From a virus, in the IMG/VR virus record IMGVR_UViG_3300045988_174371, positions 128,001 to 192,000 of that record: a stretch of DNA of 64,000 nucleotides. One strand, 5' to 3'. The position numbers and the translations under genes are program-made. A model generated the notes under the pieces. The model had not been told where the DNA came from and did not search any database. It saw only the letters and a list, made by a program, of their open reading frames with translations. Positions 1-64,000 of the stretch are shown piece after piece. Within the stretch, counting starts at the first letter, position 1. Every line of letters starts with the position of its first letter.

Positions 1-41
1 GCCCCTCTAGAACCTGGGAAGTAGTCAGGTTCTAGAGGGGC
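1..41. terminator. GC-rich hairpin (14-bp stem)
   Basis: gcccctctagaacc (1-14) pairs with ggttctagaggggc (28-41). It lies downstream of minus gene 162..641. Confidence 0.5.
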
Positions 42-161
42 GCACCTTGTGCATCTTGCGACGCACTATTTGCAATGAAGATGCTACCAGTTTAGCAGTG
101 TCACGACTAGTATGCAAGCCATCCAGCGAGTGACCTTAAACACGTCCATATTTCTTCTCTG

Positions 162-641
162 CTAGAGGGTGCCTGCGATAGCGTCTGCCTGCTTGAACTT
201 CTTGCCTCGAAGCGTGAAGTAGGTAGCGGCTCGGTCAATAAATGCCTGGTCGCCCTTATTGCGTGAATCTAGCACCTCTCCAAGCTCTCGCAGGTGTACG
301 TCATAGTGAGCCTCAACGCTAACGTATTCGCGCTTGAGTGCTTCGAAGTCGCAATTATGACTTGCCAGCTTTTGGGCGAAGTAGCGGCGAGTGTTAGTCA
401 GGTTGTGCTCCGCATCTGACATGACTTCATCAATAGCCCATACCACATCCCACACACTCCGGGGTTCGGGGTTTTTAACACCATTAACATGCGGGGTGAG
501 CTTCTTCTCAGCTCGTTTATCGCTATTCAGAGCGTCCACCATATTGTCCACTCGAACATAGAGTCTATCCATCTGGGCATAGAGGCTCTTCAGCCTGTCC
601 TTGATGCGCTCCGGGGTCAGGTGGCTGTAGTATGTGGTCAT
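162..641 (-). CDS. hypothetical helical protein (159 aa)
   Basis: ORF 162..737 trimmed to the ATG at 641, which sits behind a GAAAGG SD. Cassette promoter at 708-737. Confidence 0.6.
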   Translation of the reverse strand: MTTYYSHLTPERIKDRLKSLYAQMDRLYVRVDNMVDALNSDKRAEKKLTPHVNGVKNPEPRSVWDVVWAIDEVMSDAEHNLTNTRRYFAQKLASHNCDFEALKREYVSVEAHYDVHLRELGEVLDSRNKGDQAFIDRAATYFTLRGKKFKQADAIAGTL

Positions 642-707
642 GATAAACGCCCTTTCGGTAAGAGAGTGATTTCCGCCTTTCCGGTGCCTCCGGCGGCTTA
701 TATGAAT

Positions 708-737
708 ATCGTACCACAGAATTACCCCTCCACGCAA
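708..737 (-). promoter_or_regulatory. cassette-family promoter
   Basis: Minus-strand read: TTGCGT, 18 nt, (TGTGG)TACGAT. Confidence 0.55.
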
Positions 738-787
738 GCCGGTTTTGTATGTGCTGGCTCACATAGAGGGGTAACGGGCATGGCTCA

Positions 788-1183
788 CTACGAAAGCGGC
801 GACCCTGCGCGGTAAGGGAAGCGGGCAACTTCTACCGTGATAGATTCGCCGTCGGTTGAGATAGATTCGACCTCACCGACTGCATCGAAGTTTCGCATTG
901 CCCAAAATGCGACGTGCTGTTCGCTCTCCACGTCATACACGCTATCGTCAAGCTTTCCGTAGAGCATATCATTGTCGCCTTCTACAGGCTCTACAGCTGA
1001 GCCGTCGCCCATATAGAAGTAGAGTTCCAGGTTCTCAGTTCCGGGGAAACTGGGCTCAATATAGAGCTCTTCGTATTCGATACGCTCTACAAGCTCTTCC
1101 AGGTCTACGCCTTCAAGGTCAGGGGTGACGGTAAACGCAATGCTTTCACCAGGGGTAAAGGGCGAGGGCTTAAGTCCATACAT
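788..1183 (-). CDS. small acidic protein (131 aa)
   Basis: ORF trimmed to the ATG at 1183 behind GAAAGGA. The protein is D/E-rich. Confidence 0.6.
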   Translation of the reverse strand: MYGLKPSPFTPGESIAFTVTPDLEGVDLEELVERIEYEELYIEPSFPGTENLELYFYMGDGSAVEPVEGDNDMLYGKLDDSVYDVESEQHVAFWAMRNFDAVGEVESISTDGESITVEVARFPYRAGSPLS

Positions 1184-1290
1184 CGTTAGGTGTTCCTTTC
1201 GGGGGGGGGTGGGCAACTATTGTTTGGTGTTGCCGGTGGTGGGATAGGTTGCCGCGCGTCTAGGGGCGGGTTTCTCTCGGTGTGAGAGTT

Positions 1291-1329
1291 CCCCCTCACC
1301 CCGCCAAAAACACCGGCGGGGTGAGGGGG
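1291..1329 (-). terminator. hairpin terminator of 1342..1713
   Basis: ccccctcaccccgcc pairs with ggcggggtgaggggg (15-bp stem). Confidence 0.6.
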
Positions 1330-1341
1330 TGGGTAAGGGTG

Positions 1342-1713
1342 TTAGTTCATCTGTCCACGCTTTGCCTCCATGCCCTCGTTGAAAATCTTAATTTCGCTTG
1401 CTACCGCGTCCTGCCAGTACTTGATGTTCACATCGCGCTTGATGAGTTCTTCATCTGCGATACCTTCTTCCTTCTGCCATTCGCGGGACTCTTCGCGGTG
1501 CTCGATGCAGTCAGTTTCGTTGTATGCGAAGTTTTCGTATGCCTTATCCAGTGCGACTTCCTGCTCATTGGTCATGGAGCGCTGGTTCTTCTTGATGTAC
1601 TTGAAGACTTCGCTCTTTTCCTTCTGGGCGGCTTCGAGAATGGTCTTGAATGCCTTACGGATAGCACCGTGGGTCTTGAGGTCTGCAACATTGATAGTGG
1701 AAACGGTCTGCAT
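1342..1713 (-). CDS. hypothetical helical protein (123 aa)
   Basis: ATG at 1713 lies 9 nt after GAAAGG. The track ORF began at an upstream TTG. Confidence 0.65.
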   Translation of the reverse strand: MQTVSTINVADLKTHGAIRKAFKTILEAAQKEKSEVFKYIKKNQRSMTNEQEVALDKAYENFAYNETDCIEHREESREWQKEEGIADEELIKRDVNIKYWQDAVASEIKIFNEGMEAKRGQMN

Positions 1714-1743
1714 GATTGGCAACCTTTCGGTAGATGATTTACT

Positions 1744-1762
1744 GTAGCATTCCTTGGCTACA
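1744..1762 (-). promoter_or_regulatory. 5' leader stem-loop (short variant)
   Basis: TGTAGC-CAAGGAAT-GCTACA starts about 7 nt after the -10 element. Confidence 0.45.
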
Positions 1763-1767
1763 TTTAT

Positions 1768-1797
1768 AGTATGCCACAGATTCTATCATGCGTGCAA
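1768..1797 (-). promoter_or_regulatory. cassette-family promoter
   Basis: TTGCAC, 18 nt, (TGTGG)CATACT. Confidence 0.55.
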
Positions 1798-1874
1798 GTC
1801 GATACGGCATGGGGTGCATCACATGCTTAATTAGGGGAACATCTTTCATGGCATTTGCCTATGAGGTCACATAA

Positions 1875-1926
1875 AAGCCACCTATCCCGCCGTGCTGTAT
1901 TTGCGCAGGTAGGGTAGGTGGCTTTC
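1875..1926 (-). terminator. hairpin terminator of 1995..2426
   Basis: aagccacctatccc pairs with gggtaggtggctt. Confidence 0.45.
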
Positions 1927-1994
1927 TTGATGCAGGCGCAGGCGGCAACGTAGGCAACCGTCAAAGGCACTACAGATTGCCACCATGCCACATG

Positions 1995-2426
1995 CTACTT
2001 CTTAGGAATGCGCACGCCATTCTTAATCTCATAGAGGGTGAACTGAGCCTCTTTGTCTGCCGGGTCACTAAGGGTTAGTTTCCAGTCGGTTGCGTAGCCA
2101 TCTCGCCATGAAGCGCCTTCGAATAGGTGGCGGTTGCCGTCACCGGGGTTGAGGAACTTAATTCTGCCGACCTTCTCACCCGTCTCAGAGTAGATGGTTA
2201 GACCGCATTCAGTAGTCCATTCCTCGCTGGTGTATTCATAGCCGGAGTATGGGGCAGTATGTTCAGTTTTCTTAATCCAGTCGTCACTGTAGACCTTGGC
2301 GTACTTGCCTTTGCGGTTGATGCGCCCTACAGCTTGAGCGAGGGTCTTCTCACCCTTATGCAGGGGCACTTCGACCTTGAGGTCGAGCCCATCGTTACCG
2401 AATCTAATTGACAGGTTTTCCGTCAT
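1995..2426 (-). CDS. hypothetical protein (143 aa)
   Basis: Full ORF with ATG behind GGAAAGGTGAAGGA. Confidence 0.65.
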   Translation of the reverse strand: MTENLSIRFGNDGLDLKVEVPLHKGEKTLAQAVGRINRKGKYAKVYSDDWIKKTEHTAPYSGYEYTSEEWTTECGLTIYSETGEKVGRIKFLNPGDGNRHLFEGASWRDGYATDWKLTLSDPADKEAQFTLYEIKNGVRIPKK

Positions 2427-2568
2427 TATTCCTTCACCTTTCCTTTAAGGCGCGCTTAGGTTTCACGGGTTAAAAGTGCGCCTCGTCGCGCGCGTTTAAA
2501 ACAAATAGCCCTAAGGGGCTTTCCAGGGGCACAATCCCTCCAGAAGCCCCTTAGTGCTATTGTATAGC

Positions 2569-2862
2569 TTATTCAGCGTTGATGATGAGCTTTCCAGCCT
2601 CCCAATCGACAGAGTGAACCATTTCGTCCACCTCAACGCCTTCAACGATACCATTACCGAGGCGGCGCATTACAGCGTCTTCATCGGCAGTATCGACATC
2701 AAGGTCTACAGTAACAGGTGCTACGTAGGTGTCGATAGATACATCCATGACGACCATTCCCTCTAGCGCGTAATAGATGGTGGAGATGACAACCTCAGTA
2801 CCTTCTTCGATAGCTTCGAGAATTTCAGTGTTAGGGTCGAAGGTGAGTTCTACGTGTGCCAT
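2569..2862 (-). CDS. small acidic protein (97 aa)
   Basis: Trimmed to the ATG at 2862 behind GAAAGG. The upstream part of the track ORF is the translated leader. Confidence 0.6.
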   Translation of the reverse strand: MAHVELTFDPNTEILEAIEEGTEVVISTIYYALEGMVVMDVSIDTYVAPVTVDLDVDTADEDAVMRRLGNGIVEGVEVDEMVHSVDWEAGKLIINAE

Positions 2863-2895
2863 GATGTGAACCTTTCGGTCGAGAGTGGGTATCTT

Positions 2896-2925
2896 TATAG
2901 CCTTCAGGGAGTTCCCCTCGCTACA
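2896..2925 (-). promoter_or_regulatory. 5' leader stem-loop
   Basis: Outer stem TGTAGC/GCTATA, inner stem AGGG/CCCT. Confidence 0.5.
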
Positions 2926-2930
2926 TTTCC

Positions 2931-2960
2931 AGTATGCCACAGATTAAGCCCACTACACAA
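2931..2960 (-). promoter_or_regulatory. cassette-family promoter
   Basis: TTGTGT, 18 nt, (TGTGG)CATACT. Confidence 0.55.
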
Positions 2961-3021
2961 CTCAGACTTGTGTTAAGTGAGTCACACAATAGAGCGCAAG
3001 TATAGCGCCCTAGCACAGGGC

Positions 3022-3390
3022 CTATTTCTCAACCTTCTTGAAAGATGCTCTAACCGCGTACATGAGAGCCACCATAAAGCAGGAAGCAATGGAGTTCAAG
3101 ACGAGTGAAGCAATTACTGCAATAACGATAGGGAACCCGCCGTTAATGCCAGCCCTAGTGCAAACGTCTGTGGTAAGACTGCCCAGGAAGCATAGCCAGA
3201 AAACATAGGTGAATAAGGTTATGATACTAGCCGCAGGTGCGTCATCATCATCTTCAAAGAACGCAATGAGGCAGTACAAGGCAAGCAGGATAGCGCCCGC
3301 AATAATGCCAGGGACGAAGAACAGCAGGAAGAGCGGAGCTTCGGCAAAGAACTTATACGGGTCGAGGGAATTGAAGAAATCAACAAGCAT
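3022..3390 (-). CDS. small polytopic membrane protein, paralogue 4 of 4 (122 aa)
   Basis: N-terminal motif DPYKFFAEAPLFLLFFVPG is shared with three upstream neighbours. About 4 hydrophobic helices. Confidence 0.65.
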   Translation of the reverse strand: MLVDFFNSLDPYKFFAEAPLFLLFFVPGIIAGAILLALYCLIAFFEDDDDAPAASIITLFTYVFWLCFLGSLTTDVCTRAGINGGFPIVIAVIASLVLNSIASCFMVALMYAVRASFKKVEK

Positions 3391-3432
3391 ATATGCTTCC
3401 TTTTACTAGTATTGAATCGGTGGCTTGCGTAG

Positions 3433-3843
3433 CTACTTACTCTCGCGGCTACCGCCTACCGCCTCTTGTACTTGGCTACTAGGGAACAGGAAGCCGCCTA
3501 CGCTAAACACTGCACGTGCCGCAATGAGTGCCGTAACCACATTGGAGATTGTGCCTACGGCAACCGCTAGAACCAGTGGGTATCCGTCCATGACACCTGC
3601 ACGCAAAAACACCTCAGTTAGAGTGCTTAGCATCCAAACGGTTCCACCAATGGTAGATAGAACGCCAAGCGCGAGTGTTAGCCCCTCAGCCGCCCCACTG
3701 CGACCAAGAACCACTCTAAGCAAAGCGTAGATGGCGGATAGGGTGATAATGTAGGTAATTCCAGGGGCAACGAATGACACCCACAGGGGCGCATCAATGA
3801 GGAACCTTACGGGGTCGAAGGCGTTAAACAAATCAATGAGCAA
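3433..3843 (-). CDS. small polytopic membrane protein, paralogue 3 (136 aa)
   Basis: TTG start behind GAAAGGA. Motif DAPLWVSFVAPG. Confidence 0.6.
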   Translation of the reverse strand: MLIDLFNAFDPVRFLIDAPLWVSFVAPGITYIITLSAIYALLRVVLGRSGAAEGLTLALGVLSTIGGTVWMLSTLTEVFLRAGVMDGYPLVLAVAVGTISNVVTALIAARAVFSVGGFLFPSSQVQEAVGGSRESK

Positions 3844-3864
3844 CGAGGTTTTTCCTTTCGGTAG

Positions 3865-4260
3865 TTAGTTATCCGTGGCGGCTTCTACCCTACGTAGAAG
3901 CTTTGGGATGTTGGTGAAGGTGATGGCGACTGTAAAGAATGTGAGAGGTAGGGCGGCAACATTGGTGACAATAGATAGTAGGTGCGGGACTACCCACGTT
4001 TCATCAATGAGCCCCTTAGATTGAAACACGGGAGGGAGGCTACAAAGTGTCGCAATGAGGGCGAAGAAAATAGCGATGCCTGCGAGCGCTTGCGCCCCGC
4101 TATCCTTGAAGTTATTGCTTTCGTTTGCGCCAGCAAATACGGCGCAAATAGCACAGAGCAGAATGCCTGCAACTACTCCAGGCGCGACAAACAACACCCA
4201 GAGAGGCGCGTCAGCGAATACATGCTGGAGCATATCGGCAATACTTGCGGTGAAGAGCAC
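3865..4260 (-). CDS. small polytopic membrane protein, paralogue 2 (131 aa)
   Basis: GTG start behind GAAAGGA. Motif DAPLWVLFVAPG. Confidence 0.6.
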   Translation of the reverse strand: MLFTASIADMLQHVFADAPLWVLFVAPGVVAGILLCAICAVFAGANESNNFKDSGAQALAGIAIFFALIATLCSLPPVFQSKGLIDETWVVPHLLSIVTNVAALPLTFFTVAITFTNIPKLLRRVEAATDN

Positions 4261-4286
4261 GTTAGGGGTTTCCTTTCTGTGGGTGG

Positions 4287-4649
4287 CTACTTATCGCTAG
4301 TAGCATCTACTTTGTGTAGTAGCTGGATGATGTGAGGGGCGGTCATCTCAAGTAGGGCGAATAGGGGGAGTGAAAGAACTAGGCTTGCAACGAGTACGCC
4401 CAGACTCATGTTTAGAACTTCTGTCCCTTCGAATCCCTTTTTCTCAAACACGCTAGGGGCAATTATGAGAACTGCCGCGATGCCTGGGATAAAGGTAAGT
4501 AGGCAAGCCACCTCCTCATCCATGACATTAGAAAGCCTGTAGCCAATTGAGATTAGGGCGGCGAACATGAACCCAGGGGCGATGAATACCATCCATGTAG
4601 GTGCGGTAACTAGCACCTGCGGAACTGCAATTGTTGCGACCGTGAGCAT
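4287..4649 (-). CDS. small polytopic membrane protein, paralogue 1 (120 aa)
   Basis: ATG behind GGAAAGGA. Motif APTWMVFIAPG. Confidence 0.6.
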   Translation of the reverse strand: MLTVATIAVPQVLVTAPTWMVFIAPGFMFAALISIGYRLSNVMDEEVACLLTFIPGIAAVLIIAPSVFEKKGFEGTEVLNMSLGVLVASLVLSLPLFALLEMTAPHIIQLLHKVDATSDK

Positions 4650-4739
4650 TGGGGAATCCTTTCCTAGAGAGCGGTTATAGTGAAGTGCATACTGGACGCA
4701 CTCTTTTTAGGGGCTTACCCCCTTATTGTTGCAATCCCC

Positions 4740-4768
4740 ATTATACCCCATAATCCGTTTTGGCAATT
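4740..4768 (-). promoter_or_regulatory. possible promoter of the 4-gene membrane operon
   Basis: Minus-strand TATAAT at 4740-4745 preceded by TATGGGG. The -35 element is poor. Confidence 0.35.
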
Positions 4769-4829
4769 GGTGGCAAGCTCGAAGACTTCCTCTTACATTG
4801 CCTTGTGGCACACCTCACGCAAATCCAAC

Positions 4830-4859
4830 TTGCATACAGTTTTAAATCTGTGATAGACT
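4830..4859 (+). promoter_or_regulatory. cassette-family promoter (only plus-strand copy)
   Basis: TTGCAT (4830-4835), 18 nt, (TGTGA)TAGACT (4854-4859). Confidence 0.6.
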
Positions 4860-4927
4860 ATAGATATAAGGCGAGGGAATGAAGCCCTAGCTACTAAACC
4901 ACAAACCAACCGAAAGGTCTATCAATT

Positions 4928-5308
4928 ATGGGTCACATGCCTAACGGAATTGCTCTCGCTTTCCCCGATGACGAGCCCATTGTTTCCGAGTTCACCCCTG
5001 ATGCAATTGAGGGTGTTACCTTCCAGGAAATCCTCAAGGAAATTCAGGAAACCACCACCGAGTTAGCTATCGACACCCGAAGCGGCAGTGATGAACTGTT
5101 CCTCATGCCGCGAACCAGCGACGGTCCCGTCGAGATGGGCGGCAAGTTCATCATCGGCAAGGTGACCCTCCCCAATGAGGATAATAACTCTATTCTCCAG
5201 TTCGCCGCCAACTACATGGTGTTTGATTTCTCCCCTGAGATTGAGGAAAACCCCGACATTCCCGGTAGTATCCTGTTCACCGTAGACGCTCTCCGGTGGG
5301 GAATGTAA
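4928..5308 (+). CDS. small acidic protein (126 aa)
   Basis: ATG behind CCGAAAGG. It has its own promoter and a shared bidirectional terminator. Confidence 0.65.
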   Translation: MGHMPNGIALAFPDDEPIVSEFTPDAIEGVTFQEILKEIQETTTELAIDTRSGSDELFLMPRTSDGPVEMGGKFIIGKVTLPNEDNNSILQFAANYMVFDFSPEIEENPDIPGSILFTVDALRWGM

Positions 5309-5319
5309 CTGTAGACCAT

Positions 5320-5365
5320 AAGGAGCCGCCCCTCACATTGCACTTAATGTGAGGGGCGGCTCCTT
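5320..5365. terminator. bidirectional hairpin terminator
   Basis: 20-bp stem: aaggagccgcccctcacatt pairs with aatgtgaggggcggctcctt. It lies between convergent genes. Confidence 0.7.
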
Positions 5366-5492
5366 GTTGCGCCGTATTATGCTAAATGGTGTGCCATACC
5401 TACACCTCGCCTGTGAGAGACACGGCGGGGTGTTTACTCTATCCAGGATAGCGTATTCCACTTATACGCAGAGATGGCTCTCGGTCAGAAGC

Positions 5493-6629
5493 CTACAGGT
5501 ACGGGAAAGGTTTGTACGTCTCATATTGCGGGTCGTCAGGCATTACCTGGAAATGGGTGGGCGCACAATCGCACCTATCGCGTTCTTCCTGCCTCCAGAT
5601 GGCTACTTCGCTCATGTGGTAGCGAACCTCAGATTCGCCGCCACATACAATGTAGCCGCCATCGTCAATTCTGGGGTATTCATCGAAGTGGTAGACATCC
5701 GTCATGTATTCATCTTTCGGGTTGCCAATCACCACTACAGTAAAGCCCAGCGTTCTGCCGGGCTCTGCGCAAATCTTGGGTAGAACCTCAAGCTTATTGA
5801 TGGTGTGGACGCACTGGTTTCCGCCCAGCAGGGGGTAGTAAGCCCCAAAGCTGAGCTTGCCGCCATCAACCATGATGACACCCTCTTTGCCATTAGGGAG
5901 CTTGACGTTGATACCACTAGCGCCTGCGGCTGAGTCTACCACCACGTCCACGTCGGCTATGGGTGCGCCTGCAAGGGCTAGGCGCACACGCTCACCCTTA
6001 TGGAAGCCTATAAGCAGGTTATTGTTGGTGGGGTTGGTGAGCTTGAGGAAGTTGCGCTGTTCGCGAGGTTGCTTTGAATGGTATGCCTTTGAAACTTGGT
6101 TCATCATTAGGTGCTGAAGGCTTCCAATGATTCCAGTAAGCGCGGCAGTCGCCTTTTCAGAACCAAGGTTACAGACTTCGCTAGTTTGAGCTCTGTTGAT
6201 GATGTGGTTGAGCTGTTCCTTGGATAGTTCGTGTGGCTCGCGGGCGGCGATACGGCAGAGTGCTGAGATGTCCGTTGCCGTAAAGTCGATACCTTCAAGA
6301 TGCTTCATGATGTCGTTGAGGGCACAAGCAACGCTTTTGTCGTGCTCATACGTCGCTTGGGTGGCGCTGAACACTGTCTCCCACTTAAAAGCAGGCACAC
6401 CATCGCCTAGCGCGTCGCCAGACATTGCTACCGGGTATTCCCAGACTGAGCCGCCCAGCTCCCAGGTAATTCGCTTACCATCTACGGGCTTCGTGGTGAC
6501 ATACCTCATGTCGCCGTCAATGTCTCGATACTCTACGTCGTATTCTTCGTAGGTTGGTGAGTTTTTACGGCGGGCAACGAACATGGCGCAGGGGCTTGTG
6601 AGCAGGTGGTTTTCGTTGAGTGCAAGCAT
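5493..6629 (-). CDS. hypothetical protein (378 aa)
   Basis: Long ORF with ATG behind AGAAAGAAAC. Promoter at 6682-6711. Confidence 0.65.
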   Translation of the reverse strand: MLALNENHLLTSPCAMFVARRKNSPTYEEYDVEYRDIDGDMRYVTTKPVDGKRITWELGGSVWEYPVAMSGDALGDGVPAFKWETVFSATQATYEHDKSVACALNDIMKHLEGIDFTATDISALCRIAAREPHELSKEQLNHIINRAQTSEVCNLGSEKATAALTGIIGSLQHLMMNQVSKAYHSKQPREQRNFLKLTNPTNNNLLIGFHKGERVRLALAGAPIADVDVVVDSAAGASGINVKLPNGKEGVIMVDGGKLSFGAYYPLLGGNQCVHTINKLEVLPKICAEPGRTLGFTVVVIGNPKDEYMTDVYHFDEYPRIDDGGYIVCGGESEVRYHMSEVAIWRQEERDRCDCAPTHFQVMPDDPQYETYKPFPYL

Positions 6630-6681
6630 TGATTACGGGTTTCTTTCTGTAGCTGTTTGCGTAACGTAACGGTCGCATTCA

Positions 6682-6711
6682 AGTGTAGCACAGATTAGTG
6701 GTAGTGCAGTG
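6682..6711 (-). promoter_or_regulatory. cassette-family promoter (weak -35)
   Basis: AATCTGTGC-TACACT. Confidence 0.45.
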
Positions 6712-6747
6712 TATTCGCCTAGGATTTTCAGGGATAGGGTATAGATA

Positions 6748-6794
6748 AAGCCCCGCCGGGTAGTGGGAGATGTATCCCAGCCCGGCGGGGCTTT
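6748..6794 (-). terminator. hairpin terminator
   Basis: aaagccccgccggg pairs with cccggcggggcttt. Confidence 0.6.
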
Positions 6795-6818
6795 ATTCCT
6801 CAAATGACAACAAAATCA

Positions 6819-6847
6819 ATTATACCCATAACCGCGCCAGATTGCAA
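6819..6847 (-). promoter_or_regulatory. near-consensus promoter feeding directly into the 6748-6794 hairpin
   Basis: TTGCAA (6842-6847), 17 nt, TATAAT (6819-6824) on the minus strand. Confidence 0.45.
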
Positions 6848-6916
6848 CCCAGCTACCGGGTAGCTTGTTGCTGGTCTGGCTTCCTTTTCGTTCGTGCTGG
6901 GCTATTGGGTGTGTGG

Positions 6917-7864
6917 TTATTGGCGGTTGATGTGTAGCACCGGCTCTTCCCTGTCTGTCCAAATGAAGTACCTGGGTTCGTTGGTCATTGCTGGGTATTT
7001 CAGCTCTACAATGCCCCAGGCATTCGATTTCCTGTATTCGTCCTTGGATAGCCCGTGGAGCTTATGCATGTGGTGTTCTGCCGTGCCTCGTTTGGTGAAC
7101 TTTTCGCCTGCAACCATGTCCGCATACTCTAGTAGGGAGGTGTCGCCTTCAGGGATGGTTAGGATGAGCGGGACACATGGGTTCTGCTTGTTGATGTATG
7201 CTAGTCCTTCGCCGTTTATTGTCGCTGACTCTTCAGATGGGGTGATGGTGAGGTCGCCTATGAGGGTGGAGCCGCCGCCTACCTGAATGTCACCTGCGAT
7301 AGTTACGTTACCCTCCAGGACTGACAGTTCGCCTATTTGAGCGCCTGCGGCGACGTGGCAGGTGCCTGTGATGGTTGAGAAGCCGGAAATGATGGTGTCA
7401 CTGTTGCCGCCGCCAGTGACTCGCGCTGAGTCGGTTACCGCCGCCGATTCAATTAGCACGCGCCCGCCCTGTGAATCGTGGGTTAGCGGGTCGCCTACAC
7501 GCGCCATGCCGCTTACAGCAGAGCACCCGCTCACAATGGCGGTTTCATCCACGAAAGCACCATCACGCACCTGTGCATCATCGGTTACTTTGCCTAGTAC
7601 TACGGCATCGCCTTCAACCCAGCAGTCGCCGTCTTGGGATAGGCATTGTTCGCTTGAGATGTATCCGCCAAGCGCTCCTGGCTGGACGACGGGGAAGCGA
7701 AGCCCTCTGTAGATTGGGCGGAGTGCTTGGATGCGGTATACCGTGTACCCGCCTGGGTATGTGCGAGTATGCGCCGCATCGCGTAGGATGCGGTATTTCT
7801 TCTTCCCTGCCAGCATGTTTGCGGCAACGACTGGAACGGTGGTAATGGGGGTTGCAGAACTCAT
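6917..7864 (-). CDS. YdcK-like left-handed beta-helix repeat protein (315 aa)
   Basis: YRIQAL..PGALGGYISSEQCLSQDGDCWV resembles the E. coli YdcK N-terminal pattern (YQIIAL..GDLGGW..NLSQ.GNCWI). Hexapeptide-like repeats follow. Confidence 0.65.
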   Translation of the reverse strand: MSSATPITTVPVVAANMLAGKKKYRILRDAAHTRTYPGGYTVYRIQALRPIYRGLRFPVVQPGALGGYISSEQCLSQDGDCWVEGDAVVLGKVTDDAQVRDGAFVDETAIVSGCSAVSGMARVGDPLTHDSQGGRVLIESAAVTDSARVTGGGNSDTIISGFSTITGTCHVAAGAQIGELSVLEGNVTIAGDIQVGGGSTLIGDLTITPSEESATINGEGLAYINKQNPCVPLILTIPEGDTSLLEYADMVAGEKFTKRGTAEHHMHKLHGLSKDEYRKSNAWGIVELKYPAMTNEPRYFIWTDREEPVLHINRQ

Positions 7865-7936
7865 GCGGGGTTCCTTTCAAGAGTGTGAGCGGTACCCAGC
7901 AATGATGCGTGGGCGCTCTGATGCTCATATGACTCC

Positions 7937-7966
7937 ATTTTAGCATGTGGTGAGTTGCATGTCTCC
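7937..7966 (-). promoter_or_regulatory. extended -10 promoter
   Basis: Minus strand ATGC-TAAAAT. The -35 element is poor. Confidence 0.4.
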
Positions 7967-8020
7967 TGCTGACCGCTGACAAGGTTTGTGTTTTGGGTGG
8001 GTGATGCCTGCGGGAATGCG

Positions 8021-8058
8021 AGCGCCCCGCCAGGCTTCTAGGGCTCTGGCGGGGCGCT
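8021..8058 (-). terminator. hairpin terminator of 8068..8394
   Basis: agcgccccgccag pairs with ctggcggggcgct. Confidence 0.6.
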
Positions 8059-8067
8059 TCAGGGGCT

Positions 8068-8394
8068 TTAGGCGGTTACGGTGAAGGTGACCGAGTTTTC
8101 TACCTCATCGTACTTCATATTCTCAACCTTGAGGAACTTGTCCTCTGCCTTGGTGAGGAAGCTCTTCTCTTCTTCATCGTTGGTGATGCCGGAGAACATT
8201 GCCGCCCATTCGGGGGTGATGCGCTTTCCAGCGGGGTAGAAGACAGCATCCCAAGCCAGGTCGCCATCTACTTCCTCGGTGTGGATGTAAACGCTCTTAT
8301 CAGAAAGCGTCTCGAAGCCGTTCGGGACTGCGTTGATTGCCTTGAAGCCGTGGATGTTGCCTGCGAGGTTGCCGGTGAACTCGAACTTTGCCAT
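8068..8394 (-). CDS. small acidic protein (108 aa)
   Basis: Trimmed to the ATG at 8394 behind CCGAAAGG. Confidence 0.65.
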   Translation of the reverse strand: MAKFEFTGNLAGNIHGFKAINAVPNGFETLSDKSVYIHTEEVDGDLAWDAVFYPAGKRITPEWAAMFSGITNDEEEKSFLTKAEDKFLKVENMKYDEVENSVTFTVTA

Positions 8395-8430
8395 GATTGA
8401 TAACCTTTCGGTTGATGGGAAACTGTGGCT

Positions 8431-8466
8431 TATAGCTTTGCGGAAGTTTTCCTCTTCCTCGCTACA
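8431..8466 (-). promoter_or_regulatory. 5' leader stem-loop
   Basis: Outer stem TGTAGC/GCTATA, inner stem GGAAG/CTTCC. Confidence 0.5.
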
Positions 8467-8471
8467 TTTAT

Positions 8472-8501
8472 AGTCTAACACATATTTCAAACTGTATGCA
8501 A
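8472..8501 (-). promoter_or_regulatory. cassette-family promoter
   Basis: TTGCAT, 18 nt, (TGTGT)TAGACT. Confidence 0.6.
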
Positions 8502-8577
8502 GTCGATTTGTGGTGAGGTGTGTCACATTGCCCGCAGCCCTTCTTCCCTGCCTGCATGGTACCAATAGCGTAGGCGC

Positions 8578-8618
8578 GGCAAACCCCCACCTCACGATGT
8601 AGCAGGCGGGGGTTTGCC
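8578..8618 (-). terminator. hairpin terminator of 8691..9611
   Basis: ggcaaaccccc pairs with gggggtttgcc. Confidence 0.55.
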
Positions 8619-8690
8619 GTAATCGTTATGGGGTTCTTCTAGCCCTCACGGGGTAGCGGCTCCAGGTAGCCACTACGTCAATAGCCTACC

Positions 8691-9611
8691 CTAGCTGGAT
8701 AGGTGGCGAAGCTCCTTGGCTACCGCGTCAAGCAGAGCGGAAGCTTCTTCAACGTCAAGCGCCATACGTCCAGCGTAATACGGCATCACGACACGTTCAA
8801 CAATACCGCGAGCAGTGAACTTGTCGCCCGCTTCCTTTTCGGCATAATCCACAAGGGACTCACATTCAGCAGGAACATTGAGCACTAGCGGGACGTGGTG
8901 GTGTTCCTTATTCCAGTAGGTGACAGCTTCGTTATGCATCTTTGCTGACCCTTCGGGACACGCTACCAGTAGGTCGCCTTCCAGCTCTGACGCGCCGCTA
9001 ATCTCAACGTCGCCAATGACCTGAACCCTGCCATGTAGCCTTGACGCGCCGCGAACCTTAACGCCAGCAGAGATGTTAGACGCGCCGCTAAGGGTAGAGA
9101 ACTCAGAAACCACCGTTTCCATACCGTCGCCACCCAGTACGCGGCAAGAGTCAGTAACCATAGCTGAGTCAATCAGCACGCTACCACTGCCCAGCAACCC
9201 ATCATTCGACAGCGAGCCGCCAATATACGCCATACCAGAGACGGAAGCGTAACCGCTCACGACAGCGTTGCCTGCAACATAGGCGCTACCGCTGACTTCT
9301 GCGTCACCCTCAACGCGCCCGGTTACGATTGCATCATCCGCAACCCAGCAGGCACCTTCCTGCGAGAGACACCCTTCATGTAGTACGTAGCCGCCAATCT
9401 CACCAGGCATAATGTCCGGCTGAGCGCCAATACGCTCGATACGCCTTAGTGCCTGAATACGGTGAACTGCCTGACCGTCTACGGTAGAGCGGGCGTACTT
9501 CTCATCCTTGAGTACGCGGAACTTCTTGTCGTCGCCCTTGAGCTTGTTCGCAACAATGGCAGGCGCGGCGGCGATACTAGTGATAGCGGGAGCCTCGGAA
9601 ATAAACGGCAT
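8691..9611 (-). CDS. YdcK-like beta-helix repeat protein (306 aa)
   Basis: HRIQAL..PGEIGGYVLHEGCLSQEGACWV plus repeats. Trimmed to the ATG at 9611 behind CCGAAAGGG. Confidence 0.65.
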   Translation of the reverse strand: MPFISEAPAITSIAAAPAIVANKLKGDDKKFRVLKDEKYARSTVDGQAVHRIQALRRIERIGAQPDIMPGEIGGYVLHEGCLSQEGACWVADDAIVTGRVEGDAEVSGSAYVAGNAVVSGYASVSGMAYIGGSLSNDGLLGSGSVLIDSAMVTDSCRVLGGDGMETVVSEFSTLSGASNISAGVKVRGASRLHGRVQVIGDVEISGASELEGDLLVACPEGSAKMHNEAVTYWNKEHHHVPLVLNVPAECESLVDYAEKEAGDKFTARGIVERVVMPYYAGRMALDVEEASALLDAVAKELRHLSS

Positions 9612-9638
9612 GAGCACAGCCCTTTCGGTTGGGTAAAG

Positions 9639-9670
9639 CTTGAGGGGCGGCAAAACAGCCGCCCCTCAAG
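9639..9670 (-). terminator. terminator-like hairpin inside the leader of 8691..9611
   Basis: 13-bp stem cttgaggggcggc/gccgcccctcaag. It lies between the promoter (9727-9756) and the RBS. Confidence 0.5.
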
Positions 9671-9726
9671 GGATTTAATGTATGCAGGTGAGGCGCTTAT
9701 GCGGGGAGCCACAACCTTACGTGTTC

Positions 9727-9756
9727 ACTATATCACACCGCTTGGCAGGTGTTCAA
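9727..9756 (-). promoter_or_regulatory. cassette-family promoter
   Basis: TTGAAC, 18 nt, (TGTGA)TATAGT. Confidence 0.55.
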
Positions 9757-9785
9757 TTGACCTGTAGCGGCTATCGGTGGTGCGC

Positions 9786-11054
9786 TTATGCGTCTTCTGC
9801 CTCGGTTGCAGGGGTGCTAACCTCAGTATCGCCGGGCTCTTCGTCAGCCTTAGCAGGCGTGGGAGGCGGGACAATGGCGGGAGTGTCTGCATTGTCAGCA
9901 GTGTCTACGATATGCTTATCCTCTTCCTTGGCGCGCTCCAACCGCTTCTTATCCCATATCGCCTCCTGCCTCATTGCCAGGTGGTCCATGAACTCTTCGT
10001 ACTCGTCCTTATCGGGGCGCTCTAGGTATTCGATGCCGGTTACAGGGGAGGTCTGCACGTTACGCGGGTAGCCTCCCTCCTTGTCGAAGGATGACGCATA
10101 CGCGCCGGGTCCAGCATCCCCAATTTCCAGCTTTACACCGTAGATGTCGGCAATTTCCTGAGCCGCCTCAAGGACGCGGGGGTAACCAATCTTCCAGTGA
10201 GGGAGCACTGAGCCGTACTCTTCGTAACCGAATGCCTCGGCTGAGTGTGCCCAGTCGTCGTTTGCTCGTAGAAGAAGGGTGGTGGGGAACCCCCACATGT
10301 TCATTGGCTCGTCAATGACTTCACCTGATAGGTCGGTGAAGCCGCGTTCACTCACTAGCACAACTCCGCCGGTAACGATGGAACCCTTACGTAGCTGTAC
10401 GTGCCCAGCAACGACAGCAGAACCACTCACGCGGCTAAAGCGGATGACCAATGCGCCATCTGAGACGCGGGCGCGACCAGAAACCCAGGAATGGTTATCT
10501 ATGGTGGTTTGGCGGCGGTCGAAGATGAGGTCTTTATCCACCCCCACGAAGTTACGACCAACAACCTGCGCGTAGTCGGTCACCATAGACTCGGTTACTT
10601 CTGCGCCGTCAATCACTTGTGCGAAGTCAGAGATGAGCGACCGACCGTTTACCTTGGATGGATACCCTACATGGGCGTGACCAGTTACCTGGCTATCATC
10701 TGACACATAGCCGGAGATAAGTGCGTCGTCTGCTACCCAGCATGACCCGCGATGGCTGAGGGTTATGCCGTGGCTAGGGTTGGTGGCGATGTAGCCGCCC
10801 AGGTCGCCAGGTTCAACCGGCGGTAGCCCAAAGGGGCGTTCAATGCGGCGTAGCGCGCGGATGCGCTGATAGGTGGTGTCGCCTATGGTGATGGTGTGCT
10901 TGTCGCCACTCAGCACCTCGTATTTACTGTTCTGCCAGTCGTGTATTGCTGAATTGAGTACAGTTTCGTTGCTGTACGTCTCGCGGATACCGGCGCGAGC
11001 GCGCAAAGCAAGTTCTTTGGCGTTGCGGGTGAGGTTGCTAATGTTGCTAGGCAT
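9786..11054 (-). CDS. YdcK-like beta-helix protein with C-terminal extension (422 aa)
   Basis: QRIRAL..PGDLGGYIA...GSCWV plus repeats, followed by about 170 aa more with an acidic P/T/E tail. Confidence 0.65.
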   Translation of the reverse strand: MPSNISNLTRNAKELALRARAGIRETYSNETVLNSAIHDWQNSKYEVLSGDKHTITIGDTTYQRIRALRRIERPFGLPPVEPGDLGGYIATNPSHGITLSHRGSCWVADDALISGYVSDDSQVTGHAHVGYPSKVNGRSLISDFAQVIDGAEVTESMVTDYAQVVGRNFVGVDKDLIFDRRQTTIDNHSWVSGRARVSDGALVIRFSRVSGSAVVAGHVQLRKGSIVTGGVVLVSERGFTDLSGEVIDEPMNMWGFPTTLLLRANDDWAHSAEAFGYEEYGSVLPHWKIGYPRVLEAAQEIADIYGVKLEIGDAGPGAYASSFDKEGGYPRNVQTSPVTGIEYLERPDKDEYEEFMDHLAMRQEAIWDKKRLERAKEEDKHIVDTADNADTPAIVPPPTPAKADEEPGDTEVSTPATEAEDA

Positions 11055-11353
11055 GTTTGATTGCCTTTCTCTATGTGTTTCATCCTGCTTTGCCTGCTTC
11101 GGCTTACGGTTAGAGCTTTAGCGGGGGTGCAGGGAATGGTATTGCGCATGTGGTGAAAGTTATGCGCTTTACATATATAGCCCGTAGGTCGCCCTATGCG
11201 TCACAAGGGTTATTAAAAGCCCCTGGAGGCGATTCTAGGGCTTCCATGTCGCCCTGTGTGGAATTTATCGACCATTGGGCGCTTATCGCCTCTGCGGGGC
11301 GCTCAGGGGCTTTCAGGATATACTAGAGCCCGCCTTACTGAGTGTAGACATAA

Positions 11354-11390
11354 GGAAGCCCCCTACAGAGGCTCTGTAGGGGGGGTTCCT
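11354..11390 (-). terminator. hairpin terminator of 11401..11724
   Basis: ggaagccccctacagag pairs with ctctgtagggggggttcc. Confidence 0.6.
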
Positions 11391-11400
11391 CAACTAGGGG

Positions 11401-11724
11401 CTAAATGCCTTCAAAGTATTCAATAAGCTCTCGAACTTCGTCGGTTGCTACCACATCGAGGGTGAGTTCTTCCTCCGGGTCATAAGCAGAAATCTCTACG
11501 AAGTCCTTACCCAGAGTGATAGATGCTTCAATGCCACCATCAAGCTCGACATACATGATGTCATCCTGAATGTCCTTCGGGCGGGTAACGATGGAGCCGT
11601 CTGCCGCGCGATGGTAGTTGTGGATAAGGGTAGTCAGTTCCTCCATATCCTTAATGGAATCCTTGGTAACTTCAACCTTTGCGGAGGTGGTCACGTAGTA
11701 CGCGGTGGTGTAGGTGGTCTGCAT
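11401..11724 (-). CDS. small acidic protein (107 aa)
   Basis: Full ORF with a GAAAGG SD. Confidence 0.65.
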   Translation of the reverse strand: MQTTYTTAYYVTTSAKVEVTKDSIKDMEELTTLIHNYHRAADGSIVTRPKDIQDDIMYVELDGGIEASITLGKDFVEISAYDPEEELTLDVVATDEVRELIEYFEGI

Positions 11725-11757
11725 GATTCGCGCCTTTCGACTGATGAGGTAACTGCT

Positions 11758-11792
11758 TGTAGCTTCTTTCTGGAGTGTATCCCCTCGCTACA
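11758..11792 (-). promoter_or_regulatory. 5' leader stem-loop
   Basis: Outer stem TGTAGC/GCTACA, inner stem GGGG/CUCC. Confidence 0.5.
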
Positions 11793-11797
11793 TTTAT

Positions 11798-11827
11798 AGT
11801 CTAGCACAGATTTAACCCCCTATACAA
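11798..11827 (-). promoter_or_regulatory. cassette-family promoter
   Basis: TTGTAT, 18 nt, (TGTGC)TAGACT. Confidence 0.6.
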
Positions 11828-11894
11828 CTCAGTTTCGCATTAAGCGAGTTGCATAGGGGGTGTCGTATGCGGAGGGGACACGGCATCCACCGTC

Positions 11895-12143
11895 TTAATG
11901 CCGCAGTGACACTGCCACCGCTATTGCGGCAACGACTAGGGCAATGTCAATGGCGGTAAGCGCCACTAACGCCAGCCTACGCTTACCAGGTGAAAGGTCT
12001 ATCATAATAAACTTTGCCACGTAGCAAGCTAGGGCGATAGTGGCGGCAAAGCCTAGAAGGAAGAGGATGGTATGCATTGCAAGTGCAACCACAGCCAGAA
12101 CAACTAGGAATAAGTTTTCTAGCTCAGCAAAATAAAAATCCAT
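11895..12143 (-). CDS. small membrane protein (82 aa)
   Basis: Three hydrophobic segments. There is no own promoter and the SD is weak. It sits 24 nt after the 12167-12207 hairpin. Confidence 0.45.
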   Translation of the reverse strand: MDFYFAELENLFLVVLAVVALAMHTILFLLGFAATIALACYVAKFIMIDLSPGKRRLALVALTAIDIALVVAAIAVAVSLRH

Positions 12144-12166
12144 ATCAACACCATAAACCAGACATT

Positions 12167-12207
12167 GCGTTGTCCCTCAGCCTAAACGTATGACTGAGGG
12201 ACAACGC
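12167..12207 (-). terminator. hairpin terminator of 12215..12988
   Basis: gcgttgtccctcag pairs with ctgagggacaacgc. Confidence 0.55.
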
Positions 12208-12214
12208 CATATCG

Positions 12215-12988
12215 CTAGATAGAAAGCTTATCCACTACTTCCCAGCAGGCGGGGTCGAACTCGCGCCCCAGCTCATCATAGAAGGTGTTGAGCTCACTAT
12301 GCGCCCACTGCACATAGTTAATGCTCTTGTCAATGTCGAACGTCATTTCGAGGGTGACCTCCATCAGTCGAGCGGCGCACTCTTCATAGGTCTTACCGTA
12401 AATGTTATATTCCTCAGCAGGAGAGGGGAGGCAGAGGGGCTTACCTTTCTCGAAGCTGAACATTTCGGCGTAGACCATACCCAGCACTACACTCAGAGGC
12501 TTATCAGGCGCTTCTGCCTGATAGTCAGCATAACGCTCGGCAAAAGCGTCTAGGCATTCGTGACGCTTTTCCAGCACCCAGCCCCGCGCCTGAGTAAGAG
12601 CGTCCTTAGCGTCAAGCAGGAGGCTGGACAAGGTGTTGGCGGGATTACGGTCGGTTAGCGACAAGCTTAGGTGGTGTCGAGGAATGTCGCTACGTTGGCG
12701 ATAGTGATAGTATGCCGCCGCTTCGTCTTCACTGCTGGCAAAGATGGCGCGGTCGAGCTGGCGAAGACGGTATTCGCGGTCAAACCACATTCGAACATCG
12801 TATTCAGGTGCTTCTTCTTGCAGTACGACGAGTTCATCTTCCCGCATGGGGTAGTCTTCGTAGTATTCACCGTCGGGGAAGATGCCGGACACGGAGAGAG
12901 ATTCGCCATTTAGGGTCTTTTCTGACTTTACGGCGTGAACGTAGAAGGGGGAGTTGATGTTAATGATGTCGCGGGGTGAGACGGGCAT
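12215..12988 (-). CDS. mosaic-family protein, short member (257 aa)
   Basis: Shares MPVSPRDI, WFDREYRL and ECLDAFAERYADYQ with 13233..14312. Its C-terminus (GKPLCLPSP...FDIDKSINYVQW) matches 21011..22090. Confidence 0.65.
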   Translation of the reverse strand: MPVSPRDIININSPFYVHAVKSEKTLNGESLSVSGIFPDGEYYEDYPMREDELVVLQEEAPEYDVRMWFDREYRLRQLDRAIFASSEDEAAAYYHYRQRSDIPRHHLSLSLTDRNPANTLSSLLLDAKDALTQARGWVLEKRHECLDAFAERYADYQAEAPDKPLSVVLGMVYAEMFSFEKGKPLCLPSPAEEYNIYGKTYEECAARLMEVTLEMTFDIDKSINYVQWAHSELNTFYDELGREFDPACWEVVDKLSI

Positions 12989-13044
12989 GTCTAGAACCTT
13001 TCGGCAGGTAGTCATTGCGGGTATGGTATTTACTAAACATTTAC

Positions 13045-13074
13045 AGTGTATCACATATTTCTAGAGGGTGTCAG
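13045..13074 (-). promoter_or_regulatory. cassette-family promoter
   Basis: CTGACA, 18 nt, (TGTGA)TACACT. Confidence 0.55.
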
Positions 13075-13144
13075 GCTCTCTGTTTGGAATACGCCCAGCC
13101 CACGCTAACGCCTAGCTCTTCTAGCTAGTTGGTGTGACCATAGG

Positions 13145-13190
13145 TGAACGCCCTGCGGTAGACCTTGTGTGCCTTACCGCAGGGCGTTCA
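13145..13190 (-). terminator. hairpin terminator of 13233..14312
   Basis: tgaacgccctgcggta pairs with taccgcagggcgttca. Confidence 0.6.
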
Positions 13191-13232
13191 AGCTTTTCGT
13201 TATGCATCACCCCAGCATGGGCGCGCGGGGCT

Positions 13233-14312
13233 TTACAGCCCTGCTTCGTCGTAAATCGCCGCCAGTCGAGAGCGCAACTCACGAACCGCAGTGACCTCAC
13301 CCCTAATGCCCACGATAACGCCATCCACTAGTTGCAACATCTTATTGCGTCGGAAAGCATAGTTATCGCGCTCATAGATAGGCACGTCACCCACACCCTT
13401 TAGTAGCGACTTGAGGCAATCAGAGCCGTCACGGATAGAGCCAGTGAACACATCCCTAAAGATGCCCTCTAGTGAATTGCCTAGGCGGTCGTAGTACCGA
13501 GTTAGCTTGAGGTAGTCGTCAATATCTTTAAGGGAGCCGATAGGTAGAAGCTTTACGGAGGCGGCAAGGATACGGAAAGTATCGTCGCCGGACACTAGCA
13601 ACAAGTGGTTAGGGTTATTAGAGGTGGAGGAAATTACGCCACGGCGTACATCATTCCCACCAATACGGAAGTTCGCCCTAGCTTTCCCATCCACAGTTCC
13701 TAGAACCTTCATGTAACCATCCTGATTACCTTCATAGTAACCAGCGGAGGTCATTTCATAAATACCGCCGCCACGGAGCAATATACCCGGTAGTGCAACA
13801 CAGTCGCTAGTGAACTCAGGGGTAGACACGACAATCTGCTGTCGTGCCTGGTAGTCAGCGTGACACTCTTCAAACGCTTTCAAACATTCGATGCGCCTAC
13901 CCTCAAACCATTCACTTTCATGCAAGAGGATACGCTCTGCTTCATTCAGGAAGTCAAAGGCGGCTTTGGCAGAGTCACGACTCACCACAGACACCCCTAG
14001 CGGGCGCATCCGCGAATCCCCATACCTGGAGTTATTCACGAACGATAGCATCCGACTAAGCAAGGCGCGCATCTCACCAATAATGAGGTTTAGGCGGCTT
14101 TCACGGTCGAACCACTCCTGAGCATCACCCCTGGACACGTTCGTCGCAACCTTCTTAACCTCATCACCCTCATGCAGGGCGCAGGTCACCATCTGGTCGG
14201 TAGCGCGTACCCCCTCAATGGTCACATTGCCGAACTTGTCGGGATTAGAGATGGAATGTACATAAATCAAGCCGCCGCTTACATGCACAACGTCACGCGG
14301 GGAAATATTCAT
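13233..14312 (-). CDS. mosaic-family protein (359 aa)
   Basis: Paralogue of 21011..22090. Shared blocks: WFDRESRLN, EWFEGRRIECLKAFEE, GGIYEM, VKLLPIGSLKDIDDYL. Confidence 0.7.
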   Translation of the reverse strand: MNISPRDVVHVSGGLIYVHSISNPDKFGNVTIEGVRATDQMVTCALHEGDEVKKVATNVSRGDAQEWFDRESRLNLIIGEMRALLSRMLSFVNNSRYGDSRMRPLGVSVVSRDSAKAAFDFLNEAERILLHESEWFEGRRIECLKAFEECHADYQARQQIVVSTPEFTSDCVALPGILLRGGGIYEMTSAGYYEGNQDGYMKVLGTVDGKARANFRIGGNDVRRGVISSTSNNPNHLLLVSGDDTFRILAASVKLLPIGSLKDIDDYLKLTRYYDRLGNSLEGIFRDVFTGSIRDGSDCLKSLLKGVGDVPIYERDNYAFRRNKMLQLVDGVIVGIRGEVTAVRELRSRLAAIYDEAGL

Positions 14313-14388
14313 GAGTAAGACCTTTCAGTAGATTTGAAGCTTGAATGAGTGGCTGGCGTGCCATGTACCCCACTCATGTTATATACAT

Positions 14389-14418
14389 AGTGTATCACAT
14401 ATTATGGATTTACGGCTT
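14389..14418 (-). promoter_or_regulatory. cassette-family promoter (weak -35)
   Basis: AATATGTGA-TACACT. Confidence 0.45.
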
Positions 14419-14868
14419 TCACTGGAATGAGCATTAGGGATTAGCCATAAAGCGTATGAGGAGCCCATAACCGCATCAGTACGGTTATGGACTCCTCATG
14501 TAGCATGGTAATCATGCCGAGCCATAGCCCCTATATGAGAGGGCTAGAAGCCACCGCTAGATGTAAAAACTGAATACTTCCCATTATGCCACTATTCCGT
14601 GTCGTCCGCATCATCCCACACAGGGAGCCAGTCAGGAATGAGCATAAGAACGGCAGACAGCAATATTTGGCGAGTGCAGGTATAGAGGTAGCCCCTTACG
14701 AGATGAGGTTAATACTTTATCTCGCAAGGGGCTACCACCTGAAAGAAGAATATGGAAAGCATTATACCTGCACCCTGGCAGGAAAGCAACTCACCCCTAA
14801 TTCGTGGCGGCAATGCTTGATGGTTGCCGCCTGCGTGTCGCCGTGAGGGTATCAAATGTGAGCCGCAT

Positions 14869-14919
14869 ACAGTAGAGCCGCCTGCATATCCTTAGTGATA
14901 CGCGGGCGGCTCTACTGTA
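14869..14919 (-). terminator. hairpin terminator of 14931..15326
   Basis: acagtagagccgcc pairs with ggcggctctactgt. Confidence 0.6.
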
Positions 14920-14930
14920 CTAGATGTTAG

Positions 14931-15326
14931 CTAGATTCCAAGCTGGTTGGGTACAGCATACTCGATAGAAACGTCAATGAAGTTGATGCCCTGGAAGATG
15001 GATACCTCTTCACCCAGCAGACCCAACGCACCCATGAGCTGTAGGATAAGCTTGTCGGTGTAGTTGATGCGGCTCAGGTCTACGGTTGCGGTAATCTCGG
15101 CAACGGCGTTACCTTCTTCGTCTTCAGCCTCAACGGAGCGCTGTTCTTCATCGAAGAAGTAGAGGGTTGCCTCCGTGTCACCTTCACCGCAGGCAATGGA
15201 GATGGTGCGTGCCTTCTCGCCAAGGGTTTCTGCAAGGCTGTCGGCAGTAAAACCGTCGATAGGGTCGATGTGTGCGGTGAAGCTCTGGGTTTCGCCCTGG
15301 AAGTTGAGGATGGATTCGGGGTACAT
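14931..15326 (-). CDS. small acidic protein (131 aa)
   Basis: Trimmed to the ATG at 15326 behind CCGAAAGG. Confidence 0.65.
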   Translation of the reverse strand: MYPESILNFQGETQSFTAHIDPIDGFTADSLAETLGEKARTISIACGEGDTEATLYFFDEEQRSVEAEDEEGNAVAEITATVDLSRINYTDKLILQLMGALGLLGEEVSIFQGINFIDVSIEYAVPNQLGI

Positions 15327-15358
15327 GCTAGACAGCCTTTCGGTAGCGGTAGATGGTG

Positions 15359-15398
15359 TGTAGCTTTTTCTTTGGAAGCTTTTCTCTTCCTTGCTACA
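15359..15398 (-). promoter_or_regulatory. 5' leader stem-loop
   Basis: Outer stem TGTAGC/GCTACA, inner stem GGAAG/CTTCC. Confidence 0.5.
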
Positions 15399-15403
15399 TT
15401 TAT

Positions 15404-15433
15404 AGTCTAACACATATTTCGGAACGTGTGCAA
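15404..15433 (-). promoter_or_regulatory. cassette-family promoter
   Basis: TTGCAC, 18 nt, (TGTGT)TAGACT. Confidence 0.6.
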
Positions 15434-15533
15434 GTCGAATATGTGTGAAGTGAAACACAGGGCTATTGCGCCTATCTACAGCAGGCGGCAAAGCATCCAT
15501 AGGGCTAGGTAACCCGCCAGGCAAAATGAGCAT

Positions 15534-15584
15534 GGGTAGAGCCCCTTACGCCTAAGGGGTACTTAGGCGTAAGGGGCTCTACCC
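15534..15584 (-). terminator. hairpin terminator of 15603..15995
   Basis: 23-bp stem: gggtagagccccttacgcctaag pairs with cttaggcgtaaggggctctaccc. Confidence 0.65.
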
Positions 15585-15602
15585 ATATGGGGTTTGTTGC
15601 TA

Positions 15603-15995
15603 CTATCCGTAGCGCTCAACACTTTCCTTGATGCCCTCAAGAGTAGACTCAAGGTTTCCAGCCAGGCTCTCAGCCTCACTATTCACGAGGCTAACCTGGA
15701 AGCCATACTCACTATCCTCCAGGGTGCGAAACTGGGTGAGGTTCTTCAGGGCTCGAATACGGGCTTCCATTGCGTCAGATGCGATAACGCGGAGGCGGTG
15801 AATGCTCTTTGCCTTGCTTTGTGCGCGGGCGAAAACTACCGGCGCTACAGATGCGTTTGCAAAGAATAGTTCGGTCTGTGCGTCAAGGTCGCATTCCTTG
15901 GTCAGCTTAGAGGCGGCTTCCAGCGCGTCACTTTCAATCTGAGCCAGGTTCTTCAAGATGTTCTTTGCGCGTTCGTTGATTTCAGCAGTAGACAT
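15603..15995 (-). CDS. helical protein, paralogue of 19501..19902 (130 aa)
   Basis: DLDAQTELFFANASVAPVVFARAQSKAKSIHRLRVIASDAMEARIRAL aligns with the 19501 protein. Confidence 0.65.
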   Translation of the reverse strand: MSTAEINERAKNILKNLAQIESDALEAASKLTKECDLDAQTELFFANASVAPVVFARAQSKAKSIHRLRVIASDAMEARIRALKNLTQFRTLEDSEYGFQVSLVNSEAESLAGNLESTLEGIKESVERYG

Positions 15996-16027
15996 TAGAT
16001 GCTCCTTGCATGTTTAGAGAAACTGTC

Positions 16028-16063
16028 TGTAGCTTTTCTCTGGAAGCTCTCTTCCTCGCTACA
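16028..16063 (-). promoter_or_regulatory. 5' leader stem-loop
   Basis: Sequence identical to the 18422-18457 copy. Confidence 0.5.
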
Positions 16064-16068
16064 CTTAC

Positions 16069-16098
16069 AGTCTAACACATATTTCAGACAGTACGCAA
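16069..16098 (-). promoter_or_regulatory. cassette-family promoter
   Basis: TTGCGT, 18 nt, (TGTGT)TAGACT. Confidence 0.6.
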
Positions 16099-16130
16099 GC
16101 CGAATATGTGTTAAGTGGGACACAAAGACG

Positions 16131-16170
16131 AAAGCCCCTTAGCTGATGTGTTTCAGCTAAGGGGCTTCCC
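16131..16170 (-). terminator. hairpin terminator of 16257..17525
   Basis: gaaagccccttagctga pairs with tcagctaaggggcttcc. Confidence 0.6.
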
Positions 16171-16256
16171 TGTAAGTATACGCGGGCGCTCGCTAAGTGT
16201 CACCCATACACTCATACTGTTAGCAGTGAGGTACTTACCGAGCTACCTGCAACAAC

Positions 16257-17525
16257 CTATTGCTCATTGAGTTCTGCCACCGCTTCGAGAGCTTCACGCA
16301 TCTCATTTAGGTACTTATTGCCTTCGTATCGGGCGTTTCCAACCCTGATGCCCACAATCCGCATTACGGTGTCCTTGAGGTACTGTAAACGCAGGACGCT
16401 ACGGCTCTTCTTAGCGTCGAGCGTCATAGAGCTGAGTTCTTCCAACAGTTCAAGCCAGCGGGGAGTCTTTCGATTTGCAGGCTTTGCCTTCTCTACCTCA
16501 ATTTCATCCTCAAGAAGGCTAATAAACCTGTTGAGGGGTTCCTCCTGTGCTTCGTAGAGCGCATGAATCTCACTCACCGCGTCAGGGTTTCGAGTAGGCA
16601 GAACAGCAAAGCTATTCACGTACACAGGCTCCACAGAGCCGCCCGCCTTCACTAGATGTAGAGCCAGGTCATACTTCACCTCTTCGTCATCGTACCAGTC
16701 TTCAACGTGGACAGCCTTAACGCGAAGGGTACCCACTTCATTGGCAGTAAGGTTCTGCACCTGAAGCTCAGAGTCAGAGCCGCCGGTCACCTGCAAGTAC
16801 TGCACGCCCGAAGCAGTCTCGACAGTCACAATGTCTCCAACGAAGCAACCAATGACAGAGCCGCCGCCCAGCGCGGCACTCCTTAGCTGAATAAACTTTG
16901 CCTCGCTGAGGTCTACTCCTTCAGCCGCGCCGTCCGCGTACTTCTGAACAGCTTCACGCTCATCACGGCTCAACAGACAAATAGCACTAGCCACCGACTC
17001 ACTATGCATATCGAGTGAAGTAACCCAGTGGTGATGTTCACCAGTAATGTAAAGATAGATGCGCTCAGCGTCGCCTAGGCGAATGACATGCGGGTTATTT
17101 CGACCTTCATTTAGGGGTGCAACATCGCACCAATCGCTGAAAGCAGACACACCCTTAGGTAGAGCCAAAGACTTACGAGCACGCACAAGCGCCGCGAAAT
17201 AATCCTTCGTCTCATACACAGCGCCATCCGGGAAAGCACGCACAATCTCAACAACCGCCTCAGGCTTGAAAGACTCACCATCCCTCTCACACGGCGACAG
17301 CTCACCCCAGGTAACGACCTGGCTAAGCGTGAAGCGCGGCGCGCCCGCTTCACCCTCGCAGGCAGTCAGTACACAGCGGGCGCGTGAAAAACCGGCAGGC
17401 TTCAAGATTGCGATACCAGCGCCATCATCCATAGAAAGTACCGTGTACAGACCATACTCACCGCCTTCAACCTCGGTAGTGATGATGACATCGCGAACCT
17501 TGAGGTCAGCAATAGTGATAGTCAT
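16257..17525 (-). CDS. hypothetical protein (422 aa)
   Basis: Long ORF trimmed to the ATG at 17525. The SD is weak. The C-terminus looks like a coiled coil. Confidence 0.6.
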   Translation of the reverse strand: MTITIADLKVRDVIITTEVEGGEYGLYTVLSMDDGAGIAILKPAGFSRARCVLTACEGEAGAPRFTLSQVVTWGELSPCERDGESFKPEAVVEIVRAFPDGAVYETKDYFAALVRARKSLALPKGVSAFSDWCDVAPLNEGRNNPHVIRLGDAERIYLYITGEHHHWVTSLDMHSESVASAICLLSRDEREAVQKYADGAAEGVDLSEAKFIQLRSAALGGGSVIGCFVGDIVTVETASGVQYLQVTGGSDSELQVQNLTANEVGTLRVKAVHVEDWYDDEEVKYDLALHLVKAGGSVEPVYVNSFAVLPTRNPDAVSEIHALYEAQEEPLNRFISLLEDEIEVEKAKPANRKTPRWLELLEELSSMTLDAKKSRSVLRLQYLKDTVMRIVGIRVGNARYEGNKYLNEMREALEAVAELNEQ

Positions 17526-17574
17526 AATGGGGGTACACCCTTTTCTGGAAATCATAGTAGTAAATAATAGGTCT

Positions 17575-17604
17575 AGTGTACCACATTATCGGCGGCAGGC
17601 AGGG
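17575..17604 (-). promoter_or_regulatory. cassette-family promoter (weak -35)
   Basis: AATGTGG-TACACT. Confidence 0.4.
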
Positions 17605-17983
17605 GCACCCCTAGCCAGCAAGCGCGAACAAGGCGACCTAAAGAGTGATAATGAGCAATGGCAGGTGGTAAGCATACAGTAACAGCTCACCGCCTATCAG
17701 CGCTCGCATACCCCCCCCAGCAGTGAGTAGTAGGTGTGCATCATGCAGTGAAAGTCCCATTGGGCGGCGGCTCAGCCTGGCAATAGCCGCGCTACAGCTA
17801 GACTCTAAGGCGACAGTAGGAAGCTACCACCGCATCCCTGGCAGGCAGTCAGCACCCCTAGCAAGGGGTGGCATGTGACAATCATCCAGCAGGCGGCAGA
17901 GTCGCTAGGGCAGGGCGTAGATAGAGACACACCCGCTCACCTCTTCCACCGCTGGCAGTGAAGTGTTTTTCAGGGCGCAAAGA

Positions 17984-18006
17984 AGCCCCTGCTACATGCA
18001 GGGGCT
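17984..18006 (-). terminator. short hairpin terminator of 18041..18388
   Basis: agcccctgc pairs with gcaggggct. Confidence 0.45.
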
Positions 18007-18040
18007 TTCATCTAGGGGTACTTGTTATGCGGTAACCATG

Positions 18041-18388
18041 TTAGAGGTTCTTAGTCAGCTCCTTACCAAGCTTGATGGTGTCGATAATCAGCTTTTCGTT
18101 ATCGAATACATACTTGAGTTGCCAGGGCGAAATCTCGAAGCCGTACTCAGTATGGGGGCGCAAAGTGTCGGAAAGAAGCGCTTGCACCTGGTAACCCTTA
18201 TAGGTGTTGTATGCCTTGAGTCGGATTGCCAGCGGCTTGTTCGGGTCGTTGATGTACTCAGCCTTAGCGGGCATGATGGGTTCTTTCACCTTTGCCTGGT
18301 AAGCGTCGGACTCCATGAAGGAGTTAATCTCCTTGAGGTACTGCTGAAGCTTTGCAACTGCTTCGTCGTAGTTCTTGTTGAAGTCCAT
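18041..18388 (-). CDS. small helical protein (115 aa)
   Basis: Trimmed to the ATG at 18388 behind CCGAAAGG. Confidence 0.65.
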   Translation of the reverse strand: MDFNKNYDEAVAKLQQYLKEINSFMESDAYQAKVKEPIMPAKAEYINDPNKPLAIRLKAYNTYKGYQVQALLSDTLRPHTEYGFEISPWQLKYVFDNEKLIIDTIKLGKELTKNL

Positions 18389-18421
18389 GATGGCAACCTT
18401 TCGGTCTAGGGAGAAACGGTC

Positions 18422-18457
18422 TGTAGCTTTTCTCTGGAAGCTCTCTTCCTCGCTACA
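18422..18457 (-). promoter_or_regulatory. 5' leader stem-loop
   Basis: Outer stem TGTAGC/GCTACA, inner GGAAG-AGAG-CTTCC. Confidence 0.5.
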
Positions 18458-18462
18458 TTTAT

Positions 18463-18492
18463 AGTCTAACACATATTTCAGACCGTCTGCAA
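18463..18492 (-). promoter_or_regulatory. cassette-family promoter
   Basis: TTGCAG, 18 nt, (TGTGT)TAGACT. Confidence 0.6.
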
Positions 18493-18776
18493 ATCGAATA
18501 TGGGTGAAGTACATCACATCCCATCAATGCACCCCACCCACACCTCATGACAGTAAAGGGCAAGAGCGCTACCCTAGCGCTCGCAAACCTATACAGCAAG
18601 GTAAGCAACCAGTAGTCACTGTAAGCCAGCGGCTCGCTACGGCAACTAACCTGCGGATAGCAAGCGCCCGCCATGCCGCCCAATAACCATTCCTGCACAC
18701 ATAAGCAAAGCGGGCGGGCAATCAGTGGAACACTCCATCTGATTACCCGCCCGGCTATTACCAAGCGCGTTACATG

Positions 18777-19163
18777 CTACATCCCAAAGTCGAAAGGCAT
18801 ACTGAGGGCAAACTCATACGTAGCCGTACCATTAAATACCTCAGGGGCACCAATAGGCTTATCACCCATTGCTCGAACAATTGCATCACTGATGCACAGA
18901 GCCACCTGACGCACAGCAGGGGAGTACAGAACGAACTCCACAGAAGGCTTAACGTCACCCTCCACCTGCACACCCTCGCCATCATCAACAGCGGGTGACT
19001 CTTCAATGGAGAACTTTACAACCCAGCTACCATACTCATTCGGAGCTTCAACCTGTTCTACCTGAACATCCTTAACGCTGAACTTGCTACCCTTCCAGAA
19101 GTTGCTAGACTCAGCGGGAAGGTCAGTAACAGACTTGAACTTGTGCCAAGAGGTGAGAAACAT
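18777..19163 (-). CDS. small acidic protein (128 aa)
   Basis: Trimmed to the ATG at 19163 behind AAGGAG. Confidence 0.6.
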   Translation of the reverse strand: MFLTSWHKFKSVTDLPAESSNFWKGSKFSVKDVQVEQVEAPNEYGSWVVKFSIEESPAVDDGEGVQVEGDVKPSVEFVLYSPAVRQVALCISDAIVRAMGDKPIGAPEVFNGTATYEFALSMPFDFGM

Positions 19164-19219
19164 GAAAAGCTCCTTAGGTGAACAAGCGGGCGATAGTACC
19201 CAAAAACGATTACACGTAT

Positions 19220-19249
19220 AGTCTAGCACATATTTCAGACCGTATGCAA
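19220..19249 (-). promoter_or_regulatory. cassette-family promoter
   Basis: TTGCAT, 18 nt, (TGTGC)TAGACT. Confidence 0.6.
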
Positions 19250-19500
19250 GTCGAATAGGGGTGAGGTGGGACACACTCGTATTCTATCCGCACATGGCGC
19301 TCGCATATAGCCGCCGCACACACGCGCTCACATGTCCCTCACCAGCAACCGGAAGCACCTCAATAAGCCACCCCTTAGCTCACGCGATAGTAGCCGCCGC
19401 GCAGGTAAGCCACCCTACACTCCAGCCATTGCGCATATTGCACAGCTGGACATAAAAGAGAGGGGGTAGAGGCTTGTGACACCCCTACCCCTCAATGGGA

Positions 19501-19902
19501 TTACTTGCCGAACTGTTCGTTATCGGCTTCAATGTCCTTACGACACTCTTCCAGTCGTCGCGTCAGACTATCGCTCTTATCGACAGTGTGCAAGGCGAAA
19601 GCGAACTCCTTTGCGCTAACGTCAGCGGCACGCATCTCATTAAGCAGATGCAGAGCATACACACGAGCACTCATCGCCTCAGAAGCAAGAACATGCAGGT
19701 ATGCAACGCGGTCAGCCTTACGGTCATTGCGGGCAAACACAATCGGCTCTACCGGCTCATACGACTCAGCAAGAAACAGCTTAACCTGAGAGTCGAGGTC
19801 AGCCTCAGCCGCCAGCTCATCAGCAAGGGCGCGAGCCTCACGCTCAACAGTGGCGAAAGTATTCAGAACTTCCTCTGCACGTTCCATAAGTTCACGAAGC
19901 AT
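19501..19902 (-). CDS. helical protein, paralogue of 15603..15995 (133 aa)
   Basis: Trimmed to the ATG at 19902 behind CCGAAAGG. Confidence 0.65.
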   Translation of the reverse strand: MLRELMERAEEVLNTFATVEREARALADELAAEADLDSQVKLFLAESYEPVEPIVFARNDRKADRVAYLHVLASEAMSARVYALHLLNEMRAADVSAKEFAFALHTVDKSDSLTRRLEECRKDIEADNEQFGK

Positions 19903-19935
19903 TGCAGGCAACCTTTCGGTAGTAAGTAAATGGTC

Positions 19936-19968
19936 TGTAGCTCTTCCAGAGGCTCCCCTCTCGCTACA
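19936..19968 (-). promoter_or_regulatory. 5' leader stem-loop (covarying inner stem)
   Basis: Outer stem TGTAGC/GCTACA. Inner stem AGAGG/CCTCT replaces GGAAG/CTTCC. Confidence 0.5.
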
Positions 19969-19973
19969 CTTAT

Positions 19974-20003
19974 AGTCTATCACAGATTTTAAATGCCATA
20001 TAA
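19974..20003 (-). promoter_or_regulatory. cassette-family promoter
   Basis: TTATAT, 18 nt, (TGTGA)TAGACT. Confidence 0.5.
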
Positions 20004-20228
20004 GCTGAATATGTGTGAGGTGAGACACATGGCGGCTAATCAGTTGCCCGCCAGGTGGCACTCACCCAATCAAGAGTAAGAAGAACGCAAGCATCACTAC
20101 CAGCATACCCAGTAGCAACCACCCCAGAATTAGCGCTCGCAAACCACCCACTAAACAGCCACAGCCAGCCCAGCGAACAGCACCCACAGACACACACTCA
20201 CAGGTCACATAGAGACACAAGGTAGACA

Positions 20229-20280
20229 GCTAAAGCCGCAAAGCAACCCCCTGCATGAGGGCTACCCTACGGCTTTAGCT
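20229..20280 (-). terminator. hairpin terminator of 20295..20693
   Basis: agctaaagccg pairs with cggctttagct, with an inner stem. Confidence 0.5.
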
Positions 20281-20294
20281 CAGAGCACTTCACT

Positions 20295-20693
20295 CTAGAC
20301 AGTAGCGAACGTCACGGTCTGCTTAAAGACTGGAACCCCGCCCTCAAACTCCACAAGAGCCTGACCCTGCGCTACGCGGTTACGCATCACGACCTTAAAC
20401 TCATCCACCATACGGCGCATAAGAACCTCACTCAGAGCAACATCACCCTCAACATCGACACTCATGGTCACACGACCAATCAGCCAACCATCATCACCAG
20501 GCTCCTTAGTCGAGTCAGTTGCCACCACCCCGTAAGTAACATGAGCCTCTTCACCTGAATCCCAGGAGACAAACTCAAGGCTCATCTTAGAAGAAGCCCA
20601 AGCCTCAATGTCGCCCATGTGGGCGGTACTGGTAGCGGTAAAGGGAAGGTTAGTGTAAGTGTAGGGCTTCATCACCTTAACAGTGCAGGACAT
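20295..20693 (-). CDS. hypothetical protein (132 aa), G/V-enriched
   Basis: Trimmed to the ATG at 20693 behind GAGGAG. It lies in the A/C-rich (plus-strand) zone. Confidence 0.55.
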   Translation of the reverse strand: MSCTVKVMKPYTYTNLPFTATSTAHMGDIEAWASSKMSLEFVSWDSGEEAHVTYGVVATDSTKEPGDDGWLIGRVTMSVDVEGDVALSEVLMRRMVDEFKVVMRNRVAQGQALVEFEGGVPVFKQTVTFATV

Positions 20694-20761
20694 TGTGCAA
20701 CTCCTCAAATCCTCAAACATGCGTATTAGCTTTGCGGGGAACATCCCCGATTGAACAATTT

Positions 20762-20791
20762 AATTATACCACAGATTCAGACAGGGGCGCA
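20762..20791 (-). promoter_or_regulatory. cassette-family promoter
   Basis: TTGCGC, 18 nt, (TGTGG)TATAAT. Confidence 0.6.
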
Positions 20792-21010
20792 AGCTATAGT
20801 GTGTGGCTTGCCCCAACAGAAACAAAAGATGGGCATGGGCGCCCTTCAAGCACTCACACCCATCACCACATTTAGCGAAGCAACCAACAAGCAACCACCA
20901 CTAAGACATAGCCACCCAAGAGAGCGCTCGCCATCAACTACAAGAGGAGTCACCCAAACCTAGTAGCCGGAGGCTCCCATACGCTACCCCATAGGCGGCA
21001 AACCTCACCC

Positions 21011-22090
21011 CTAGATAGTGAACCCCAGCTCACGATAGAAGCCCACCAACTGCTCACGCAACCACCGAACATACCCGACACTCTTCTCAATATCGAACAG
21101 CAGGTCAGCAGTAGCCGCCATCAGCACACCACGACACCTAGCATAATCATCAGCCCAACAGTAACGGTTACCATCAAGTTCCTCACGAGCAGGCAGGCAC
21201 TCAGGCTTACCCTCACCAGCACAGAACATGTCAAGGAAAATCTCTTGCAACGCATCAGGAAGAGAAACACCCTCATACTTGCTCGACTCAAGGTAAGAGT
21301 CAATATCCTCAAAAGAGCTAACAGGTAGAAGCTTCACAGTATCCGCATCAATCCAAAGGTCATCGTCACCAACCATAACCCGCAGATAAACACAGCCCCT
21401 GTCAGTATCATAAATAAGCCCCTCACGGTCACTCACACCACCAGAGCCACCATAAAGAACAACCCCAGTCTTATGCTTATTATCAACAACCTTAAAATAG
21501 CCATGCCCCTCATATTTACGCTGGAACTGATAGATACCACCAACTACAAGCTTAACACCAGCCCACTTGCGGTACTCACGGTACTCGTCCAAATCAGGCT
21601 CAACCCAAGACCTGTCCTGATACTTCAACCAGCCCGCGTAAAAATCCTCAAAAGCCCGCAGACACTCCATACGCTTACCCTCAACCCACGCGCTCGCCTC
21701 AACCAAAGAAGCCTCAACCTCACCCAGCCACCTAACAACAGCATCAACAGGCTCACGGTCAGTTAGTGACAACGCACCCACGCCCTTTGGGTAAGCAAAC
21801 CTACTCAAAGCCCTAGCACTATCACCCGGCGAAAACACAGCCGCACTCAAACGCTTTAGGCGACTCTCACGGTTAAACCACACCAACGCCTCAGCGTCAG
21901 ACGCATCAACCCCCAAGGGAACAACACCAGCCGAAACAGGGACACCCACACGTACCTCACCATCACCAGCAACACCAGACACAGCGAAAGACTCACCCTC
22001 ACGCGAACGCTCCACAATAACCGACTCCACATGCAGAACACCCACAGCGGTAGACACAACATCACCAGGAGAAACAGACACAACAGACAT
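21011..22090 (-). CDS. mosaic-family protein, skew-zone member (359 aa)
   Basis: Same length as 13233..14312. Shared blocks: WFNRESRLK, AWVEGKRMECLRAFED, GGIYQF, VKLLPVSSFEDIDSYL. The rest is strongly G/V/A/S-enriched. Confidence 0.7.
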   Translation of the reverse strand: MSVVSVSPGDVVSTAVGVLHVESVIVERSREGESFAVSGVAGDGEVRVGVPVSAGVVPLGVDASDAEALVWFNRESRLKRLSAAVFSPGDSARALSRFAYPKGVGALSLTDREPVDAVVRWLGEVEASLVEASAWVEGKRMECLRAFEDFYAGWLKYQDRSWVEPDLDEYREYRKWAGVKLVVGGIYQFQRKYEGHGYFKVVDNKHKTGVVLYGGSGGVSDREGLIYDTDRGCVYLRVMVGDDDLWIDADTVKLLPVSSFEDIDSYLESSKYEGVSLPDALQEIFLDMFCAGEGKPECLPAREELDGNRYCWADDYARCRGVLMAATADLLFDIEKSVGYVRWLREQLVGFYRELGFTI

Positions 22091-22289
22091 AACGAAAAAC
22101 CTCTTTCAAAAACTCAACAAGACAAGCAGGCAGAACACCCACCCACAGAACACAGAACGCAGGGCGCTCGCACAGACATAAGGCGCTCACCAAAGCAAGC
22201 ACCCACCCACCTAAGCAAGCAGACAGGTAGGAAAAAGGAAGGACGGAAACCCCTAATAGGAACCCGCCACTCCCGCAAGACACCACTAA

Positions 22290-22424
22290 CTAACCAAACA
22301 CGCGCTCACGCGCATAAGATACCACCTCTTCCACAGCGTTCAAAATCTCCAGAGCCAGCGCCTCATCATCCTTAGCAACAACCTCAGCCCAATCAGAGGC
22401 AAAAGAAGACGCAAGGTCACGCAA
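22290..22424 (-). CDS. possible small ORF (44 aa, TTG start)
   Basis: Hand translation gives MRDLASSFASDWAEVVAKDDEALALEILNAVEEVVSYARERVFG. It abuts the stop of 22426..22635 and is below the track cutoff. Confidence 0.3.
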   Translation of the reverse strand: MRDLASSFASDWAEVVAKDDEALALEILNAVEEVVSYARERVFG

Positions 22425-22425
22425 C

Positions 22426-22635
22426 TCAGCCTATCGCCCTAGACAAGTCATACACCTTCTTGTCCAGCGCGATAGGCTGAGCGGACGTAGCGCTCGCATC
22501 AAACGCCGCCAAATCCAAAACAGCCGCCTTCACGAAACTACCAGTGCCAAACAAGGCACCAACCTCAGACAAAGAATATACCAACAAAGCGTAAGTGTTC
22601 TTAGCCTTAACCTGAGTCTCAACACTAAAAGCCAT
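22426..22635 (-). CDS. small protein (69 aa)
   Basis: Trimmed to the ATG at 22635 behind GGAGGG. Confidence 0.5.
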   Translation of the reverse strand: MAFSVETQVKAKNTYALLVYSLSEVGALFGTGSFVKAAVLDLAAFDASATSAQPIALDKKVYDLSRAIG

Positions 22636-22711
22636 AACTAACAATCCCTCCAAAGGAACAAAATAAGAAACGACAGCAGGTAACGATTACCCACCAGATG
22701 ATTACCCTATA

Positions 22712-22741
22712 ACTATACCACAGAAAACAGGTGGTGTACAG
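22712..22741 (-). promoter_or_regulatory. cassette-family promoter (weak -35)
   Basis: TTTCTGTGG-TATAGT. Confidence 0.45.
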
Positions 22742-22935
22742 ACCGTCCACCAATACCACACCAGAAACAGAGACCCACGCCCCAACAACAGGGACACATA
22801 GACGAATAGACGATAGGAATAACAACCACACCCCATGAACCATCCACAGAAGGCAACTCACCACCCCCACACCCGACCATCAACCCACCAAAACGCGCTC
22901 GCACCCACACCACAACCCCAAAAACAACCCCTAGA

Positions 22936-22950
22936 GGTTGATTTTCAACC
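22936..22950. repeat. palindrome GGTTGA-TTT-TCAACC (copy 1)
   Basis: Perfect 6-bp arms. It is a G/T-containing island in otherwise A/C-only sequence. Confidence 0.8.
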
Positions 22951-23182
22951 CCTAAAAACAGAAACTTGCACCAAAGTGCATAACGCACTGACAAGGACAA
23001 ACATTGCCTTCCCCCACATACCGAAACACCCCGAAACCCACCCCACACCAAACACACCCCGCACCACCCCCAAAAACCCCGAAAAACAGCCATATGCACC
23101 CCGCACCAGCCCACCCAGGCACCCAAAACGCCGACACAGACCCCAAAACAGCACTAAACCCACCCCAAAAACAACCCCTAGA

Positions 23183-23197
23183 GGTTGATTTTCAACC
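23183..23197. repeat. palindrome GGTTGA-TTT-TCAACC (copy 2)
   Basis: Identical to copy 1, 247 bp downstream. Confidence 0.8.
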
Positions 23198-23305
23198 CAC
23201 AAACAGCCACCCACCCCGAAAAACACAAAACGCACCGACAAGGGCAAACATTACCCTCCCCCACATACCCAAACACCCCGAAACCCACCCCGCACCAAAC
23301 ACACC

Positions 23306-23346
23306 GAAAAGAAAACGAAAAAAGGAGAGCGGAAAAGAAAAAAGAA
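23306..23346 (+). other. polypurine tract (39 of 41 nt purine)
   Basis: gaaaagaaaacgaaaaaaggagagcggaaaagaaaaaagaa. Confidence 0.8.
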
Positions 23347-23399
23347 CACCCCACCGCGTGAGCAACGTGACCCGCACCACACCCGGCACCCCGCCCACC

Positions 23400-23575
23400 A
23401 CCTCGCCGCCTACCACTACCCATCCCTACACTTACCACCTCTAGCCCTACTGCCCTACTACTACCCGTATCCCCGTGCATCATTATGTTACCCGTCTAGT
23501 TAGTTAGTGTCCCTACCGTCCCTCTAGCTTGTTGGTGTATCTAGCCTTATCCCTTTGCCTTTACCTTTATTGCTT
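23400..23575. other. pyrimidine-rich switch tract with CCCTAC x4 and CTAG x4
   Basis: CCCTAC at 23424, 23445, 23453 and 23511. CTAG at 23441, 23496, 23524 and 23541. Composition changes A/C, then C/T, then G/T. Confidence 0.75.
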
Positions 23576-24129
23576 GGTGTGTGGTTCCCCTTGTTTCTAG
23601 CTTGTGTGTCTCTTATGGTGGTGTGTCTGTGTGTTGTCTCTGTTGTGCCTCTCTCTTTCTCTCTGTATGTGGTCTGTTGGTTACTGCGTTCTTCTGTCTT
23701 GGGTGTGTGTGTTCCTGGTGTCTTTCTTCTATGTGTGTCTCTGCGTGTGCCGTGTATGTCTTATGTGTCTTGTTTGTCTGTGTTGGTTGGTATTGTTGCC
23801 CTGGGTGTCTGTGTCTGCTTTCTTTGCTGGGTGTGTTCCTGGTGTTTAGCTTGTTGGTGGTCTGTGTGTCTCTTGTGTCTGTGTCTTAGGTCTGTGTTAG
23901 TGTGTTTTGTTTTTCTTCTTTTCTGTTTTTCTTTTGTGTTGTTGTGTGTGAGCCCAGGTTCTGTGTGTGGTTCTGGGTTTGTGGCGGTTTGTTTTTGGGG
24001 GTTTGCTTGGGTGGGCTGGGGTTTGGGGTTGTTGGTTTTTGGGTTTGGGGTGGGGGTTTTGTTTTGTGGGGTGGTTGTTGGTGGTGTTGTTTTTTTGGGG
24101 GTGTTCTGGGTGGGTGGTGGTTTGTGGGC

Positions 24130-24135
24130 TATACT
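24130..24135 (+). promoter_or_regulatory. possible -10 (TATACT) for the Gly/Val-rich ORF
   Basis: The only four A residues in 24061-24213 are at 24131, 24133 and 24139 (in or beside TATACT) and at 24171 (in GGAG). Confidence 0.35.
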
Positions 24136-24179
24136 GTTATTGTTGTTCTTGTTGTTGTTTTTCTGTTTGGAGTGTGGTT

Positions 24180-25889
24180 TTGGTGGTTGTTGGGCGTGGT
24201 GTTGTTGTTGGTGAGGGTGTTTCTTTTTCGTCTTCTGGTGTTGGGGGGTTGTTGTCTTCTGGTGTGTCTGGGTCGGTGTGTGGTGTTTGGGTTCCTGGTG
24301 GTGTTGGTGTTGATGTGGTGTCTTCTGGTGTGTTTGCGGGTTTGTTGGGTGCTGGTGGTGTGGGTGCTTCTTCTTTGGGGGGTGGGGTTGGTGTGTCTGT
24401 TGGTTGGGGTTCTGGTTCGGGGTTTGTGGATGGTGGGGGTTTTGGGTCTGTTGGTGTTGGTGGTGGGTTTGTTGAGGGGTTTTGGGGTTCTGGTTCGGGG
24501 TTTGTGGAGCCTTCACCTGTGGGTGCGGGTGTTGGTGGTGTGCCTGTGGCGGAGGGTGTGCCTTCTTTGGGGTCTGACGGGGCTTCTGCGGGGGTTTTAG
24601 ATGTTTCTGGTATGGTTTTGCCTTCTTCTGGTTTTGGTGGCTCTGAGGGGCGTTTTGGGGTTGTGGGTGGTTCTGGTGTGAGGTTTGGTTCGTCGCCTGG
24701 GTTTGGTGGTTCTTTTGGTGGGGTTGATGGGTTGTTGGGGGTGTTGGGGTGTTCGCCTGTGGGGTTCTTTCCTGTGTCGGGGGTGTGTGGTGTTGGCGGT
24801 GTTGTGGATGGTGGTTGGGTTGGTGGTGTTGATTTTTCGGGGGTTGGTGTGTCTGGGTTTGGGGGTGTTGGGGTTGGGTCTGGTGATTTTGTGGGTGGTT
24901 CTGGTGTGAGTGTTTCTGTGCCGTGGTTGGTGTCTGGTTTGTCGGGGTTGGATGTTTTGGGGTCTGTGGGGTTTGGTGTGTCTGGGTTTGGGGTTGGTGT
25001 GTCTGCCGTGGTTGGTGTGTTTGGTTTGCCGGTGGGGGTTGGTGTGTCTGATGTTGGTGGGTTGGGTGGTTGGTGGGGGTTGTCGTCTGCTGGGTTGGGT
25101 GTTTTGGGTGGTGGGGGTTTTGGGTCTGGTTTGGGGCGTGTTTTGGGGGTTGGCGGTTTGGGTTCTGGTGGTTTTGTGCCTGGTGTTTCGGGGTTGGGTG
25201 ATGGTGGTGGGGTTGTTGGGTCTGGTGTTGGGGCTGTGGTTGATGTGGATGGGTGGTTGTGGCGTTCGCTTGTTTTTGGGGCGGGGTTGGTTCCTGCTGG
25301 GTTTGAGGGTGTTTCTGGGGTTGGTGTTGGTGCTGTTGGTGGTGTGTCTGGTGGTGCTGTTGAGGGTGGCTTGTGTGGTGTGGGTGGTGTTTCTGGTGTT
25401 TTTGGTGGTGGGGCTGTTTATGGTGGGTGTCCTGTTGGGTTGAGGGTTGGTGTTTTGGGTTCTGCTGGGTCTGTGGGTGATGTGGTTGATGGTTTGTCTG
25501 GTGTTGGTGGTGTTTTGGGGTTGAGGGGTGTTTGTCCGGTGTTTGGGCGTGTTGCTGGGTTGGGGTCTGGTGTGTTGTGGGAGTTGTTGCGTGGTGGTTT
25601 GGTTGGTGTTTTGGGTTCTGTTGGTGGGCGTGTTTTGTCTGGTGTGGTTGGTTCGGTGTTGTCTGGGCGTGGTGGTGTTGATGGTGGTTTGGGTTTGGGG
25701 TTTGTGGCTGGTAGTGAGGGGTTTGGTTCGCCGGTGGGTGAGGTTGTTGGTGGTGGTGGTTCTGCTGGGTTGCTTGGTCGTTCTGGTTGGGGTGGTGTTT
25801 GTGGTGGTTGGGTTGATGTGCCGGTTGGTTCGCCGGTGTTGGGGTTGGGTGTTTCGGTGAGTGAGGTGGTGGCTGTTTTGGGTGGGTAG
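24180..25889 (+). CDS. possible Gly/Val/Ser/Leu-rich low-complexity protein (about 569 aa; start uncertain)
   Basis: Frame open for 1.9 kb. It shows codon phase (G-rich position 1, T-rich position 3) and the rare A sits mostly in GAT/GAG codons. GGAG at 24169-24172 lies 7-10 nt before TTG 24180 or GTG 24183. A hairpin follows the stop. Caveat: A-poor DNA is stop-poor in every frame. Confidence 0.4.
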   Translation: MVVVGRGVVVGEGVSFSSSGVGGLLSSGVSGSVCGVWVPGGVGVDVVSSGVFAGLLGAGGVGASSLGGGVGVSVGWGSGSGFVDGGGFGSVGVGGGFVEGFWGSGSGFVEPSPVGAGVGGVPVAEGVPSLGSDGASAGVLDVSGMVLPSSGFGGSEGRFGVVGGSGVRFGSSPGFGGSFGGVDGLLGVLGCSPVGFFPVSGVCGVGGVVDGGWVGGVDFSGVGVSGFGGVGVGSGDFVGGSGVSVSVPWLVSGLSGLDVLGSVGFGVSGFGVGVSAVVGVFGLPVGVGVSDVGGLGGWWGLSSAGLGVLGGGGFGSGLGRVLGVGGLGSGGFVPGVSGLGDGGGVVGSGVGAVVDVDGWLWRSLVFGAGLVPAGFEGVSGVGVGAVGGVSGGAVEGGLCGVGGVSGVFGGGAVYGGCPVGLRVGVLGSAGSVGDVVDGLSGVGGVLGLRGVCPVFGRVAGLGSGVLWELLRGGLVGVLGSVGGRVLSGVVGSVLSGRGGVDGGLGLGFVAGSEGFGSPVGEVVGGGGSAGLLGRSGWGGVCGGWVDVPVGSPVLGLGVSVSEVVAVLGG

Positions 25890-25908
25890 TGTGTTGTGGG
25901 TGGTGTAG

Positions 25909-25963
25909 GAAGAAGGAGCCTCTGGTTTCCCGTGTTTGTGCGGGTTGCCAGGGGCTCCTTCTT
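25909..25963. terminator. bidirectional hairpin between convergent ORFs
   Basis: gaagaaggagcctctgg pairs with ccaggggctccttctt. Confidence 0.55.
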
Positions 25964-25978
25964 GTGTTTGGGGGGGGG

Positions 25979-26803
25979 TTATTCTTCGTAGTCGGGGTGG
26001 TTGGTGATGGTGTTGATGTGGTGGTGGGTTTGGTTGGCTAGGTTGGTGTGTCCTTCTTTGGTTGCGATGTCGTGTACGGTGGTGAGGTAGTCTTTGGTGC
26101 GCCAGAGGATTTCGCTGTCGGATACCCAGTGCATTTCGCCTTCGATTGCGTAGTAGTCGGAGATGTTTTGCCAGAGGGAGGTTAGTTCTTCTTCGAGGGT
26201 TTCTTGGTGTTTGGGGTTGTTTAGGAGGGTGTGGTATTCGGGGTGGGTGAGGGTTTCGTGGAGTGCTAGTGCGGTTTCGGGGGTGAGGGGTGCGGTTTCG
26301 CTTTCGGGGATGTTGAAGGTTTCGGGTAGGGGGTTGGTGTAGGTGAGGGTTGCGTTGAGGACTGCCCAGATGTTGTAGCCGTCTAGGAGGGTGGTGTATT
26401 CGTTGGGTTCGTCGGGGATTGCGCGGGTTGCGTCTCCGTTGAGGGTGTGGGCGATGCTGATGTCGTGGTAGTGTTCGGTGCTGTGCCAGATGGTGATGTC
26501 GCCGTCGTTTTCGATGGCATAGTAGATGGGGGTGGGGGTGTCTTTGCGGGTGCCGATGTTTACGGCTTTGAGCTCTTCGAGGTCGGGGGTGGTGAGTTGT
26601 CCGTTGGTGCGGGTGATGTTGATGGTGTGGGGTGCGTTGAAGCTTGCATGGCGGAGGGTTGCGGTGGCGTGGTTGGTGTCGGTTACCTGGTCGATGGCGT
26701 AGATTGCCATGCGGTCGTCGGTCTCTTCGTTGGTGGGGGTGAAGAGGATTCCGTCGTTGGTGTTGAGGGTTTCCCAGTAGAGGAAGGGGGTGATGGTTCG
26801 CAT
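25979..26803 (-). CDS. hypothetical T/N/H/P/E-rich protein (274 aa)
   Basis: ATG behind GAAAGAGAG. Promoter at 26907-26936. It is encoded on the A/C-rich strand. Confidence 0.6.
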   Translation of the reverse strand: MRTITPFLYWETLNTNDGILFTPTNEETDDRMAIYAIDQVTDTNHATATLRHASFNAPHTINITRTNGQLTTPDLEELKAVNIGTRKDTPTPIYYAIENDGDITIWHSTEHYHDISIAHTLNGDATRAIPDEPNEYTTLLDGYNIWAVLNATLTYTNPLPETFNIPESETAPLTPETALALHETLTHPEYHTLLNNPKHQETLEEELTSLWQNISDYYAIEGEMHWVSDSEILWRTKDYLTTVHDIATKEGHTNLANQTHHHINTITNHPDYEE

Positions 26804-26906
26804 TGTTGGTGCTCTCTTTCTGTGTTTAATGATTGGGGGGTAAGCCTTGTGGGGCTTGTTGGGTTAGGTGGTGGGTTGAGGTTTTCTCTCAACTCCTTAT
26901 GTTTAG

Positions 26907-26936
26907 ATTGTACCACATATTTGTGATGTATGCACC
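26907..26936 (-). promoter_or_regulatory. cassette-family promoter
   Basis: GTGCAT, 17 nt, (TGTGG)TACAAT. Confidence 0.5.
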
Positions 26937-27050
26937 TTATGGGGTGTGTTTTAGCTCTCTCTTCTATAGGGGGGGGTGGGGCTTTGCTTCTGCGGTGGCA
27001 TGGTGTAGTGTTGGTGGTGTTATTTCCTTTTGTTTTTGGAGGTTTTCCTG

Positions 27051-28052
27051 ATGATTTACGATGTTTTTTCGGCGCGACCTGGGTTTAAGTTTTTTGGGGT
27101 TGATGATGTTCTTCGTTTGCGGTCTTTGGGGGTTTCTAAGTCGTGGGATGAGGTGTGGGACGCTAAGTGTGTTGATGTTGCTGTTGAGGTGTTGGGGGTT
27201 GATGAGGGGTTTTGTTATGGGCGGCTTGAGGATGCTTTTGGTGAGGGGCGTGATGACTGGGAGTATGAGTGTGATGTACTGGATGGTTTCACGTTGGCTG
27301 ACCTTGAGGCTGAGGGGTTGCCTGCTGGTGAGGTGATGAGGTTGTGGGAGTCTGGTCGCCTTGTTGGGGATGATTTTGGTGGCGAGTTGAGGTTTACTCG
27401 GGCTCAGTTCTGGGGTGGGGTTGGTGTGTCTGAGCTGGTGGTGCATGAGGAGTTTTTTGAGGTGTTGGGAGTGTTCCGGCGTTTGGGTGTTCCGGCGGCG
27501 GATGCGGGTGTTTTCCTGTTTGAGCCTAGGGATAATTATGGCTTCCTGGCTCCAGCTGAGTTGTTGCTGTCTGGGGTTGATGAGTTGCGTGATTTGGTAG
27601 TTGCGGATGCTCATGGGTGTGCTATTGAGCGTAGGGGTGTTGGTGTTGTTGATGAGTGGGTGCGTGCGTCTGTGGGTACTGTTCCTGCGCCGGGTGTGGT
27701 GGTTGGCTTGGTTGGTAAGGGCGTTGATTTTGGTGCTGTTTTTGGTGGGGGTTTTGGTGAGTTCCCTTATGAGGTGGTAGGTAGGGTTGCTGAGGGTTTG
27801 GGTATTCCGGTGAGTGTGTTGATGTGTCGTGTGAAGGGTATGCGTTATGGGTTGGGTCGTCGTAGGGAGGGTACGGGCGGGCTTATGGATGAGTTGGAGG
27901 GTTTTGGTTGGTCTGATGGCTCGATTGCGGAGTTTTTGAGGGTTCCGTCGCCGTGGTTTGGTGTGGTTCCTCCGTTGGAGTATGCGCGCCTTGGTGATGA
28001 GTATGTGGGTGCTGTTGTGGCGGTTGCGAAGTTTATTGATAGCCGCCGGTAG
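27051..28052 (+). CDS. hypothetical G/V/F/E-rich protein (333 aa)
   Basis: ATG at 27051 lies 8 nt after GGAGG. The C-terminal FLRVPSPWFGVVPPLEYARLGDEYVGAVVAV weakly resembles DUF2384-type antitoxin C-domains. That similarity is not verified. Confidence 0.55.
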   Translation: MIYDVFSARPGFKFFGVDDVLRLRSLGVSKSWDEVWDAKCVDVAVEVLGVDEGFCYGRLEDAFGEGRDDWEYECDVLDGFTLADLEAEGLPAGEVMRLWESGRLVGDDFGGELRFTRAQFWGGVGVSELVVHEEFFEVLGVFRRLGVPAADAGVFLFEPRDNYGFLAPAELLLSGVDELRDLVVADAHGCAIERRGVGVVDEWVRASVGTVPAPGVVVGLVGKGVDFGAVFGGGFGEFPYEVVGRVAEGLGIPVSVLMCRVKGMRYGLGRRREGTGGLMDELEGFGWSDGSIAEFLRVPSPWFGVVPPLEYARLGDEYVGAVVAVAKFIDSRR

Positions 28053-28186
28053 ACGATGGCTATTTGTGGGGCTGGTGTATGGTTCTAGGAGCCGTGCGCC
28101 AGCCTTCCTTTTGTGCTTTATGCGGGTGTGATTAGTCCCCCGGTGTGCCTGCGTGTGCTGGTTGCCGGGGGACTATTTTGGTGGTG

Positions 28187-28849
28187 TTATTGGGTTTTAG
28201 CGGTGTTGATGATTTCTATGTTCGGTTCATTGGTGGTGGCTTTCTGGATGAGTAGGGTGCGGTTGAGGGCTTTGAGGAAGTGTTTGTGTTCTGGTTGGGT
28301 GATGGCTTGTGTGATGGGTGTTTTGTGGTTGGTGGGTGTGATGGTTATTTCGGTGTGTAGGTTGGTTTCTATGGGGTGGGTGATGGTGATGGAGTGGTCG
28401 GATTGGGGGTTGGTGTGAATGTATCCTCTTGTTAGGCTTGTGGGTTTGGTGTTGGGGCTGGTTGCAGGGGTGTGGTAGGTGTTTTCATGGATGGTGGCGG
28501 TCTTGTGGTGTTGTTGGGCGAGGTGGGCTACTGTTTCGAAGTTGGCGTTGGTGTGGTAGCAGGAGAGGGTTAGGGAGTAGGGTGCTCCGTCGAGGTCAAG
28601 GTTTAGGCTCCAATGGCTCATGTCGAATCCGAGTTGGTGGAGCTTATATTTGAGGGTGAGTCCTTTGATGCCCATGCGTTTAAACGCCTGGTTGTTGCGT
28701 TTCTTGAGTGTGGCGGGGTGTTCGATGATGTCGCCGTGTGGGGTGACTGCGAAGGTGTCGGGGGTTAGTTCGAGGGGGTCTCCTATGTTCATGTAGGCTA
28801 CTGCTATTTTGTCGCCCTTTTCTAGTTTGGTGTTGGGGTTGGCGTTCAT
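28187..28849 (-). CDS. hypothetical protein, paralogue of 29643..30350 (220 aa)
   Basis: Shares the R(N)N..(F/L)KR(M/L)GIKGL.LK.KL..LGFDMS.W core with its paralogue. The C-terminal half is T/H/N/P-rich. Confidence 0.6.
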   Translation of the reverse strand: MNANPNTKLEKGDKIAVAYMNIGDPLELTPDTFAVTPHGDIIEHPATLKKRNNQAFKRMGIKGLTLKYKLHQLGFDMSHWSLNLDLDGAPYSLTLSCYHTNANFETVAHLAQQHHKTATIHENTYHTPATSPNTKPTSLTRGYIHTNPQSDHSITITHPIETNLHTEITITPTNHKTPITQAITQPEHKHFLKALNRTLLIQKATTNEPNIEIINTAKTQ

Positions 28850-28908
28850 TTGAGTATTCCTTTCTTAGGGGCTGGTTAGGTGTTTGCCGTTTGGGGTATC
28901 TATGTGTA

Positions 28909-29592
28909 CTAGAAGCAGTCGGAGATGTCGTAGGGGTCTTCCCCTGCCGCGTTTTCCAGGTACACGCCCTGAGAGATTAGTGCCTTTGCCTCTCTAATGT
29001 TTTCGCTATCCTTTCCGAATAGGTGTTCTAGCACGTCTGAGCTGTTGCTAATAATTGTGACTGGCACTGGTTCTAGTAGGCTCTCTGCGCCGTGCCTGCG
29101 GATGAGTGTGGGGAGCTCTTGCCATGAGATGCGGTCGCCGTTGAAGTAGATATGTGGTTCTACGTTCAAGTGTTCAGACCATTCTAGCGTATCGGCGTTA
29201 GGGGTCTTGGTTAGGTGTTTGCTGATTGCATAGCACCTGTTTTCAGTGGGTGCTTCGGTTTGCGTACACCACTGGGTGACGTTCTGGTAGACCTTTTGGT
29301 TCGCGGGGATGCCGTTGATGCGAACCTCTGAGTCTGGGTGTGTAGTGAAGAATGCTATGGGGTGCCATTCGCTATCTGCGGGGGTCTGAATGTGTATCCG
29401 TTTCTGCCACCCATTTTCGGATTGTTCGCAGGCATGGATACGTTCCATTAGCTCCTTGATGGTGAGGGTAGGTTCGGTGGCTTGGGCTACTGCGCGTCGC
29501 CATAGGCGCTGTCTGTAGTCTTTCGGGCGTGGCTTCAGCATGAGGTTGATGAGCGGGTTTGACGGGGTGTATTTGTATTCGGGGTATTGCAT
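28909..29592 (-). CDS. hypothetical protein (227 aa)
   Basis: ATG behind AAGGAGAAA. Confidence 0.6.
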   Translation of the reverse strand: MQYPEYKYTPSNPLINLMLKPRPKDYRQRLWRRAVAQATEPTLTIKELMERIHACEQSENGWQKRIHIQTPADSEWHPIAFFTTHPDSEVRINGIPANQKVYQNVTQWCTQTEAPTENRCYAISKHLTKTPNADTLEWSEHLNVEPHIYFNGDRISWQELPTLIRRHGAESLLEPVPVTIISNSSDVLEHLFGKDSENIREAKALISQGVYLENAAGEDPYDISDCF

Positions 29593-29642
29593 CTGTTTTT
29601 CTCCTTAGCGGCGTGTAGGGCGGGGCGATATGGGTGGGGTAG

Positions 29643-30350
29643 TTATCTTTCGTTGATGATGACCCAGCTGTCTTCGTATGGGGGTTCTGGGTCGGTTATT
29701 TTCTGGATGTTTGCGTGTTCTTTGAGGTTGGCGTTTAGGTCTTTGAGAAACCTTTGGTGGTCTTCCTGTTTGAGGGCTGTTTCGAGGGTTGAGTGTGGTG
29801 CTGTGGGTTTGACGACTATCTCGTTAAACAGGCGTGCTCCAGGGGTAAAGGTGATAGTGAGGGATGGTTCGCCGTGCGTGTGGGTGCGAATCTGGTGTTC
29901 GGTGTGGGTTGAGTTGTTGTATGAGGTGTAGGTGTCCTCATAGATTTCTGGGTTTGTGTAGTGCAGGTGGGCGAGGGTGTCTATGATTCCTGCTGTGGTT
30001 TGGGTCGTGTTGGTGTTGAGAATGAGGGCGCAGGGGTGATTGTCGGTATCGAGTTCGATGCGCCAGCGGCTCATGTCGAACCCTAGTTTGCGGAGTTTAT
30101 GCTTGAGGATGAGCCCTTTGATGCCTAGGCGTTTGAGGATGCGGTTATTGCGCGCATTGATAGAGTTAGGCATGACAGGGTGTAGGGGTTCGTCAATTGC
30201 GGTGCCGTTAGGGGCATAGTGTCGTTTGCCGATGCCGTCGAAATAGTAGTCAATGGGGTGTTTCTTGGCGTATTCTACGGCAGTGCCTTTGACATTTACG
30301 TAGATTACTTTCACAGTCTCTTCAGTGTTGGTGTTTTTACGGGGAATCAT
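29643..30350 (-). CDS. hypothetical protein, paralogue of 28187..28849 (235 aa)
   Basis: ATG behind GGAAAGGAA. Confidence 0.6.
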   Translation of the reverse strand: MIPRKNTNTEETVKVIYVNVKGTAVEYAKKHPIDYYFDGIGKRHYAPNGTAIDEPLHPVMPNSINARNNRILKRLGIKGLILKHKLRKLGFDMSRWRIELDTDNHPCALILNTNTTQTTAGIIDTLAHLHYTNPEIYEDTYTSYNNSTHTEHQIRTHTHGEPSLTITFTPGARLFNEIVVKPTAPHSTLETALKQEDHQRFLKDLNANLKEHANIQKITDPEPPYEDSWVIINER

Positions 30351-30390
30351 GGCGTGGACGGTTCCTTTCCTTGGCGGGCTTGTTGGTTCT

Positions 30391-30420
30391 ATTGTAGCAT
30401 TTAGGTAGGCTTTTGGCGGA
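30391..30420 (-). promoter_or_regulatory. possible extended -10 promoter of the 30350-to-28187 operon
   Basis: Minus strand AAATGC-TACAAT. Confidence 0.4.
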
Positions 30421-30499
30421 GGTTCTGTAGGGGTGTTCTGTGATATTCTTATGGTACTTACTTTCCTTGTATTTCCTGGTTGTTGTGGAGGTTTTTCTA

Positions 30500-32143
30500 G
30501 TGGCTGATAGTTCAGTTGCGGCTGGTGTTGGTCGTGTTGGTCGGTCTGTTGTGGAGGGGTTGGCTCCGGGGGTGTTTTCGGGTTCTGGGTCTATTGGTGA
30601 GCTGGAGGATGCGGGGTTCAGTGTTGGGCATTTGGTAGATGGTTTCGTGTTGGCTTCTGGCGTGCCGGTTGAGGGTGGGTCGGTGTTGGAGCGTGCGCGT
30701 GGTGTGCGTGATTTTTCGCAGGTTCCTGTTGCTTTCAGGTCTTTTGTGGCTGAGTGTGCTGGGTATGTCTGGGATGGTTCGGTTGTTTCTTCTGTTGGTG
30801 GGGTGTTCCTGCATGGTGGGTTTTCGTTTGGTGTGACTCCTCGGGCTAGGTGGTCTTTTGGTGGTGTCTCGGGCGTTGATTTTGAGGCTGTTCAGGAGGG
30901 GTTTGTTGTTCCAGCTTCGGGGGTTGGTGTTGGTGAGCTTGCTTCGGCGGTCGGTGTTGAGCTGGGTGGGTTAGTTGCTCCGCCTGGCAGGTTAGGGCTT
31001 GGTGCTGGTATTGGTGAGTTGTCTTCGTTTAGGTTTGATTATGATGGGCGAGGTTCGCGTATGAGTTCGACTGAGGTTTCTAATGCTTTGGCTTTGGAGC
31101 AGGCTTCTTATTGGCTGTCTCGTGTCGGGGAGGTTGATGTTGTTTCTCCGCCGCTGGTTGGGGAGTCGCCGGATGTTGTTGCTGAGCGTTTGAAGCGTGT
31201 TAGGCGTGCTTCTAAGGGGGAGAATGGTGTTGCTCCGCGCCTGATGGGTTCACGTCGTGAGGTTGAGATTATGGGGTTCATTGGACTATTTGGCTGGGTG
31301 GACGTTCGCGCTGTAATGCTGTTGCTGGGTGTTTCTACTAGAGTTACTGCGTTGAAGTATTTGAAGGGTTTGCAGGGGCGCGGGTGCCTGGATGCAGTGG
31401 ATGTGCCTGGGCTCGGGCATAGGGTTTGGGTTGGTACCCGTGTCGGGTTGGATGAGTTCGGAATTGGCGGCGCTACGGTTTCTCGTAAGACTTTGGGCAA
31501 CAGCGAGTTTAAGCATAGGGTGTTGGTGAACTATGTGGGCGCTATGCTGGTGAACGGTTCGGTTGATGTTTTGGGCTTGGGTGGGCTTGTCTCTGGTGGT
31601 CGTCTGGTTGGCGGGCAGGTTTCGCGTGGCTTTTCTGTTATTCCTGACCGCGTGATTGACAGTGCAATTCAGGGCATGTTTAGAGGGCGTGCTGGGTATG
31701 ATGTGCGTGATGTGCTACTTGCCCGACGTGGTGAGGTGTTGCGCGAGTGGCGTGTTGCTGGTGGCGAAGGTGTTTCGCCTGAATGTTATGGCGGCAATGA
31801 GTGGATGTGGGCTGTTATGAGCGGCGCTTCGGAGGGCAAGTACCATGTGCCAGATATTGTGTGCATGATTCCTCGTGGTGAGAATGGTGAGCCGCGCAGT
31901 GTTGCCGTTGAGGTGGAGCGCGGGTTTGGCAAGAAGCCCGGCAACCTGGAGAAGATTCTGAGCCAGTATAAGGATGATAGGAGCGTTTTTGGGATGGTGG
32001 TGTGGTTGTGCACTGATGACCGTATGGTGATGAGAGTGAATGAGTGGGCGGAGGCGAACGGGTGTGCTGAGCGTATTCGCGCTGTTCGTTTGTGTCGCCC
32101 TGATGGGTCGGTGTTTGAGGGTATCTCGTCGTTTGAGTTTTAG
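30500..32143 (+). CDS. replication-relaxation (Replic_Relax-like) family protein; candidate relaxase/Rep (547 aa)
   Basis: wHTH-like segment EIMGFIGLFGWVDVRAVMLLLGVSTRVTALKYLKGLQGRGCL, FKHRVLVNY, and KYHVPDIV...SVAVEVERG...LEKILSQY. Recognised from memory, not searched. Start moved to GTG 30500, 8 nt after GGAGG. The N-terminal about 200 aa are a G/V/S-rich low-complexity region. Confidence 0.55.
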   Translation: MADSSVAAGVGRVGRSVVEGLAPGVFSGSGSIGELEDAGFSVGHLVDGFVLASGVPVEGGSVLERARGVRDFSQVPVAFRSFVAECAGYVWDGSVVSSVGGVFLHGGFSFGVTPRARWSFGGVSGVDFEAVQEGFVVPASGVGVGELASAVGVELGGLVAPPGRLGLGAGIGELSSFRFDYDGRGSRMSSTEVSNALALEQASYWLSRVGEVDVVSPPLVGESPDVVAERLKRVRRASKGENGVAPRLMGSRREVEIMGFIGLFGWVDVRAVMLLLGVSTRVTALKYLKGLQGRGCLDAVDVPGLGHRVWVGTRVGLDEFGIGGATVSRKTLGNSEFKHRVLVNYVGAMLVNGSVDVLGLGGLVSGGRLVGGQVSRGFSVIPDRVIDSAIQGMFRGRAGYDVRDVLLARRGEVLREWRVAGGEGVSPECYGGNEWMWAVMSGASEGKYHVPDIVCMIPRGENGEPRSVAVEVERGFGKKPGNLEKILSQYKDDRSVFGMVVWLCTDDRMVMRVNEWAEANGCAERIRAVRLCRPDGSVFEGISSFEF

Positions 32144-32158
32144 TGTGTCGAGGTAAAC

Positions 32159-32209
32159 AAAAAAGCGAAGCCCTGAACCATTGATGAAGGTTCAGGGCTT
32201 CGCTTTTTT
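32159..32209. terminator. bidirectional intrinsic terminator with A/T tracts
   Basis: aaaaaagcgaagccctgaacc pairs with ggttcagggcttcgctttttt. Confidence 0.75.
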
Positions 32210-32368
32210 GTTTTGGGTGCAATGCCTCAATGTCCTTAGGGTTTGGCGCTCGAATCCTTACCCATTGGGAGCCTGCCTAGTGGCGCTGGTGAGGTTTTAA
32301 TTGTCTTTGTTGGTATATCAGAGGTTACTGAATTTCAAGGCGGCTTAGAGGGGTGTTTTGGGGCGCGT

Positions 32369-32419
32369 GTAAAGGTGGTATCCATACCAAATTTTGGTTA
32401 GAGTGGATACCACCTTTAC
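32369..32419 (-). terminator. hairpin terminator of 32430..33989
   Basis: gtaaaggtggtatcca pairs with tggataccacctttac. Confidence 0.6.
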
Positions 32420-32429
32420 TTATGAGGTG

Positions 32430-33989
32430 CTAGATTTTCTCTAGCTCCTCCGGCGGGTAGTTGAACTGCTCACCGTTTGCCTCTGCTGTGCGAATGAGGG
32501 TCATGAACCTGTGGGGGTCAGGGGCGTGCTCTAGGGCATCCTTGACGTAGCAGGGACCTGTTTCTGCGCGGCAAAGTTCCATTAGGATAGAGCACATGTC
32601 TTTACCTACAGATTGTAGGTCTCGGCGGATGTACTCGAAGTTTCCAGTCTTAATTGCTTCGATGAGCTCCCTGTCGGATTGTAGAATTTCCAGCACTTCG
32701 TGGGCGGGAATCATTCCGCCGTCCATGCGCTTCACCAAGGCTTGCGTCATGAAGACTCGTCCCACGGACGCGATGGATGAGAGTGAGTTCATTCGGAGTG
32801 TACCGTCGTCGTTGGTAGCGAGACGTTCCACAATACCTGCGCAGTCCTGAGCGTGAACGGTGGTTAGGGTGAGGTGCCCGGTTTCAGCCGCACGAATGGA
32901 TGCTTGAATTTCCTGCTCGGTACGAACCTCACCAATAAGGATGATGTTAGGGTTCTGGCGCATTGCGGACTTAATGCCATTAAGGAATGAGAAGGTGTCG
33001 GTATTTACCTCACGCTGAATGAAAAGGGTTCCGTTGCCGCGCGGGTTGTTACTATCGAAAAGGTATTCGATAGGCTGTTCGATGGTTACGATGGTCATAC
33101 CCATAGGTTCGCCGGTTACAGGGTGCGGCGTTGTAATGTGAAGCTGTATATGCAGGAGGCAAGCCGCCATTGTGGTTGATTTACCACTGCCGGTTACACC
33201 CCCGATGACGAGCATACCTGACTTCTGCCTAAGCGCCGCGATGAACGCTTCGGGGATGTTGTAGTTCTCAGGCTCCAAGATGTCTGTTGCCAGGAGACGG
33301 AAAACCAAGTTGATGCTGTCGCCAGGAGACACGTAGGTTACGCTGAGGCGGCAACGTCTGCCGGTGTACTTTCCTTTGGGGATGGTGTACGAGATGTCTA
33401 GTTCTCGGTCTGCCATGAACGTAGTCTTGGATGCGGTGATGGTTGCCGCCGTGAGGATTCTACCGAGGTCGCTACGGCTAGGTTCTGGTAGCTGTCGGTA
33501 AGGCATAAGTCCGTTATTGATTTTAAATCGGATAGCGGTCTCTGGCTGAATGTATACGTCACTAGCACCCATGTCGTATGCGTCGCTGAGGATACTACTA
33601 AGCGGGAAGCCGGGAGCTTCTTCATGGCTAACGGGTATGGACTTGCGAAGGTTGCTACGTTCCCCTTCACGCTCAACTGCCCCATATTTATCAATGGTTG
33701 CGGCGGCGATGTCTTTACTGGTTACGACGCTTACCTTCGCCTGAGATGAGGTTTCCTGCTTTACTTTCTGGAGGATTTCTTCAAGGAGCGCTTCGTGGTC
33801 GATGGGAGTGGCGACCACCTCCGCGCTTTCGGCAGAGCTAGGCTCTTCGGCAGGCGGAGGGGTGGGGTCTTCAGCGTATTGGGAGATAGTGGAGCTGAGG
33901 TTTTTAAGGCGTGCTTCCTCAGCGTTTGCGTCTCTTGAAGGGTTGAGATTATTCTGCTTGAGCGCAGATAGGGAGATGGGGGCAGGCAT
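32430..33989 (-). CDS. PilT/VirB11-family secretion ATPase (519 aa)
   Basis: Walker A GGVTGSGKSTT, IEQPIEY, Walker B PNIILIGEVR, His-box TGHLTLTTVHA. N-terminal extension of about 150 aa. Confidence 0.85.
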   Translation of the reverse strand: MPAPISLSALKQNNLNPSRDANAEEARLKNLSSTISQYAEDPTPPPAEEPSSAESAEVVATPIDHEALLEEILQKVKQETSSQAKVSVVTSKDIAAATIDKYGAVEREGERSNLRKSIPVSHEEAPGFPLSSILSDAYDMGASDVYIQPETAIRFKINNGLMPYRQLPEPSRSDLGRILTAATITASKTTFMADRELDISYTIPKGKYTGRRCRLSVTYVSPGDSINLVFRLLATDILEPENYNIPEAFIAALRQKSGMLVIGGVTGSGKSTTMAACLLHIQLHITTPHPVTGEPMGMTIVTIEQPIEYLFDSNNPRGNGTLFIQREVNTDTFSFLNGIKSAMRQNPNIILIGEVRTEQEIQASIRAAETGHLTLTTVHAQDCAGIVERLATNDDGTLRMNSLSSIASVGRVFMTQALVKRMDGGMIPAHEVLEILQSDRELIEAIKTGNFEYIRRDLQSVGKDMCSILMELCRAETGPCYVKDALEHAPDPHRFMTLIRTAEANGEQFNYPPEELEKI

Positions 33990-34116
33990 TGTCTGGCGTG
34001 TCCTTTCAGGCGGTGTGCAGGTGGTTAGTTTTCAGACCTACATAACGTATATCTGAACACTCTTTTTTGCTATGGCTTCCATGTAGGTTTCCGTCTAGTT
34101 TTGGGGGCGTTTCGGC

Positions 34117-34590
34117 ATGTTGAGCAGGTTTTTGGGGCTTTGGTGGGTGCGTTCTAGCGCCCTATTTTTTGTGCCTAAAGAGGGCGAGAAGTGGGGTACT
34201 TTCTGTGGGAGGGTAGGACTTATTGCAGGGCTAGGATTAAGTGTTGCTCTTGGGGGTTTGGGGAAGCTGTTGGGGATGTCTGGCTGGGTTGATGCTTGGG
34301 ACTTCTTGGGCGGCTGGAGTGTGGTATTTTTCGCTGTCGCTGTCGGGTTAATTGGCATTGGGGCGCTATTTAGCCCCGCTGAGGAAGCTATTGTTCCTTC
34401 TAGCGGGGCTAAATCTGCGGGCAATACTGCGCGGAAGCGTAAGAAGAGCCGCAAAGTTCCGCCTCAGCAAGCACAAGTTGTTCCTCCGCACAGCATTGCT
34501 GATGACGAACCTACTATTCCGCTAATGTATGGCGAGGTGGATGCAACTATCCCTCTTCCTGCGAACTATAGGTTTGACATGCTGAAATAG
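34117..34590 (+). CDS. possible membrane protein (157 aa)
   Basis: Two hydrophobic helices and a basic K/R patch. It is the only plus-strand ORF in this block and overlaps the convergent 3' end of 34566..36311 by 25 nt. Confidence 0.35.
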   Translation: MLSRFLGLWWVRSSALFFVPKEGEKWGTFCGRVGLIAGLGLSVALGGLGKLLGMSGWVDAWDFLGGWSVVFFAVAVGLIGIGALFSPAEEAIVPSSGAKSAGNTARKRKKSRKVPPQQAQVVPPHSIADDEPTIPLMYGEVDATIPLPANYRFDMLK

Positions 34591-36311
34591 TCTTCCAGCT
34601 CTTTAGTGGTTTCTGGGCTGAATAGGTTGTACCCTGTCCCCCGTACAATGTCGTATGCGAGGATGGACATGCCCTCAGAGTAGCCCTTATTATTCAGCAG
34701 GTAATTGAATCCACCGGGTAGGCTGACGTTCACAGCGTCGAGGGCGGCTTCATGCAGGTAGGGCACGCCTGTGAGCACGGGGATTCCGTTGATACTGTAG
34801 TCGGCTACCTGCCAGAATCCGAGCGCAGAGCCTTTCTTGACGATATGGTCTGGCTCTATCTTGTTCACGAAGATTCTTATACGGCGCGGGTTCATGCCAC
34901 CACCGCCACGTTTTACCGACCCTAACCCATAGGTGAACTGCCTTTTCATGGTGTCCAGCGGGATAGGGTATGGTTCTGCAACATAGAACAGCTTATGCGT
35001 GAGTGGGTATGCGCACAGCGTCATGTAAGGGTCTGCAAGTTGCACTGACGTGTCAATGATGACTACATCATAATGCTCTCTGAGGATGCTGATGATGGCG
35101 CGGTAGAAGTTTGGGTCTAGGTCGTTGAGGTCGCGAGGGTCTTCAGGAGCGAGTAGCGTATCATACCCTACTCGCTCATTCTGAACGATGTACTTCTCAA
35201 TGATGCGCCAGTCCTTCTCCTTATCTTCCCCTAGAGCCCTATGCTCACCGTTCATAGTCGCTTCGTACAGCTCATTGAAGATGCCCACTACTGTCTTGCT
35301 TTGGTCACTAGTATTGAAGCCTACCTGACCGTCTTGCAGGTCGAGGTCTACTACGATAACTTTCAATGCGTGTTTAGCGTATCCGTAAGCTTCCGCTTCT
35401 TTACCCCATGTGGTGAGGGCGTGGGCGATACCTAGCGATGTGGTAGTTTTACCTGTACCACCCTTCTTAGATGTTACGGTGATGACTCGCCCAAGATAGG
35501 GGGAACCGTCGATGTGCGTCTCATCAGGGTCTATTTCGTCCTGGATAGCCGCCAAGTCTGGATTGGTACGGGACTCTAGGATGCCTCGGAACGCTAGTAC
35601 GGGGTCTGCGTAAGAGGGCGGGTTTGCGAGAAACAGCTGAAGCATCTCGTAGAATTGCATTGCGATGTAGCTCTCAGGGACGCTCTCCCAGGGTGCTTCA
35701 GGGTTACCGGGAACCATGCGCGTCATTTCGATGTTGTACGTGGTGTAGGGTAGACCTTCGTTGTACAGCATGTTCTTCACGGCAGTGTTGATGGCGTAAA
35801 GCTGGCTGTGTTCGTTTGCGTCGCTAGGCTCTTCAAGCACGAATATTGGTGTTTCTACCATGATGTCTGCCATGATGCGTAGAACATTAGGCACCTGCTG
35901 AGGGTTGCGGAGACTGTTTCGGCGTAGTTCGATGTAGTAATCCGAATGCACAACAATAGCGTCCATAGTGTTAGAGATTGACGGCAATTCGGAGTGAATA
36001 TCGTTCCAGAGGTATTCAATGGTAGGGCATACACCAATGATTTCAGGGAACAGCAACTTATCCACGTCTTCAGGAGTTACCCCATAGAGGCTTGGTGAGT
36101 CTTTCAAGGGCGCTAGAGGTCCTTCGCCAGGGACAACCGGAGGCATTAGGAGCTTCAGCGTCTCACGGTAGAAAGCGGCATCTAGAACTTCGTCGGAGGC
36201 TTCAGAATCTAGCGGCTTGCGTGGGTTCTTGAGCTTGCTAAACTGTTCCGTACCAGAGATGTAGACAATGTTTGGCTTCTGGTAAAGCTTACGATTGGTG
36301 TTCGTCGCCAT
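34566..36311 (-). CDS. ParA/MinD-superfamily ATPase, TadZ/CpaE-like (581 aa)
   Basis: Deviant Walker A SKKGGTGKTTTS, VVDLDLQDG and VIIDTS. N-terminal domain of about 270 aa is unknown. SD AGGAGAA. Confidence 0.75.
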   Translation of the reverse strand: MATNTNRKLYQKPNIVYISGTEQFSKLKNPRKPLDSEASDEVLDAAFYRETLKLLMPPVVPGEGPLAPLKDSPSLYGVTPEDVDKLLFPEIIGVCPTIEYLWNDIHSELPSISNTMDAIVVHSDYYIELRRNSLRNPQQVPNVLRIMADIMVETPIFVLEEPSDANEHSQLYAINTAVKNMLYNEGLPYTTYNIEMTRMVPGNPEAPWESVPESYIAMQFYEMLQLFLANPPSYADPVLAFRGILESRTNPDLAAIQDEIDPDETHIDGSPYLGRVITVTSKKGGTGKTTTSLGIAHALTTWGKEAEAYGYAKHALKVIVVDLDLQDGQVGFNTSDQSKTVVGIFNELYEATMNGEHRALGEDKEKDWRIIEKYIVQNERVGYDTLLAPEDPRDLNDLDPNFYRAIISILREHYDVVIIDTSVQLADPYMTLCAYPLTHKLFYVAEPYPIPLDTMKRQFTYGLGSVKRGGGGMNPRRIRIFVNKIEPDHIVKKGSALGFWQVADYSINGIPVLTGVPYLHEAALDAVNVSLPGGFNYLLNNKGYSEGMSILAYDIVRGTGYNLFSPETTKELEDYFSMSNL

Positions 36312-36335
36312 GTGGTTCTCCTGAAATGGTTAGTT

Positions 36336-37610
36336 CTAGGTAATCTGTTGCTGGTGGGCTTCGTCGTAGGGGTTGGAGCTGAATGCCTTCACTAGGCTTG
36401 GTAGCCAGACTACGATTTGGACGTATCCACGCCGCTTTCTCATATCCTGCATGATGCAACTGCCTTTACCTGGCAAGTTTGCTATCGCATCGATGACTTG
36501 GCGGGCATCGTCGCTCAGCTCCTTCCCGTCAGTTTTGAGACCCATAGCTCTTGCGCCTACCTTTGCGTCGTCGCGCGAGTTTGCGAACGCGAAGTGGGTG
36601 CTAATGAGGGATACGTCGAGTCCGGTTGAGGCATTGAAGATATGGGCGTAGCTCTGAGTTCCAAGGACTAGCGCTAGGTTATTGGAACGCCCGAGAAGTG
36701 CCGTTGATTTGATGAGGTTAGCCCCCGACTGATTGGCAATAATTGACCACGCCTCATCGATTGCTACAACCTTCTTGATGTTCTTGGGCATCCTTGACAT
36801 GCTTTGCCTGACCAGTAGGGTAATCATGGTTAGGATTGCCTGCCCCACTGCCTTGCTTGGGTCTTTGAGGTCTACAATGGTTTTCGGAAGCTCATTGAGG
36901 CGAGAGAGGTCGATGACGGTGACACCGGGAGCGAACTTGAAGTATCGGGCAGGCTTACGGTCTGGCTCTGAAAGCAGGGTAACTCCTGCGCCTTCACTCA
37001 GAGTGTTGATGAGGGTTAGCGCGATGCCTTTCAGTTGCTCGTTGCCCGTGTCACTTGCAACCTTAATGAGCATGTTCAAGAAGACATCCATGCTTTTATC
37101 GTGCGGGCGTGACTTAATTACGTCTGTTATGGTTGCTTCTACCCAAGGGCGAACCGCATTGTCAGAGAGAGCATCTGGGACAATTGCGTGCATCATTGCG
37201 TGGACTGCGTTGCGTATGTCTGCTTTTGCATCCTCGGGTTTTTCTGCATTGTCGAAGATGACGAATGGGTCTAGGATGCCGACATTATTGGGGTCACTAG
37301 GGTCAATAGTCTTGATATTGCATGGCACGCCTAGGGTGTCTTCAATATTGATAATCTTGAGTAGGTCACCCTTCCAGTCGATGCCCACCACAGCGGCTCC
37401 TTGCAGGGCGGCAAGTGAAAGTATCCAAAGCATCCCGAAGGTTTTACCGCTACCTGGCTGTCCCGTGAATAGAGTTACGGGCGGCTTGTCGTTCAGGTTG
37501 GCGGCGTGTAGGTCGAAGAACACTGGGATGTCAGCTCTGAGGTTTGCACCAATTGCGTTAGGCTGTCCATACTTGTAGCTGTTGGTGCTCGCTTCTTCGT
37601 TGGTGCTCAT
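36336..37610 (-). CDS. VirB4/TrsE (AAA_10)-like conjugation ATPase, short form (424 aa)
   Basis: Walker A GQPGSGKT and Walker B VVAIDEAW. ATGA overlap with the upstream gene. Confidence 0.7.
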   Translation of the reverse strand: MSTNEEASTNSYKYGQPNAIGANLRADIPVFFDLHAANLNDKPPVTLFTGQPGSGKTFGMLWILSLAALQGAAVVGIDWKGDLLKIINIEDTLGVPCNIKTIDPSDPNNVGILDPFVIFDNAEKPEDAKADIRNAVHAMMHAIVPDALSDNAVRPWVEATITDVIKSRPHDKSMDVFLNMLIKVASDTGNEQLKGIALTLINTLSEGAGVTLLSEPDRKPARYFKFAPGVTVIDLSRLNELPKTIVDLKDPSKAVGQAILTMITLLVRQSMSRMPKNIKKVVAIDEAWSIIANQSGANLIKSTALLGRSNNLALVLGTQSYAHIFNASTGLDVSLISTHFAFANSRDDAKVGARAMGLKTDGKELSDDARQVIDAIANLPGKGSCIMQDMRKRRGYVQIVVWLPSLVKAFSSNPYDEAHQQQIT

Positions 37611-38116
37611 TTTTTGGGCTCCCCCTTATTCTTCCGTGGTTGCGCCTTCTTCTTAGGCTTATATTTCTTCTCGGTCTGCTGTAGCTCGTAAAGAGCGTCG
37701 TATGAGCGGTTAGATACCTGAACCATGCTTGAGATGCGGTATACTCGCTTCGCGTTGGGGTCGTATTCAATGCCGTCTAGGTAGCCGCGCGCTTGCTTCT
37801 TCCATTGGCGCTTAGCAAGCAGGTATTTACCTGCTGTCATGCCGTCAAACTTTTCGGAAGTGTCACCTAGCTTCTTGCCTGCGTAGATACCAATTACTAG
37901 CGCGGGTGCCCATGCCCAGAGTAGGGTGATGATGATAGCTATCCCGAAGAGGATGAGTAGAAGAACTGCGAGTCCTACATATATGCCGAGTGCCAAACAT
38001 GCAATCCAAATGAACTGCGTCTGAGAGATGGGCTTACTGAACGTGTAGCCGCCAAATTCCCAGAACTGGTTGTCGCGCGCGAACACTTCGGTCGCGTTAT
38101 CGATTCGAATACTCAC
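37607..38116 (-). CDS. 2-TM membrane protein in VirB3/TcpE-like position (169 aa)
   Basis: Hydrophobic hairpin LGIYVGLAVLLLILFGIAIIITLLWAWAPALVIGIY. Translationally coupled to the VirB4-like ATPase. Confidence 0.55.
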   Translation of the reverse strand: MSIRIDNATEVFARDNQFWEFGGYTFSKPISQTQFIWIACLALGIYVGLAVLLLILFGIAIIITLLWAWAPALVIGIYAGKKLGDTSEKFDGMTAGKYLLAKRQWKKQARGYLDGIEYDPNAKRVYRISSMVQVSNRSYDALYELQQTEKKYKPKKKAQPRKNKGEPKK

Positions 38117-38199
38117 AAGAGCGCCCCCTCAGGCATGTAGTACGGATGATTATAAAGGCATCACATATTACATAGCTGAGAGGGCGCTCTTTAAGAGGT

Positions 38200-38919
38200 C
38201 TACCACTTGAGCTCTACTGGCTCTGGTGTGGGGTCGTCTGGTGATGGGATGTGCACTTCTAGCGGGTAATCTGGCTCTTGTTCTGCTGTCGGGAGCAGTT
38301 TTGCGGCGGCGGTTTTAGCTTTCTTCGCCTCTGCTTTGCGCTCTTCACGGGCGATAAGCTTATAGTATTGGGTTACGCCGTCGTTGGGGTCGGTCTTACC
38401 GTCCTGGGGAACGATAGGGATTTTGTGGTCGGGGTCGATTTGCCATTGCTCGGCAATTTCTTCCAGCTCAGGTCGTTCTACTGCCTTGGTGATGTATCCT
38501 GCGGGGTCTACTTCGGTTATGGTGAGGTGGAAGCGGCGGTATCGGGTGAGGGCTCCGGGCGGGTTCTTCCACACCCCTCCGTAGGCGAAGGTGGTCTCTA
38601 CTAGGTGTTTCGCATCGTCGTCTTCCCACCAGCGCCCGGTGAAGCCGTCGAGTATTGGCTTTAGTACAGGGGCGTAGTTTGCGGGGTCTAGGTGCGTACC
38701 GCCACCCATGCCTAGTACCTCGAATCGGGCGGTATAGTGTTTCAGCGGCGTGAAGTCTGGGTGTTTCTCTAGGTACTGTGAGGCATGGTTAGAAGCGATA
38801 CCTCGTAATGCTTTGAATGCGGCGGCACGGACGAATGGGGAGATGCGCGCGTTCTCTGTAATAACCATGTGCGTTGGTATGTCGAGTACCATGTCGATTA
38901 CTTGTGGCTTGCGAGGCAT
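38200..38919 (-). CDS. RusA-like resolvase domain protein (239 aa)
   Basis: LDPANYAPVLKPILDGFTGRWWEDDD resembles the RusA D(P)xN..K...DG...(D)DD motif. C-terminal extension. Confidence 0.5.
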   Translation of the reverse strand: MPRKPQVIDMVLDIPTHMVITENARISPFVRAAAFKALRGIASNHASQYLEKHPDFTPLKHYTARFEVLGMGGGTHLDPANYAPVLKPILDGFTGRWWEDDDAKHLVETTFAYGGVWKNPPGALTRYRRFHLTITEVDPAGYITKAVERPELEEIAEQWQIDPDHKIPIVPQDGKTDPNDGVTQYYKLIAREERKAEAKKAKTAAAKLLPTAEQEPDYPLEVHIPSPDDPTPEPVELKW

Positions 38920-38985
38920 TTCACTCCTTAATATGAGAGGGAGGTGAGAAGCATTAGGTAACAGCTTCCCACCTCCCTGTTGTGG

Positions 38986-39627
38986 CTATAGCGCGTCAAG
39001 CGATACAGCGGAAATTGGCTTGTAGTTGTAGTCGTTGATGTCCTGCGAAAACTCTTCGTAATGCTGAGCGTTTTCGCCAGTATAGTACCCTTCAGGGGGT
39101 TGCGGCACCCCGGCGATAGTGTAGATGAAGTTCTGCGCTATTCTACGAAGAGCAGTGTTTGCGCGAGACTTAATGTCTTGCACCCATGAGTCGATGGCTT
39201 GCGAGTCGCCATCTTCAATATGTGGCTTAATGATGTCGTAAGTTAGCGGGTGGAATAGTTCTTGGGTCTGCCTTACGACATGTTGGATGCGCATACTGGA
39301 TGCGGAGTTCTTGAGATTACGTAGTTGCGCTTCATCTAGGGGCAGGGTAACACGCTGGTTGATGTAGAACATGTAGCCCAGCTGAAGTTCAGCGATAACT
39401 CGGATAAACTCGTTGGTCATATGGTAGACGGTAGAGTCCGGGAAGTTATCAATGGTTTTCAGGTCGTCGGGTAGCAATTCGAAGACCTTCCGTTCAAGGT
39501 CACTTCCGGTATATAGGGCAGTGGATGCGTGACCGGCGGCGGCGTTCCATGTGTCGTCGCGGTTGAATACAGAGTAGACGGGTGCTTCGTATTCTTTCAT
39601 GAAGGGTTTATGCATTAGGTTCCCCAT
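38986..39627 (-). CDS. hypothetical protein (213 aa)
   Basis: ORF in an operon context. The start is uncertain (ATG 39627 or 39615). Confidence 0.55.
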   Translation of the reverse strand: MGNLMHKPFMKEYEAPVYSVFNRDDTWNAAAGHASTALYTGSDLERKVFELLPDDLKTIDNFPDSTVYHMTNEFIRVIAELQLGYMFYINQRVTLPLDEAQLRNLKNSASSMRIQHVVRQTQELFHPLTYDIIKPHIEDGDSQAIDSWVQDIKSRANTALRRIAQNFIYTIAGVPQPPEGYYTGENAQHYEEFSQDINDYNYKPISAVSLDAL

Positions 39628-39656
39628 GTTCTATAGGTGGGTTATTACCCCATAAT

Positions 39657-39690
39657 GATAGCACACCAGATACGTATCTGGTGTGCTATC
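39657..39690 (-). terminator. perfect 17-bp hairpin
   Basis: gatagcacaccagatac pairs with gtatctggtgtgctatc. Confidence 0.6.
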
Positions 39691-39707
39691 ATTTGCCGTT
39701 TAGAGGC

Positions 39708-39842
39708 TTATACGTTAGTGTTTCCCAGTACGGCGAGAAGGCTTTGGAGGAAGTCGTGCCCTGGGGGAGTAATTAGAAGTACCGCCACTATCACCACCAG
39801 CACGAATCCGAAGATGATAACGTTCATCAGTTCGTCGTTCAT
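39708..39842 (-). CDS. possible 44-aa single-TM peptide
   Basis: Hand translation gives MNDELMNVIIFGFVLVVIVAVLLITPPGHDFLQSLLAVLGNTNV. It starts 6 nt after the stop of 39848..40462 and is followed by the hairpin. Confidence 0.4.
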   Translation of the reverse strand: MNDELMNVIIFGFVLVVIVAVLLITPPGHDFLQSLLAVLGNTNV

Positions 39843-39847
39843 TTGTG

Positions 39848-40462
39848 TTATGCCTCCTGGTATGCCTTACCTGTTTTACGAGCCTTCTCAGCCTTTGCGA
39901 TGGTTGCCTTACCATCTTTAGCCTTGCTCTCCATCCTTAGCCAGTGCTTATACTCCTCGTTATCGAGTGCTTCTAGCTCTGCCTGACTCATCTTTGCGGC
40001 GGCTTCCTGCTCCGCTCTCTGTTCTTCCTGGAACGCGGCAAGCTCCTCAGGGGTGTACGACTCTTGCAGGTGAGCTAGGTAGATGGATGCGGCGGCTTCC
40101 AACCCGCCTTCAGCAATAAGGTTCGTGCTAATGGTGACATTGCTGTGCCCGGTACTGCGCACCTTTGATGCTGAGATGGGGATTTCGATACGGTTCTTGC
40201 GGGTGTTGTAGAGGACGGGTGCCCCTGCTTTCAAGAGTCTGAGTAGGTTGTCTACTGCTTCTTGGTTTAGCGCCTGGGTTCGTTTGAATCGGCGGATAGC
40301 GTTGAGTTTCGCCAGCTTTGAGAGACTTGAGAACTCTACCAGGTCGGGGTTTCTTTCAAGGGCGGCTTCTACGTCGGATTGGTCGATGTAGTCGCTGTAA
40401 TAAGCGCGCTGTGGCGGTTTTTTACTCGCCTTTCCTGCTTGTCGTTTCGTTGATTGAGCCAT
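39848..40462 (-). CDS. hypothetical basic/coiled-coil protein (204 aa)
   Basis: ORF in an operon context. Confidence 0.55.
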   Translation of the reverse strand: MAQSTKRQAGKASKKPPQRAYYSDYIDQSDVEAALERNPDLVEFSSLSKLAKLNAIRRFKRTQALNQEAVDNLLRLLKAGAPVLYNTRKNRIEIPISASKVRSTGHSNVTISTNLIAEGGLEAAASIYLAHLQESYTPEELAAFQEEQRAEQEAAAKMSQAELEALDNEEYKHWLRMESKAKDGKATIAKAEKARKTGKAYQEA

Positions 40463-40484
40463 AGGTTGTTGCCCCTTTTTCTGG

Positions 40485-40985
40485 TTAGTATTTCTGGGTG
40501 ATGAACGGCTGTGGAAGATGCTCTACGACCTTACCTAGGATAGGGTCGTTACTTAGGATTAGAGTCATTTGGTCGCGGCGTTCTACGACTTCCCGCAATT
40601 CCCTCAGTGTTGGCTCAAGCTTCTCCTCGAACCAACGGCGGGTTTCGAAGTCCAGACCTTCAGAGGTGAAGCCCCATACGGCTTCCTCCACGGAGCTTCT
40701 AAGTACCTCATACCCATTTGATAGCGTTGCTCCACTGAACTTTTCTGAGTAAAGAGGGCATTCGTCGCTTTGGTACCATTTCGGGCGCTCTCCCTCATTG
40801 ACCGCTGGCAGGTTAGAGTGAGCATCAGCGAAGATTTTGCAGAGTTTAGCAACAATCTCGTTGTCTTTCTGCGAAATCATTCGTAGGGTAGTATTAAGCC
40901 TCTGTATCTTTGCGTAGGTAATGTATAGAGCCGCTAGGGATGCTACCACGATAGCGATTAGAATTACTCCACTGAAGAGGTTCAT
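40485..40985 (-). CDS. N-terminally anchored membrane protein (166 aa)
   Basis: MNLFSG-VILIAIVVASLAALYI is a signal-anchor or prepilin-like N-terminus without Glu5. Confidence 0.55.
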   Translation of the reverse strand: MNLFSGVILIAIVVASLAALYITYAKIQRLNTTLRMISQKDNEIVAKLCKIFADAHSNLPAVNEGERPKWYQSDECPLYSEKFSGATLSNGYEVLRSSVEEAVWGFTSEGLDFETRRWFEEKLEPTLRELREVVERRDQMTLILSNDPILGKVVEHLPQPFITQKY

Positions 40986-40994
40986 AATGTCTCC

Positions 40995-41909
40995 TTATAG
41001 TCGTTGCAGTAGTATGAGTGATGAGATGACGATGACAGCTACACTCCCCCATAGAACTCCACTGTTCAGGGCTTCGCTTTTAGCCTCAAAGGTCGCAAAG
41101 CGGTAGGTGTACCACAGCTTACCTTTTCGAGGGATGATTGGGGAGAAGAGGGGGACTCCAGCTTTGGTAAATGCGTCACCGATGATGTGGACTACCGCAC
41201 CAATACCTAGGCTATATCCTAGCCAAGTGTACTGCCCCGCCGGGATAGCGTTAAAGAATAGCAGTGTCACGGCAACTGATACGAGGAACATTAGCGTGGA
41301 GCCGATGTTCTTAACGCCCTTAACGGCTTTCAATGCTCCTACATTTAGACCTGACATGGCGATATGCATAGCCGCTAAACATAGTGTGGCGGCTATGAGT
41401 GCCCCCAGGTTGCTGATGCCTACGAACCCGAACGGCAATAGTACTGCCGTTGTGAGGGGGTTGCTGGTTAGGAAGTTCACGATGAGAGCGAGCGCACCAG
41501 CGCCAACTAGGGAATGCCAGAATCCGCGATGCACTACGTCATGTGCTTTAGCGCGGGACTTCGCATCTTGCTTAGTGTGAATGGTCTGGACAAGCCGTGA
41601 GCTTTCACGGAACGCAAAGGTGATGGGCTCACCGAAGATACCCATTGACGACTTTGCGGTTGATGAGGTGTTATCGAAGTCGGGGATAAGCGCGCCTGCC
41701 ACAAACGCAACAGCAGAGAGAACATATAGCCCCATACTTGGGCTGTTGCCCAGTACGAAGTTAATGGAGCTACTTCCGGCGAAGGCGAGAAACGCGAGGA
41801 AAGCCGCAAGACCTGTGGATGCGTGAGCTTGCCCCATGAGCGCGTCATCTTGTTCACCTATGGTATGGGTTATGCCGTGAGTCCAGCAGACGTGTTGCGG
41901 TGGTGCCAA
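40995..41909 (-). CDS. membrane-bound metal-dependent hydrolase, YdjM/DUF457-like (304 aa)
   Basis: N-terminal WTHGITH, HRGFWHS and several TM helices. TTG start behind AGGAGA. Confidence 0.6.
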   Translation of the reverse strand: MAPPQHVCWTHGITHTIGEQDDALMGQAHASTGLAAFLAFLAFAGSSSINFVLGNSPSMGLYVLSAVAFVAGALIPDFDNTSSTAKSSMGIFGEPITFAFRESSRLVQTIHTKQDAKSRAKAHDVVHRGFWHSLVGAGALALIVNFLTSNPLTTAVLLPFGFVGISNLGALIAATLCLAAMHIAMSGLNVGALKAVKGVKNIGSTLMFLVSVAVTLLFFNAIPAGQYTWLGYSLGIGAVVHIIGDAFTKAGVPLFSPIIPRKGKLWYTYRFATFEAKSEALNSGVLWGSVAVIVISSLILLQRL

Positions 41910-41967
41910 TGTGGTGGTTCTCCTGTGTAGATAAGCGGGTAAGTATCAATCTATACATTAGATATAG

Positions 41968-42015
41968 CGAGAGCGTGTGAGTCCCTAGATACTCTAAGGT
42001 TTCACACGCTCTCGC
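41968..42015 (-). terminator. hairpin terminator of 42026..42724
   Basis: gcgagagcgtgtga pairs with tcacacgctctcgc. Confidence 0.6.
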
Positions 42016-42025
42016 AGGTATTCAG

Positions 42026-42724
42026 CTATTCTGCTTCAGGTTCACTTTCAGGCTTTACGCCTAGCAGTCTATCCCTGAAGGAGGGTTTCGATGCGGCGGC
42101 TTTGCGCGCCTCTTCTTTCCGTTCAGCTACATTCGCTGAGTACGCCTCTTTCCGTTCGTCATACTTGCGTGTACGCCCATCACGCACACCAAATTCCTCT
42201 GCTTCCTTCTCTTCTTCCGTCTTATGTAGGAAGGGTAGGGAAGCGAAGAGGAACGCTATCGTGGCGTATGTAATGAATGAGCCTGCGAACATGTTTGATG
42301 ATGACATTAGTGTCACCAAAGCAACGACAAAAACGTTGGTCAGACATACAGCCCAGATGCGCACCTTGCGACTGAAAAACTCACGGTCTTTAATGGGAAC
42401 CCATGTCCCGCCGCTCTTCTCGGTAAGGTACTCCCCTGCGGCGTATGATGCCATATACATAAGCGAAGCACCAGTATAGACAGCGGGAATGCCAGCTATA
42501 AGCCATTTCGCGGTAGTCCAGAGCCGCGTATGCGGTAGCAGGAAGTCCGCGAGGGTGGTTACGACAATAGCGGCGACTAGCACAGCACCCCAGGTGAAGA
42601 TGCGTTTCTTGTCACGCGAGTTCCATGTTGCACGGATGAGGCTCACGTGGGTTCTTCCGTGGTCGTCGGCGTTGGCTCCCAGGTAATTAAGGAAGTCCTT
42701 TACTTGTATTAGCGCTTTGCCCAT
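42026..42724 (-). CDS. polytopic membrane protein (232 aa)
   Basis: 4 hydrophobic helices and a charged C-terminal tail. Confidence 0.6.
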   Translation of the reverse strand: MGKALIQVKDFLNYLGANADDHGRTHVSLIRATWNSRDKKRIFTWGAVLVAAIVVTTLADFLLPHTRLWTTAKWLIAGIPAVYTGASLMYMASYAAGEYLTEKSGGTWVPIKDREFFSRKVRIWAVCLTNVFVVALVTLMSSSNMFAGSFITYATIAFLFASLPFLHKTEEEKEAEEFGVRDGRTRKYDERKEAYSANVAERKEEARKAAASKPSFRDRLLGVKPESEPEAE

Positions 42725-42751
42725 GAGGGCTCCTTTCGTGATGTGCTACAC

Positions 42752-45475
42752 CTATTGCATATCGTCAAAGAACTTTCGTGCGTCTTGCAAGGCAACATTA
42801 TTATATTTCGGGTCACTAATGATGCTCTCTGCATGGCTAATCGCACTGGAGATAATGTGTCGATGCTTACTAAGGCGCAGGAACCTGTTGCGGGTGATGC
42901 CATGCTGGTTACTGGTAAGGACATCACCTTCACCGCGTGTCATAGTGTCTGCCTCAGCGATTGCGAAGCCGTCATCATGCGCCACGAGTGCTTCCATGCG
43001 CGCTTGAGCACTCGGGGTTTCTGCCGGGCTAACAAGCCAGCACTTAGCGTGCAGTTCATTGCGTCCAACACGCCCTCGGAGCTGGTGGAGAGAGGATGCA
43101 CCTAGACGCTCAGCACCCATAATGACGATTCGGGTCGCATTAGGAATGTCTACACCCACTTCTACGATGGTAGATGCTACGAGGACATCAGTTTCACCGT
43201 CGCGGAATGCGCGCATGGCTTCTTCCTGCTCTTTAGCCTTCATTTTGCCATGTAGCACCCCAATTCGAGCTTCGGTGAGCACATGAGTCAGGTCTTTCGC
43301 AAGTTCCTTCACGCTTGGCGCTTCAAGGTCGCTGTTCTCTTCAACTAGAGGGGCAACGATGAATGCCTGGTGTCCAGCTTTAATTTCCTTATGGAGGTCA
43401 TGCCAGACAGCGTGTTTGGGGTGGTTAAGTAGGTGGTCGTATTTCGCTTCCACCCACTCAGTTTCAACAGGCTTACGTCCAGCAGGTTTTTCCTTCATTT
43501 GAATAAAATCAACTTCGCCGTATTCAATCTGGGCGATGGTTCGAGGGATGGGGGTTGCGGTTGCCAGCAGGAAGTCTGGGGTGGCGTTATCCTTTCGGAT
43601 GCCCAATAGTCGTGAGCGCTGTTCAACGCCGAATTTCTGTTGCTCGTCAAAGCAGACAAACCCAAGGTCGTTAAATTCGGTAGCGTTCAAGAGTGTGTGG
43701 GTTCCGATGATGAGCTTTGCGGCACCTTCCTTAATGGATTTGGTGGTAGCGCTTCGCTCTGCCGCTTTCATAGAGCCAGACATGTACGTAGGCTCCAAGT
43801 CCACGTCTTTTAGCGCGGTCTGCGCGGCACTGTAAATTTGGCGTGCCAAGATTTCCGTGGGCGCTACAATTACCGCCTGCCTACCTGAGTCAATGGCTGT
43901 AAGGGCGGCTAGAATTTGGACAATGGTCTTTCCTGCACCCACATCTGCCGATAGAAGCGCATCCATAGGCTTACGCCCACTCATGCGCTTCTTAATGGTC
44001 TTGTACGCAGTCTGCTGGTCGCCAGTTAGCGTGTATGGAAGTGAATCGATAACCTTCTTCACGTAATCGGTCGCATCTCCCTTGTTCTGCACGCCCTTTG
44101 CATCTTTTCCCGCTACCTGCGAGTCTTTGATGAGAACCTGCATAAGTACTAGCTCATACCAGGCTAGAGACTCTACCGCTTTCTCAACGTCTTCCGGCTT
44201 AGTAGGGAAGTGTAGGTAGATTAGCGCCTCCTGTAGCGTGAGGATGCCTTCAGGTAGAGCTTCTTCCGTCCAGTACTCATTCTGCTTAATGCCTGGGTTG
44301 CCTTCTACGGTGAGGCGGGTCAGGGCTTCTCGAACAAGGTTAGAGATAATGTTCGTCATGATGCCGCGCGACGGAGACTGCGCATAAATGGGCACGTAGG
44401 GGTTATCCGTTGAGGAGACATCTAGCGTGTCGATAAAATCGGCAGTGAGGGTGAGCCCATTGTAGAACGTAACTTTACCGCCAACGATAACTTCAGTACC
44501 CACGGGGTACTTTTTCTCGCGCCACTGGTAGGGTCCCCAGAACGCAGTTTTAAGGCTACGCTCGGAGGTTTTGATGGTGCACCATGCGCCTTTATTCCCC
44601 TTCATAGGGTGCCAGTTACTTACTCTGCCTACGATGTAGGCGGTTTCGCCTGCATCAAGACCGTGGAGGGATGACACGGGGTTGCTGAGGTCAAGGTATC
44701 GACGCGGCATATTGTAGAGCACATCGAAAATGCTCTTGTACCCGAATCCTGCAAGGCTTTCAGCGAGCGTCTTACCCTTCTCACGCTTACTGTTCTGAGG
44801 TCGAGTGTCATACTTAGCGAAATGCAGTTCACTGATAGGAGTGTCTTTAAGGCTAAGGACTTCCCCGTCGAATGGCTCACCGATAGGCTCCACTAGGATG
44901 TTCGCTAGGGAGCGGGTGATGGCGATACCACGGTCGCCTGGGGTGTTACTCTGAATGAACTTGAATAGCTTGTTCATGGGGACGCGCCAGGTGTTGTCGT
45001 CCGCAGACTTCCAGCCACCTAGATGCCGCAGGTATTTAAACGTCTCATCATTCACACCCCAGGGGTTCAGGGGAGCGATTTTGAAGAAGCTTGCGCCATT
45101 CTTATTGCCTGTGGACGGCATGTAGTATGCGGCGGCTTTCCACGGCATCACGTTAAACAGCGCTTTCGAATCGCCTGTAAGTCGGATAGCGGGGATTGAT
45201 AGCGTGTAGCTCAGAAGCTCTGCCAGTGCGTGCATGGTCGGCGCGTGGGTCGCTGTAGTGGATAGCCTGATGATGCTTCCAGTGGTGGACACTTGCATAG
45301 TGTCGGGGGTGTAGGCGCGACGGTATAGGGCGCGTAGAAAATCCGCGCCCGTATAGTTGGTCTCTGAGGATGCGGTGAAGTGTATGTCTGACCCGTCTAC
45401 AACGACATAGACATCATAAGGTGCAAGTGTTGCAGGGTTTACGGCAGGTAGGTTCTTAGGAGATTCTGAGGTCAT
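42752..45475 (-). CDS. recG: RecG-like SF2 DNA helicase with long N-terminal extension (907 aa)
   Basis: Motif I SADVGAGKT, motif II FDEQQKFG, motif III ATATPIPRT. Also STIVEVGVDIPNATRIVIMGAERLGASSLHQLRGRVGR, as in RecG. Confidence 0.85.
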   Translation of the reverse strand: MTSESPKNLPAVNPATLAPYDVYVVVDGSDIHFTASSETNYTGADFLRALYRRAYTPDTMQVSTTGSIIRLSTTATHAPTMHALAELLSYTLSIPAIRLTGDSKALFNVMPWKAAAYYMPSTGNKNGASFFKIAPLNPWGVNDETFKYLRHLGGWKSADDNTWRVPMNKLFKFIQSNTPGDRGIAITRSLANILVEPIGEPFDGEVLSLKDTPISELHFAKYDTRPQNSKREKGKTLAESLAGFGYKSIFDVLYNMPRRYLDLSNPVSSLHGLDAGETAYIVGRVSNWHPMKGNKGAWCTIKTSERSLKTAFWGPYQWREKKYPVGTEVIVGGKVTFYNGLTLTADFIDTLDVSSTDNPYVPIYAQSPSRGIMTNIISNLVREALTRLTVEGNPGIKQNEYWTEEALPEGILTLQEALIYLHFPTKPEDVEKAVESLAWYELVLMQVLIKDSQVAGKDAKGVQNKGDATDYVKKVIDSLPYTLTGDQQTAYKTIKKRMSGRKPMDALLSADVGAGKTIVQILAALTAIDSGRQAVIVAPTEILARQIYSAAQTALKDVDLEPTYMSGSMKAAERSATTKSIKEGAAKLIIGTHTLLNATEFNDLGFVCFDEQQKFGVEQRSRLLGIRKDNATPDFLLATATPIPRTIAQIEYGEVDFIQMKEKPAGRKPVETEWVEAKYDHLLNHPKHAVWHDLHKEIKAGHQAFIVAPLVEENSDLEAPSVKELAKDLTHVLTEARIGVLHGKMKAKEQEEAMRAFRDGETDVLVASTIVEVGVDIPNATRIVIMGAERLGASSLHQLRGRVGRNELHAKCWLVSPAETPSAQARMEALVAHDDGFAIAEADTMTRGEGDVLTSNQHGITRNRFLRLSKHRHIISSAISHAESIISDPKYNNVALQDARKFFDDMQ

Positions 45476-45536
45476 AGCTTTTCGTTTCAGGTAGAGGGTA
45501 TTTTGTATTGCTGGTTATCCTATCTATTGTAGCAAA

Positions 45537-45583
45537 AATTGGGGGTAACAGCCAAGTTTCGTCATGGCTGTTACCCCCAATTT
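45537..45583 (-). terminator. hairpin terminator of 45594..46613
   Basis: aaattgggggtaacagcc pairs with ggctgttacccccaattt. Confidence 0.65.
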
Positions 45584-45593
45584 CAGGCGGGTT

Positions 45594-46613
45594 TTATGGG
45601 ATGAGGTTGTTGATAAGTTCAGCTACGCCAAATACGGTGGCTGGGGTGCTTGCGAGGGTGGTTGCGAGTGCTTCCACGATGTCCTCGGTCGCGGTTTCAT
45701 CCGTGATGGCTTCTACCCCAAGTACGGTTGCAAGGTTTCGCAGTGCGTCATCTTCGTATTTGAAGAGAAGCATTGTGTAGCGGACGGCGGCTTTAGTGCT
45801 GTCTGAGGTGTCCACAGTGGCAAGCTGTACTACCGTTTCCAGCAAGTCCTTAGTCTGTGCGGTGTCATTTACGATACCGCTAATGACTTCTGCAATGGAG
45901 CTGTCAGTATGGTTGCCAAGTAGCACCTTCAGCGATTCCATGTCGTCTTCGTTAAGCGGATGAATTGCCTCATAGAGGCTGATTACCAGCTCAACTGAAC
46001 TTGTGTCCATTGCGGCAGTTTGCGTGGCGCTAACAGCCTCATATGAGGTCTCAGAGGTGCCACGCGGAGCGCTCTCTACTTCAATTTTTGCCTCTTCCGC
46101 TTCTACCGCGTACTCGTCATAGCCTTCTTCCTCGAACTCTTCATCTTCGGGAACTTCGCTAGGCTCTTCAGAGGGCGACGTTACTTCCTCGTCTTCAAGC
46201 CCTTCTTCATCTGCCTCTTCAAACGGCTCAGGCGCACTGTAGCTGACTTCTTCGCCCTCTTCAACGAATCCAGGGTCGTACCCATATTCAATGGGAACTT
46301 CTTCGGGTGCTTCTTCCTGAACGGGTTCATCATCGTCATCTTCTTCCTCCTCATCGGGTTCCACTACGGCAGGTGCTACTGATGCGGTGTTCAGCTTGCT
46401 TTGTAGCGCCGCCAAAATTTCGTCTTGGCTTGCTTCCTGAGCAGGTTCAGCAGTTACGTCAGCAGAGGCAGTCTCGACGGGTTCTAGAAGCTCCTGCACC
46501 TCTTCAACCGCATCTTCAACAGAGGCTTCACTCTCCGCGTATGACCCCATGTTGTTGAATAGGGCTCCATAGCGTCCGGCGGGCTTATCGCCGCCAAATT
46601 TCATTCGTGGCAT
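45594..46613 (-). CDS. highly acidic protein (339 aa)
   Basis: Long E/D-rich central region. Confidence 0.6.
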   Translation of the reverse strand: MPRMKFGGDKPAGRYGALFNNMGSYAESEASVEDAVEEVQELLEPVETASADVTAEPAQEASQDEILAALQSKLNTASVAPAVVEPDEEEEDDDDEPVQEEAPEEVPIEYGYDPGFVEEGEEVSYSAPEPFEEADEEGLEDEEVTSPSEEPSEVPEDEEFEEEGYDEYAVEAEEAKIEVESAPRGTSETSYEAVSATQTAAMDTSSVELVISLYEAIHPLNEDDMESLKVLLGNHTDSSIAEVISGIVNDTAQTKDLLETVVQLATVDTSDSTKAAVRYTMLLFKYEDDALRNLATVLGVEAITDETATEDIVEALATTLASTPATVFGVAELINNLIP

Positions 46614-46629
46614 GGTTATGTGGCTCTCC

Positions 46630-47532
46630 TTAGTTGCTCATAGTGTTACGTAGGATACTATTTCCATAGCGTGACTCGATAGCTACAAGAATGTCGTGGA
46701 CTTTCTGCTCCAGCTCTGAAAGCTCCGCATGAGTTTTGTTGATTCGTTCCTGAGGGATGACTTCCAACGCTTCCTCTGCATCTGGCAGGGTGCTTGCCTT
46801 ACTGAGCGTAGTGTAAAGGTTTCGGAGGGTCGTTGCTTTGCGTTCTGTGACCTCTTCCAGCGCGTAGTCGTCTTCCTCGTCTAGCGAGTATTCGTATTCA
46901 GGCTCACTGCTGGGCTCTTCCATGCCCTCTACCGTGTACATGCCATGCTCAGCTTCGGCTTGGCGGATAATCTCGGTAGCGGCATCTTCGTACATCTGCT
47001 GTTCGGTTTCGAGCTTCTTCTGCTCTTCTGCCTTTTTAGCCTTTTCTGCTTCCTTCTGAGCGTTAATCTCTTCCAGCTTCTCATCTACGGTTTCGCGGAT
47101 GATTTCTTCGGCTTCTTCGGGGCTTTTACCGGCAGTTCGTTCAGCCACAACTGTAGCAACTTCCTCAATGACCTTCTTTAGGTCACGCGCCTGTGCCTGA
47201 GTGATGTGGATGTCCACGCCTTCGGGTGCGGCTTGGGTGATGCCTTCAATGACTGCGCCCTGTGTGACTAGTGCGTTGGCGGCGGAGCGAGAGATGCTGA
47301 AGTTCTTGTCGATGTAGTCTTTCCAGGTCTTAAACCCTTGTTTCTTGTAAACCTCGGTACTGTGAGCAATATATAGGAGTTTCCATAGCGCCTCTGAGGT
47401 TGCTGAGATGGCTTTGGTGAGTTTAGCTCCGTCGTCAGCGGTGAGCTCCTTCCCCTTGTAATAGAGCTCTACTGCGTCACTGTTTTCGCCGTTGCTGACG
47501 ACTTCAATTTCCTCGGTGGGCACTTCAACCAT
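46630..47532 (-). CDS. putative DNA-binding / coiled-coil protein (300 aa)
   Basis: HTH-like WKDYIDKNFSISRSAANALV plus an E/K-rich coiled coil. Possibly ParB/KorB-like (low certainty). Confidence 0.5.
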   Translation of the reverse strand: MVEVPTEEIEVVSNGENSDAVELYYKGKELTADDGAKLTKAISATSEALWKLLYIAHSTEVYKKQGFKTWKDYIDKNFSISRSAANALVTQGAVIEGITQAAPEGVDIHITQAQARDLKKVIEEVATVVAERTAGKSPEEAEEIIRETVDEKLEEINAQKEAEKAKKAEEQKKLETEQQMYEDAATEIIRQAEAEHGMYTVEGMEEPSSEPEYEYSLDEEDDYALEEVTERKATTLRNLYTTLSKASTLPDAEEALEVIPQERINKTHAELSELEQKVHDILVAIESRYGNSILRNTMSN

Positions 47533-47554
47533 GCGTCGTTCGTCCTTAGTGTGG

Positions 47555-48217
47555 TTAGCGGATATACATTTCTCCCATAGCAGGGAGGACGGCGTATAGG
47601 GCAGGCACCAAGAGGAATGGAGCTAGTGCGATAGGAATGAGCGGCACCTTGATAGGCTTCTTACTGGAGGTTAGAACCGCTGTGGTAATGGCTGTGACTA
47701 GGACGAAAACCATAGAGCCAATGAAGGCTGTTGATGCTTCCGGGTGTGCTATCTGTATGGGTGTGACACATGATACGGCGACGCATAGGGCTGTGGCATC
47801 TCCTGCCCACCAGCGGCGCGTTACGGCGGTTAGGACCAGTATTACGAGAGCCGCCGCCACAACCTGTGTATCGTTATTCATGGCGGCGGAGAGGACAAAT
47901 AGAGCCCACCCATACATAAGGTGTGGCTCGCTGGCTTTCCTGTACTGCAAATCCGTGTAGGACGCTTGTGTGTATACGTAGGTGAGCATCGTTGCTCCTG
48001 TCAATGCGACCACCTGACCTGAATACCAGGGGTGAGTGAGGAGCAGGACGCTGATAAGTGAGGCTATAACGACGGCGATAATGTGGCTTTGCACCCAGAC
48101 TTTGCGGGCGTGTCGCTTCGGTTTAACCCACTCCGGCGGCTGGGTTATTGCTATTGCACTCAAACAAAAAAGACACCAAGGGAAGATGATGGGTAGATAA
48201 GGGGTTATCTCATGCAT
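47555..48217 (-). CDS. polytopic membrane protein, prepilin-peptidase (A24/TadV)-like (220 aa)
   Basis: 6-7 TM helices. SYTDLQYRK and WWAGDATAL resemble the two catalytic Asp motifs. The start codon lies in the loop of the 48170-48236 hairpin. Confidence 0.45.
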   Translation of the reverse strand: MHEITPYLPIIFPWCLFCLSAIAITQPPEWVKPKRHARKVWVQSHIIAVVIASLISVLLLTHPWYSGQVVALTGATMLTYVYTQASYTDLQYRKASEPHLMYGWALFVLSAAMNNDTQVVAAALVILVLTAVTRRWWAGDATALCVAVSCVTPIQIAHPEASTAFIGSMVFVLVTAITTAVLTSSKKPIKVPLIPIALAPFLLVPALYAVLPAMGEMYIR

Positions 48218-48236
48218 CGTCTTCCCTTGGTGTCTT
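48170..48236 (-). terminator. 17-bp hairpin plus T-tract
   Basis: aagacaccaagggaaga pairs with tcttcccttggtgtctt, followed on the minus strand by TTTTTTGTTTG. Confidence 0.55.
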
Positions 48237-48255
48237 AGGTACTAGATGTACTTCT

Positions 48256-49482
48256 TTAGAGGTCTGCAACCTCGTGGCACTGGCACACTACGAAGAGTGA
48301 GCCGCCACCATCAGTAGAGGTGTGGATAGCCAAGTCCTTGATGTCTTCAATCTCGGAAATGGGCTGGAAACCGATAGTTGCAGTCCTGCTCGTCCTTGCG
48401 GTAACAAACTGGGTAAACGCTCGGTAGTCCACTCGGGCAGTAATACTCTTGGGGTTCTTGTCCTGGTTGGTTGCGGTCAGCTCGGTAACCCAGCCGCCTA
48501 GATTAACTAGGACTTTCCCAGTCTCCAGCATGTCAATGTCAGCTTCGGTTACGTCGCTATTGACGGAGGACATGGTGAGCAGGGTCTCTTTGAGGTTTAC
48601 CATGTCGATTTCAAGCTTGCGGGAAAGCTCGATAGCGCTTAGGTTCGTGAAGAAGCTTCGGAAGGACTTGATAGCTTCCGGCTTCACATCGCGGTCGGTA
48701 TAGAGTGCGATAGCGCCGGTGTTGGTATCCCGGAACCCGAAGGCGGTGAAGTTGCCGCTTTCGCCACGGATGAGCTCGGTGTGCTCGGCGGTGAAGTGGT
48801 GAAGTTCCGGGGTGATGGAGATGCCGGTTTTCAGGCTGTTGAACGCGAAGCGGCTTTCTTCGTCCATGTCTAGCTGACTGATGAACGGAGCAGTGTAGAT
48901 GAGCGCCACTGCGTTCATGGGCACACTCGCTGAGGTCATAACTTCCAGCTGGTTAGAGTCATTGAGCTTGAAGATGACATAGCGCCCGGATGGGTCGTCC
49001 CTATGGTTAATTGAACGCGCGATACGGATACCGTTGTTAATATTCTCGCTTGGGACGCTACCGATAGTGGAGATATTCGGCTTTGCGGAGCGTGAGAGCT
49101 TGGAAGTGTCGAGAATTGCGTTGTTTGCACCGGCGGTCATGCGGACAGACTGCACAGAGCCAGTGTCGCTTAGGGTGACGGTGATAGTGCAGGTCTTATC
49201 GGCGGTCTTCTCGATGTCTGCCAGTTTCAGTGCTTTACTGAGCTGGTCGGGGCTGTCAAGGTATACGGAGACCTTGCGGGGACCCTTGGTGCCTTCGCAG
49301 ATGATGGGGTGCTCACGGTAGCCGGGGATAAGCTCACCCATCTTGCTACTATGGCGAAACTCAGCCGTATTGTTTTCCGGGTCGATGGTGAGGGTTACAC
49401 TGGTAGCCTTCATGTCCAGAATCCATTTGAGGGCTACTGAGACGTTCTTAACGGTTGCGGTGAGTGAAATTTTCTGAGACAC
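48256..49482 (-). CDS. sliding-clamp (DnaN)-like protein (408 aa)
   Basis: Size and threefold segment pattern fit a clamp. RYVIFKLNDSNQLEVMTSAS resembles the clamp domain-II motif. Weak similarity, not searched. Confidence 0.45.
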   Translation of the reverse strand: MSQKISLTATVKNVSVALKWILDMKATSVTLTIDPENNTAEFRHSSKMGELIPGYREHPIICEGTKGPRKVSVYLDSPDQLSKALKLADIEKTADKTCTITVTLSDTGSVQSVRMTAGANNAILDTSKLSRSAKPNISTIGSVPSENINNGIRIARSINHRDDPSGRYVIFKLNDSNQLEVMTSASVPMNAVALIYTAPFISQLDMDEESRFAFNSLKTGISITPELHHFTAEHTELIRGESGNFTAFGFRDTNTGAIALYTDRDVKPEAIKSFRSFFTNLSAIELSRKLEIDMVNLKETLLTMSSVNSDVTEADIDMLETGKVLVNLGGWVTELTATNQDKNPKSITARVDYRAFTQFVTARTSRTATIGFQPISEIEDIKDLAIHTSTDGGGSLFVVCQCHEVADL

Positions 49483-49508
49483 TGGTCTGTCCTCCTATTG
49501 GTTAATAG

Positions 49509-50357
49509 CTATAGCCCAGCGAGGTACCTGTGGTTCGCTTGCTGGTCGGGTGTTGCGGAGCGGGCACCCCTGCGAGTGGGTGTTTTGCGTGGTGGTTCAA
49601 TAATGTTTCCCTCAAAGAGGGTTGCAATCATGGGCTGAACCTCACGCGGGAGTCGTTTGAGCCATAGTTCAAACGGTCTGGGTGAAACAAGGATGACAGC
49701 TGTCTCATTCTCCGCCCAATGCCTAAAGAGCATAGCTAGAGTAGCTGATTCGGTGGGGCTATATGCGTCCACATCGGCGGCAGAGAAAAGAACTACGTCG
49801 CTTTTAGTTGCACCAAGGTTGGCGTTCTCCTGAGTACCTGTAAAGCCTGAGCGGTTCTTGGTTAGAAGCTCGCTCTCATCTACCTTTACGAAGCGGGAGG
49901 CGATAAGTAGCCCTCGCGTAATGTATCGCATAACGACAGCCCATGCGTGTACGTTTGCGTCTACCATCACATCGGGGGTATGGATGAATAGGGGTACCCG
50001 TTTGTTGGGGTTTCTGTCGAGGGCTTCCATAAGTTTCTTAGCAAGCCCTGAAACGCCGGGGTTATCGCTGTTTGCCAGTAGGGGCATCTTGCTCTTGCCT
50101 CGGTAGAGCTTGGGGATAATCTCCGTCTCAAACTTACGCAGTGTTGCCTCAATAAGCTCTTGGTTATTCACCTCAATGCGTTTGCCGCCGCGCTCCCCCA
50201 TCTCAGTGACGACACTATTTAGCGCGTCATAGTCGATGGTGTTGTGCTTGTAGATGGGCTTCCCTAGAGCTTCGGGTTGCTGAGCTGAGTTCTTCAGCCC
50301 GGATGCCAGCGAGTCTGTCAGCTCTTGCAGGCTGAGTTTAGGTTTCCCAATCGCCAT
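49509..50357 (-). CDS. hypothetical protein, possibly a degenerate AAA+ loader-like protein (282 aa)
   Basis: NPGVSGLAKKL (degenerate P-loop) and VVLFSAADVD. Lies near dnaB. Confidence 0.45.
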   Translation of the reverse strand: MAIGKPKLSLQELTDSLASGLKNSAQQPEALGKPIYKHNTIDYDALNSVVTEMGERGGKRIEVNNQELIEATLRKFETEIIPKLYRGKSKMPLLANSDNPGVSGLAKKLMEALDRNPNKRVPLFIHTPDVMVDANVHAWAVVMRYITRGLLIASRFVKVDESELLTKNRSGFTGTQENANLGATKSDVVLFSAADVDAYSPTESATLAMLFRHWAENETAVILVSPRPFELWLKRLPREVQPMIATLFEGNIIEPPRKTPTRRGARSATPDQQANHRYLAGL

Positions 50358-50697
50358 ATGTCACCTCCCTCTCACGTTTCTTCAAGTAGTCGTCTTGGAA
50401 CTTCTTGTAGGTGTGTTCGGTGACGAGCACACCTTTTTCGTACATGCTTTTAAGGATAGCGCAAAAGTCTTCAGGATTCACCTCATTTTGAGGCAGTATT
50501 TCCTTTTCGAAGATACGAAATACCGTTCCGAAGACACGCCCATGCCCCCACCTGTTGAAGTATGCAGGATGCTCTGCTTGGGGTCTAATCCTATCCGCAT
50601 AGACGGTTTTGAAAATAGCTAGGCGCTGTTCAGGGGTACGATACTTAGGGTCATCCAGCTCTTTAATGGGCTGGTAATCCAAGCCGGGCACTAGCAT
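50338..50697 (-). CDS. hypothetical protein (119 aa)
   Basis: ORF in an operon, with a 20-nt overlap with the downstream gene. Confidence 0.55.
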   Translation of the reverse strand: MLVPGLDYQPIKELDDPKYRTPEQRLAIFKTVYADRIRPQAEHPAYFNRWGHGRVFGTVFRIFEKEILPQNEVNPEDFCAILKSMYEKGVLVTEHTYKKFQDDYLKKREREVTYGDWET

Positions 50698-50719
50698 TAC
50701 GTCGCTCCTTTCCTAATCG

Positions 50720-52156
50720 TTAGTAGTCGTTAATGCTGTATGACATTGACGGTTCGATAGCCGCCGGGTTAGCAATGTCTTCACGCCGCTGAGCCGCCAG
50801 AATCTCATTCATATCTTCAGCGAAGAAACAAATATTGAGAGCAGTATCTACAGGGATAGTGATGTCTGCGGGGCCTGAACGGTTCTTAAGGATGAGCATG
50901 TCGGTAGTGTCCGGCATTTCTTCACGGTCGCGGTGGAGCGCGATGAGGTGGTTAGCCGCCTGAAAGATAGCGTCAGAACCTCGGATGCTGGAAGCTGTGG
51001 GTGGCATCTCCCTTTCATTGGTTGTAGGACGTGCCAGCTGGCAGGTTGCCACGACGGGTACACCAAGCTCCATAGCTAGGAATTTCAGCTGATAGGTGAC
51101 GTAAGCCAAGTTATCCTGCGTAGTGCCGTTATCCTTGTCAGGCTTCACAATCTGGATGTAGTCTACAACGATAACATCTAGACCATCTTCGGACTCAGCC
51201 AGCTCTTTAGCTTTCTGGCTAATCTCCGCAACATTGATACCACTTTTCTCAACGGTGCGGAATTTCCAGTGCGAAATTTTAGGCTTGGCGGCATCAAAGA
51301 CTTCCTGCATTTGAGGGGTCAAGCCTTCTTCCTTATGGAAGTCAGGGCGGGGGATGCCGTACCTACATGAGAGGATGTTCTTCATAATTTCGGTGGAACC
51401 CATCTCGATTGAGAAGAACTGTACGCTGAGACCCGCCTCGCATAGTGGCGCGATGATGTTACAGCAGAACGTCGTCTTGCCGATTGCTGGTCGGGCGGCG
51501 ACCACCGTTAGGTTACCCGGCTGTAGACCGCCAATGTATTTGCTTAGACGAGGGAAGTTTCTAAGCGGGATACCTAGTTGCTTCTCCCCATTCTTAATGT
51601 CGTCCAGCTCTTTGGAGAGTTGTTCCATAATCTCTGCCGCCGTGTGGGTGTAATCATCCACGTTTGAGGAGTATGACACTCTGAGGTCTTGGAGCCCCTG
51701 AATAGCGTTCTCTGCGTAGTTCTGAAGTTCACTGTACGGCACAGATTCGACAGTGTTGTAGAAGCGGCTAGAGAACTCCTGCATCGCTGAATGGAACGCG
51801 GCGGCATTAAGCGTCTCATGGATGATAGAAATGTTGTTATGTTCGACAATCGCTTCTTCCCCCATGTCCACAAGGTGAGCGATGCCTTCTTCGCCACCAA
51901 CAGCTTTATACCCTTCAGCATCATTGTTCTGTAGCCAAAGAGCGATGTCTGAGCCTGTAGGGGGGTTTCCGCCATCCTCAAGAATCTGTTTAATCGCGGC
52001 ACTAATAGGCTTTAGGGAGGGCTCCTGTATGGCTTTGGGGTGAACAATGTTCACTAGTGCCCGCGCATGGTTCTCAGGGTCAGCTAGGGTGACTCCAATA
52101 ACCCAGTGCTGGAGCTCCACGTACCTTTTCTGTAGGTCATTACCTTGGCTACGCAT
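50720..52156 (-). CDS. dnaB: replicative DNA helicase DnaB (478 aa)
   Basis: GLQPGNLTVVAARPAIGKTTF, FSIEMGSTEI, VIVVDYIQIV, ATCQLAR, IRGSDAIFQAANHLIALHRD. Confidence 0.9.
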   Translation of the reverse strand: MRSQGNDLQKRYVELQHWVIGVTLADPENHARALVNIVHPKAIQEPSLKPISAAIKQILEDGGNPPTGSDIALWLQNNDAEGYKAVGGEEGIAHLVDMGEEAIVEHNNISIIHETLNAAAFHSAMQEFSSRFYNTVESVPYSELQNYAENAIQGLQDLRVSYSSNVDDYTHTAAEIMEQLSKELDDIKNGEKQLGIPLRNFPRLSKYIGGLQPGNLTVVAARPAIGKTTFCCNIIAPLCEAGLSVQFFSIEMGSTEIMKNILSCRYGIPRPDFHKEEGLTPQMQEVFDAAKPKISHWKFRTVEKSGINVAEISQKAKELAESEDGLDVIVVDYIQIVKPDKDNGTTQDNLAYVTYQLKFLAMELGVPVVATCQLARPTTNEREMPPTASSIRGSDAIFQAANHLIALHRDREEMPDTTDMLILKNRSGPADITIPVDTALNICFFAEDMNEILAAQRREDIANPAAIEPSMSYSINDY

Positions 52157-52242
52157 CTTATCCTTTAGCGGTCGGTCGTATCTTATCTAGCAGAGACAAG
52201 TCTAGCACATGACTTATGGTGCCATGTGCTAGATTTGGGGTA

Positions 52243-53175
52243 CTAATTTGGGAGCTCAATACTTGGCATTTCGAACCCGTTGCCGCCTTCTTCAGCTATC
52301 TTGTAGAGTTCATGTAGCTCTGCTACCGTGGTGACGTGACCAATTTCAATGCCTCCGTAGTTGTATCGGGAGGGGTTTGTGTACCAGTACCAGGGAAGCT
52401 TCTTGCCGTATTTCTTCGCGTACTTTCGCGTGTTCAAAAGTAGTAGGAGTTGTTGTGCGGCAAGCTGGGTGTTGTACCTGTGTTCTACCTCGGTGACGGA
52501 TGTTTCGAGGGGGTTTTCCTCGGCATCTAGCGTCTCGGGGAAGAAGATTGAGGCGAAGTCTCGGTATTTGACGGTATCCTCGGTGACGGGGCCGATAGCT
52601 TCAAGTACTCTGTTAATTGTGATGCGGAGCGCTTGAATGTCTTCAGTGTCCCCTCTACCATCCCAGGGGAGGTTCCTCCAAGTGTGGGGGGACAATGCCA
52701 TGAAGAGGTTATGTGCCGTGCAAGGGGGGTTCTTATCTGCGGGCAGGTCAGCCATATACTCCAGTACACTGATGGATTTCTTTGTGAGCTTCTTGAGCGC
52801 TCGGCGGGAATGTTTCAGCCTTTGGTGGAATAGTCTGCGGTCTGACTCTAGGATGTATTCGACAAGGTGGGTGTCGCCGTAGCTACCTACTGCGCCGTTG
52901 ATGAGCTTAACCTTGAACTGACGGGCGGGGGTATGGATAGGGAAGAGGTGGAGGATGGGTTGGATGTTATTGTCATCATCGAGTATCCAGTCGCCTTTTT
53001 CCAGGTCGCCTACGGTGACGACTTCGGTGGACTTATGAATCTCATACTTTTGGGGTAGCTTATTCAGCTCTTCCCAGGTGATGCGTGGCGGCTTACTTGC
53101 GTCGCTATTCTCTGTAGCGGAGGGCTCTTCAGGGGTGGCGGTAGTGGTGGTTGGGTTAGTGTTTTCGTGGCTCAT
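52243..53175 (-). CDS. hypothetical protein with a possible Hint-like N-terminal segment (310 aa)
   Basis: VTVGDLEKGDWILDDDNNIQPI...GDTHLV resembles intein/Hint blocks. Low certainty. Confidence 0.5.
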   Translation of the reverse strand: MSHENTNPTTTTATPEEPSATENSDASKPPRITWEELNKLPQKYEIHKSTEVVTVGDLEKGDWILDDDNNIQPILHLFPIHTPARQFKVKLINGAVGSYGDTHLVEYILESDRRLFHQRLKHSRRALKKLTKKSISVLEYMADLPADKNPPCTAHNLFMALSPHTWRNLPWDGRGDTEDIQALRITINRVLEAIGPVTEDTVKYRDFASIFFPETLDAEENPLETSVTEVEHRYNTQLAAQQLLLLLNTRKYAKKYGKKLPWYWYTNPSRYNYGGIEIGHVTTVAELHELYKIAEEGGNGFEMPSIELPN

Positions 53176-53193
53176 CGTGTGACTTCCCTGTGG

Positions 53194-54240
53194 TTAGTAG
53201 TCGCCGGTGTTGATGGTGGACAAGAAACTGTCCCACACCTCACGGTTATGGTTCTTCGTCTCTTGAATTTGCAGTGCTTTGAGTGAGATGCCGTGCCCTT
53301 TGCGGGTGTAGAGGGATGCGAGCTGGAAGGTTCCTTTTTTCTGGCTCCACACCGGCTCGTACCCTAGTGGGTATCTTCCTGCGATGGTGTCAATGACACG
53401 CACTGGTTTGCCTGTCGAGTCTTGCACTAGCGCGTCCATAACCTCGTGTATGTACGCCTTATTGCTTTCGCCTAGGAATATTGCGCGTGAGAGCATCTTC
53501 ACGAAGGTATCGGCTTTACGGGCTTCCCCTAGCACGATAAAGATGACTGGTAGGTGCATTGTACCACCATTGTCAGCGACATACTCGACTAGTTCGGGGT
53601 GATGTACGGCTAGGTTCTCCGCCTGCTCGTCTGTTAGCCAGATGAGCATGAGGTCATAATGCCTATTGATAGGGGCTGTAGCGCCTTGTGCCCGGCTCCT
53701 ATCAGCTATCTGGCGTATTGCATGGGCGATGTGCTTTAGCACGTCCACTTCTCGGTTTGCGGCTTCGGTATAGTAGGTGTTGCTGACTATTGGGCGAGGA
53801 AAATCTCTGCGTTTAAACTCGCCAGTTGGGGTGCAATCAACGATTCGCACAGGTGCTTGCCAGACACTAGCGCCATGCCTTGCGTCAGTGTCATAGGTAA
53901 GGTTCCCCATCATTTCCAGCAGTTGCTCTTCCTCGCCATCAATGAAGATGCCATAGTGAGGGTCAATGCTTGGGGTGAAGATGCTTGCTCCACCCCAAGA
54001 GGACTTTGCCACTTCTACCCCAAACCCGGCAGGCGCGACTTTCCCGGTGTTGATGCGCAGGTCAAGGTCTAGCGCACTGCCGGGGATGTGGGTGTACTTC
54101 TTCGGTGGTTTAGGCTTGCGGCGTTGTTTCACCGTGAAGGTGCGGTTGCCGATAGTGATTACTTCACCCGGCTTCACCTTCTTCTTCGGGTTGCCCCTGT
54201 GACCATTTGGGTTGGGGACGTTCTGGGTTATCTGGGTCAT
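53194..54240 (-). CDS. FtsK/TraB-like ATPase, C-terminal part (348 aa)
   Basis: ATG at 54240 lies 8 nt after GGAGAA. YDLMLIWLTDEQAENL is Walker-B-like. There is no Walker A of its own. Confidence 0.55.
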   Translation of the reverse strand: MTQITQNVPNPNGHRGNPKKKVKPGEVITIGNRTFTVKQRRKPKPPKKYTHIPGSALDLDLRINTGKVAPAGFGVEVAKSSWGGASIFTPSIDPHYGIFIDGEEEQLLEMMGNLTYDTDARHGASVWQAPVRIVDCTPTGEFKRRDFPRPIVSNTYYTEAANREVDVLKHIAHAIRQIADRSRAQGATAPINRHYDLMLIWLTDEQAENLAVHHPELVEYVADNGGTMHLPVIFIVLGEARKADTFVKMLSRAIFLGESNKAYIHEVMDALVQDSTGKPVRVIDTIAGRYPLGYEPVWSQKKGTFQLASLYTRKGHGISLKALQIQETKNHNREVWDSFLSTINTGDY

Positions 54241-55351
54241 AAGGCATGTTCTCCACAATGGTCTTTACGCCGTCGATGTATACGTAGAACTGGGTGCGCT
54301 CGATGAGGTCGGTAATTGCTTGCGCCTTACCGGAACCAGTGGGACCCATAATGAGAACCATTGGCGTTGGCGGAGCAATCATGATTAGACCATGCTTACT
54401 CGCGTACTTCTCAGCTTCACCGGACACATTTACGAAGATGACCTGAACCATAGTCTCGCTACCCTCCTTAATGGGTAGCTGTGCGCCGCCAGAGTCACCC
54501 AAACCGATAGCGAATGCGCCAGACTCGATGCCGGGAGCGAAGATATAGTACGGGTCGAAAGTTGCCATGCGAGGCATGGGCGGCTTCGCGCGGACTCTGA
54601 ATATGCCGTCCTTCTGGTCGATAGGGTTCTTGCCGTCTTCGTCATCTAGGACATAGGTGCGGGTGTTAGTTAGAACCGCGTTCAAGTTCTTGAGGAGCGC
54701 CTGGTCGGTACCTTCCGTGAAGCCGGAGCTAATGTCGAAGGTTATTCTGGTTGGCTCTAGGTTCGTCTCATCATCCCAAGATATGATAGTCCAACAGGTA
54801 GGTGCCTTATCTTTAGGGATTTTAAGTTTCTTCTCAGCCGCGTCAGTAAGTTTCTGGTTCACTTTAGCTCGTTCACCCAAGAACCATTTAGGCGAGATGA
54901 GCGACACGATTACATAGATACCTAGGAAGATAAAAGATGCGACGATAAGCGGGTATGGGATTGGTGTAAGTGGCGCAACAAAAATAGCTATCGCACCGAG
55001 AAGAAAAGCCCCTAGCGTAACCATTCGTCGTTGTACTTGTGGCAACTCGAAGGTATCCTGAGGCTCTTCTTTTCCCTCTTCCTCACTATCAGGCTTAGGC
55101 ATCATCTTCTGAATCAGCGGGTGGATTTTAAAAGCGACGTGACGCTTGTCGCTATTGGCGTATTTCAGTCGCTCTTTCCACACTGGACGCACAGGCTTGT
55201 ACACCTGCTGACTGTCCTTTTTCAGGTTCTTGTTCGCAAGAAGGACCTTGTACTCACGACTAGTATCCCACCGCTTCAAGATGAAAGATACGGTGGGTAG
55301 GATTAGCAAATATATGCATACTAGAATCGTTGGTACAGTGTAATTTCCCAT
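54164..55351 (-). CDS. membrane-anchored FtsK/TraB-like ATPase, N-terminal part (395 aa)
   Basis: N-terminal TM helices, IGLGDSGG and Walker A LIMGPTGSGKA. It ends about 45 aa after the P-loop. The 3' end overlaps the next ORF by 77 nt. Confidence 0.6.
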   Translation of the reverse strand: MGNYTVPTILVCIYLLILPTVSFILKRWDTSREYKVLLANKNLKKDSQQVYKPVRPVWKERLKYANSDKRHVAFKIHPLIQKMMPKPDSEEEGKEEPQDTFELPQVQRRMVTLGAFLLGAIAIFVAPLTPIPYPLIVASFIFLGIYVIVSLISPKWFLGERAKVNQKLTDAAEKKLKIPKDKAPTCWTIISWDDETNLEPTRITFDISSGFTEGTDQALLKNLNAVLTNTRTYVLDDEDGKNPIDQKDGIFRVRAKPPMPRMATFDPYYIFAPGIESGAFAIGLGDSGGAQLPIKEGSETMVQVIFVNVSGEAEKYASKHGLIMIAPPTPMVLIMGPTGSGKAQAITDLIERTQFYVYIDGVKTIVENMPYDPDNPERPQPKWSQGQPEEEGEAG

Positions 55352-55360
55352 AGAGTAGAT

Positions 55361-55408
55361 ATAGCAAGCCCCGGCAACCAAGTTTTCTGGTTTGCCGGGG
55401 CTTGCTAT
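55361..55408 (-). terminator. hairpin terminator of ssb
   Basis: atagcaagccccggcaa pairs with ttgccggggcttgctat. Confidence 0.65.
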
Positions 55409-55434
55409 CTATGGTATCCGTCTAAACATATGGC

Positions 55435-55986
55435 TTAGAACGGAGGGGCGTCTTCACCTACAGGGGCTCCCCACTGCTCATTGTAGTTAGGCTGAGGCTG
55501 TGCCTGCTGGTAGCCACCTGCCTGCTGGTACTGAGCTTGGTTCTGGTAGCCACCTGCCCCCTGCTGATACTGACCCTGTGCCGCCTGCTGGTAGCCACCT
55601 GCCTGCTGTGCATTAAGGGCAACGTTTACAGTCTGGCGACGGTTGAGGCGGGGCGCGATGAGTGCGTTCTCAAGGTTGTAGCTTCGCCCGATAGTGCCGG
55701 GGTTCTTCTTGCTCTCGTACTCGTTAATCACCAAGTCGCCCATAAGGATAACGGAGAGACCCTTCTGGGTAAAGGTCTTGGCGACTAGTTCCGCGTCGTC
55801 GTCCCAGAAGGTTGCGGTGTAGAACTGGGATACACCCTTGTCCTTCCATACGCCGTTGTCCTTAGTGCCAGGGGTAGTTGCGACGGTGACATCCGCAACG
55901 CGCCTGCCGTCGGGAAGAGTTCGCAGTGTTGCAGGGTTCGTAGTGTTGCCGTTGATGGTGACGGAGGGTGCGCTGAAAAACTTCAT
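55435..55986 (-). CDS. ssb: single-stranded DNA-binding protein (183 aa)
   Basis: OB-fold N-terminal domain, G/Q/Y-rich tail and an acidic tip EDAPPF. Confidence 0.85.
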   Translation of the reverse strand: MKFFSAPSVTINGNTTNPATLRTLPDGRRVADVTVATTPGTKDNGVWKDKGVSQFYTATFWDDDAELVAKTFTQKGLSVILMGDLVINEYESKKNPGTIGRSYNLENALIAPRLNRRQTVNVALNAQQAGGYQQAAQGQYQQGAGGYQNQAQYQQAGGYQQAQPQPNYNEQWGAPVGEDAPPF

Positions 55987-56065
55987 CTGAAGCCTCTTTC
56001 TGTAGTCGTAATGTCCTTAACTAGTGTAGCGTATTGGTGCCGGGTGGTCTAACGAGTTTCGGCTT

Positions 56066-59000
56066 TTATTTGCTTTGCTCATCGTCGTTACCGCGCTTGG
56101 CGTTGGGGTCTAGCTTCCACCAAGGACTATAGCCGTCGCTGGTGCGAACAATGTCATTGAGCGTTTCTTCCGGGGTGCGGTTAATCTTGTACCCTAGCTC
56201 ATTCTCAATGTACTTGTGAATAGCAAGCCCCCAATGTCGGTGCATCTTTTCGAAGTTGTCACTGTCGCGAGCAACATTGAACGCATCAACGTTGAAGTAT
56301 GGCTTAAATGCTTCGGGTAGCTCATAGACGATGACGCTCTGCTGTCGCTCGTCTAGTGCGCTTCGGTGATGCCTTGCCATACTGTCTGCCGCCGCTGTGG
56401 TTAGCGCCTTGTAAGCGGTTAATGCGTCTGCTTCGCTCTTGACGTTCTCACGCTGAAGCTCAGGCTGTGCTAGAGCCATTGTGAGGTATGTGTCCTTGAT
56501 AGGCTTCATGCGCGGCTTAGCTTTCTTCTCGTCAGCCTTATTCTTGATAGGCTTAAGCAGTTCGCTATCCGGTACGAGCCCGTCTGACTTGCACCTCTGG
56601 CAGTACATGCGGTTAGTGAGCGAGTCTACAAACATGTTTATTTCACCGTGTTTGTAGGTGCGCTTACAGTTGGAGCATACTAGCAGGTCTGGTTCATCCG
56701 CAGTAGGCGTGTGTCCTTGCGGTTTGAGCAGCCTGCTGGGAGCGAACTCGTTCGCCTTATTGGATGCGCGGGTGGTGAAGCGACCGAACTTGGACTCGTT
56801 GGCAATGTCTCGCTTCTTGTCGGCGGCGGCGCTACTAGCCGCCTTGAGGAAGGAGCCACCGGCACGTTTCGCAGTCACACCGCTAACAACGGATGCGGTA
56901 CCGATACCTGTTACACGTTTGGTAGCCAACCCAATCCTGTTGAGTACACCAACAGGCTTGGACACAAGACCGCCCGCGTAGGTCTCTGCAAGAGCCAGAA
57001 CGCGGTTCTTCATCTTCCACAAAGCGAAAGACAGGAGAGCCAACACGACAACCCCCCACCAGAAACCGGAGCTTGCCATAATCTTGTAGCCCCACAGCAC
57101 GAATACGACCGATAGGGTCAGCAGTAGACCTAGTGCTATTCGTGCGAAATACAGGTAGAGTGCCATCTTCCCGTATTTCTTGGCGAAGCTAATACCTTGG
57201 TGAGTTGAGGTCATCAAGGCGATTGCGGCGAAGGGAACGATGAGGATGTACAGCTGTAGTACTACGCTAAGGATTGCGGTCAGTAGCGCGAGGATACCGG
57301 GGACAGTGAGCGCAATAAGAGCGACGATGAGGGAAGATAGACCCACTCCAATTCGTGCACCACTTGAAGCGCCTACCCAGGTGTTCCAAGACTCAAGAGG
57401 CTTGGAGTTCATGTCCTGCGCGCCGCGAGTAATCTCTACTGCTGAGCTGGAGTTACCAGTGCTCACAGCGGCGGCATGAGGGGAAAGTCCGTCTTTCTCC
57501 TTGGTTACGTCAATATTGCGTTCTTTAAGCCACGCTTGAGGGTCAGTAACGTTGTCCTGGTTACCCCAGTCGGTGCCAGGGCGGACTTCGAAGTGAAGGT
57601 GGCAACCGTATGCGTGTCCGGTGTCGCCGCTGGAGGCAATTTCTTGTCCAGCCTTAACCTCGTCGCCAACCTTGACGCGCAGAGAGCCATCTTGCATGTG
57701 CCAGTACATCGTGCTAACGCCGTCATGCTGGATAATGATACCGTTTGCCCCGTCAGATGCTTTCTGTGCAAACACAACTTTACCGTTACCAGCGGCATAG
57801 ATAGGTGCCCCGCACTGTGCACCAAAGTCTATACCCTTGTGTACGTCACCGAGCTCTGGGCGGTTTCCATAGGGTGAAGTCATTGCGGCTTCGGCAGGTC
57901 GCGCCCATTCGCCATTGGAAACATTGCTTGGCAGGTCGCGAGCTTGCGGAACCTTAATCTCAACGTCTTTCTCGTTGTAGTTGCTGAGGGCATCTACAAC
58001 GCGCCACCAGTCAGTAGAGACACCTTGGGCTTCACGTGACTTACCGGCGGTCTCGTTGCCGGTTTGCAAGTGATTGGTGGTTTGGGTAGAGAGCTGATAA
58101 ATAGCCCAGTTGTTCAGGGTGGTTTCCGCGCCCATTGGGACAGATGCGTCCCCTACCCATTTACCGTTACTGTTGCCTAGCTTCTTGCCATCTTTCGCCC
58201 ATTCGGGTATGTCTTTACCCTCAGCCCAGAGATTATTCGGGTTCGTGCCGAACTGTCCCTGTACCCAGGGGTCAAACACGAACAGTTTCGTGAAGGTACA
58301 GGATAGCTGAGAGGCTACAATTTCACTGTAGTTCTCACTGACAACTTGAGCTACCTCGTCACCGATTACCTTTACAGGGTCTTTACCATCTTCCTTGGTA
58401 GCCTTGTAGGTGCTCTTCTTATTACCAACTTCAGTTGAACACCATTCACCCATGCTGGTAAGCTCTTCCGTGGTCGCCTTGATGGTGATGCTTTGAATCC
58501 ACGCGGCGGCACGGTTTGGTAGAGGTAGAAGCTTGGGTGATAGCGCAATAAACGACACCGCAAACAAGCCGGTAAAGAGCGCAATGGAGAAGCGCTTCCA
58601 CTTCTCCCTAGCCTGGTCGCCGGTCACGATACCCTTCACTAGGAACAGTAGACCACCGAGCACGATAAGTGAAGCGAGGGGGATAAGGAAATTATCCTGA
58701 AGGAAGCGGAGGATGCCGCCTAGTGCGTCGGGGTTGTTGCCTACAAGGATGTTAGTTAGACCCATCAGCTTAGCAATGTCCTTGAAGCTGAGGACAAGTA
58801 GGGCGAGGAAGAATCCGAGTACCCAGGTGGTTGCGCCAAGGAGAATGTTGCCAATGTAGGTACCTGCGGCAGATGCGTATCGGACACCCTGACCGTTGGC
58901 GTAAATCTGAGTTCGCGGGTCGAGGCTGGAGCTTGCCCTATCCCAGGTTGCGGTGGGGTCGAGGCGAGTCTCATAATAATGGTTCGCCTTCGGGTCTTTA

Positions 59001-59542
59001 GCTTCAGGCTTATCGGCACATGCGTCAATTCGCAAGTAGTTCCACTCGCCGGTATATGCGGTGAACTGGTAGCCGCCAAGCCCGAACCTGTCAAAGAAAT
59101 TCAGCTTATTGCCTTTGTTGAACCCTGCGCCGTTGGTCGCGTCAGTGCCGCCAATGACAAGCTGTTGGTTATTCTTCTCAATATCGACACCTACAACCTT
59201 AAGCAACATGTTAGCGCCACTTTCAGGGTTGGAGCGCCCACTTGTAGCGGCTGATTTACTGTACGCCATGAATTGCAAGTCGTTGCTCTGGCTGTACTGA
59301 TAAAGGCGTGCGGGGAGGCTGTCTTTTCCGAAAGCATCGCACATCACCCATTTATTCACGTCGAGTGCGTGGGCGGGCTGAGCTTTCCCACTATTCACGC
59401 TGAACGCAGGGTACAAGCTGAATGCTAGGAGTGTTGCAGTTAGGAGAGCGATAAGGGCGCGCCACGCCCCCCTAACGCCTTTCCTGTTGGTGTTAGGGGG
59501 GTTCACTGCTGGTGTAGCTGTGAGTCTGGTTTTTGCGCGCAT
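56066..59542 (-). CDS. polytopic membrane protein with M23 peptidase domain and C-terminal Zn-ribbon (1158 aa)
   Basis: HKGIDFGA...GDTGHAYGCHLHFEV (M23 HxxxD/HxH motifs), more than 8 TM helices and CSNCKRTYKH...YCQRC. Confidence 0.85.
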   Translation of the reverse strand: MRAKTRLTATPAVNPPNTNRKGVRGAWRALIALLTATLLAFSLYPAFSVNSGKAQPAHALDVNKWVMCDAFGKDSLPARLYQYSQSNDLQFMAYSKSAATSGRSNPESGANMLLKVVGVDIEKNNQQLVIGGTDATNGAGFNKGNKLNFFDRFGLGGYQFTAYTGEWNYLRIDACADKPEAKDPKANHYYETRLDPTATWDRASSSLDPRTQIYANGQGVRYASAAGTYIGNILLGATTWVLGFFLALLVLSFKDIAKLMGLTNILVGNNPDALGGILRFLQDNFLIPLASLIVLGGLLFLVKGIVTGDQAREKWKRFSIALFTGLFAVSFIALSPKLLPLPNRAAAWIQSITIKATTEELTSMGEWCSTEVGNKKSTYKATKEDGKDPVKVIGDEVAQVVSENYSEIVASQLSCTFTKLFVFDPWVQGQFGTNPNNLWAEGKDIPEWAKDGKKLGNSNGKWVGDASVPMGAETTLNNWAIYQLSTQTTNHLQTGNETAGKSREAQGVSTDWWRVVDALSNYNEKDVEIKVPQARDLPSNVSNGEWARPAEAAMTSPYGNRPELGDVHKGIDFGAQCGAPIYAAGNGKVVFAQKASDGANGIIIQHDGVSTMYWHMQDGSLRVKVGDEVKAGQEIASSGDTGHAYGCHLHFEVRPGTDWGNQDNVTDPQAWLKERNIDVTKEKDGLSPHAAAVSTGNSSSAVEITRGAQDMNSKPLESWNTWVGASSGARIGVGLSSLIVALIALTVPGILALLTAILSVVLQLYILIVPFAAIALMTSTHQGISFAKKYGKMALYLYFARIALGLLLTLSVVFVLWGYKIMASSGFWWGVVVLALLSFALWKMKNRVLALAETYAGGLVSKPVGVLNRIGLATKRVTGIGTASVVSGVTAKRAGGSFLKAASSAAADKKRDIANESKFGRFTTRASNKANEFAPSRLLKPQGHTPTADEPDLLVCSNCKRTYKHGEINMFVDSLTNRMYCQRCKSDGLVPDSELLKPIKNKADEKKAKPRMKPIKDTYLTMALAQPELQRENVKSEADALTAYKALTTAAADSMARHHRSALDERQQSVIVYELPEAFKPYFNVDAFNVARDSDNFEKMHRHWGLAIHKYIENELGYKINRTPEETLNDIVRTSDGYSPWWKLDPNAKRGNDDEQSK

Positions 59543-59562
59543 TAGGTTGCTGTCCTTCTTCT

Positions 59563-62500
59563 TTACCTATGCATCTTATAGCTGATAAGCTTCTCCACCA
59601 TTTCGAGAAGAAGCTTGTGCTCTTCGGGCGCGTGGCTGGTGTTGTGGTTGGTCAGCCATTTCCTGATGAGTTCAAGCTCTTCAAGTGAGCGTTCGTTGAG
59701 CTGTTCCTCAGTGAGGGTAAGGGCGTTCTTCACCTCGTCCGGGATGTCGTTGAGGGTTCCGCCGTTCATTGCTTCCATTGTGCGTTCCGCTTGCATGTTG
59801 CGGAAGAATCGCTCTTGGAACCTGTTGGCGGCTTGAGCCCCCACCGACTTTGCGGCGTACTTGAGGGTGTTTTCCTTGCCTGTTACCTTATGGATTGCCC
59901 GCTCTTCTGGTGTGAATCGAACGTCATTCTGCACGTCGAAGCGTTCGGACTTTGGGATAGCTTTCTGGTTGGATTGCTTCTCCACGGTTTCCTGTACCAT
60001 GCTGTGTGCGGCTTCGGCTGAACGTTTACGCTCTTCAAGGGCGGCTTGGACGTTCGCGGCATGAGCTTCACCTTCAGGTGCTTCCCATTTGCCGCCGAGC
60101 TGTTCGACATAGTTTTTCTGTGCTTCGTAGCGTTCCTGCACGGTCGCTTCGGCATGTGCACGTTCCTTTGCTTTAGCTTCCTGTAGGGCGGTGACAGTCT
60201 TCTTAGCGCTACGGATGTCCTTGGGGCTTCGGAGCCTATCGATGCTTGTGTCGGTTGCCTTAACGCCGTGTTCTGCGGCGTTAATTTCGTTGAGGTTGCG
60301 TGCGATGTCCTTTGCTTCGTTGAACCCTTCCATGTCCTGTACGCTCTTACGGGCTGTTTCCAGACCTGTTGCATGGGCTGTAAGTACAGTTCGTACAGCA
60401 CCCTTGCGGTTGTGCGGGTTGAACTGAGGTAGCTCAGTGGCGGACTTTGCCGCTGTGATGAAGCCGCCACGCAAACCGTTCTCAGCATAGCCGGTTGCAA
60501 AGCCACGCTTTGCCTTGCTAGGTGCCATCTCCACGAAACGGACGACGCTCTTGCCAACCTTGGTCTTAGACAGGATAGCCTTACTGTCGGTCATGTTCAT
60601 CGTTCCGGCGATGCCGTGACCTGCCATGATGCGCTTCATAATCTTACGAGCACCCAAGAGTATAAGGAGCGACATGAGCGCCTGAGCGATAAACACGTAG
60701 ATGTACTCGCTCACCGAACTTGTGAGGTTGATGAGTAGCACAGACATGAGGCATAGCAGGAAGGTCAGAATTGCAGACTGAGCGTACAGACCAAGGATGT
60801 TGGTCACGTACTTGAGGGTTGCAGTCTTAGTCTTCTTACCGAGAAGCGCCATTAGCAGGATGAATGGCAATATGACGAGCATCAGTAGCAGGATTGCTTT
60901 GATGATTGCCTTGTATATTGCGAAGTACCCTACCGTGATGCCGGTGATGCCAGCGGCTATAGGGGCGAGTGCCCCTACTGATGCGCGAGACATGGGTTCG
61001 CGCCCTGCCCAGTATTTGAGGTAGCGGGAGTCTGTGCCAGCACCGTTGTCAATTCCTGCTTGAACATCTACTATTCGGTACATGTCACGGCTGGTAATTC
61101 CAGCAGGGCGGTTGGGGTTATCTGCGGTGGTGGTGCCAGTACTCATGAGGTCTAGCTGATAGAGCGCCCAGTTGTTCACCGTGATACCTGCGCCCATCTG
61201 TACGGGTGCGCGGCTCACCTGTGCACTGTTGGTGTTGGTGAGGGTGTGCGCTGTTACAGGGCGCTTAGCGTCTACAGCGTACAAGTTGTTGTATCCGGTT
61301 CCCCATTGTGCGTAGCTCCACGGGGTGAGGACGTTCATGCGCCATACCTCGCACATTAGGGTTCGGGTTGCCGGGTCTGCGTCGGTTCGCTTAGCGGCGT
61401 ATTTGATGACTCCTGTGTTGCCGGTGGCGCTACAGATTTCGTCCCCTAGCGTGTTGGTTACTAGCGCGTCAGCGATAGCGCTGTCGAGTACGTTCACGCT
61501 CCTGTCCACGAATTTAATGGTTTCGTGGGGCTTGTTGAGCATGAGCGTGGCAGTGGTGGAGATAGCTAGGATACCTACGATGAATACGGCGATTGAGCGG
61601 ATGCCGCGCTTGCCGGTCGTGATAGTTTCGCGCGTCAGCAGTAGAACGCCTACGAATGCTACAGTGATGGCAAACGGGTAGAAAGCATTATTAGTGAATA
61701 GGGTGATGAGGTCGGCAATGAGGTTGTCTATACCGAAGGTCTGTAGAATCGGTGACATGCCGATGTTGAGGGCGGCGTTGGCGAAGCGAGTGATTCCAGA
61801 TGCGGACAGGATGCCTGCATTGGCGAAATCGGTAAATACGCCGTCTGAGCTGAACAGCATAGATGCCATGTTGGATTCGTATAGCTCACGGCGGGTATCG
61901 TTCATGATGCCGTCGCCCGTGCCGTAGATGCCGCCCTTGATGGGTGCGCGGGTGTGGGCGCAGTCGGAGTTGTATTTGCCGTCTGCGTTGAACAGCTTCA
62001 TGGGCTTGCCGTTGCCGTCCAGCTTATCGGTGCCGTCTGCGTTAAGGCAGTAGTACTGGTTGGTGGGGCTGTTGAAGTTTGCGGCAATGTTCTTCCTGAG
62101 GAAGTCTTGGAAGAACCCTGGCTGGTTTAGCTGTTCTGCGAGTTTCTTCCCTGCTTCACCTTCCTTATCCTTGGTGTACTTCTGTACGGCGGTGGTGTAG
62201 GCGTTAGGGACGCAGGAGTAGAAAGCGCTGATGGTTTCATCGCGCTTAGCTTCGTCTTCGTCTACGTTACAGGTGAGGTTGTACTTTTGGGCGGATTCGA
62301 ACCATCCCTTGTTGTGTTCCTTCCAGTCTTTGATGGTCTCAGCTTGCTTGTCGGTTGCGTCCCATTGGTAGTCGGGGTGCTCCATGTTGGCGGTCTTTGC
62401 CGCTTCAGAACATGCGTTTTCGTCAGCAAGCTTAGAGATGGTGTTCTTTGAGCCGTCGGGGTTGGTGACGATACAGGTAGTGCCGCCAGCTACAGGTTGT

Positions 62501-63585
62501 GTTGGCGGGGTTTGGAGCTTCTTCAGGTCGTCAGGGAGGCGTACTTCCTCGGGGGTTTTGCCAGCGATTGCCGCCGCGAGGGTGTTGATGATTTCCTGTT
62601 CCATTTCCGCGTTGGTTGCGGCGCGGGCGTTGTACAGGGTGTTGTCGAAGCCTACGCGAGTGTACCCGCGTGTAGCCATGACGTTAGCGTCTGAGGTGTC
62701 TAGGATGGTCTCGATGGCGGCGGCGGCTGACGATTGGGTGCTGGCTGTGAATGCGGCGGCGATTGAACCTAGCGGGTTGCCTTTAGCCCATTCTGCTTTG
62801 AAGGCGGCTACAGCACCACTAGCGCCCTCGGTGATGCCGTTAAAGATTGCTGATACGCCTAGTGCAAGGGTTTGTGATGCGCCGAAGTTAGTCATTAGGC
62901 GCGCTTGGGTTTGAACCTGAATGTGGTCGAACTCGCCATTGTAGTAGGTTACTCTGAGGTTGTAGCCGTAAAGCTCCATTGCCGTGTACTTTTCGACTCG
63001 GGCGCTGGCGGTTGCGGGCACGTTTTTAACCCCGGTGGGAAGTCCCAGCCAGGGCATATCGAGCTTATTGGACTGTGCGCCGCCGCCCTGGATACCTCCT
63101 GGAGCTACGGCGCTGTATAGGTTCTGTCCAAGGTCAGCAATGTAGTTAGGCACGTCACAGTTGTGGTACGTTAGCAACCCTCGGTTGGGGTCATTCACAT
63201 CGCATGACCATTTCTTGTTGTCATGGTAGTAGCCGTCGGTGCTGGACTTTGGGTGTTCGTAGATGTAGCCAGGAGTTAGCACGCGGGTGAGGACTTTTGC
63301 GAAGGGGGTCTTTGAGCCATCTTTCTTCGCTTTGTCTAGGGTCTGGGTGAAACCTTTGTCGCCGGTTTCAGTTACGCCTAGTTCCTTTTGTGCTTTCTGG
63401 AGCTTTTCGATGGTCTTCTTGTCACCATCGTCTGCGAAAGCTAGGTTTACGCCAGTGGGGATGAAGCTGGAAACAATAATGAGGGCAAGCATGATGGAAG
63501 CAACGAGCCTCAGAAGGAGGTTATCGTTGCTTTTAGCTCGGCTTATTGAAGGGGTTTCACCCCATGTGGTGTATGTACGTGCCAT
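59563..63585 (-). CDS. giant membrane protein, T4SS channel/surface candidate (1340 aa)
   Basis: Signal anchor, ectodomain of about 560 aa, a TM cluster and a C-terminal coiled-coil region of about 330 aa. Confidence 0.7.
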   Translation of the reverse strand: MARTYTTWGETPSISRAKSNDNLLLRLVASIMLALIIVSSFIPTGVNLAFADDGDKKTIEKLQKAQKELGVTETGDKGFTQTLDKAKKDGSKTPFAKVLTRVLTPGYIYEHPKSSTDGYYHDNKKWSCDVNDPNRGLLTYHNCDVPNYIADLGQNLYSAVAPGGIQGGGAQSNKLDMPWLGLPTGVKNVPATASARVEKYTAMELYGYNLRVTYYNGEFDHIQVQTQARLMTNFGASQTLALGVSAIFNGITEGASGAVAAFKAEWAKGNPLGSIAAAFTASTQSSAAAAIETILDTSDANVMATRGYTRVGFDNTLYNARAATNAEMEQEIINTLAAAIAGKTPEEVRLPDDLKKLQTPPTQPVAGGTTCIVTNPDGSKNTISKLADENACSEAAKTANMEHPDYQWDATDKQAETIKDWKEHNKGWFESAQKYNLTCNVDEDEAKRDETISAFYSCVPNAYTTAVQKYTKDKEGEAGKKLAEQLNQPGFFQDFLRKNIAANFNSPTNQYYCLNADGTDKLDGNGKPMKLFNADGKYNSDCAHTRAPIKGGIYGTGDGIMNDTRRELYESNMASMLFSSDGVFTDFANAGILSASGITRFANAALNIGMSPILQTFGIDNLIADLITLFTNNAFYPFAITVAFVGVLLLTRETITTGKRGIRSIAVFIVGILAISTTATLMLNKPHETIKFVDRSVNVLDSAIADALVTNTLGDEICSATGNTGVIKYAAKRTDADPATRTLMCEVWRMNVLTPWSYAQWGTGYNNLYAVDAKRPVTAHTLTNTNSAQVSRAPVQMGAGITVNNWALYQLDLMSTGTTTADNPNRPAGITSRDMYRIVDVQAGIDNGAGTDSRYLKYWAGREPMSRASVGALAPIAAGITGITVGYFAIYKAIIKAILLLMLVILPFILLMALLGKKTKTATLKYVTNILGLYAQSAILTFLLCLMSVLLINLTSSVSEYIYVFIAQALMSLLILLGARKIMKRIMAGHGIAGTMNMTDSKAILSKTKVGKSVVRFVEMAPSKAKRGFATGYAENGLRGGFITAAKSATELPQFNPHNRKGAVRTVLTAHATGLETARKSVQDMEGFNEAKDIARNLNEINAAEHGVKATDTSIDRLRSPKDIRSAKKTVTALQEAKAKERAHAEATVQERYEAQKNYVEQLGGKWEAPEGEAHAANVQAALEERKRSAEAAHSMVQETVEKQSNQKAIPKSERFDVQNDVRFTPEERAIHKVTGKENTLKYAAKSVGAQAANRFQERFFRNMQAERTMEAMNGGTLNDIPDEVKNALTLTEEQLNERSLEELELIRKWLTNHNTSHAPEEHKLLLEMVEKLISYKMHR

Positions 63586-63634
63586 TGGCGTACCTGTTCA
63601 TTTCTCAGAGTATTTTTCAGCTGGATTGTATATA

Positions 63635-63675
63635 GCAGAAAAGCGGCGTGCCATTGAGACACGCCGCTTTTCTGC
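63635..63675 (-). terminator. hairpin terminator of the partial upstream gene
   Basis: gcagaaaagcggcgtg pairs with cacgccgcttttctgc. Confidence 0.6.
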
Positions 63676-63763
63676 TAGGAGAACCGGGCGATTAAGCCTG
63701 CCCTACCCACCAAAGGGGGAACTAACCACTTACTATATAGCAGAGGTTAGACGCATCTGCCGG

Positions 63764-64000
63764 TTAGCGGCTATTGAGCTTCTGTTCTGCTTGGCGACGG
63801 ATAAGCTCTTTCGGTGGCACTGGCGCGCCTGTCTTAAGGTCGTTGAGAGCTTCAGCATAGGTTCGTGCGTTACGGCGATGGGGAACCCCGGCGGCACGCT
63901 CTTCGTCGTACCGCTTGTAGTCCCAGCCTGGAGTTTTGCGGATATGGGACCCATGCTCAAAAAGCTGTACGTACCAGTTTCTTGGGGTGATTGGTAGGTC
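63764..64000 (-). CDS. 3' end of a gene truncated by the window edge (78 aa seen)
   Basis: Hand translation of the open frame from 64000 gives DLPITPRNWYVQLFEHGSHIRKTPGWDYKRYDEERAAGVPHRRNARTYAEALNDLKTGAPVPPKELIRRQAEQKLNSR, with the stop at 63764-63766. Confidence 0.5.
   Translation of the reverse strand, partial: DLPITPRNWYVQLFEHGSHIRKTPGWDYKRYDEERAAGVPHRRNARTYAEALNDLKTGAPVPPKELIRRQAEQKLNSR

Follow-up and report, generated by a model that had tools for sequence, protein, structure and literature searches.

A repeated promoter-like cassette with a leader hairpin in the orphan-gene array of a giant oral element

The array and its cassette copies

The window, that is the whole stretch of 64,000 nucleotides analysed here, is part of a 360.7-kb human oral metagenome contig (G+C 52%), whose family is without relatives in the databases. 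About twenty small genes, mostly non-paralogous orphans, lie behind copies of one cassette of roughly 120 bases, and many products of this array are small and acidic. Pfam and PHROG families were found for none of the driven genes, except for one family matching PHROGs of unknown function, and the same collections gave no known anti-defence or establishment function among them. The array genes are one-directional, leading away from a region at about 22.8-23.9 kb where the composition switches and short repeats occur. The backbone genes encode an AAA_10 ATPase, a T2SSE ATPase, a ParA-like protein, SSB, DnaB and large M23 and lysozyme proteins; a weak PrgI-like match (E = 1.6e-4, below the Pfam cut-off) adjoins the AAA_10 ATPase.

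Each complete unit is composed, in this order, of an upstream box (TGTGN-N6-TCACN), a -35 element (TTGCAT), an 18-nt spacer ending in AAAT(A/C)TGTGn and a -10 element (TAnACT), followed by an AT-rich stretch, a hairpin at the predicted 5' end of the transcript, a GAAAGG ribosome site and the ATG. In the reference copy (18389..18518, minus strand, upstream of the gene at 18041-18388), which is a match of the scoring matrix described below, the upstream box lies at 18503-18518, the -35 TTGCAG at 18487-18492, TGTGT at 18469-18473 and the -10 TAGACT at 18463-18468; the start is predicted near 18456, the leader hairpin spans 18420-18459, GAAAGG is at 18397-18402 and the ATG at 18386-18388. The same copy has the top score of the hairpin model (50.7 bits) and contains two recombination breakpoints, 18454 and 18510.

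Other full cassettes with a type I hairpin, all on the minus strand and all found by both the hairpin model and the matrix, are located at 15996..16124 (upstream of gene 15603-15995; repeat family D13; breakpoint 16025 in the relatives L043, L051, L053, L054 and L055), 15327..15459 (gene 14931-15326; breakpoint 15459) and 8395..8527 (gene 8068-8394). Four more minus-strand copies are matched by both models: a full cassette with a degenerate -35 (TTATAT) and the inner stem AGAGG/CCTCT at 19903..20029 (gene 19501-19902); a cassette with a TTGTAT -35 and a type I hairpin of inner stem GGGG/CTCC at 11725..11853 (gene 11401-11724), where an insertion in L042 and L057 abuts at 11872; and two with a CATACT -10, at 2863..2986 (gene 2569-2862; type I hairpin) and 1714..1823 (gene 1342-1713; outer hairpin stem only). 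The matrix also finds, on the minus strand, a diverged cassette with a TACGAT -10 and a GCC..GGC hairpin at 642..763 (gene 162-641), a copy with a TTGCGC -35, a TATAAT -10 and the hairpin CGGGGA/TCCCCG at 20694..20818 (gene 20295-20693; L057 deletion junction at 20796), and a copy at 19164..19275 (gene 18777-19163; breakpoint 19211) that has the upstream box and promoter with a different leader, devoid of the GTAGC hairpin and unrelated to the leaders of the other copies. The sole plus-strand cassette, at 4804..4927, is a matrix match that has a type II hairpin (AAGGC..) and precedes gene 4928-5308; this opposite-strand gene, with a product of 126 aa, is kept in relatives.

Partial copies complete the set, again on the minus strand. 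Three half cassettes are supported by the matrix: 12989..13074 (gene 12215-12988), with CTGACA, 18 nt, AAATATGTGATACACT and no hairpin; 14313..14418 (gene 13233-14312), with AATATGTGATACACT, no fixed -35 and a hairpin of its own (ATGAGTGG/CCACTCAT), this copy being supported also by an alignment of orthologous upstream regions; and 26804..26936 (gene 25979-26803), with GTGCAT, 17 nt, AAATATGTGGTACAAT and the hairpin GTTGAG/CTCAAC (z = -4.1). Two weak copies, 6630..6711 (gene 5493-6629; TAATCTGTGCTACACT only) and 17526..17604 (gene 16257-17525; ATAATGTGGTACACT), fall below the matrix threshold. The sites at 9737 and 22722 are generic: the former (9612..9756; TTGAAC, 18 nt, TGTGATATAGT) is doubtful, with a terminator-like hairpin between it and gene 8691-9611, and the latter (22636..22741, upstream of gene 22426-22635) is an extended -10 promoter-like sequence, TGTGGTATAGT, with a leader hairpin and the L057 deletion junction 22747, and is likewise found by the matrix.

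A 40-nt scoring matrix at a threshold of 12 bits or more gave 15 minus-strand sites and 1 plus-strand site, and none in 10 shuffles; all 16 are within 718-26917, each 55-104 nt 5' of a start codon on the same strand, and three weaker sites come in addition, the 37 kb of backbone genes being free of any. When 2 mismatches or fewer are allowed, AGTNTANCACANATT has 19 matches against 4.3 +/- 2.0 expected (0/100 shuffles reach 19), and TGTGnTAnnnT occurs 18 times on the minus (coding) strand against 2.0 +/- 1.4 expected (shuffle maximum 7, n=200). Furthermore, the repeat families D5, D12, D13, D15 and D18 recover the cassette at 699, 1759, 2922, 8463, 11789, 13037, 14381, 15395, 16060, 18454, 19211, 19965, 20755 and 26899, and the only inverted copy in the window is at 4845. 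The preliminary description had put the number of gene starts with this architecture at "at least 20"; the repeated unit is real, and the count in that range is 16-19.

The cassette is restricted to the orphan-gene array. Strict coding-strand sites number 16 in positions 1-27000 of the window and 0 in 27001-64000. Extending the scan beyond the window, as had been suggested, gave 6 strict sites in the 10 kb left of its edge and 0 in the 10 kb on the right, so that the array holds 22 in 37 kb and the backbone 0 in 47 kb. In relatives, 7-13 cassette sites are on the coding strand and 0-1 on the opposite one.

Promoter features and the leader hairpin

The exact 18-nt spacing from a TTGCAT-like -35 that had been described for every copy holds for twelve. 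Eleven have TTGnnn at exactly 18 nt (718, 1778, 2941, 4849 on the plus strand, 8482, 11808, 15414, 16079, 18473, 19230 and 20773) and 19984, with its degenerate -35 at 18 nt, is counted as the twelfth; the -35 exceptions are 13055 (CTGACA at 18 nt) and 26917 (GTGCAT at 17 nt), and 6692, 14399 and 17585 retain the extended -10 half only. Overall, a TTGnnn -35 is present in 12-14 of the 19 window copies, the remainder being of the extended -10 type only. Likewise, the six copies said to be near-identical over more than 100 bp share in fact 56-78% identity over 137 nt, and the 16069 and 18463 pair (family D13) alone attains 90% over 100 nt. The recurrent peptide KYVLDYKCSEEE in the open reading frames was correctly taken for a translation of cassette DNA: it is AAATATGTGTTAGACTATAAATGTAGCGAGGAAGAG translated, found at 18478 and 8487 and, in variant form, at 15419 and 19235.

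A consensus was drawn from 46 promoter clusters of the window and its relatives. TTG of the -35 at the 18-nt spacer is found in 72-80% of them, AAA preceding T(A/C)TGTG in 72-85%, and in the -10, at positions not imposed by the search, T, A and C reach 93%, 91% and 76%; a T-purine-T (T-R-T) lies at the expected start position. Within the spacer only AAAT(A/C) beside TGTG is conserved across the 46 clusters, the rest being conserved within subfamilies only, and the additional factor once invoked to explain spacer conservation is thus not needed. The copies share a common descent, and for this reason their conservation cannot count as independent evidence of function. AAAT, ACT and ATA..TRTA are conserved beyond the known needs of a primary sigma factor, and neither these positions nor the upstream box are accounted for by such a promoter.

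Judged by its letters, the cassette promoter carries every sequence feature of the primary-sigma extended -10 type, as the preliminary description had proposed for a housekeeping sigma: TAnnnT is preceded by TG(n)/TRTG, a TTGnnn -35 stands at 16-18 nt, and the elements are placed upstream of gene starts on the coding strand. A generic sigma-70 scan leaves the cassettes undetected (11 sites against 16.4 expected), because the two hexamers alone match the consensus at 4/6 positions each. Around the -35 the arms CACATATT..AATATGTG form a partial palindrome; it was rejected as an operator, its covariation not exceeding the consensus.

Downstream of the -10, the 45 nt of 38 leader clusters give better folds than their dinucleotide-shuffled counterparts (mean z = -1.61, t = -7.4), the z-scores of single leaders being modest and several family promoters having short leaders devoid of a hairpin. 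Two hairpin types are recognized, type I with a GUAGC..GCUAC stem around a variable inner stem and type II with GGC..GCC around a G/C inner stem. RNAalifold on a MAFFT alignment recovered the outer stem only; the inner stems were lost because they had been misaligned, and a covariance model was therefore needed. The type I model has 69 matches, every one on the coding strand, and in the alignment fitted to it 95.3% of the cells are paired and 19 cells are changed on both sides, compared with 8.9 +/- 2.1 in shuffled alignments (0/500 reach 19), in addition to 28 G-U cells. These compensatory changes and G-U pairs argue that the hairpin acts in RNA and not in DNA. In one relative, a non-homologous promoter and leader 5' of the same gene still show TGTGGTATAAT, a hairpin and CGAAAGG. 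An Rfam 15 scan of the whole window gave no match at gathering score.

Terminator-like hairpins are placed 5' of most cassettes, follow most of the genes and are mutually unrelated in sequence; cassette homology begins sharply at the upstream box. The leader hairpin, the terminator-like hairpins, the restriction to the array and the role at recombination junctions were all absent from the preliminary description.

The element family and gene turnover at the cassettes

Related elements are present in many oral samples, with contigs reaching about 369 kb. Near-identity searches of phage and plasmid collections with 1-24 kb, 8-20 kb and 40-64 kb found nothing, and a 432-aa array protein used as query had no relative in viral contigs. 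The cassette pattern gave 14 single matches in 185,579 species genomes, mostly in Clostridia/Bacillota and Chloroflexi and none in Actinobacteria; all resemble ordinary promoters (TTGACA-N18-TGTGnTATACT) of unrelated bacteria, so that they reveal no host and no isolate. At <28% identity, the plasmid-protein matches of DnaB and the AAA_10 ATPase identify no host; the SSB homologues are all metagenomic, tRNA scans were empty, the TnpB insertion sequence of one relative, compared with plasmids as a host clue, had no match, and Pfam scans of the large proteins of two IMG/VR loci returned only a kinase-phosphatase. The actinobacterial host suggested earlier keeps a weak hint in its favour, the best matches of the M23 peptidase domain being in Corynebacterium, Rhodococcus and Streptomyces plasmids and in actinophages, and is opposed by the composition of the genome matches. 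The TTGC-type -35, the 18-nt spacing and TAGACT presumably fit Streptomyces and mycobacterial consensus promoters as well. The possibility that this is one of the giant oral "Inocle" elements was dismissed, as their G+C content is 24-32% (PMC12340149) compared with 52% here.

Comparison with relatives reveals repeated gene gain, loss and replacement bounded by cassettes. In L042, six genes (2.96 kb) are inserted between two cassette copies (18454/18510). Gene 15603-15995 is missing from L043 and four other relatives, and the junction (16025/15459) lies inside a chimeric cassette: that of L043, at 12309, is a chimera of the 15327..15459 copy and the 16079 copy. One gene replacement lies between 19211 and 18510, and a deletion in L057 (20797-22746) runs from promoter edge to promoter edge; as this junction is devoid of long homology, not all events can be homologous crossovers. 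Around one anchor gene, the gene content of L042-L043 and L051-L057 is mosaic. Of 46 unique alignment ends, 12 are in cassettes, which make up 11.6% of the span (p = 0.005), and many others are at gene boundaries outside cassettes. The copies themselves group into subfamilies. Together with the chimeric cassette and the cassette-bounded gains and losses, this supports, as recombination, the recent cassette duplication that had been put forward.

Interpretation and comparison with known systems

The reading preferred here, to which a probability of about 0.7 is assigned, is that the cassettes are portable modules of primary-sigma promoter, leader and ribosome site that double as recombination junctions in a hyperplastic orphan-gene array. 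Each copy would be a complete module for the expression of a single small accessory gene. The promoter would most likely be read by the host RNA polymerase holoenzyme, promoter activity, start site and sigma identity being deduced from its features, and the transcript is predicted to start at or a few bases from the stem-loop. From its position, covariation and G-U pairs, the hairpin may shield the mRNA 5' end from end-dependent RNases, and the putative GAAAGG ribosome-binding site follows it, about 8 nt before the ATG. Because a terminator-like hairpin follows most genes, the array appears as a string of insulated one-gene units, and because the modules share 60-90% identity though the driven genes are unrelated, they can be recombination substrates as well as boundaries. 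Recombination at the modules would then add, remove and swap orphan genes among related elements.

A tentative supplement to this explanation, and not a replacement of it, is that the copies form one regulon, in which an element-encoded repressor or activator would act at the upstream box and/or the arms around the -35 and the orphan genes would fire together just after entry into a new cell. The promoters would then be strong ones that a repressor keeps silent once the element is established in a cell, or that an activator turns on. The box has a fixed place (TGTG -45 and TCAC -34 from the extended -10) in 22/66 promoter representatives and, across 37 clusters, a sharp 5' edge and high information content, but it is missing from about two thirds of the family promoters. 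Its shape, which we take to resemble CRP/FNR-type sites, counts for a regulator, but the middle (CAC) is as conserved as the ends, unlike a CRP-type site. Two backbone promoters, at 39654-39693 (a 40-bp perfect palindrome) and 52197-52237, bear TAGCACA/TGTGCTA inverted repeats formed around the same core, and in Bacillus conjugative plasmids repressor-controlled repeated promoters are found upstream of variable establishment genes (PMC8708921). However, the -35 arms lack convincing covariation (5.56 complementary positions of 9, compared with 5.41 on re-pairing among cassettes), the A/C variant does not covary with its partner, and the 84 kb examined revealed no regulator gene; any regulator binding the upstream box is conjectural. 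A wider version of the idea, which as a whole appears improbable, supposes a previously undescribed element family of ~300-370 kb, common in the human mouth, in which the cassette would jointly control, and allow the exchange of, a vast stock of orphan genes, possibly devoted to anti-defence or establishment; the upstream box would be the operator, the array would fire on entry, and the cassettes would actively promote exchange between co-resident elements, e.g., by way of excised circles.

The remaining explanations are less favoured still. That an element-encoded sigma factor or RNA polymerase reads the 25-nt core AAAT(A/C)TGTGnTAnACTaTannTRTA, as in phage-specific promoter sets, would account for core conservation past the needs of a primary sigma and would suit relatives listed as viral in IMG/VR (contigs of 307 and 319 kb), large phages often bringing their own transcription machinery; it is nevertheless unlikely, as a correctly spaced TTGnnn -35 is found in 72-80% of the clusters, unrelated bacteria have the exact pattern in ordinary promoters, the same TGTGCTAGACT serves DnaB and other backbone genes, and the regions examined yielded neither a sigma nor a polymerase gene. 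Similarly low is the probability given to the array as the leading region of a giant conjugative element, with the repeats as single-strand promoters or priming sites during transfer. The secretion-like backbone, the array orientation relative to the composition switch and the many small acidic products would fit it, and examples of leading regions with many anti-defence genes have been described (PMC11541004), but the -35 and -10 have the ordinary double-stranded arrangement instead of occupying opposite arms of a long hairpin, the hairpin is downstream of the -10 with G-U pairs that fit RNA, neither a relaxase nor a transfer origin was identified in the regions examined, and no known anti-defence family was matched. 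Small, unrelated genes on the same strand separated by a repeat with a hairpin, and relatives differing by gene-sized insertions and deletions, recall an integron, in which the genes would be mobile cassettes of a dedicated site-specific recombinase and the repeats its recombination sites. This is very improbable: the junctions vary within the cassette (-10 to +1, upstream box, 5' edge), a conserved GTTRRRY core is lacking (GTTAGAC arises solely in copies with T at the variable base), every gene is served by a promoter of its own, and no integrase was found in the window or the 10 kb flanking it on either side. Integron and MITE readings were both rejected for want of a fixed core, terminal inverted repeats and an integrase.

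The modular reading has its closest counterpart in the PeSL (promoter-early stem-loop) cassettes of T4-type phages (PMC2839356, PMC4122927), where likewise many copies of one strong sigma-70-like promoter with a stem-loop flank small orphan genes in hyperplastic regions as insulated one-gene units, and insertions, deletions and replacements between related genomes end at the motif, as they do here at 18454/18510, 16025/15459, 19211, 22747/20796 and 11872. In PeSL, however, it is a terminator preceding the promoter that forms the conserved stem-loop, and the pre -35 region is AT-rich (PMC2839356, PMC4122927), whereas here the conserved stem-loop is downstream, in the transcript leader, the unit includes a ribosome-binding site and a GC-containing upstream box, and the terminators are separate, mutually unrelated hairpins outside the repeated unit. 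The carrier also appears to differ, being an oral element of ~360 kb that bears type IV secretion-like genes and is probably not a T4-like phage; no T4 core genes were found in the 84 kb examined. Mobile regulatory cassettes shuffling orphan genes, so far seen in T4-type phages, would thus extend to an unrelated element, probably with a Gram-positive host, and the union of promoter, leader hairpin and ribosome site in one unit is a different architecture. By description, EGeRS1 and EGeRS2 of the pLS20-family conjugative plasmids likewise place a conserved sequence directly before the ribosome sites of several units holding variable, mosaic accessory genes (PMC8708921). EGeRS1 measures 400-750 bp and has abundant inverted repeats but no strong sigma-A promoter, EGeRS2 relies on a ribbon-helix-helix repressor, and the p576-type repeats are strong promoters (PMC8708921). 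pLS20 has five such operons and the present element at least 20 one-gene units, and neither a known establishment gene nor a repressor or relaxase was identified in the regions examined.

For a giant element family in which nearly all genes are of unknown function, the cassette offers a testable handle: it marks genes that, from their promoter features, are independently and probably strongly expressed, it delimits the variable accessory compartment and it shows how this compartment turns over. Given a known host, the compact module could be used as an expression part. The early promoters of T4 and other large lytic phages are comparable, in that dozens of them are close to the host-sigma consensus, have extra conserved bases and drive small genes of unknown function; those sets were established from mapped transcripts in a known host and are without a shared leader and ribosome site. 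In the leaders of Escherichia coli ompA and Bacillus subtilis aprE, stabilising elements of single genes with measured half-lives, a hairpin likewise lies a few nucleotides from the transcript 5' end, as predicted here, and is followed by a strong ribosome-binding site.

The repeated cassette and its anatomy

The repetition of the promoter cassette, an approximately 120-nt unit preceding small orphan genes mostly on the minus strand, is real and lies far beyond chance by repeat finding, by a degenerate 15-mer, by the motif TGTGnTAnnnT and by a scoring matrix. Repeat finding placed a 25-100-nt unit in 10-11 in-register copies over 699-26923, the 15-mer gave 19 matches against 4.3 +/- 2.0 expected, and the minus strand contained 18 occurrences of TGTGnTAnnnT where 2.0 +/- 1.4 were expected. 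The 40-nt matrix, derived from 46 clusters of promoters of the element family and used with a cut-off of at least 12 bits, recovered 15 sites on the minus strand and one on the plus strand (none in shuffles), all within 718-26917 and each followed, 55-104 nt downstream, by a same-strand start codon. Three more copies, at 6692, 17585, and 9737, are weaker and score below this cut-off. The exact 18-nt spacer to the -35 element reported in the preliminary description applies to 12 copies and does not hold as a general rule; the count of -35 elements rises to 14 if CTGACA (13055) and GTGCAT (26917) are included. Six copies described there as near-identical have 56-78% identity over 137 nt, and the term suits only the pair 16069/18463 (90% over 100 nt), while the peptide KYVLDYKCSEEE, shared among open frames, is indeed the in-frame translation of the cassette.

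Read on the coding strand, the cassette opens with a sharp 5' edge, the information content being about zero before the upstream box (TGTG-n-c-n-CAC-y-TCAC-n). This is followed by ATTCGA, by the -35 element CTTGCAT, by an 18-nt spacer ending in AAAT(A/C)TGTGn, by a -10 element TAnACT, by an AT-rich ATA, and by T-purine-T-A at the expected start. The leader carries a stem-loop of one of two classes, type I (GTAGC..GCTAC enclosing a variable inner stem) or type II (GGC..GCC enclosing a G/C inner stem), and about 20 nt after it lies the ribosome site (A)CCGAAAGG(T), with about 8 nt further to the ATG. Moreover, upstream of most cassettes, directly after the preceding gene, there is a long GC-rich terminator-like hairpin, unrelated in sequence from case to case, so that the array, as the cassette-bearing region is called here, would be a chain of promoter-leader-gene-terminator units. 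At 9640-9700 a strong hairpin of this kind (CCCTTGAGGGGCGGC..GCCGCCCCTCAAG then TTT) separates the putative promoter 9737 from the ribosome site of gene 8691-9611, implying either that 9737 is not the promoter or that the leader is attenuated.

Promoter core and leader hairpin

Across the 46 promoter clusters, taken from the window and its relatives, several positions that the search had not imposed are conserved, namely the TTG of the -35, the AAA before T(A/C)TGTG, the T, A, and C of the -10, and a T-R-T start context. Outside the family, the pattern corresponds to ordinary TTGACA-N18-TGTGnTATACT promoters of unrelated bacteria. A promoter found by the pattern scan before the same gene in three unrelated Bacillota genomes (TTGACAAAAATGGACAATCTGTGCTATACT) illustrates that the cassette core is elsewhere a normal strong promoter form. 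In the backbone, a 40-bp perfect palindrome (39654-39693, AATGATAGCACACCAGATAC/GTATCTGGTGTGCTATCATT) upstream of gene 38986-39627 and a 15-nt inverted repeat (52197-52237, CAAGTCTAGCACATG..CATGTGCTAGATTTG) upstream of DnaB present the core TGTGCTA back to back and thus resemble operators overlapping backbone promoters.

In 38 leader clusters, the 45 nt past the -10 give better folds than their dinucleotide shuffles (mean z = -1.61, t = -7.4). For the type I hairpin, a covariance model collected 69 copies, every one of them on the coding strand, with 95.3% of cells paired. Changes on both sides were seen in three of the five inner-stem pairs, amounting to 19 cells against 8.9 +/- 2.1 in shuffled alignments, a value reached by 0 of 500 shuffles and tempered by the alignment having been fitted to the model and by the common ancestry of the copies. 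Furthermore, the type I hairpins contain 28 G-U cells, which become A-C mismatches if read on the opposite strand; together with the changes on both sides, they point to a type I hairpin acting as an RNA structure. For one gene, the leader upstream in a relative is non-homologous and yet has TGTGGTATAAT, a hairpin, and CGAAAGG.

An accessory array with breakpoints at cassettes

Cassettes are restricted to the accessory array, with 22 strict coding-strand sites in 37 kb of array (window 1-27 kb plus 10 kb past its left edge) against none in 47 kb of backbone. The genes that they drive are orphans, mostly without relationship to one another, and many of their products are small and acidic. The array also holds four tandem paralogous small membrane proteins at 3022-4649 (120-136 aa, 31-36% identical), spaced by 21-42 nt and without cassettes of their own, as an operon within the array, and two more paralogue families. 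One of these (6917-11054) has three members of 315, 306, and 422 aa, the second with a weak bactofilin match and the third matching PHROGs of unknown function; the other (12215-14312 and 21011-22090; 257, 359, and 359 aa) has a common N-terminus M..SPRDV/I. With 2.1 copies expected, the window contains 14 of the octamer GCGAGCGC; 10 of them lie on the minus strand (16186-22902), for the most part singly in an intergenic region and 70-150 nt upstream from the cassettes of the 16-23 kb stretch, and T-rich or G-rich bases (ggtttGCGAGCGCta) often stand in front of them.

Where relatives share the same anchor genes, the differences are of whole genes. One of them (L042) carries an insertion of six extra genes (2.96 kb) with a cassette copy on either side, at window 18454/18510, and in L043 and four more loci gene 15603-15995 is absent and a single chimeric cassette is left, which follows the 16079 copy as far as the -10 and, from +1 onwards, the 15414 copy. 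A replacement of gene 18777-19163 is bounded by 19211 and 18510, the segment 20797-22746 is missing from L057, each of its ends coinciding with the 5' edge of a promoter, and an additional unit of cassette and gene abuts the 11808 copy. Overall, 12 of 46 unique alignment ends fall in cassettes, which make up 11.6% of the span (p = 0.005). The crossover position within the cassette varies, which fits homologous or microhomology-mediated exchange and not a site-specific system. Insertion sequences are also active in this element family: a TnpB-type gene (Cas12f1-like_TNB, 531-534 aa), absent from the window, is inserted at a different point of the array in each of two relatives (L042, 15760-17355; L054, 13910-15514).

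At the head of the array the composition switches. The plus strand is nearly all G and T over 23900-32000, most extremely at 24000-26000, where the GC skew is 0.71 and the AT skew -0.88, and the sign change near 23.5 kb is the minimum of the cumulative GC skew. Gene callers choose in relatives the 640-aa Gly/Val/Ser-rich open frame with a hydrophobic N-terminus found here at 23967-25889 (+), whose opposite strand reads Thr/Pro/His/Gln/Asn/Lys-rich. Adjoining the switch, 22830-23400 contains a spaced duplication of 247 bp (22915-23058 and 23162-23305, 91-95% identical) and numerous short C/A-rich repeats such as CCCCGAAACCCACC; this region could be a replication or transfer origin.

A probable portable module and its carrier

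From the sequence, the cassette is best read as a portable expression module that is also a recombination junction. It would combine a strong extended -10 promoter of the primary-sigma type, a hairpin that lies at the predicted 5' end of the transcript and probably protects the mRNA, and a consensus ribosome site, the same module being used again before unrelated genes and doubling as the place of exchange. An element-encoded regulator might act at the upstream box, but this box is present in only about one third of the promoters of the family, and the partial palindrome around the -35 is without covariation. It is less likely that the cassette is read by a sigma factor or polymerase of the element itself, and the same applies to an integron-like system and to cassettes serving as single-strand signals in a conjugative leading region.

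The closest described system is that of the PeSL (promoter-early stem-loop) cassettes of T4-type phages (PMC2839356, PMC4122927), which share four features with the present cassette: the promoter is repeated, a stem-loop is associated with it, the orphan genes of a hyperplastic region are flanked by it, and breakpoints fall at the motif. Unlike PeSL, the present cassette has its conserved hairpin and ribosome site downstream of the promoter, and its carrier is unrelated to T4-type phages. A second analogue is offered by the repeated regulatory sequences before variable establishment genes in plasmids of the pLS20 family (PMC8708921).

The carriers of the cassette form an element family that is itself undescribed. 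The window corresponds, in reverse orientation, to a stretch of the contig ERZ989713 k127_64826, which is 360,715 bp long and comes from a human oral metagenome, and about 84 kb of which was examined; relatives occur in other oral samples on contigs of 111-369 kb, and two contigs in IMG/VR, 307 and 319 kb long, are further members of the family. Similarity searches of phage and plasmid collections returned nothing similar to the window, and the cassette was found in none of 185,579 representative species genomes. An identity with the Inocles, giant oral elements (PMC12340149), was rejected, their G+C content being 24-32% against 52% here. The backbone genes (32-64 kb and beyond) encode DnaB, SSB, a DEAD-box helicase, SbcC-like and ParA-like proteins, a T2SSE ATPase, an AAA_10 ATPase adjoining a weak PrgI-like match, and large M23 and lysozyme proteins. 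The element may be either a very large phage or a conjugative megaplasmid, and matches of the M23 domain give a weak hint of an actinobacterial host. The cluster at 32430-38116, with the T2SSE secretion ATPase, a 581-aa ParA/AAA_31 protein, the AAA_10 ATPase, and the weakly PrgI-like protein, is suggestive of a type IV secretion or pilus module of the Gram-positive kind in an element classed as viral in IMG/VR.

Follow-up and report, generated by a model that had tools for sequence, protein, structure and literature searches.

The Escherichia coli ompA 5′ UTR hairpin, the Bacillus subtilis ermC and aprE leaders, phage SP82 and the cryIIIA STAB-SD are examples of 5′-terminal mRNA stabilisers. 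The lambda nut site (boxA–boxB) and the HK022 put site are promoter-proximal antitermination RNA hairpins. Hairpins are also found in repeated phage cassettes. In the promoter-early stem-loop (PeSL) cassettes of T4-type phages, the stem-loop serves as a terminator; it lies inside or upstream of the promoter, whether between the −35 and −10 elements, across them or immediately ahead of +1 (Arbiol et al. 2010, PMC2839356; Comeau et al. 2014, PMC4122927). In Cluster K mycobacteriophages, a conserved start-associated sequence (SAS) containing an RBS is situated upstream of many non-structural genes, and the ESAS inverted repeats that abut it have arms of 17 bp and a spacer of 4–13 bp (Pope et al. 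2011, PMC3203893).

The DNA analysed here (the window, 64,000 nt) lies on a 360-kb contig from a human oral metagenome. The element concerned, which is uncultivated, approximately 290–360 kb in length and from human-associated metagenomes, is huge phage or plasmid-like. It carries, in a plastic region, a repeated cassette on dozens of small ORFan genes. Like the PeSLs, this cassette combines a repeated, strong sigma-70-like promoter, a G-rich/C-rich stem-loop, an SD and a start codon, and its copies flank small ORFan genes and bound gene-content differences between close relatives. Unlike the PeSL stem-loop, however, the present one starts at the predicted +1, is predicted to be transcribed, is two-tiered, lacks a U-tract and displays RNA-type covariation with tolerance of G·U; there is no sequence relationship between the two, and the present element does not belong to the T4-type phages.

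As with the SAS, an RBS-containing sequence (ACCGAAAGG) is found just upstream of many genes, and, as with the ESAS, a subset has a preceding inverted repeat with a variable spacer, always in gene orientation. The SAS consensus, GGGATAGGAGCCC, was looked for and was absent. The arms here are 3–6 bp, in contrast to those of the ESAS, and they enclose a second helix and adjoin the promoter, approximately 20 nt upstream of the RBS. With the 5′ stabilisers the leaders share a hairpin within a few nt of the predicted mRNA 5′ end, a sequence that is free if paired, and an open RBS next to it. There is also, as in STAB-SD, a purine-rich, SD-like sequence near the predicted 5′ end, but here those purines are paired rather than free. 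In contrast to the stabilisers of single genes, the hairpin recurs on dozens of genes within a portable cassette.

The cassette and its copies in the window

The cassette, of approximately 150 nt, has the order −35 TTGCAT, 18 nt, TGTGn-TAGACT, 6 nt, stem-loop, a G-poor, unstructured spacer of approximately 20 nt, ACCGAAAGG and ATG. Judged by its sequence, the promoter is of the sigma-70/sigma-A extended −10 type (TTGCAT-18-TGTGnTAGACT). The RBS module ACCGAAAGG is present in 10 copies, versus 0.4 expected. The SD is not part of the hairpin and has a distance of 8–10 nt to the start codon, and the spacer between hairpin and SD (median 20 nt) contains 9% G.

The initial annotation had listed eight TGTAGC...GCTACA copies, all of which exist, on the minus strand, and fold as described. 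Each has an extended −10 promoter on its 5′ side and an SD with ATG on its 3′ side:

1743..1762, minus strand: type-A leader stem-loop, outer stem only (UGUAGC, 8-nt loop, GCUACA), −5.9 kcal/mol, z −2.07; −35 1797-1792, −10 CATACT 1773-1768, predicted +1 ~1761, RBS ACCGAAAGG 1731-1723, ATG 1713-1711 of a 123-aa ORFan
2896..2925, minus strand: type A, two-tier, outer UGUAGC/GCUAUA (one G·U), inner GGGG/CUCC-type, (A)GGG/CCC(U), −11.4 kcal/mol, z −2.98; −35 2960-2955, −10 CATACT 2936-2931, predicted +1 ~2924, RBS 2879-2871, ATG 2862-2860 (97 aa)
8431..8466, minus strand: type A, two-tier, outer G·U (GCUAUA), inner GGAAG/CUUCC, 7-nt loop, −10.6 kcal/mol, z −2.93; −35 TTGCAT 8501-8496, −10 TAGACT 8477-8472, predicted +1 ~8465, RBS 8412-8404, ATG 8394-8392 (108 aa)
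11758..11792, minus strand: type A, two-tier, inner GGGG/CUCC (one G·U), −8.4 kcal/mol, z −2.25; −35 TTGTAT 11827-11822, −10 TAGACT 11803-11798, predicted +1 ~11791, RBS GTCGAAAGG, ATG 11724-11722 (107 aa)
15359..15398, minus strand: type A, two-tier, inner GGAAG/CUUCC, 7-nt loop, 9-nt A-rich 3′ linker, −9.0 kcal/mol, z −2.64; −35 15433-15428, −10 15409-15404, predicted +1 ~15397, RBS 15344-15336, ATG 15326-15324 (131 aa)
16028..16063, minus strand: type A, two-tier, −10.5 kcal/mol, z −3.20; −35 16098-16093, −10 16074-16069, predicted +1 ~16062, SD AAGGAG, ATG 15995-15993 (130 aa)
18422..18457, minus strand: type A, two-tier, inner GGAAG/CUUCC, loop AGAG; −35 18492-18487, −10 18468-18463, predicted +1 ~18456, RBS 18405-18397, ATG 18388-18386 (115 aa)
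19936..19968, minus strand: type A, two-tier, inner AGAGG/CCUCU, loop GGAG, −11.3 kcal/mol, z −2.00; −35-like TTATAT 20003-19998, −10 19979-19974, predicted +1 ~19967, RBS 19920-19912, ATG 19902-19900 (133 aa)

The reported inner helices were likewise recovered (GGAAG/CTTCC in four copies, AGAGG/CCTCT, GGGG/CUCC with one G·U, and (A)GGG/CCC(U)), as were the two GCTATA arms (at 2896 and 8431) and the copy with the outer stem alone (at 1743). A search of the window for TGTAGC-N(5-35)-GCTAYA gave 14 strand-hits, representing these eight sites, six of them with perfect palindromic ends; shuffles of the window gave 0.68 strand-hits on average, and at least 14 were reached in 0/100. In all eight copies the MFE and centroid structures equal the described hairpin (−5.9 to −11.4 kcal/mol), and z relative to dinucleotide shuffles ranges from −2.0 to −3.2.

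The window contains some 10 further instances of the promoter class, with different leaders (718−, 4849+, 6692−, 13055−, 14399−, 17585−, 19230−, 20773−, 26917− and 52209−), which the initial annotation missed; it had also overlooked the repeated promoter-leader-RBS cassette around the hairpin, where relatives shuffle gene content. Most of these further leaders start with a hairpin, in some cases an unrelated one at the same position:

675..697, minus strand: type-B-like leader stem-loop GCC-G-CCGG-loop-CCGG-AAA-GGC; −35 737-732, −10 TACGAT 713-708, predicted +1 ~701, RBS 659-651, ATG 641-639 (159 aa)
4870..4892, plus strand: type-B leader stem-loop GGC-G-AGGG-loop-CCCU-A-GCU, covariance-model R2 hit at 4860-4896 (plus); −35 TTGCAT 4830-4835, −10 TAGACT 4854-4859, predicted +1 ~4866, RBS 4909-4917, ATG 4928
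14342..14376, minus strand: unrelated leader hairpin AUGAGUGG.../...CCACUCAU, beginning ~6 nt past the predicted +1; same promoter class, −10 TACACT 14394-14389, ATG 14312
20736..20748, minus strand: unrelated leader hairpin, CGGGG-AUG-UUCCCCG region; same promoter class, −35 20792-20787, −10 TATAAT 20768-20763, ATG 20693
26875..26893, minus strand: hairpin GUUGAG-7 nt-CUCAAC, read from the sequence, in a long C/A-rich leader; 5′ of it, at 26917-26907 (minus), the extended −10 core TGTGGTACAAT shared with the promoter class

Conserved pairing and its alternatives

Related elements were searched, as the initial annotation had suggested, and the 34 related loci fetched yielded 134 distinct cassettes. 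In 33/33 distinct type-A cassettes, GTAGC lies exactly 6 nt past the −10 hexamer, i.e. at the expected +1, in agreement with the reported position directly after the −10 element and within the predicted transcript; the hexamers vary (TAGACT, TACACT, CATACT, CATAAT, TAAACT) and the spacing is constant. From the canonical −10-to-+1 promoter spacing only, we infer that the hairpin sits at the 5′ terminus of the transcript. The first helix is 0–9 nt from the predicted +1 in 113/126 distinct leaders, with modes of 0 nt (type A) and 3–4 nt (type B); the other 13 of this promoter class (e.g. L016 11996) have no early hairpin. An early hairpin was found in 84% of leaders versus 53% of controls, and mean z was −1.60 across 128 distinct leaders versus −0.31 for coding controls (Mann–Whitney p 1e−14).

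The claim that pairing is kept while sequence changes is thinly supported by the window alone, because this offers just eight copies, four of them with the same inner helix, but it holds when the relatives are added. Covariance models were built for type A (R1, TGTAGC type, 40 distinct sequences) and type B (R2, TATAAGGC type, 43 distinct sequences). In the R1 alignment 99.2% of cells are paired, versus 28–47% in slid controls, and 12 cells are changed on both sides versus 2.4 in shuffles; in the R2 alignment 89.2% are paired. For both models the covariation score was reached by 0/500 shuffles, although these counts are not of independent events, the leaders being related and partly homogenised by recombination (16028 = 18422). 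AU-to-GC double changes are seen in the alignments, and 63 distinct apical and 53 distinct basal helices occupy the same leader position.

Folded in the sense orientation, the leaders are more stable than in antisense (Wilcoxon p 0.001). All covariance-model hits match gene orientation, including that in the sole plus-strand cassette (4870..4892), where the hairpin is inverted along with its gene. The double changes, together with the excess of G·U over A·C mismatches in type A (16 versus 1), point to the sense RNA rather than duplex DNA as the level at which selection has kept the base pairs. An operator in the DNA, i.e. a palindrome bound by a dimeric repressor or activator over the transcription start, comparable to the conserved inverted repeats of phiC31 and to phage operators, therefore appears extremely improbable. 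TGTAGC/GCTACA is indeed a perfect 6-bp inverted repeat at +1, the classic operator position, at many promoters. The half-site distance, however, varies from 8 to 28 bp, the interior is a covarying hairpin, the G·U/A·C asymmetry is not predicted by duplex recognition, and in other leader classes the palindrome is missing and the hairpin is kept.

Nearly all 5′ arms are rich in purines and the 3′ arms in pyrimidines, and the true SD is in an open, G-poor context. The 5′ arm (GCGAGGAAGAG, GCAAGGGGG) might accordingly be set by promoter strength or escape, the 3′ arm having evolved only to sequester a pseudo-SD and keep ribosomes on the true one; the +1 to +20 region may resemble the purine-rich downstream region of the strong early promoters of phage T5. 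This seems very unlikely as an explanation: one ancestral helix evolving through G·U intermediates would give the same polarity, hairpins of the 'other' class such as AUGAGUGG/CCACUCAU are not SD-like, and the idea overlaps strongly with the insulator role proposed below.

It is unlikely, too, that the hairpin is a common recognition handle, bound as RNA by an element-encoded or host factor that co-controls the cassette genes, for example by repressing or activating their translation, through a specific endoribonuclease that shuts them off at a set time, or through an antitermination factor loaded onto RNA polymerase (as at lambda N–boxB or HK022 put). One architecture does occur on dozens of otherwise unrelated genes, and the outer stem is almost invariant among the 40 distinct type-A sequences (one double change only in its 6 pairs), so that sequence as well as pairing is conserved. 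Unpaired leader parts are consistently A/G-rich (GA bulge; AGAG, GAAAG and AAAGAAA loops; A-rich 3′ linker), and inner hairpins of 4–5 bp with A-rich loops are superficially boxB-like; like nut and put, which act on early transcripts, they are small, promoter-proximal and carried by a mobile element. Nevertheless, loops vary widely in length (3–11 nt) and sequence, and in entire leader classes the helices are unrelated, both of which would be unusual for a single sequence-specific binder. The conserved 5′ arm can instead be explained by constraints that the promoter places on the sequence transcribed first. Unlike nut and put, every leader lacks boxA (CGCTCTTA), Rfam contains no match to the leader hairpin even at relaxed thresholds, and, with a promoter in every unit, read-through is not obviously needed.

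Gene-content differences at the cassettes

Synteny breaks among relatives coincide with cassettes. The synteny blocks that the window shares with relatives L018, L019, L020 and L032 end at 18460, 16025/15459 and 1793/741, the first of these, at the cassette of 18422..18457, being a break relative to L019 and L020, and the cassette-plus-ORF unit of 16028..16063 is missing from L018 and L019. Such gain or loss of entire units, the identity of the leader stem-loops at 16028 and 18422 over 36 nt, and the finding that all cassette-driven proteins that were tested are ORFans would suit a PeSL-like mobile regulatory cassette, maintained and homogenised as recombination homology that shuffles ORFan modules. 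The stem-loop would then act in DNA, or as a terminator or attenuator of read-through from the upstream gene, and its RNA fold would be incidental. The PeSLs, which combine promoter, stem-loop and SD in hyperplastic regions, have been shown to terminate transcription and to serve as sites of recombination (PMC2839356, PMC4122927). We regard this account as distinctly unlikely, given that recombination homology needs no pairing, yet the pairing survives double changes and admits G·U but not A·C. The sense strand also has no U-tract 3′ of the 3′ arm, a promoter/terminator scan flagged one copy only, on its antisense side, and separate, stronger terminator-like hairpins are situated upstream of several promoters. 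An RNA role and a recombination role are compatible, and shuffling at the cassettes is probably real in addition.

A proposed role at the mRNA 5′ end

We propose as the most likely role, with a probability of roughly 0.45, that the transcribed two-tier 5′ hairpin of this portable cassette functions as an mRNA stabiliser and insulator. Beginning at the predicted +1, or within about 4 nt of it, the stem-loop would, much like a cap, shield the 5′ triphosphate or monophosphate end from 5′-end-dependent decay by RppH plus RNase E/G, or by RNase J, depending on the host. RNase III-type processing of the hairpin appears unlikely, because it has only 11 interrupted base pairs.

What speaks against a protective role is the 3–4 unpaired 5′ nt predicted for type-B leaders, close to the most that a protective 5′ hairpin tolerates, and the moderate stability of the hairpins (−6 to −11 kcal/mol). 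The conserved outer-stem sequence and the A/G-rich unpaired parts would equally suit recognition by a factor.

Each of the small ORFan genes driven by a cassette is apparently its own transcription unit. As an insulator, the hairpin would hold the purine-rich first stretch of the transcript in a local fold, and this fold would keep the spacer and SD open, whichever gene comes next.

Leader cassettes in the window and in related elements

The pattern TGTAGC-N(5-35)-GCTAYA was found in the whole window as 14 strand-hits at 8 sites, compared with a mean of 0.68 in dinucleotide-preserving shuffles, none of 100 of which reached 14. The sites obtained by this pattern search (type-A leaders) are listed below, together with other leaders of the same promoter class, copies of the RBS module ACCGAAAGG (10 copies in the window, against 0.4 expected) and hairpins situated between ORFs.

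Cassette-associated features of the window
1743-1762, minus, type-A stem-loop
2896-2925, minus, type-A stem-loop
8431-8466, minus, type-A stem-loop
11758-11792, minus, type-A stem-loop
15359-15398, minus, type-A stem-loop
16028-16063, minus, type-A stem-loop
18422-18457, minus, type-A stem-loop
19936-19968, minus, type-A stem-loop
718, minus, type-B leader, TATAAGGC...GCC
4849, plus, type-B leader, TATAAGGC...GCC
14399, minus, leader with unrelated hairpin
20773, minus, leader with unrelated hairpin
26917, minus, leader with unrelated hairpin
651-659, ACCGAAAGG
1723-1731, ACCGAAAGG
2871-2879, ACCGAAAGG
3854-3862, ACCGAAAGG
4909-4917, plus, ACCGAAAGG
8404-8412, ACCGAAAGG
9621-9629, ACCGAAAGG
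15336-15344, ACCGAAAGG
18397-18405, ACCGAAAGG
19912-19920, ACCGAAAGG
11359-11383, minus, GC-rich hairpin between ORFs
16130-16169, minus, GC-rich hairpin between ORFs
19463-19491, minus, GC-rich hairpin between ORFs

The motif reported in the initial annotation is thus present far above the level of shuffles, and its details were reproduced. The inner helices given there are correct and were recovered by ViennaRNA, with the two-tier hairpin as both the MFE and the centroid structure in 8/8 copies (-5.9 to -11.4 kcal/mol; z -2.0 to -3.2). The two copies with GCTATA (a G.U pair) and the copy at 1743 that keeps only the outer stem are likewise as it described them.

All 8 copies lie, read on the minus strand, in a block of ~150 nt with the same build. 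Its upstream part consists of a -35-like TTGCAT, an 18-nt spacer ending in TGTGn and a -10 hexamer (TAGACT or CATACT), with the stem-loop 5-6 nt further on. Downstream lie a spacer poor in G (9%; median length, 20 nt), the ACCGAAAGG module and, 8-10 nt beyond the SD, the ATG. The SD is outside the hairpin, and its mean unpaired probability is only 0.56. The ACC-GAAA-GGU of the module is able to form a 3-bp GNRA mini-hairpin that holds the SD, and the copies of ACCGAAAGG at 3854 and 9621 have neither promoter nor hairpin upstream. A conserved block, ATGTGAC.CAC.TCACACATATTCGACTTGCAT, is situated upstream of and across the -35 element (15428-15470, 16093-16135 and 18487-18530, minus strand); in some copies this element is flanked by an 8-bp inverted repeat, CACATATT...AATATGTG, and in relatives TTCACATGATT precedes TTGCAT. 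The block may be an activator or UP-like site. The cassette promoters are missed by a simple promoter scan, because each hexamer matches at only 4/6 positions.

The window has 17 minus-strand and 5 plus-strand copies of the extended -10 core TGTGnYAnRnT, almost all of which precede small ORFs at 0.7-27 kb, and six further sites are present in L014, the 10 kb beyond window position 1. Relatives were fetched by means of the 422-aa protein encoded at 9786-11054 and an alignment of its relatives, which yielded 2 IMG/VR and 32 metagenome loci (43-96% identity; contigs of up to 358 kb). Scanning of the window, L014 and these 34 loci identified 134 distinct cassettes with promoter, leader, SD and start (33 type A, 41 type B and 60 other), strongly biased to the gene strand; in a few leaders of the same promoter class the hairpin is absent. 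No PHROGs family matched any of the ten cassette-driven proteins tested. Strong GC-rich hairpins, many of them without a U-tract, lie 3′ of most small ORFs and directly before the next promoter, also in the intergenic regions of L014, so that each ORF looks like its own terminator-promoter-leader unit.

Pairing, strand and position of the leader hairpin

Folding stability was compared between the initial 46 nt of 128 distinct leaders and control segments from the coding parts of the same genes: mean z is -1.60 in the leaders and -0.31 in the controls (Mann-Whitney p 1e-14), and z is below -2 in 37% and 9%, respectively. Of the leaders, 84% form a hairpin (≥5 bp; ≤-5 kcal/mol) that begins within 10 nt, as do 53% of the controls. 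Since MAFFT put the 3′ arm of the inner helix out of register, covariance models were used instead. The type-A model, seeded with five type-A sequences, gave 53 matches, of which 40 are distinct and all are on the gene strand. In the resulting alignment 99.2% of cells are standard pairs, and pairing falls to 28-47% when partners are slid. AU is replaced by GC at two inner pairs, in 4 and 7 sequences, and a single switch is seen at one outer pair. Cells changed on both sides number 12, against 2.4 in shuffles, and the covariation score was matched by 0/500 shuffles; these counts ignore the tree and come from alignments fitted to the models themselves, and the sequences share ancestry, with orthologues and homogenised copies among them. 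The type-B model, to which the same limits apply, gave 47 matches (43 distinct) with 89.2% pairing and double changes at four pairs, its covariation score being reached by 0/500 shuffles. Over all classes, one and the same position accommodates 63 different apical helices and 53 different basal ones. It is apparent that pairing, rather than sequence, is what is required, and the relatives strengthen the earlier claim that pairing is kept while sequence changes. No Rfam 15 family corresponds to the leader motif: the whole window gave no match at gathering thresholds, and the weak matches at a relaxed E≤1 overlapped no leader.

The departures from Watson-Crick pairing are informative as to the strand. 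The type-A alignment contains 16 G.U/U.G cells, 1 A.C and 2 others, with the G.U pairs distributed over several different gene contexts; a sense G.U is an A.C mismatch on the opposite strand. Sense leaders fold at -9.93 kcal/mol and their reverse complements at -9.07 (Wilcoxon p 0.001), the sole plus-strand cassette (4849) is inverted along with its gene, and the TGTAGC and GCTACA arms are separated by 8-28 nt. These results favour selection acting on the sense transcript, and they argue against both a DNA hairpin on the template strand and an operator on duplex DNA. An operator of the phiC31 CIR type is a repeat of fixed geometry in which mismatches show no strand asymmetry, and neither property is seen here, where arm spacing varies and G.U outnumbers A.C by 16 to 1; this explanation is highly improbable. 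In the leader helices the 5′ arms are purine-rich and the 3′ arms pyrimidine-rich, as divergence from one ancestral helix via G.U intermediates would produce; some of this polarity may also stem from what the promoter demands of the initially transcribed sequence.

The onset of GTAGC is exactly 6 nt past the -10 hexamer in 33/33 distinct type-A cassettes, despite hexamers as different as TAGACT, TACACT, CATACT, CATAAT and TAAACT, the -35/-10 spacer being 17 or 18 nt. If the start lies at the usual distance from the -10 element, the predicted +1 is the G of GTAGC, and the hairpin would begin at the first transcribed base. Among distinct leaders of all classes, the first helix begins 0-9 nt from the predicted +1 in 113/126, and in 90 of these 113 within 0-4 nt (modes, 0 nt for type A and 3-4 nt for type B). 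The initial annotation had the stem directly after the -10 element and at the 5′ end of the transcript; the former holds in all 33 type-A cassettes, and the latter is a prediction from promoter geometry.

Plasticity, gene content and possible host of the element

The first 22 kb of the window were compared with close relatives by BLAST. Blocks of synteny end at cassettes (window 18460, 16025/15459 and 1793/741). The block shared with the fetched loci L019 and L020 ends at 18460, inside the 18422 cassette, and beyond this point L019 carries 2.7 kb (1036-3755) with extra cassette and ORF units. L018 and L019 lack the unit at 16024-15460, the cassettes on either side of it being fused, and L020 is without 1793-741. 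The promoter-early stem-loop (PeSL) cassettes of T4-type phages behave alike, shuffling gene content (PMC2839356, PMC4122927).

In organisation PeSL cassettes are the closest known system. A sigma-70-like promoter, stem-loop and SD/start are repeated in ORFan-rich plastic regions, and the motifs mark the limits of indels and replacements between relatives. Shuffling is probably one reason why cassette sequence is conserved. That recombination or termination is the main role, and the sole explanation of the hairpin, would fit both the ends of the synteny blocks and the 36 nt over which the 16028 and 18422 leaders are identical, but it gives no account of the strand-specific maintenance of pairing. 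Moreover, the stem-loop of PeSLs acts as a terminator and is placed within or ahead of the promoter, whereas the present one lies downstream of the -10 element, from +1 on, and no U-tract follows it on the sense strand. This explanation is quite unlikely, and an intrinsic terminator was rejected as unlikely for want of a U-tract 3′ of the hairpin.

The long ORFs of the window are all on the minus strand. The window is the reverse of about 181.2-245.2 kb of ERZ989713 k127_64826, and identical copies of proteins that it encodes are found on contigs from human oral metagenomes, the largest of which is 360,715 bp. The right half encodes DnaB, SSB, a DEAD-box helicase, a RusA-like protein, a 1158-aa protein with an M23 peptidase domain and three adjoining ATPases.

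ATPase genes in the right half of the window
32430-33989, T2SSE (TadA/VirB11-like) ATPase
34566-36311, CpaE/ParA-like ATPase (AAA_31)
36336-37610, AAA_10 ATPase

The ATPases (32430-37610) suggest a module akin to a Tad pilus or type IV secretion system, and hence that the element may be plasmid-like. Its relatives in IMG/VR, of 319 kb and 56 kb, are nevertheless classed as viral contigs, so that the element may be either a huge phage or plasmid-like. An Inocle, an idea prompted by the ~360-kb oral contig, was rejected on G+C content, which is 24-32% in Inocles (PMC12340149) and ~52% here.

Searches bearing on relatives and host gave little. A near-identity DNA search of 20 kb against the phage collection gave no match, an exact 16-mer scan of IMG/VR only four unrelated chance matches (L001-L004), and a DnaB protein search only matches below 30% identity. 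Scanning of GTDB genomes yielded nothing with DnaB and, with the 422-aa family, only distant matches (~30-40% identity), mostly in Bartonella. Neither tRNA/tmRNA genes nor the Neisseria DUS were found. Terminators that lack a tail are a typical feature of certain Gram-positive and actinobacterial systems. A host from among these bacteria is a tentative suggestion, for which the only indications are the SD GAAAGG, the TGTGn extended -10 and the terminators without U-tails.

Two further features of the window may be recorded. The minus-strand genes at 6917-7864 and 9786-11054 encode paralogous proteins (29% identity) of the phage families phrog_5070 and phrog_7964, which have no assigned function, distant homologues of which (~30-40% identity) are multicopy in many Bartonella genomes. 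Between 23500 and 32200 the plus strand is extremely G+T-rich, with GC skew up to +0.71 and an AT skew of -0.88 at 24-26 kb. Long plus-strand ORFs there are Gly/Val-rich (23967..25889, 30440..32143), the minus-strand ORFs are Thr/Asn/His/Pro/Gln-rich, with 23761..24516 purely of low complexity, and Pfam gave no match in the region. The same stretch is present in relatives (L017 ~6600, L029 ~3340, L044 ~3070, L048 ~2370), and could reflect a divergent transcription unit or a strand-specific C->T/A->G bias.

Proposed function and significance of the hairpin

The sense-strand hairpin is conserved, stands at a fixed distance from the -10 element and is followed by a G-poor spacer and an SD outside the helix. 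As a 5′-terminal structure on short transcripts, it would shield them from 5′-end-dependent decay; it would also keep the ribosome site free of interference by the purine-rich 5′ sequence, and the cassette would therefore be portable between genes. This combination of protection, insulation and portability is the preferred reading, proposed from sequence at a probability of roughly 0.45, and it leaves the stabilising function put forward in the initial annotation plausible. The 5′-terminal stabilisers of ompA, ermC and SP82/STAB-SD are the closest parallels in proposed mechanism. That the hairpin masks pseudo-SD sequence and does nothing else is very unlikely.

The initial annotation also named a common regulator and a processing signal. 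A handle for a shared RNA-binding regulator or nuclease is unlikely. A lambda-type nut site does not fit: in lambda nut, boxA precedes a boxB hairpin whose GNRA-like pentaloop is conserved, whereas boxA (CGCTCTTA) is absent from every leader and the loops vary from 3 to 11 nt. With only 11 interrupted base pairs, an RNase III processing site is unlikely.

In layout, the closest system is that of the start-associated sequences (SAS/ESAS) of Cluster K mycobacteriophages, with a start-associated RBS module and an upstream inverted repeat of variable spacer. The 13-bp SAS GGGATAGGAGCCC, which in those phages stands just upstream of start codons, has no match here with up to 2 mismatches; another conserved RBS module, ACCGAAAGG, takes its place. 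ESAS are 17-bp imperfect inverted repeats with a 4-13-bp spacer that abut SAS, whereas the present arms are of 3-6 bp, 8-28 nt apart and ~20 nt upstream of the RBS. The function of SAS/ESAS is still without assignment (PMC3203893, PMC12699233).

A more speculative and rather unlikely reading is that the leader hairpin, perhaps with the ACCGAAAGG module, is a self/non-self tag for an element-encoded RNA-binding factor or nuclease that coordinately stabilises, translates or later switches off the ORFan transcripts, which are probably host-takeover or anti-defence in nature. If so, it would represent an RNA-structure-defined regulon on the mobile promoter cassette of a giant uncultivated oral element.

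The leader feature is real and ordered. It is a variation on known kinds of feature, in that a mobile regulatory cassette contains a 5′ leader hairpin; the giant element that carries it is novel. It represents a sequence-diverse RNA structure absent from Rfam, supported by covariation counts that ignore the tree, and it serves dozens of genes in a widespread, uncharacterised family of ~300-kb human-associated elements. The covariance models provide a practical marker for related elements and their expression units in metagenomes, and the link between cassettes and breakpoints extends the PeSL mobile-cassette idea beyond T4-type phages. If the hairpin is a 5′ stabiliser and insulator, the cassette would show in nature the modular 'promoter + insulating hairpin + RBS' layout that synthetic biology employs, and it could serve again as a part; if it is a handle for a regulator, it would define the early regulon of these elements.
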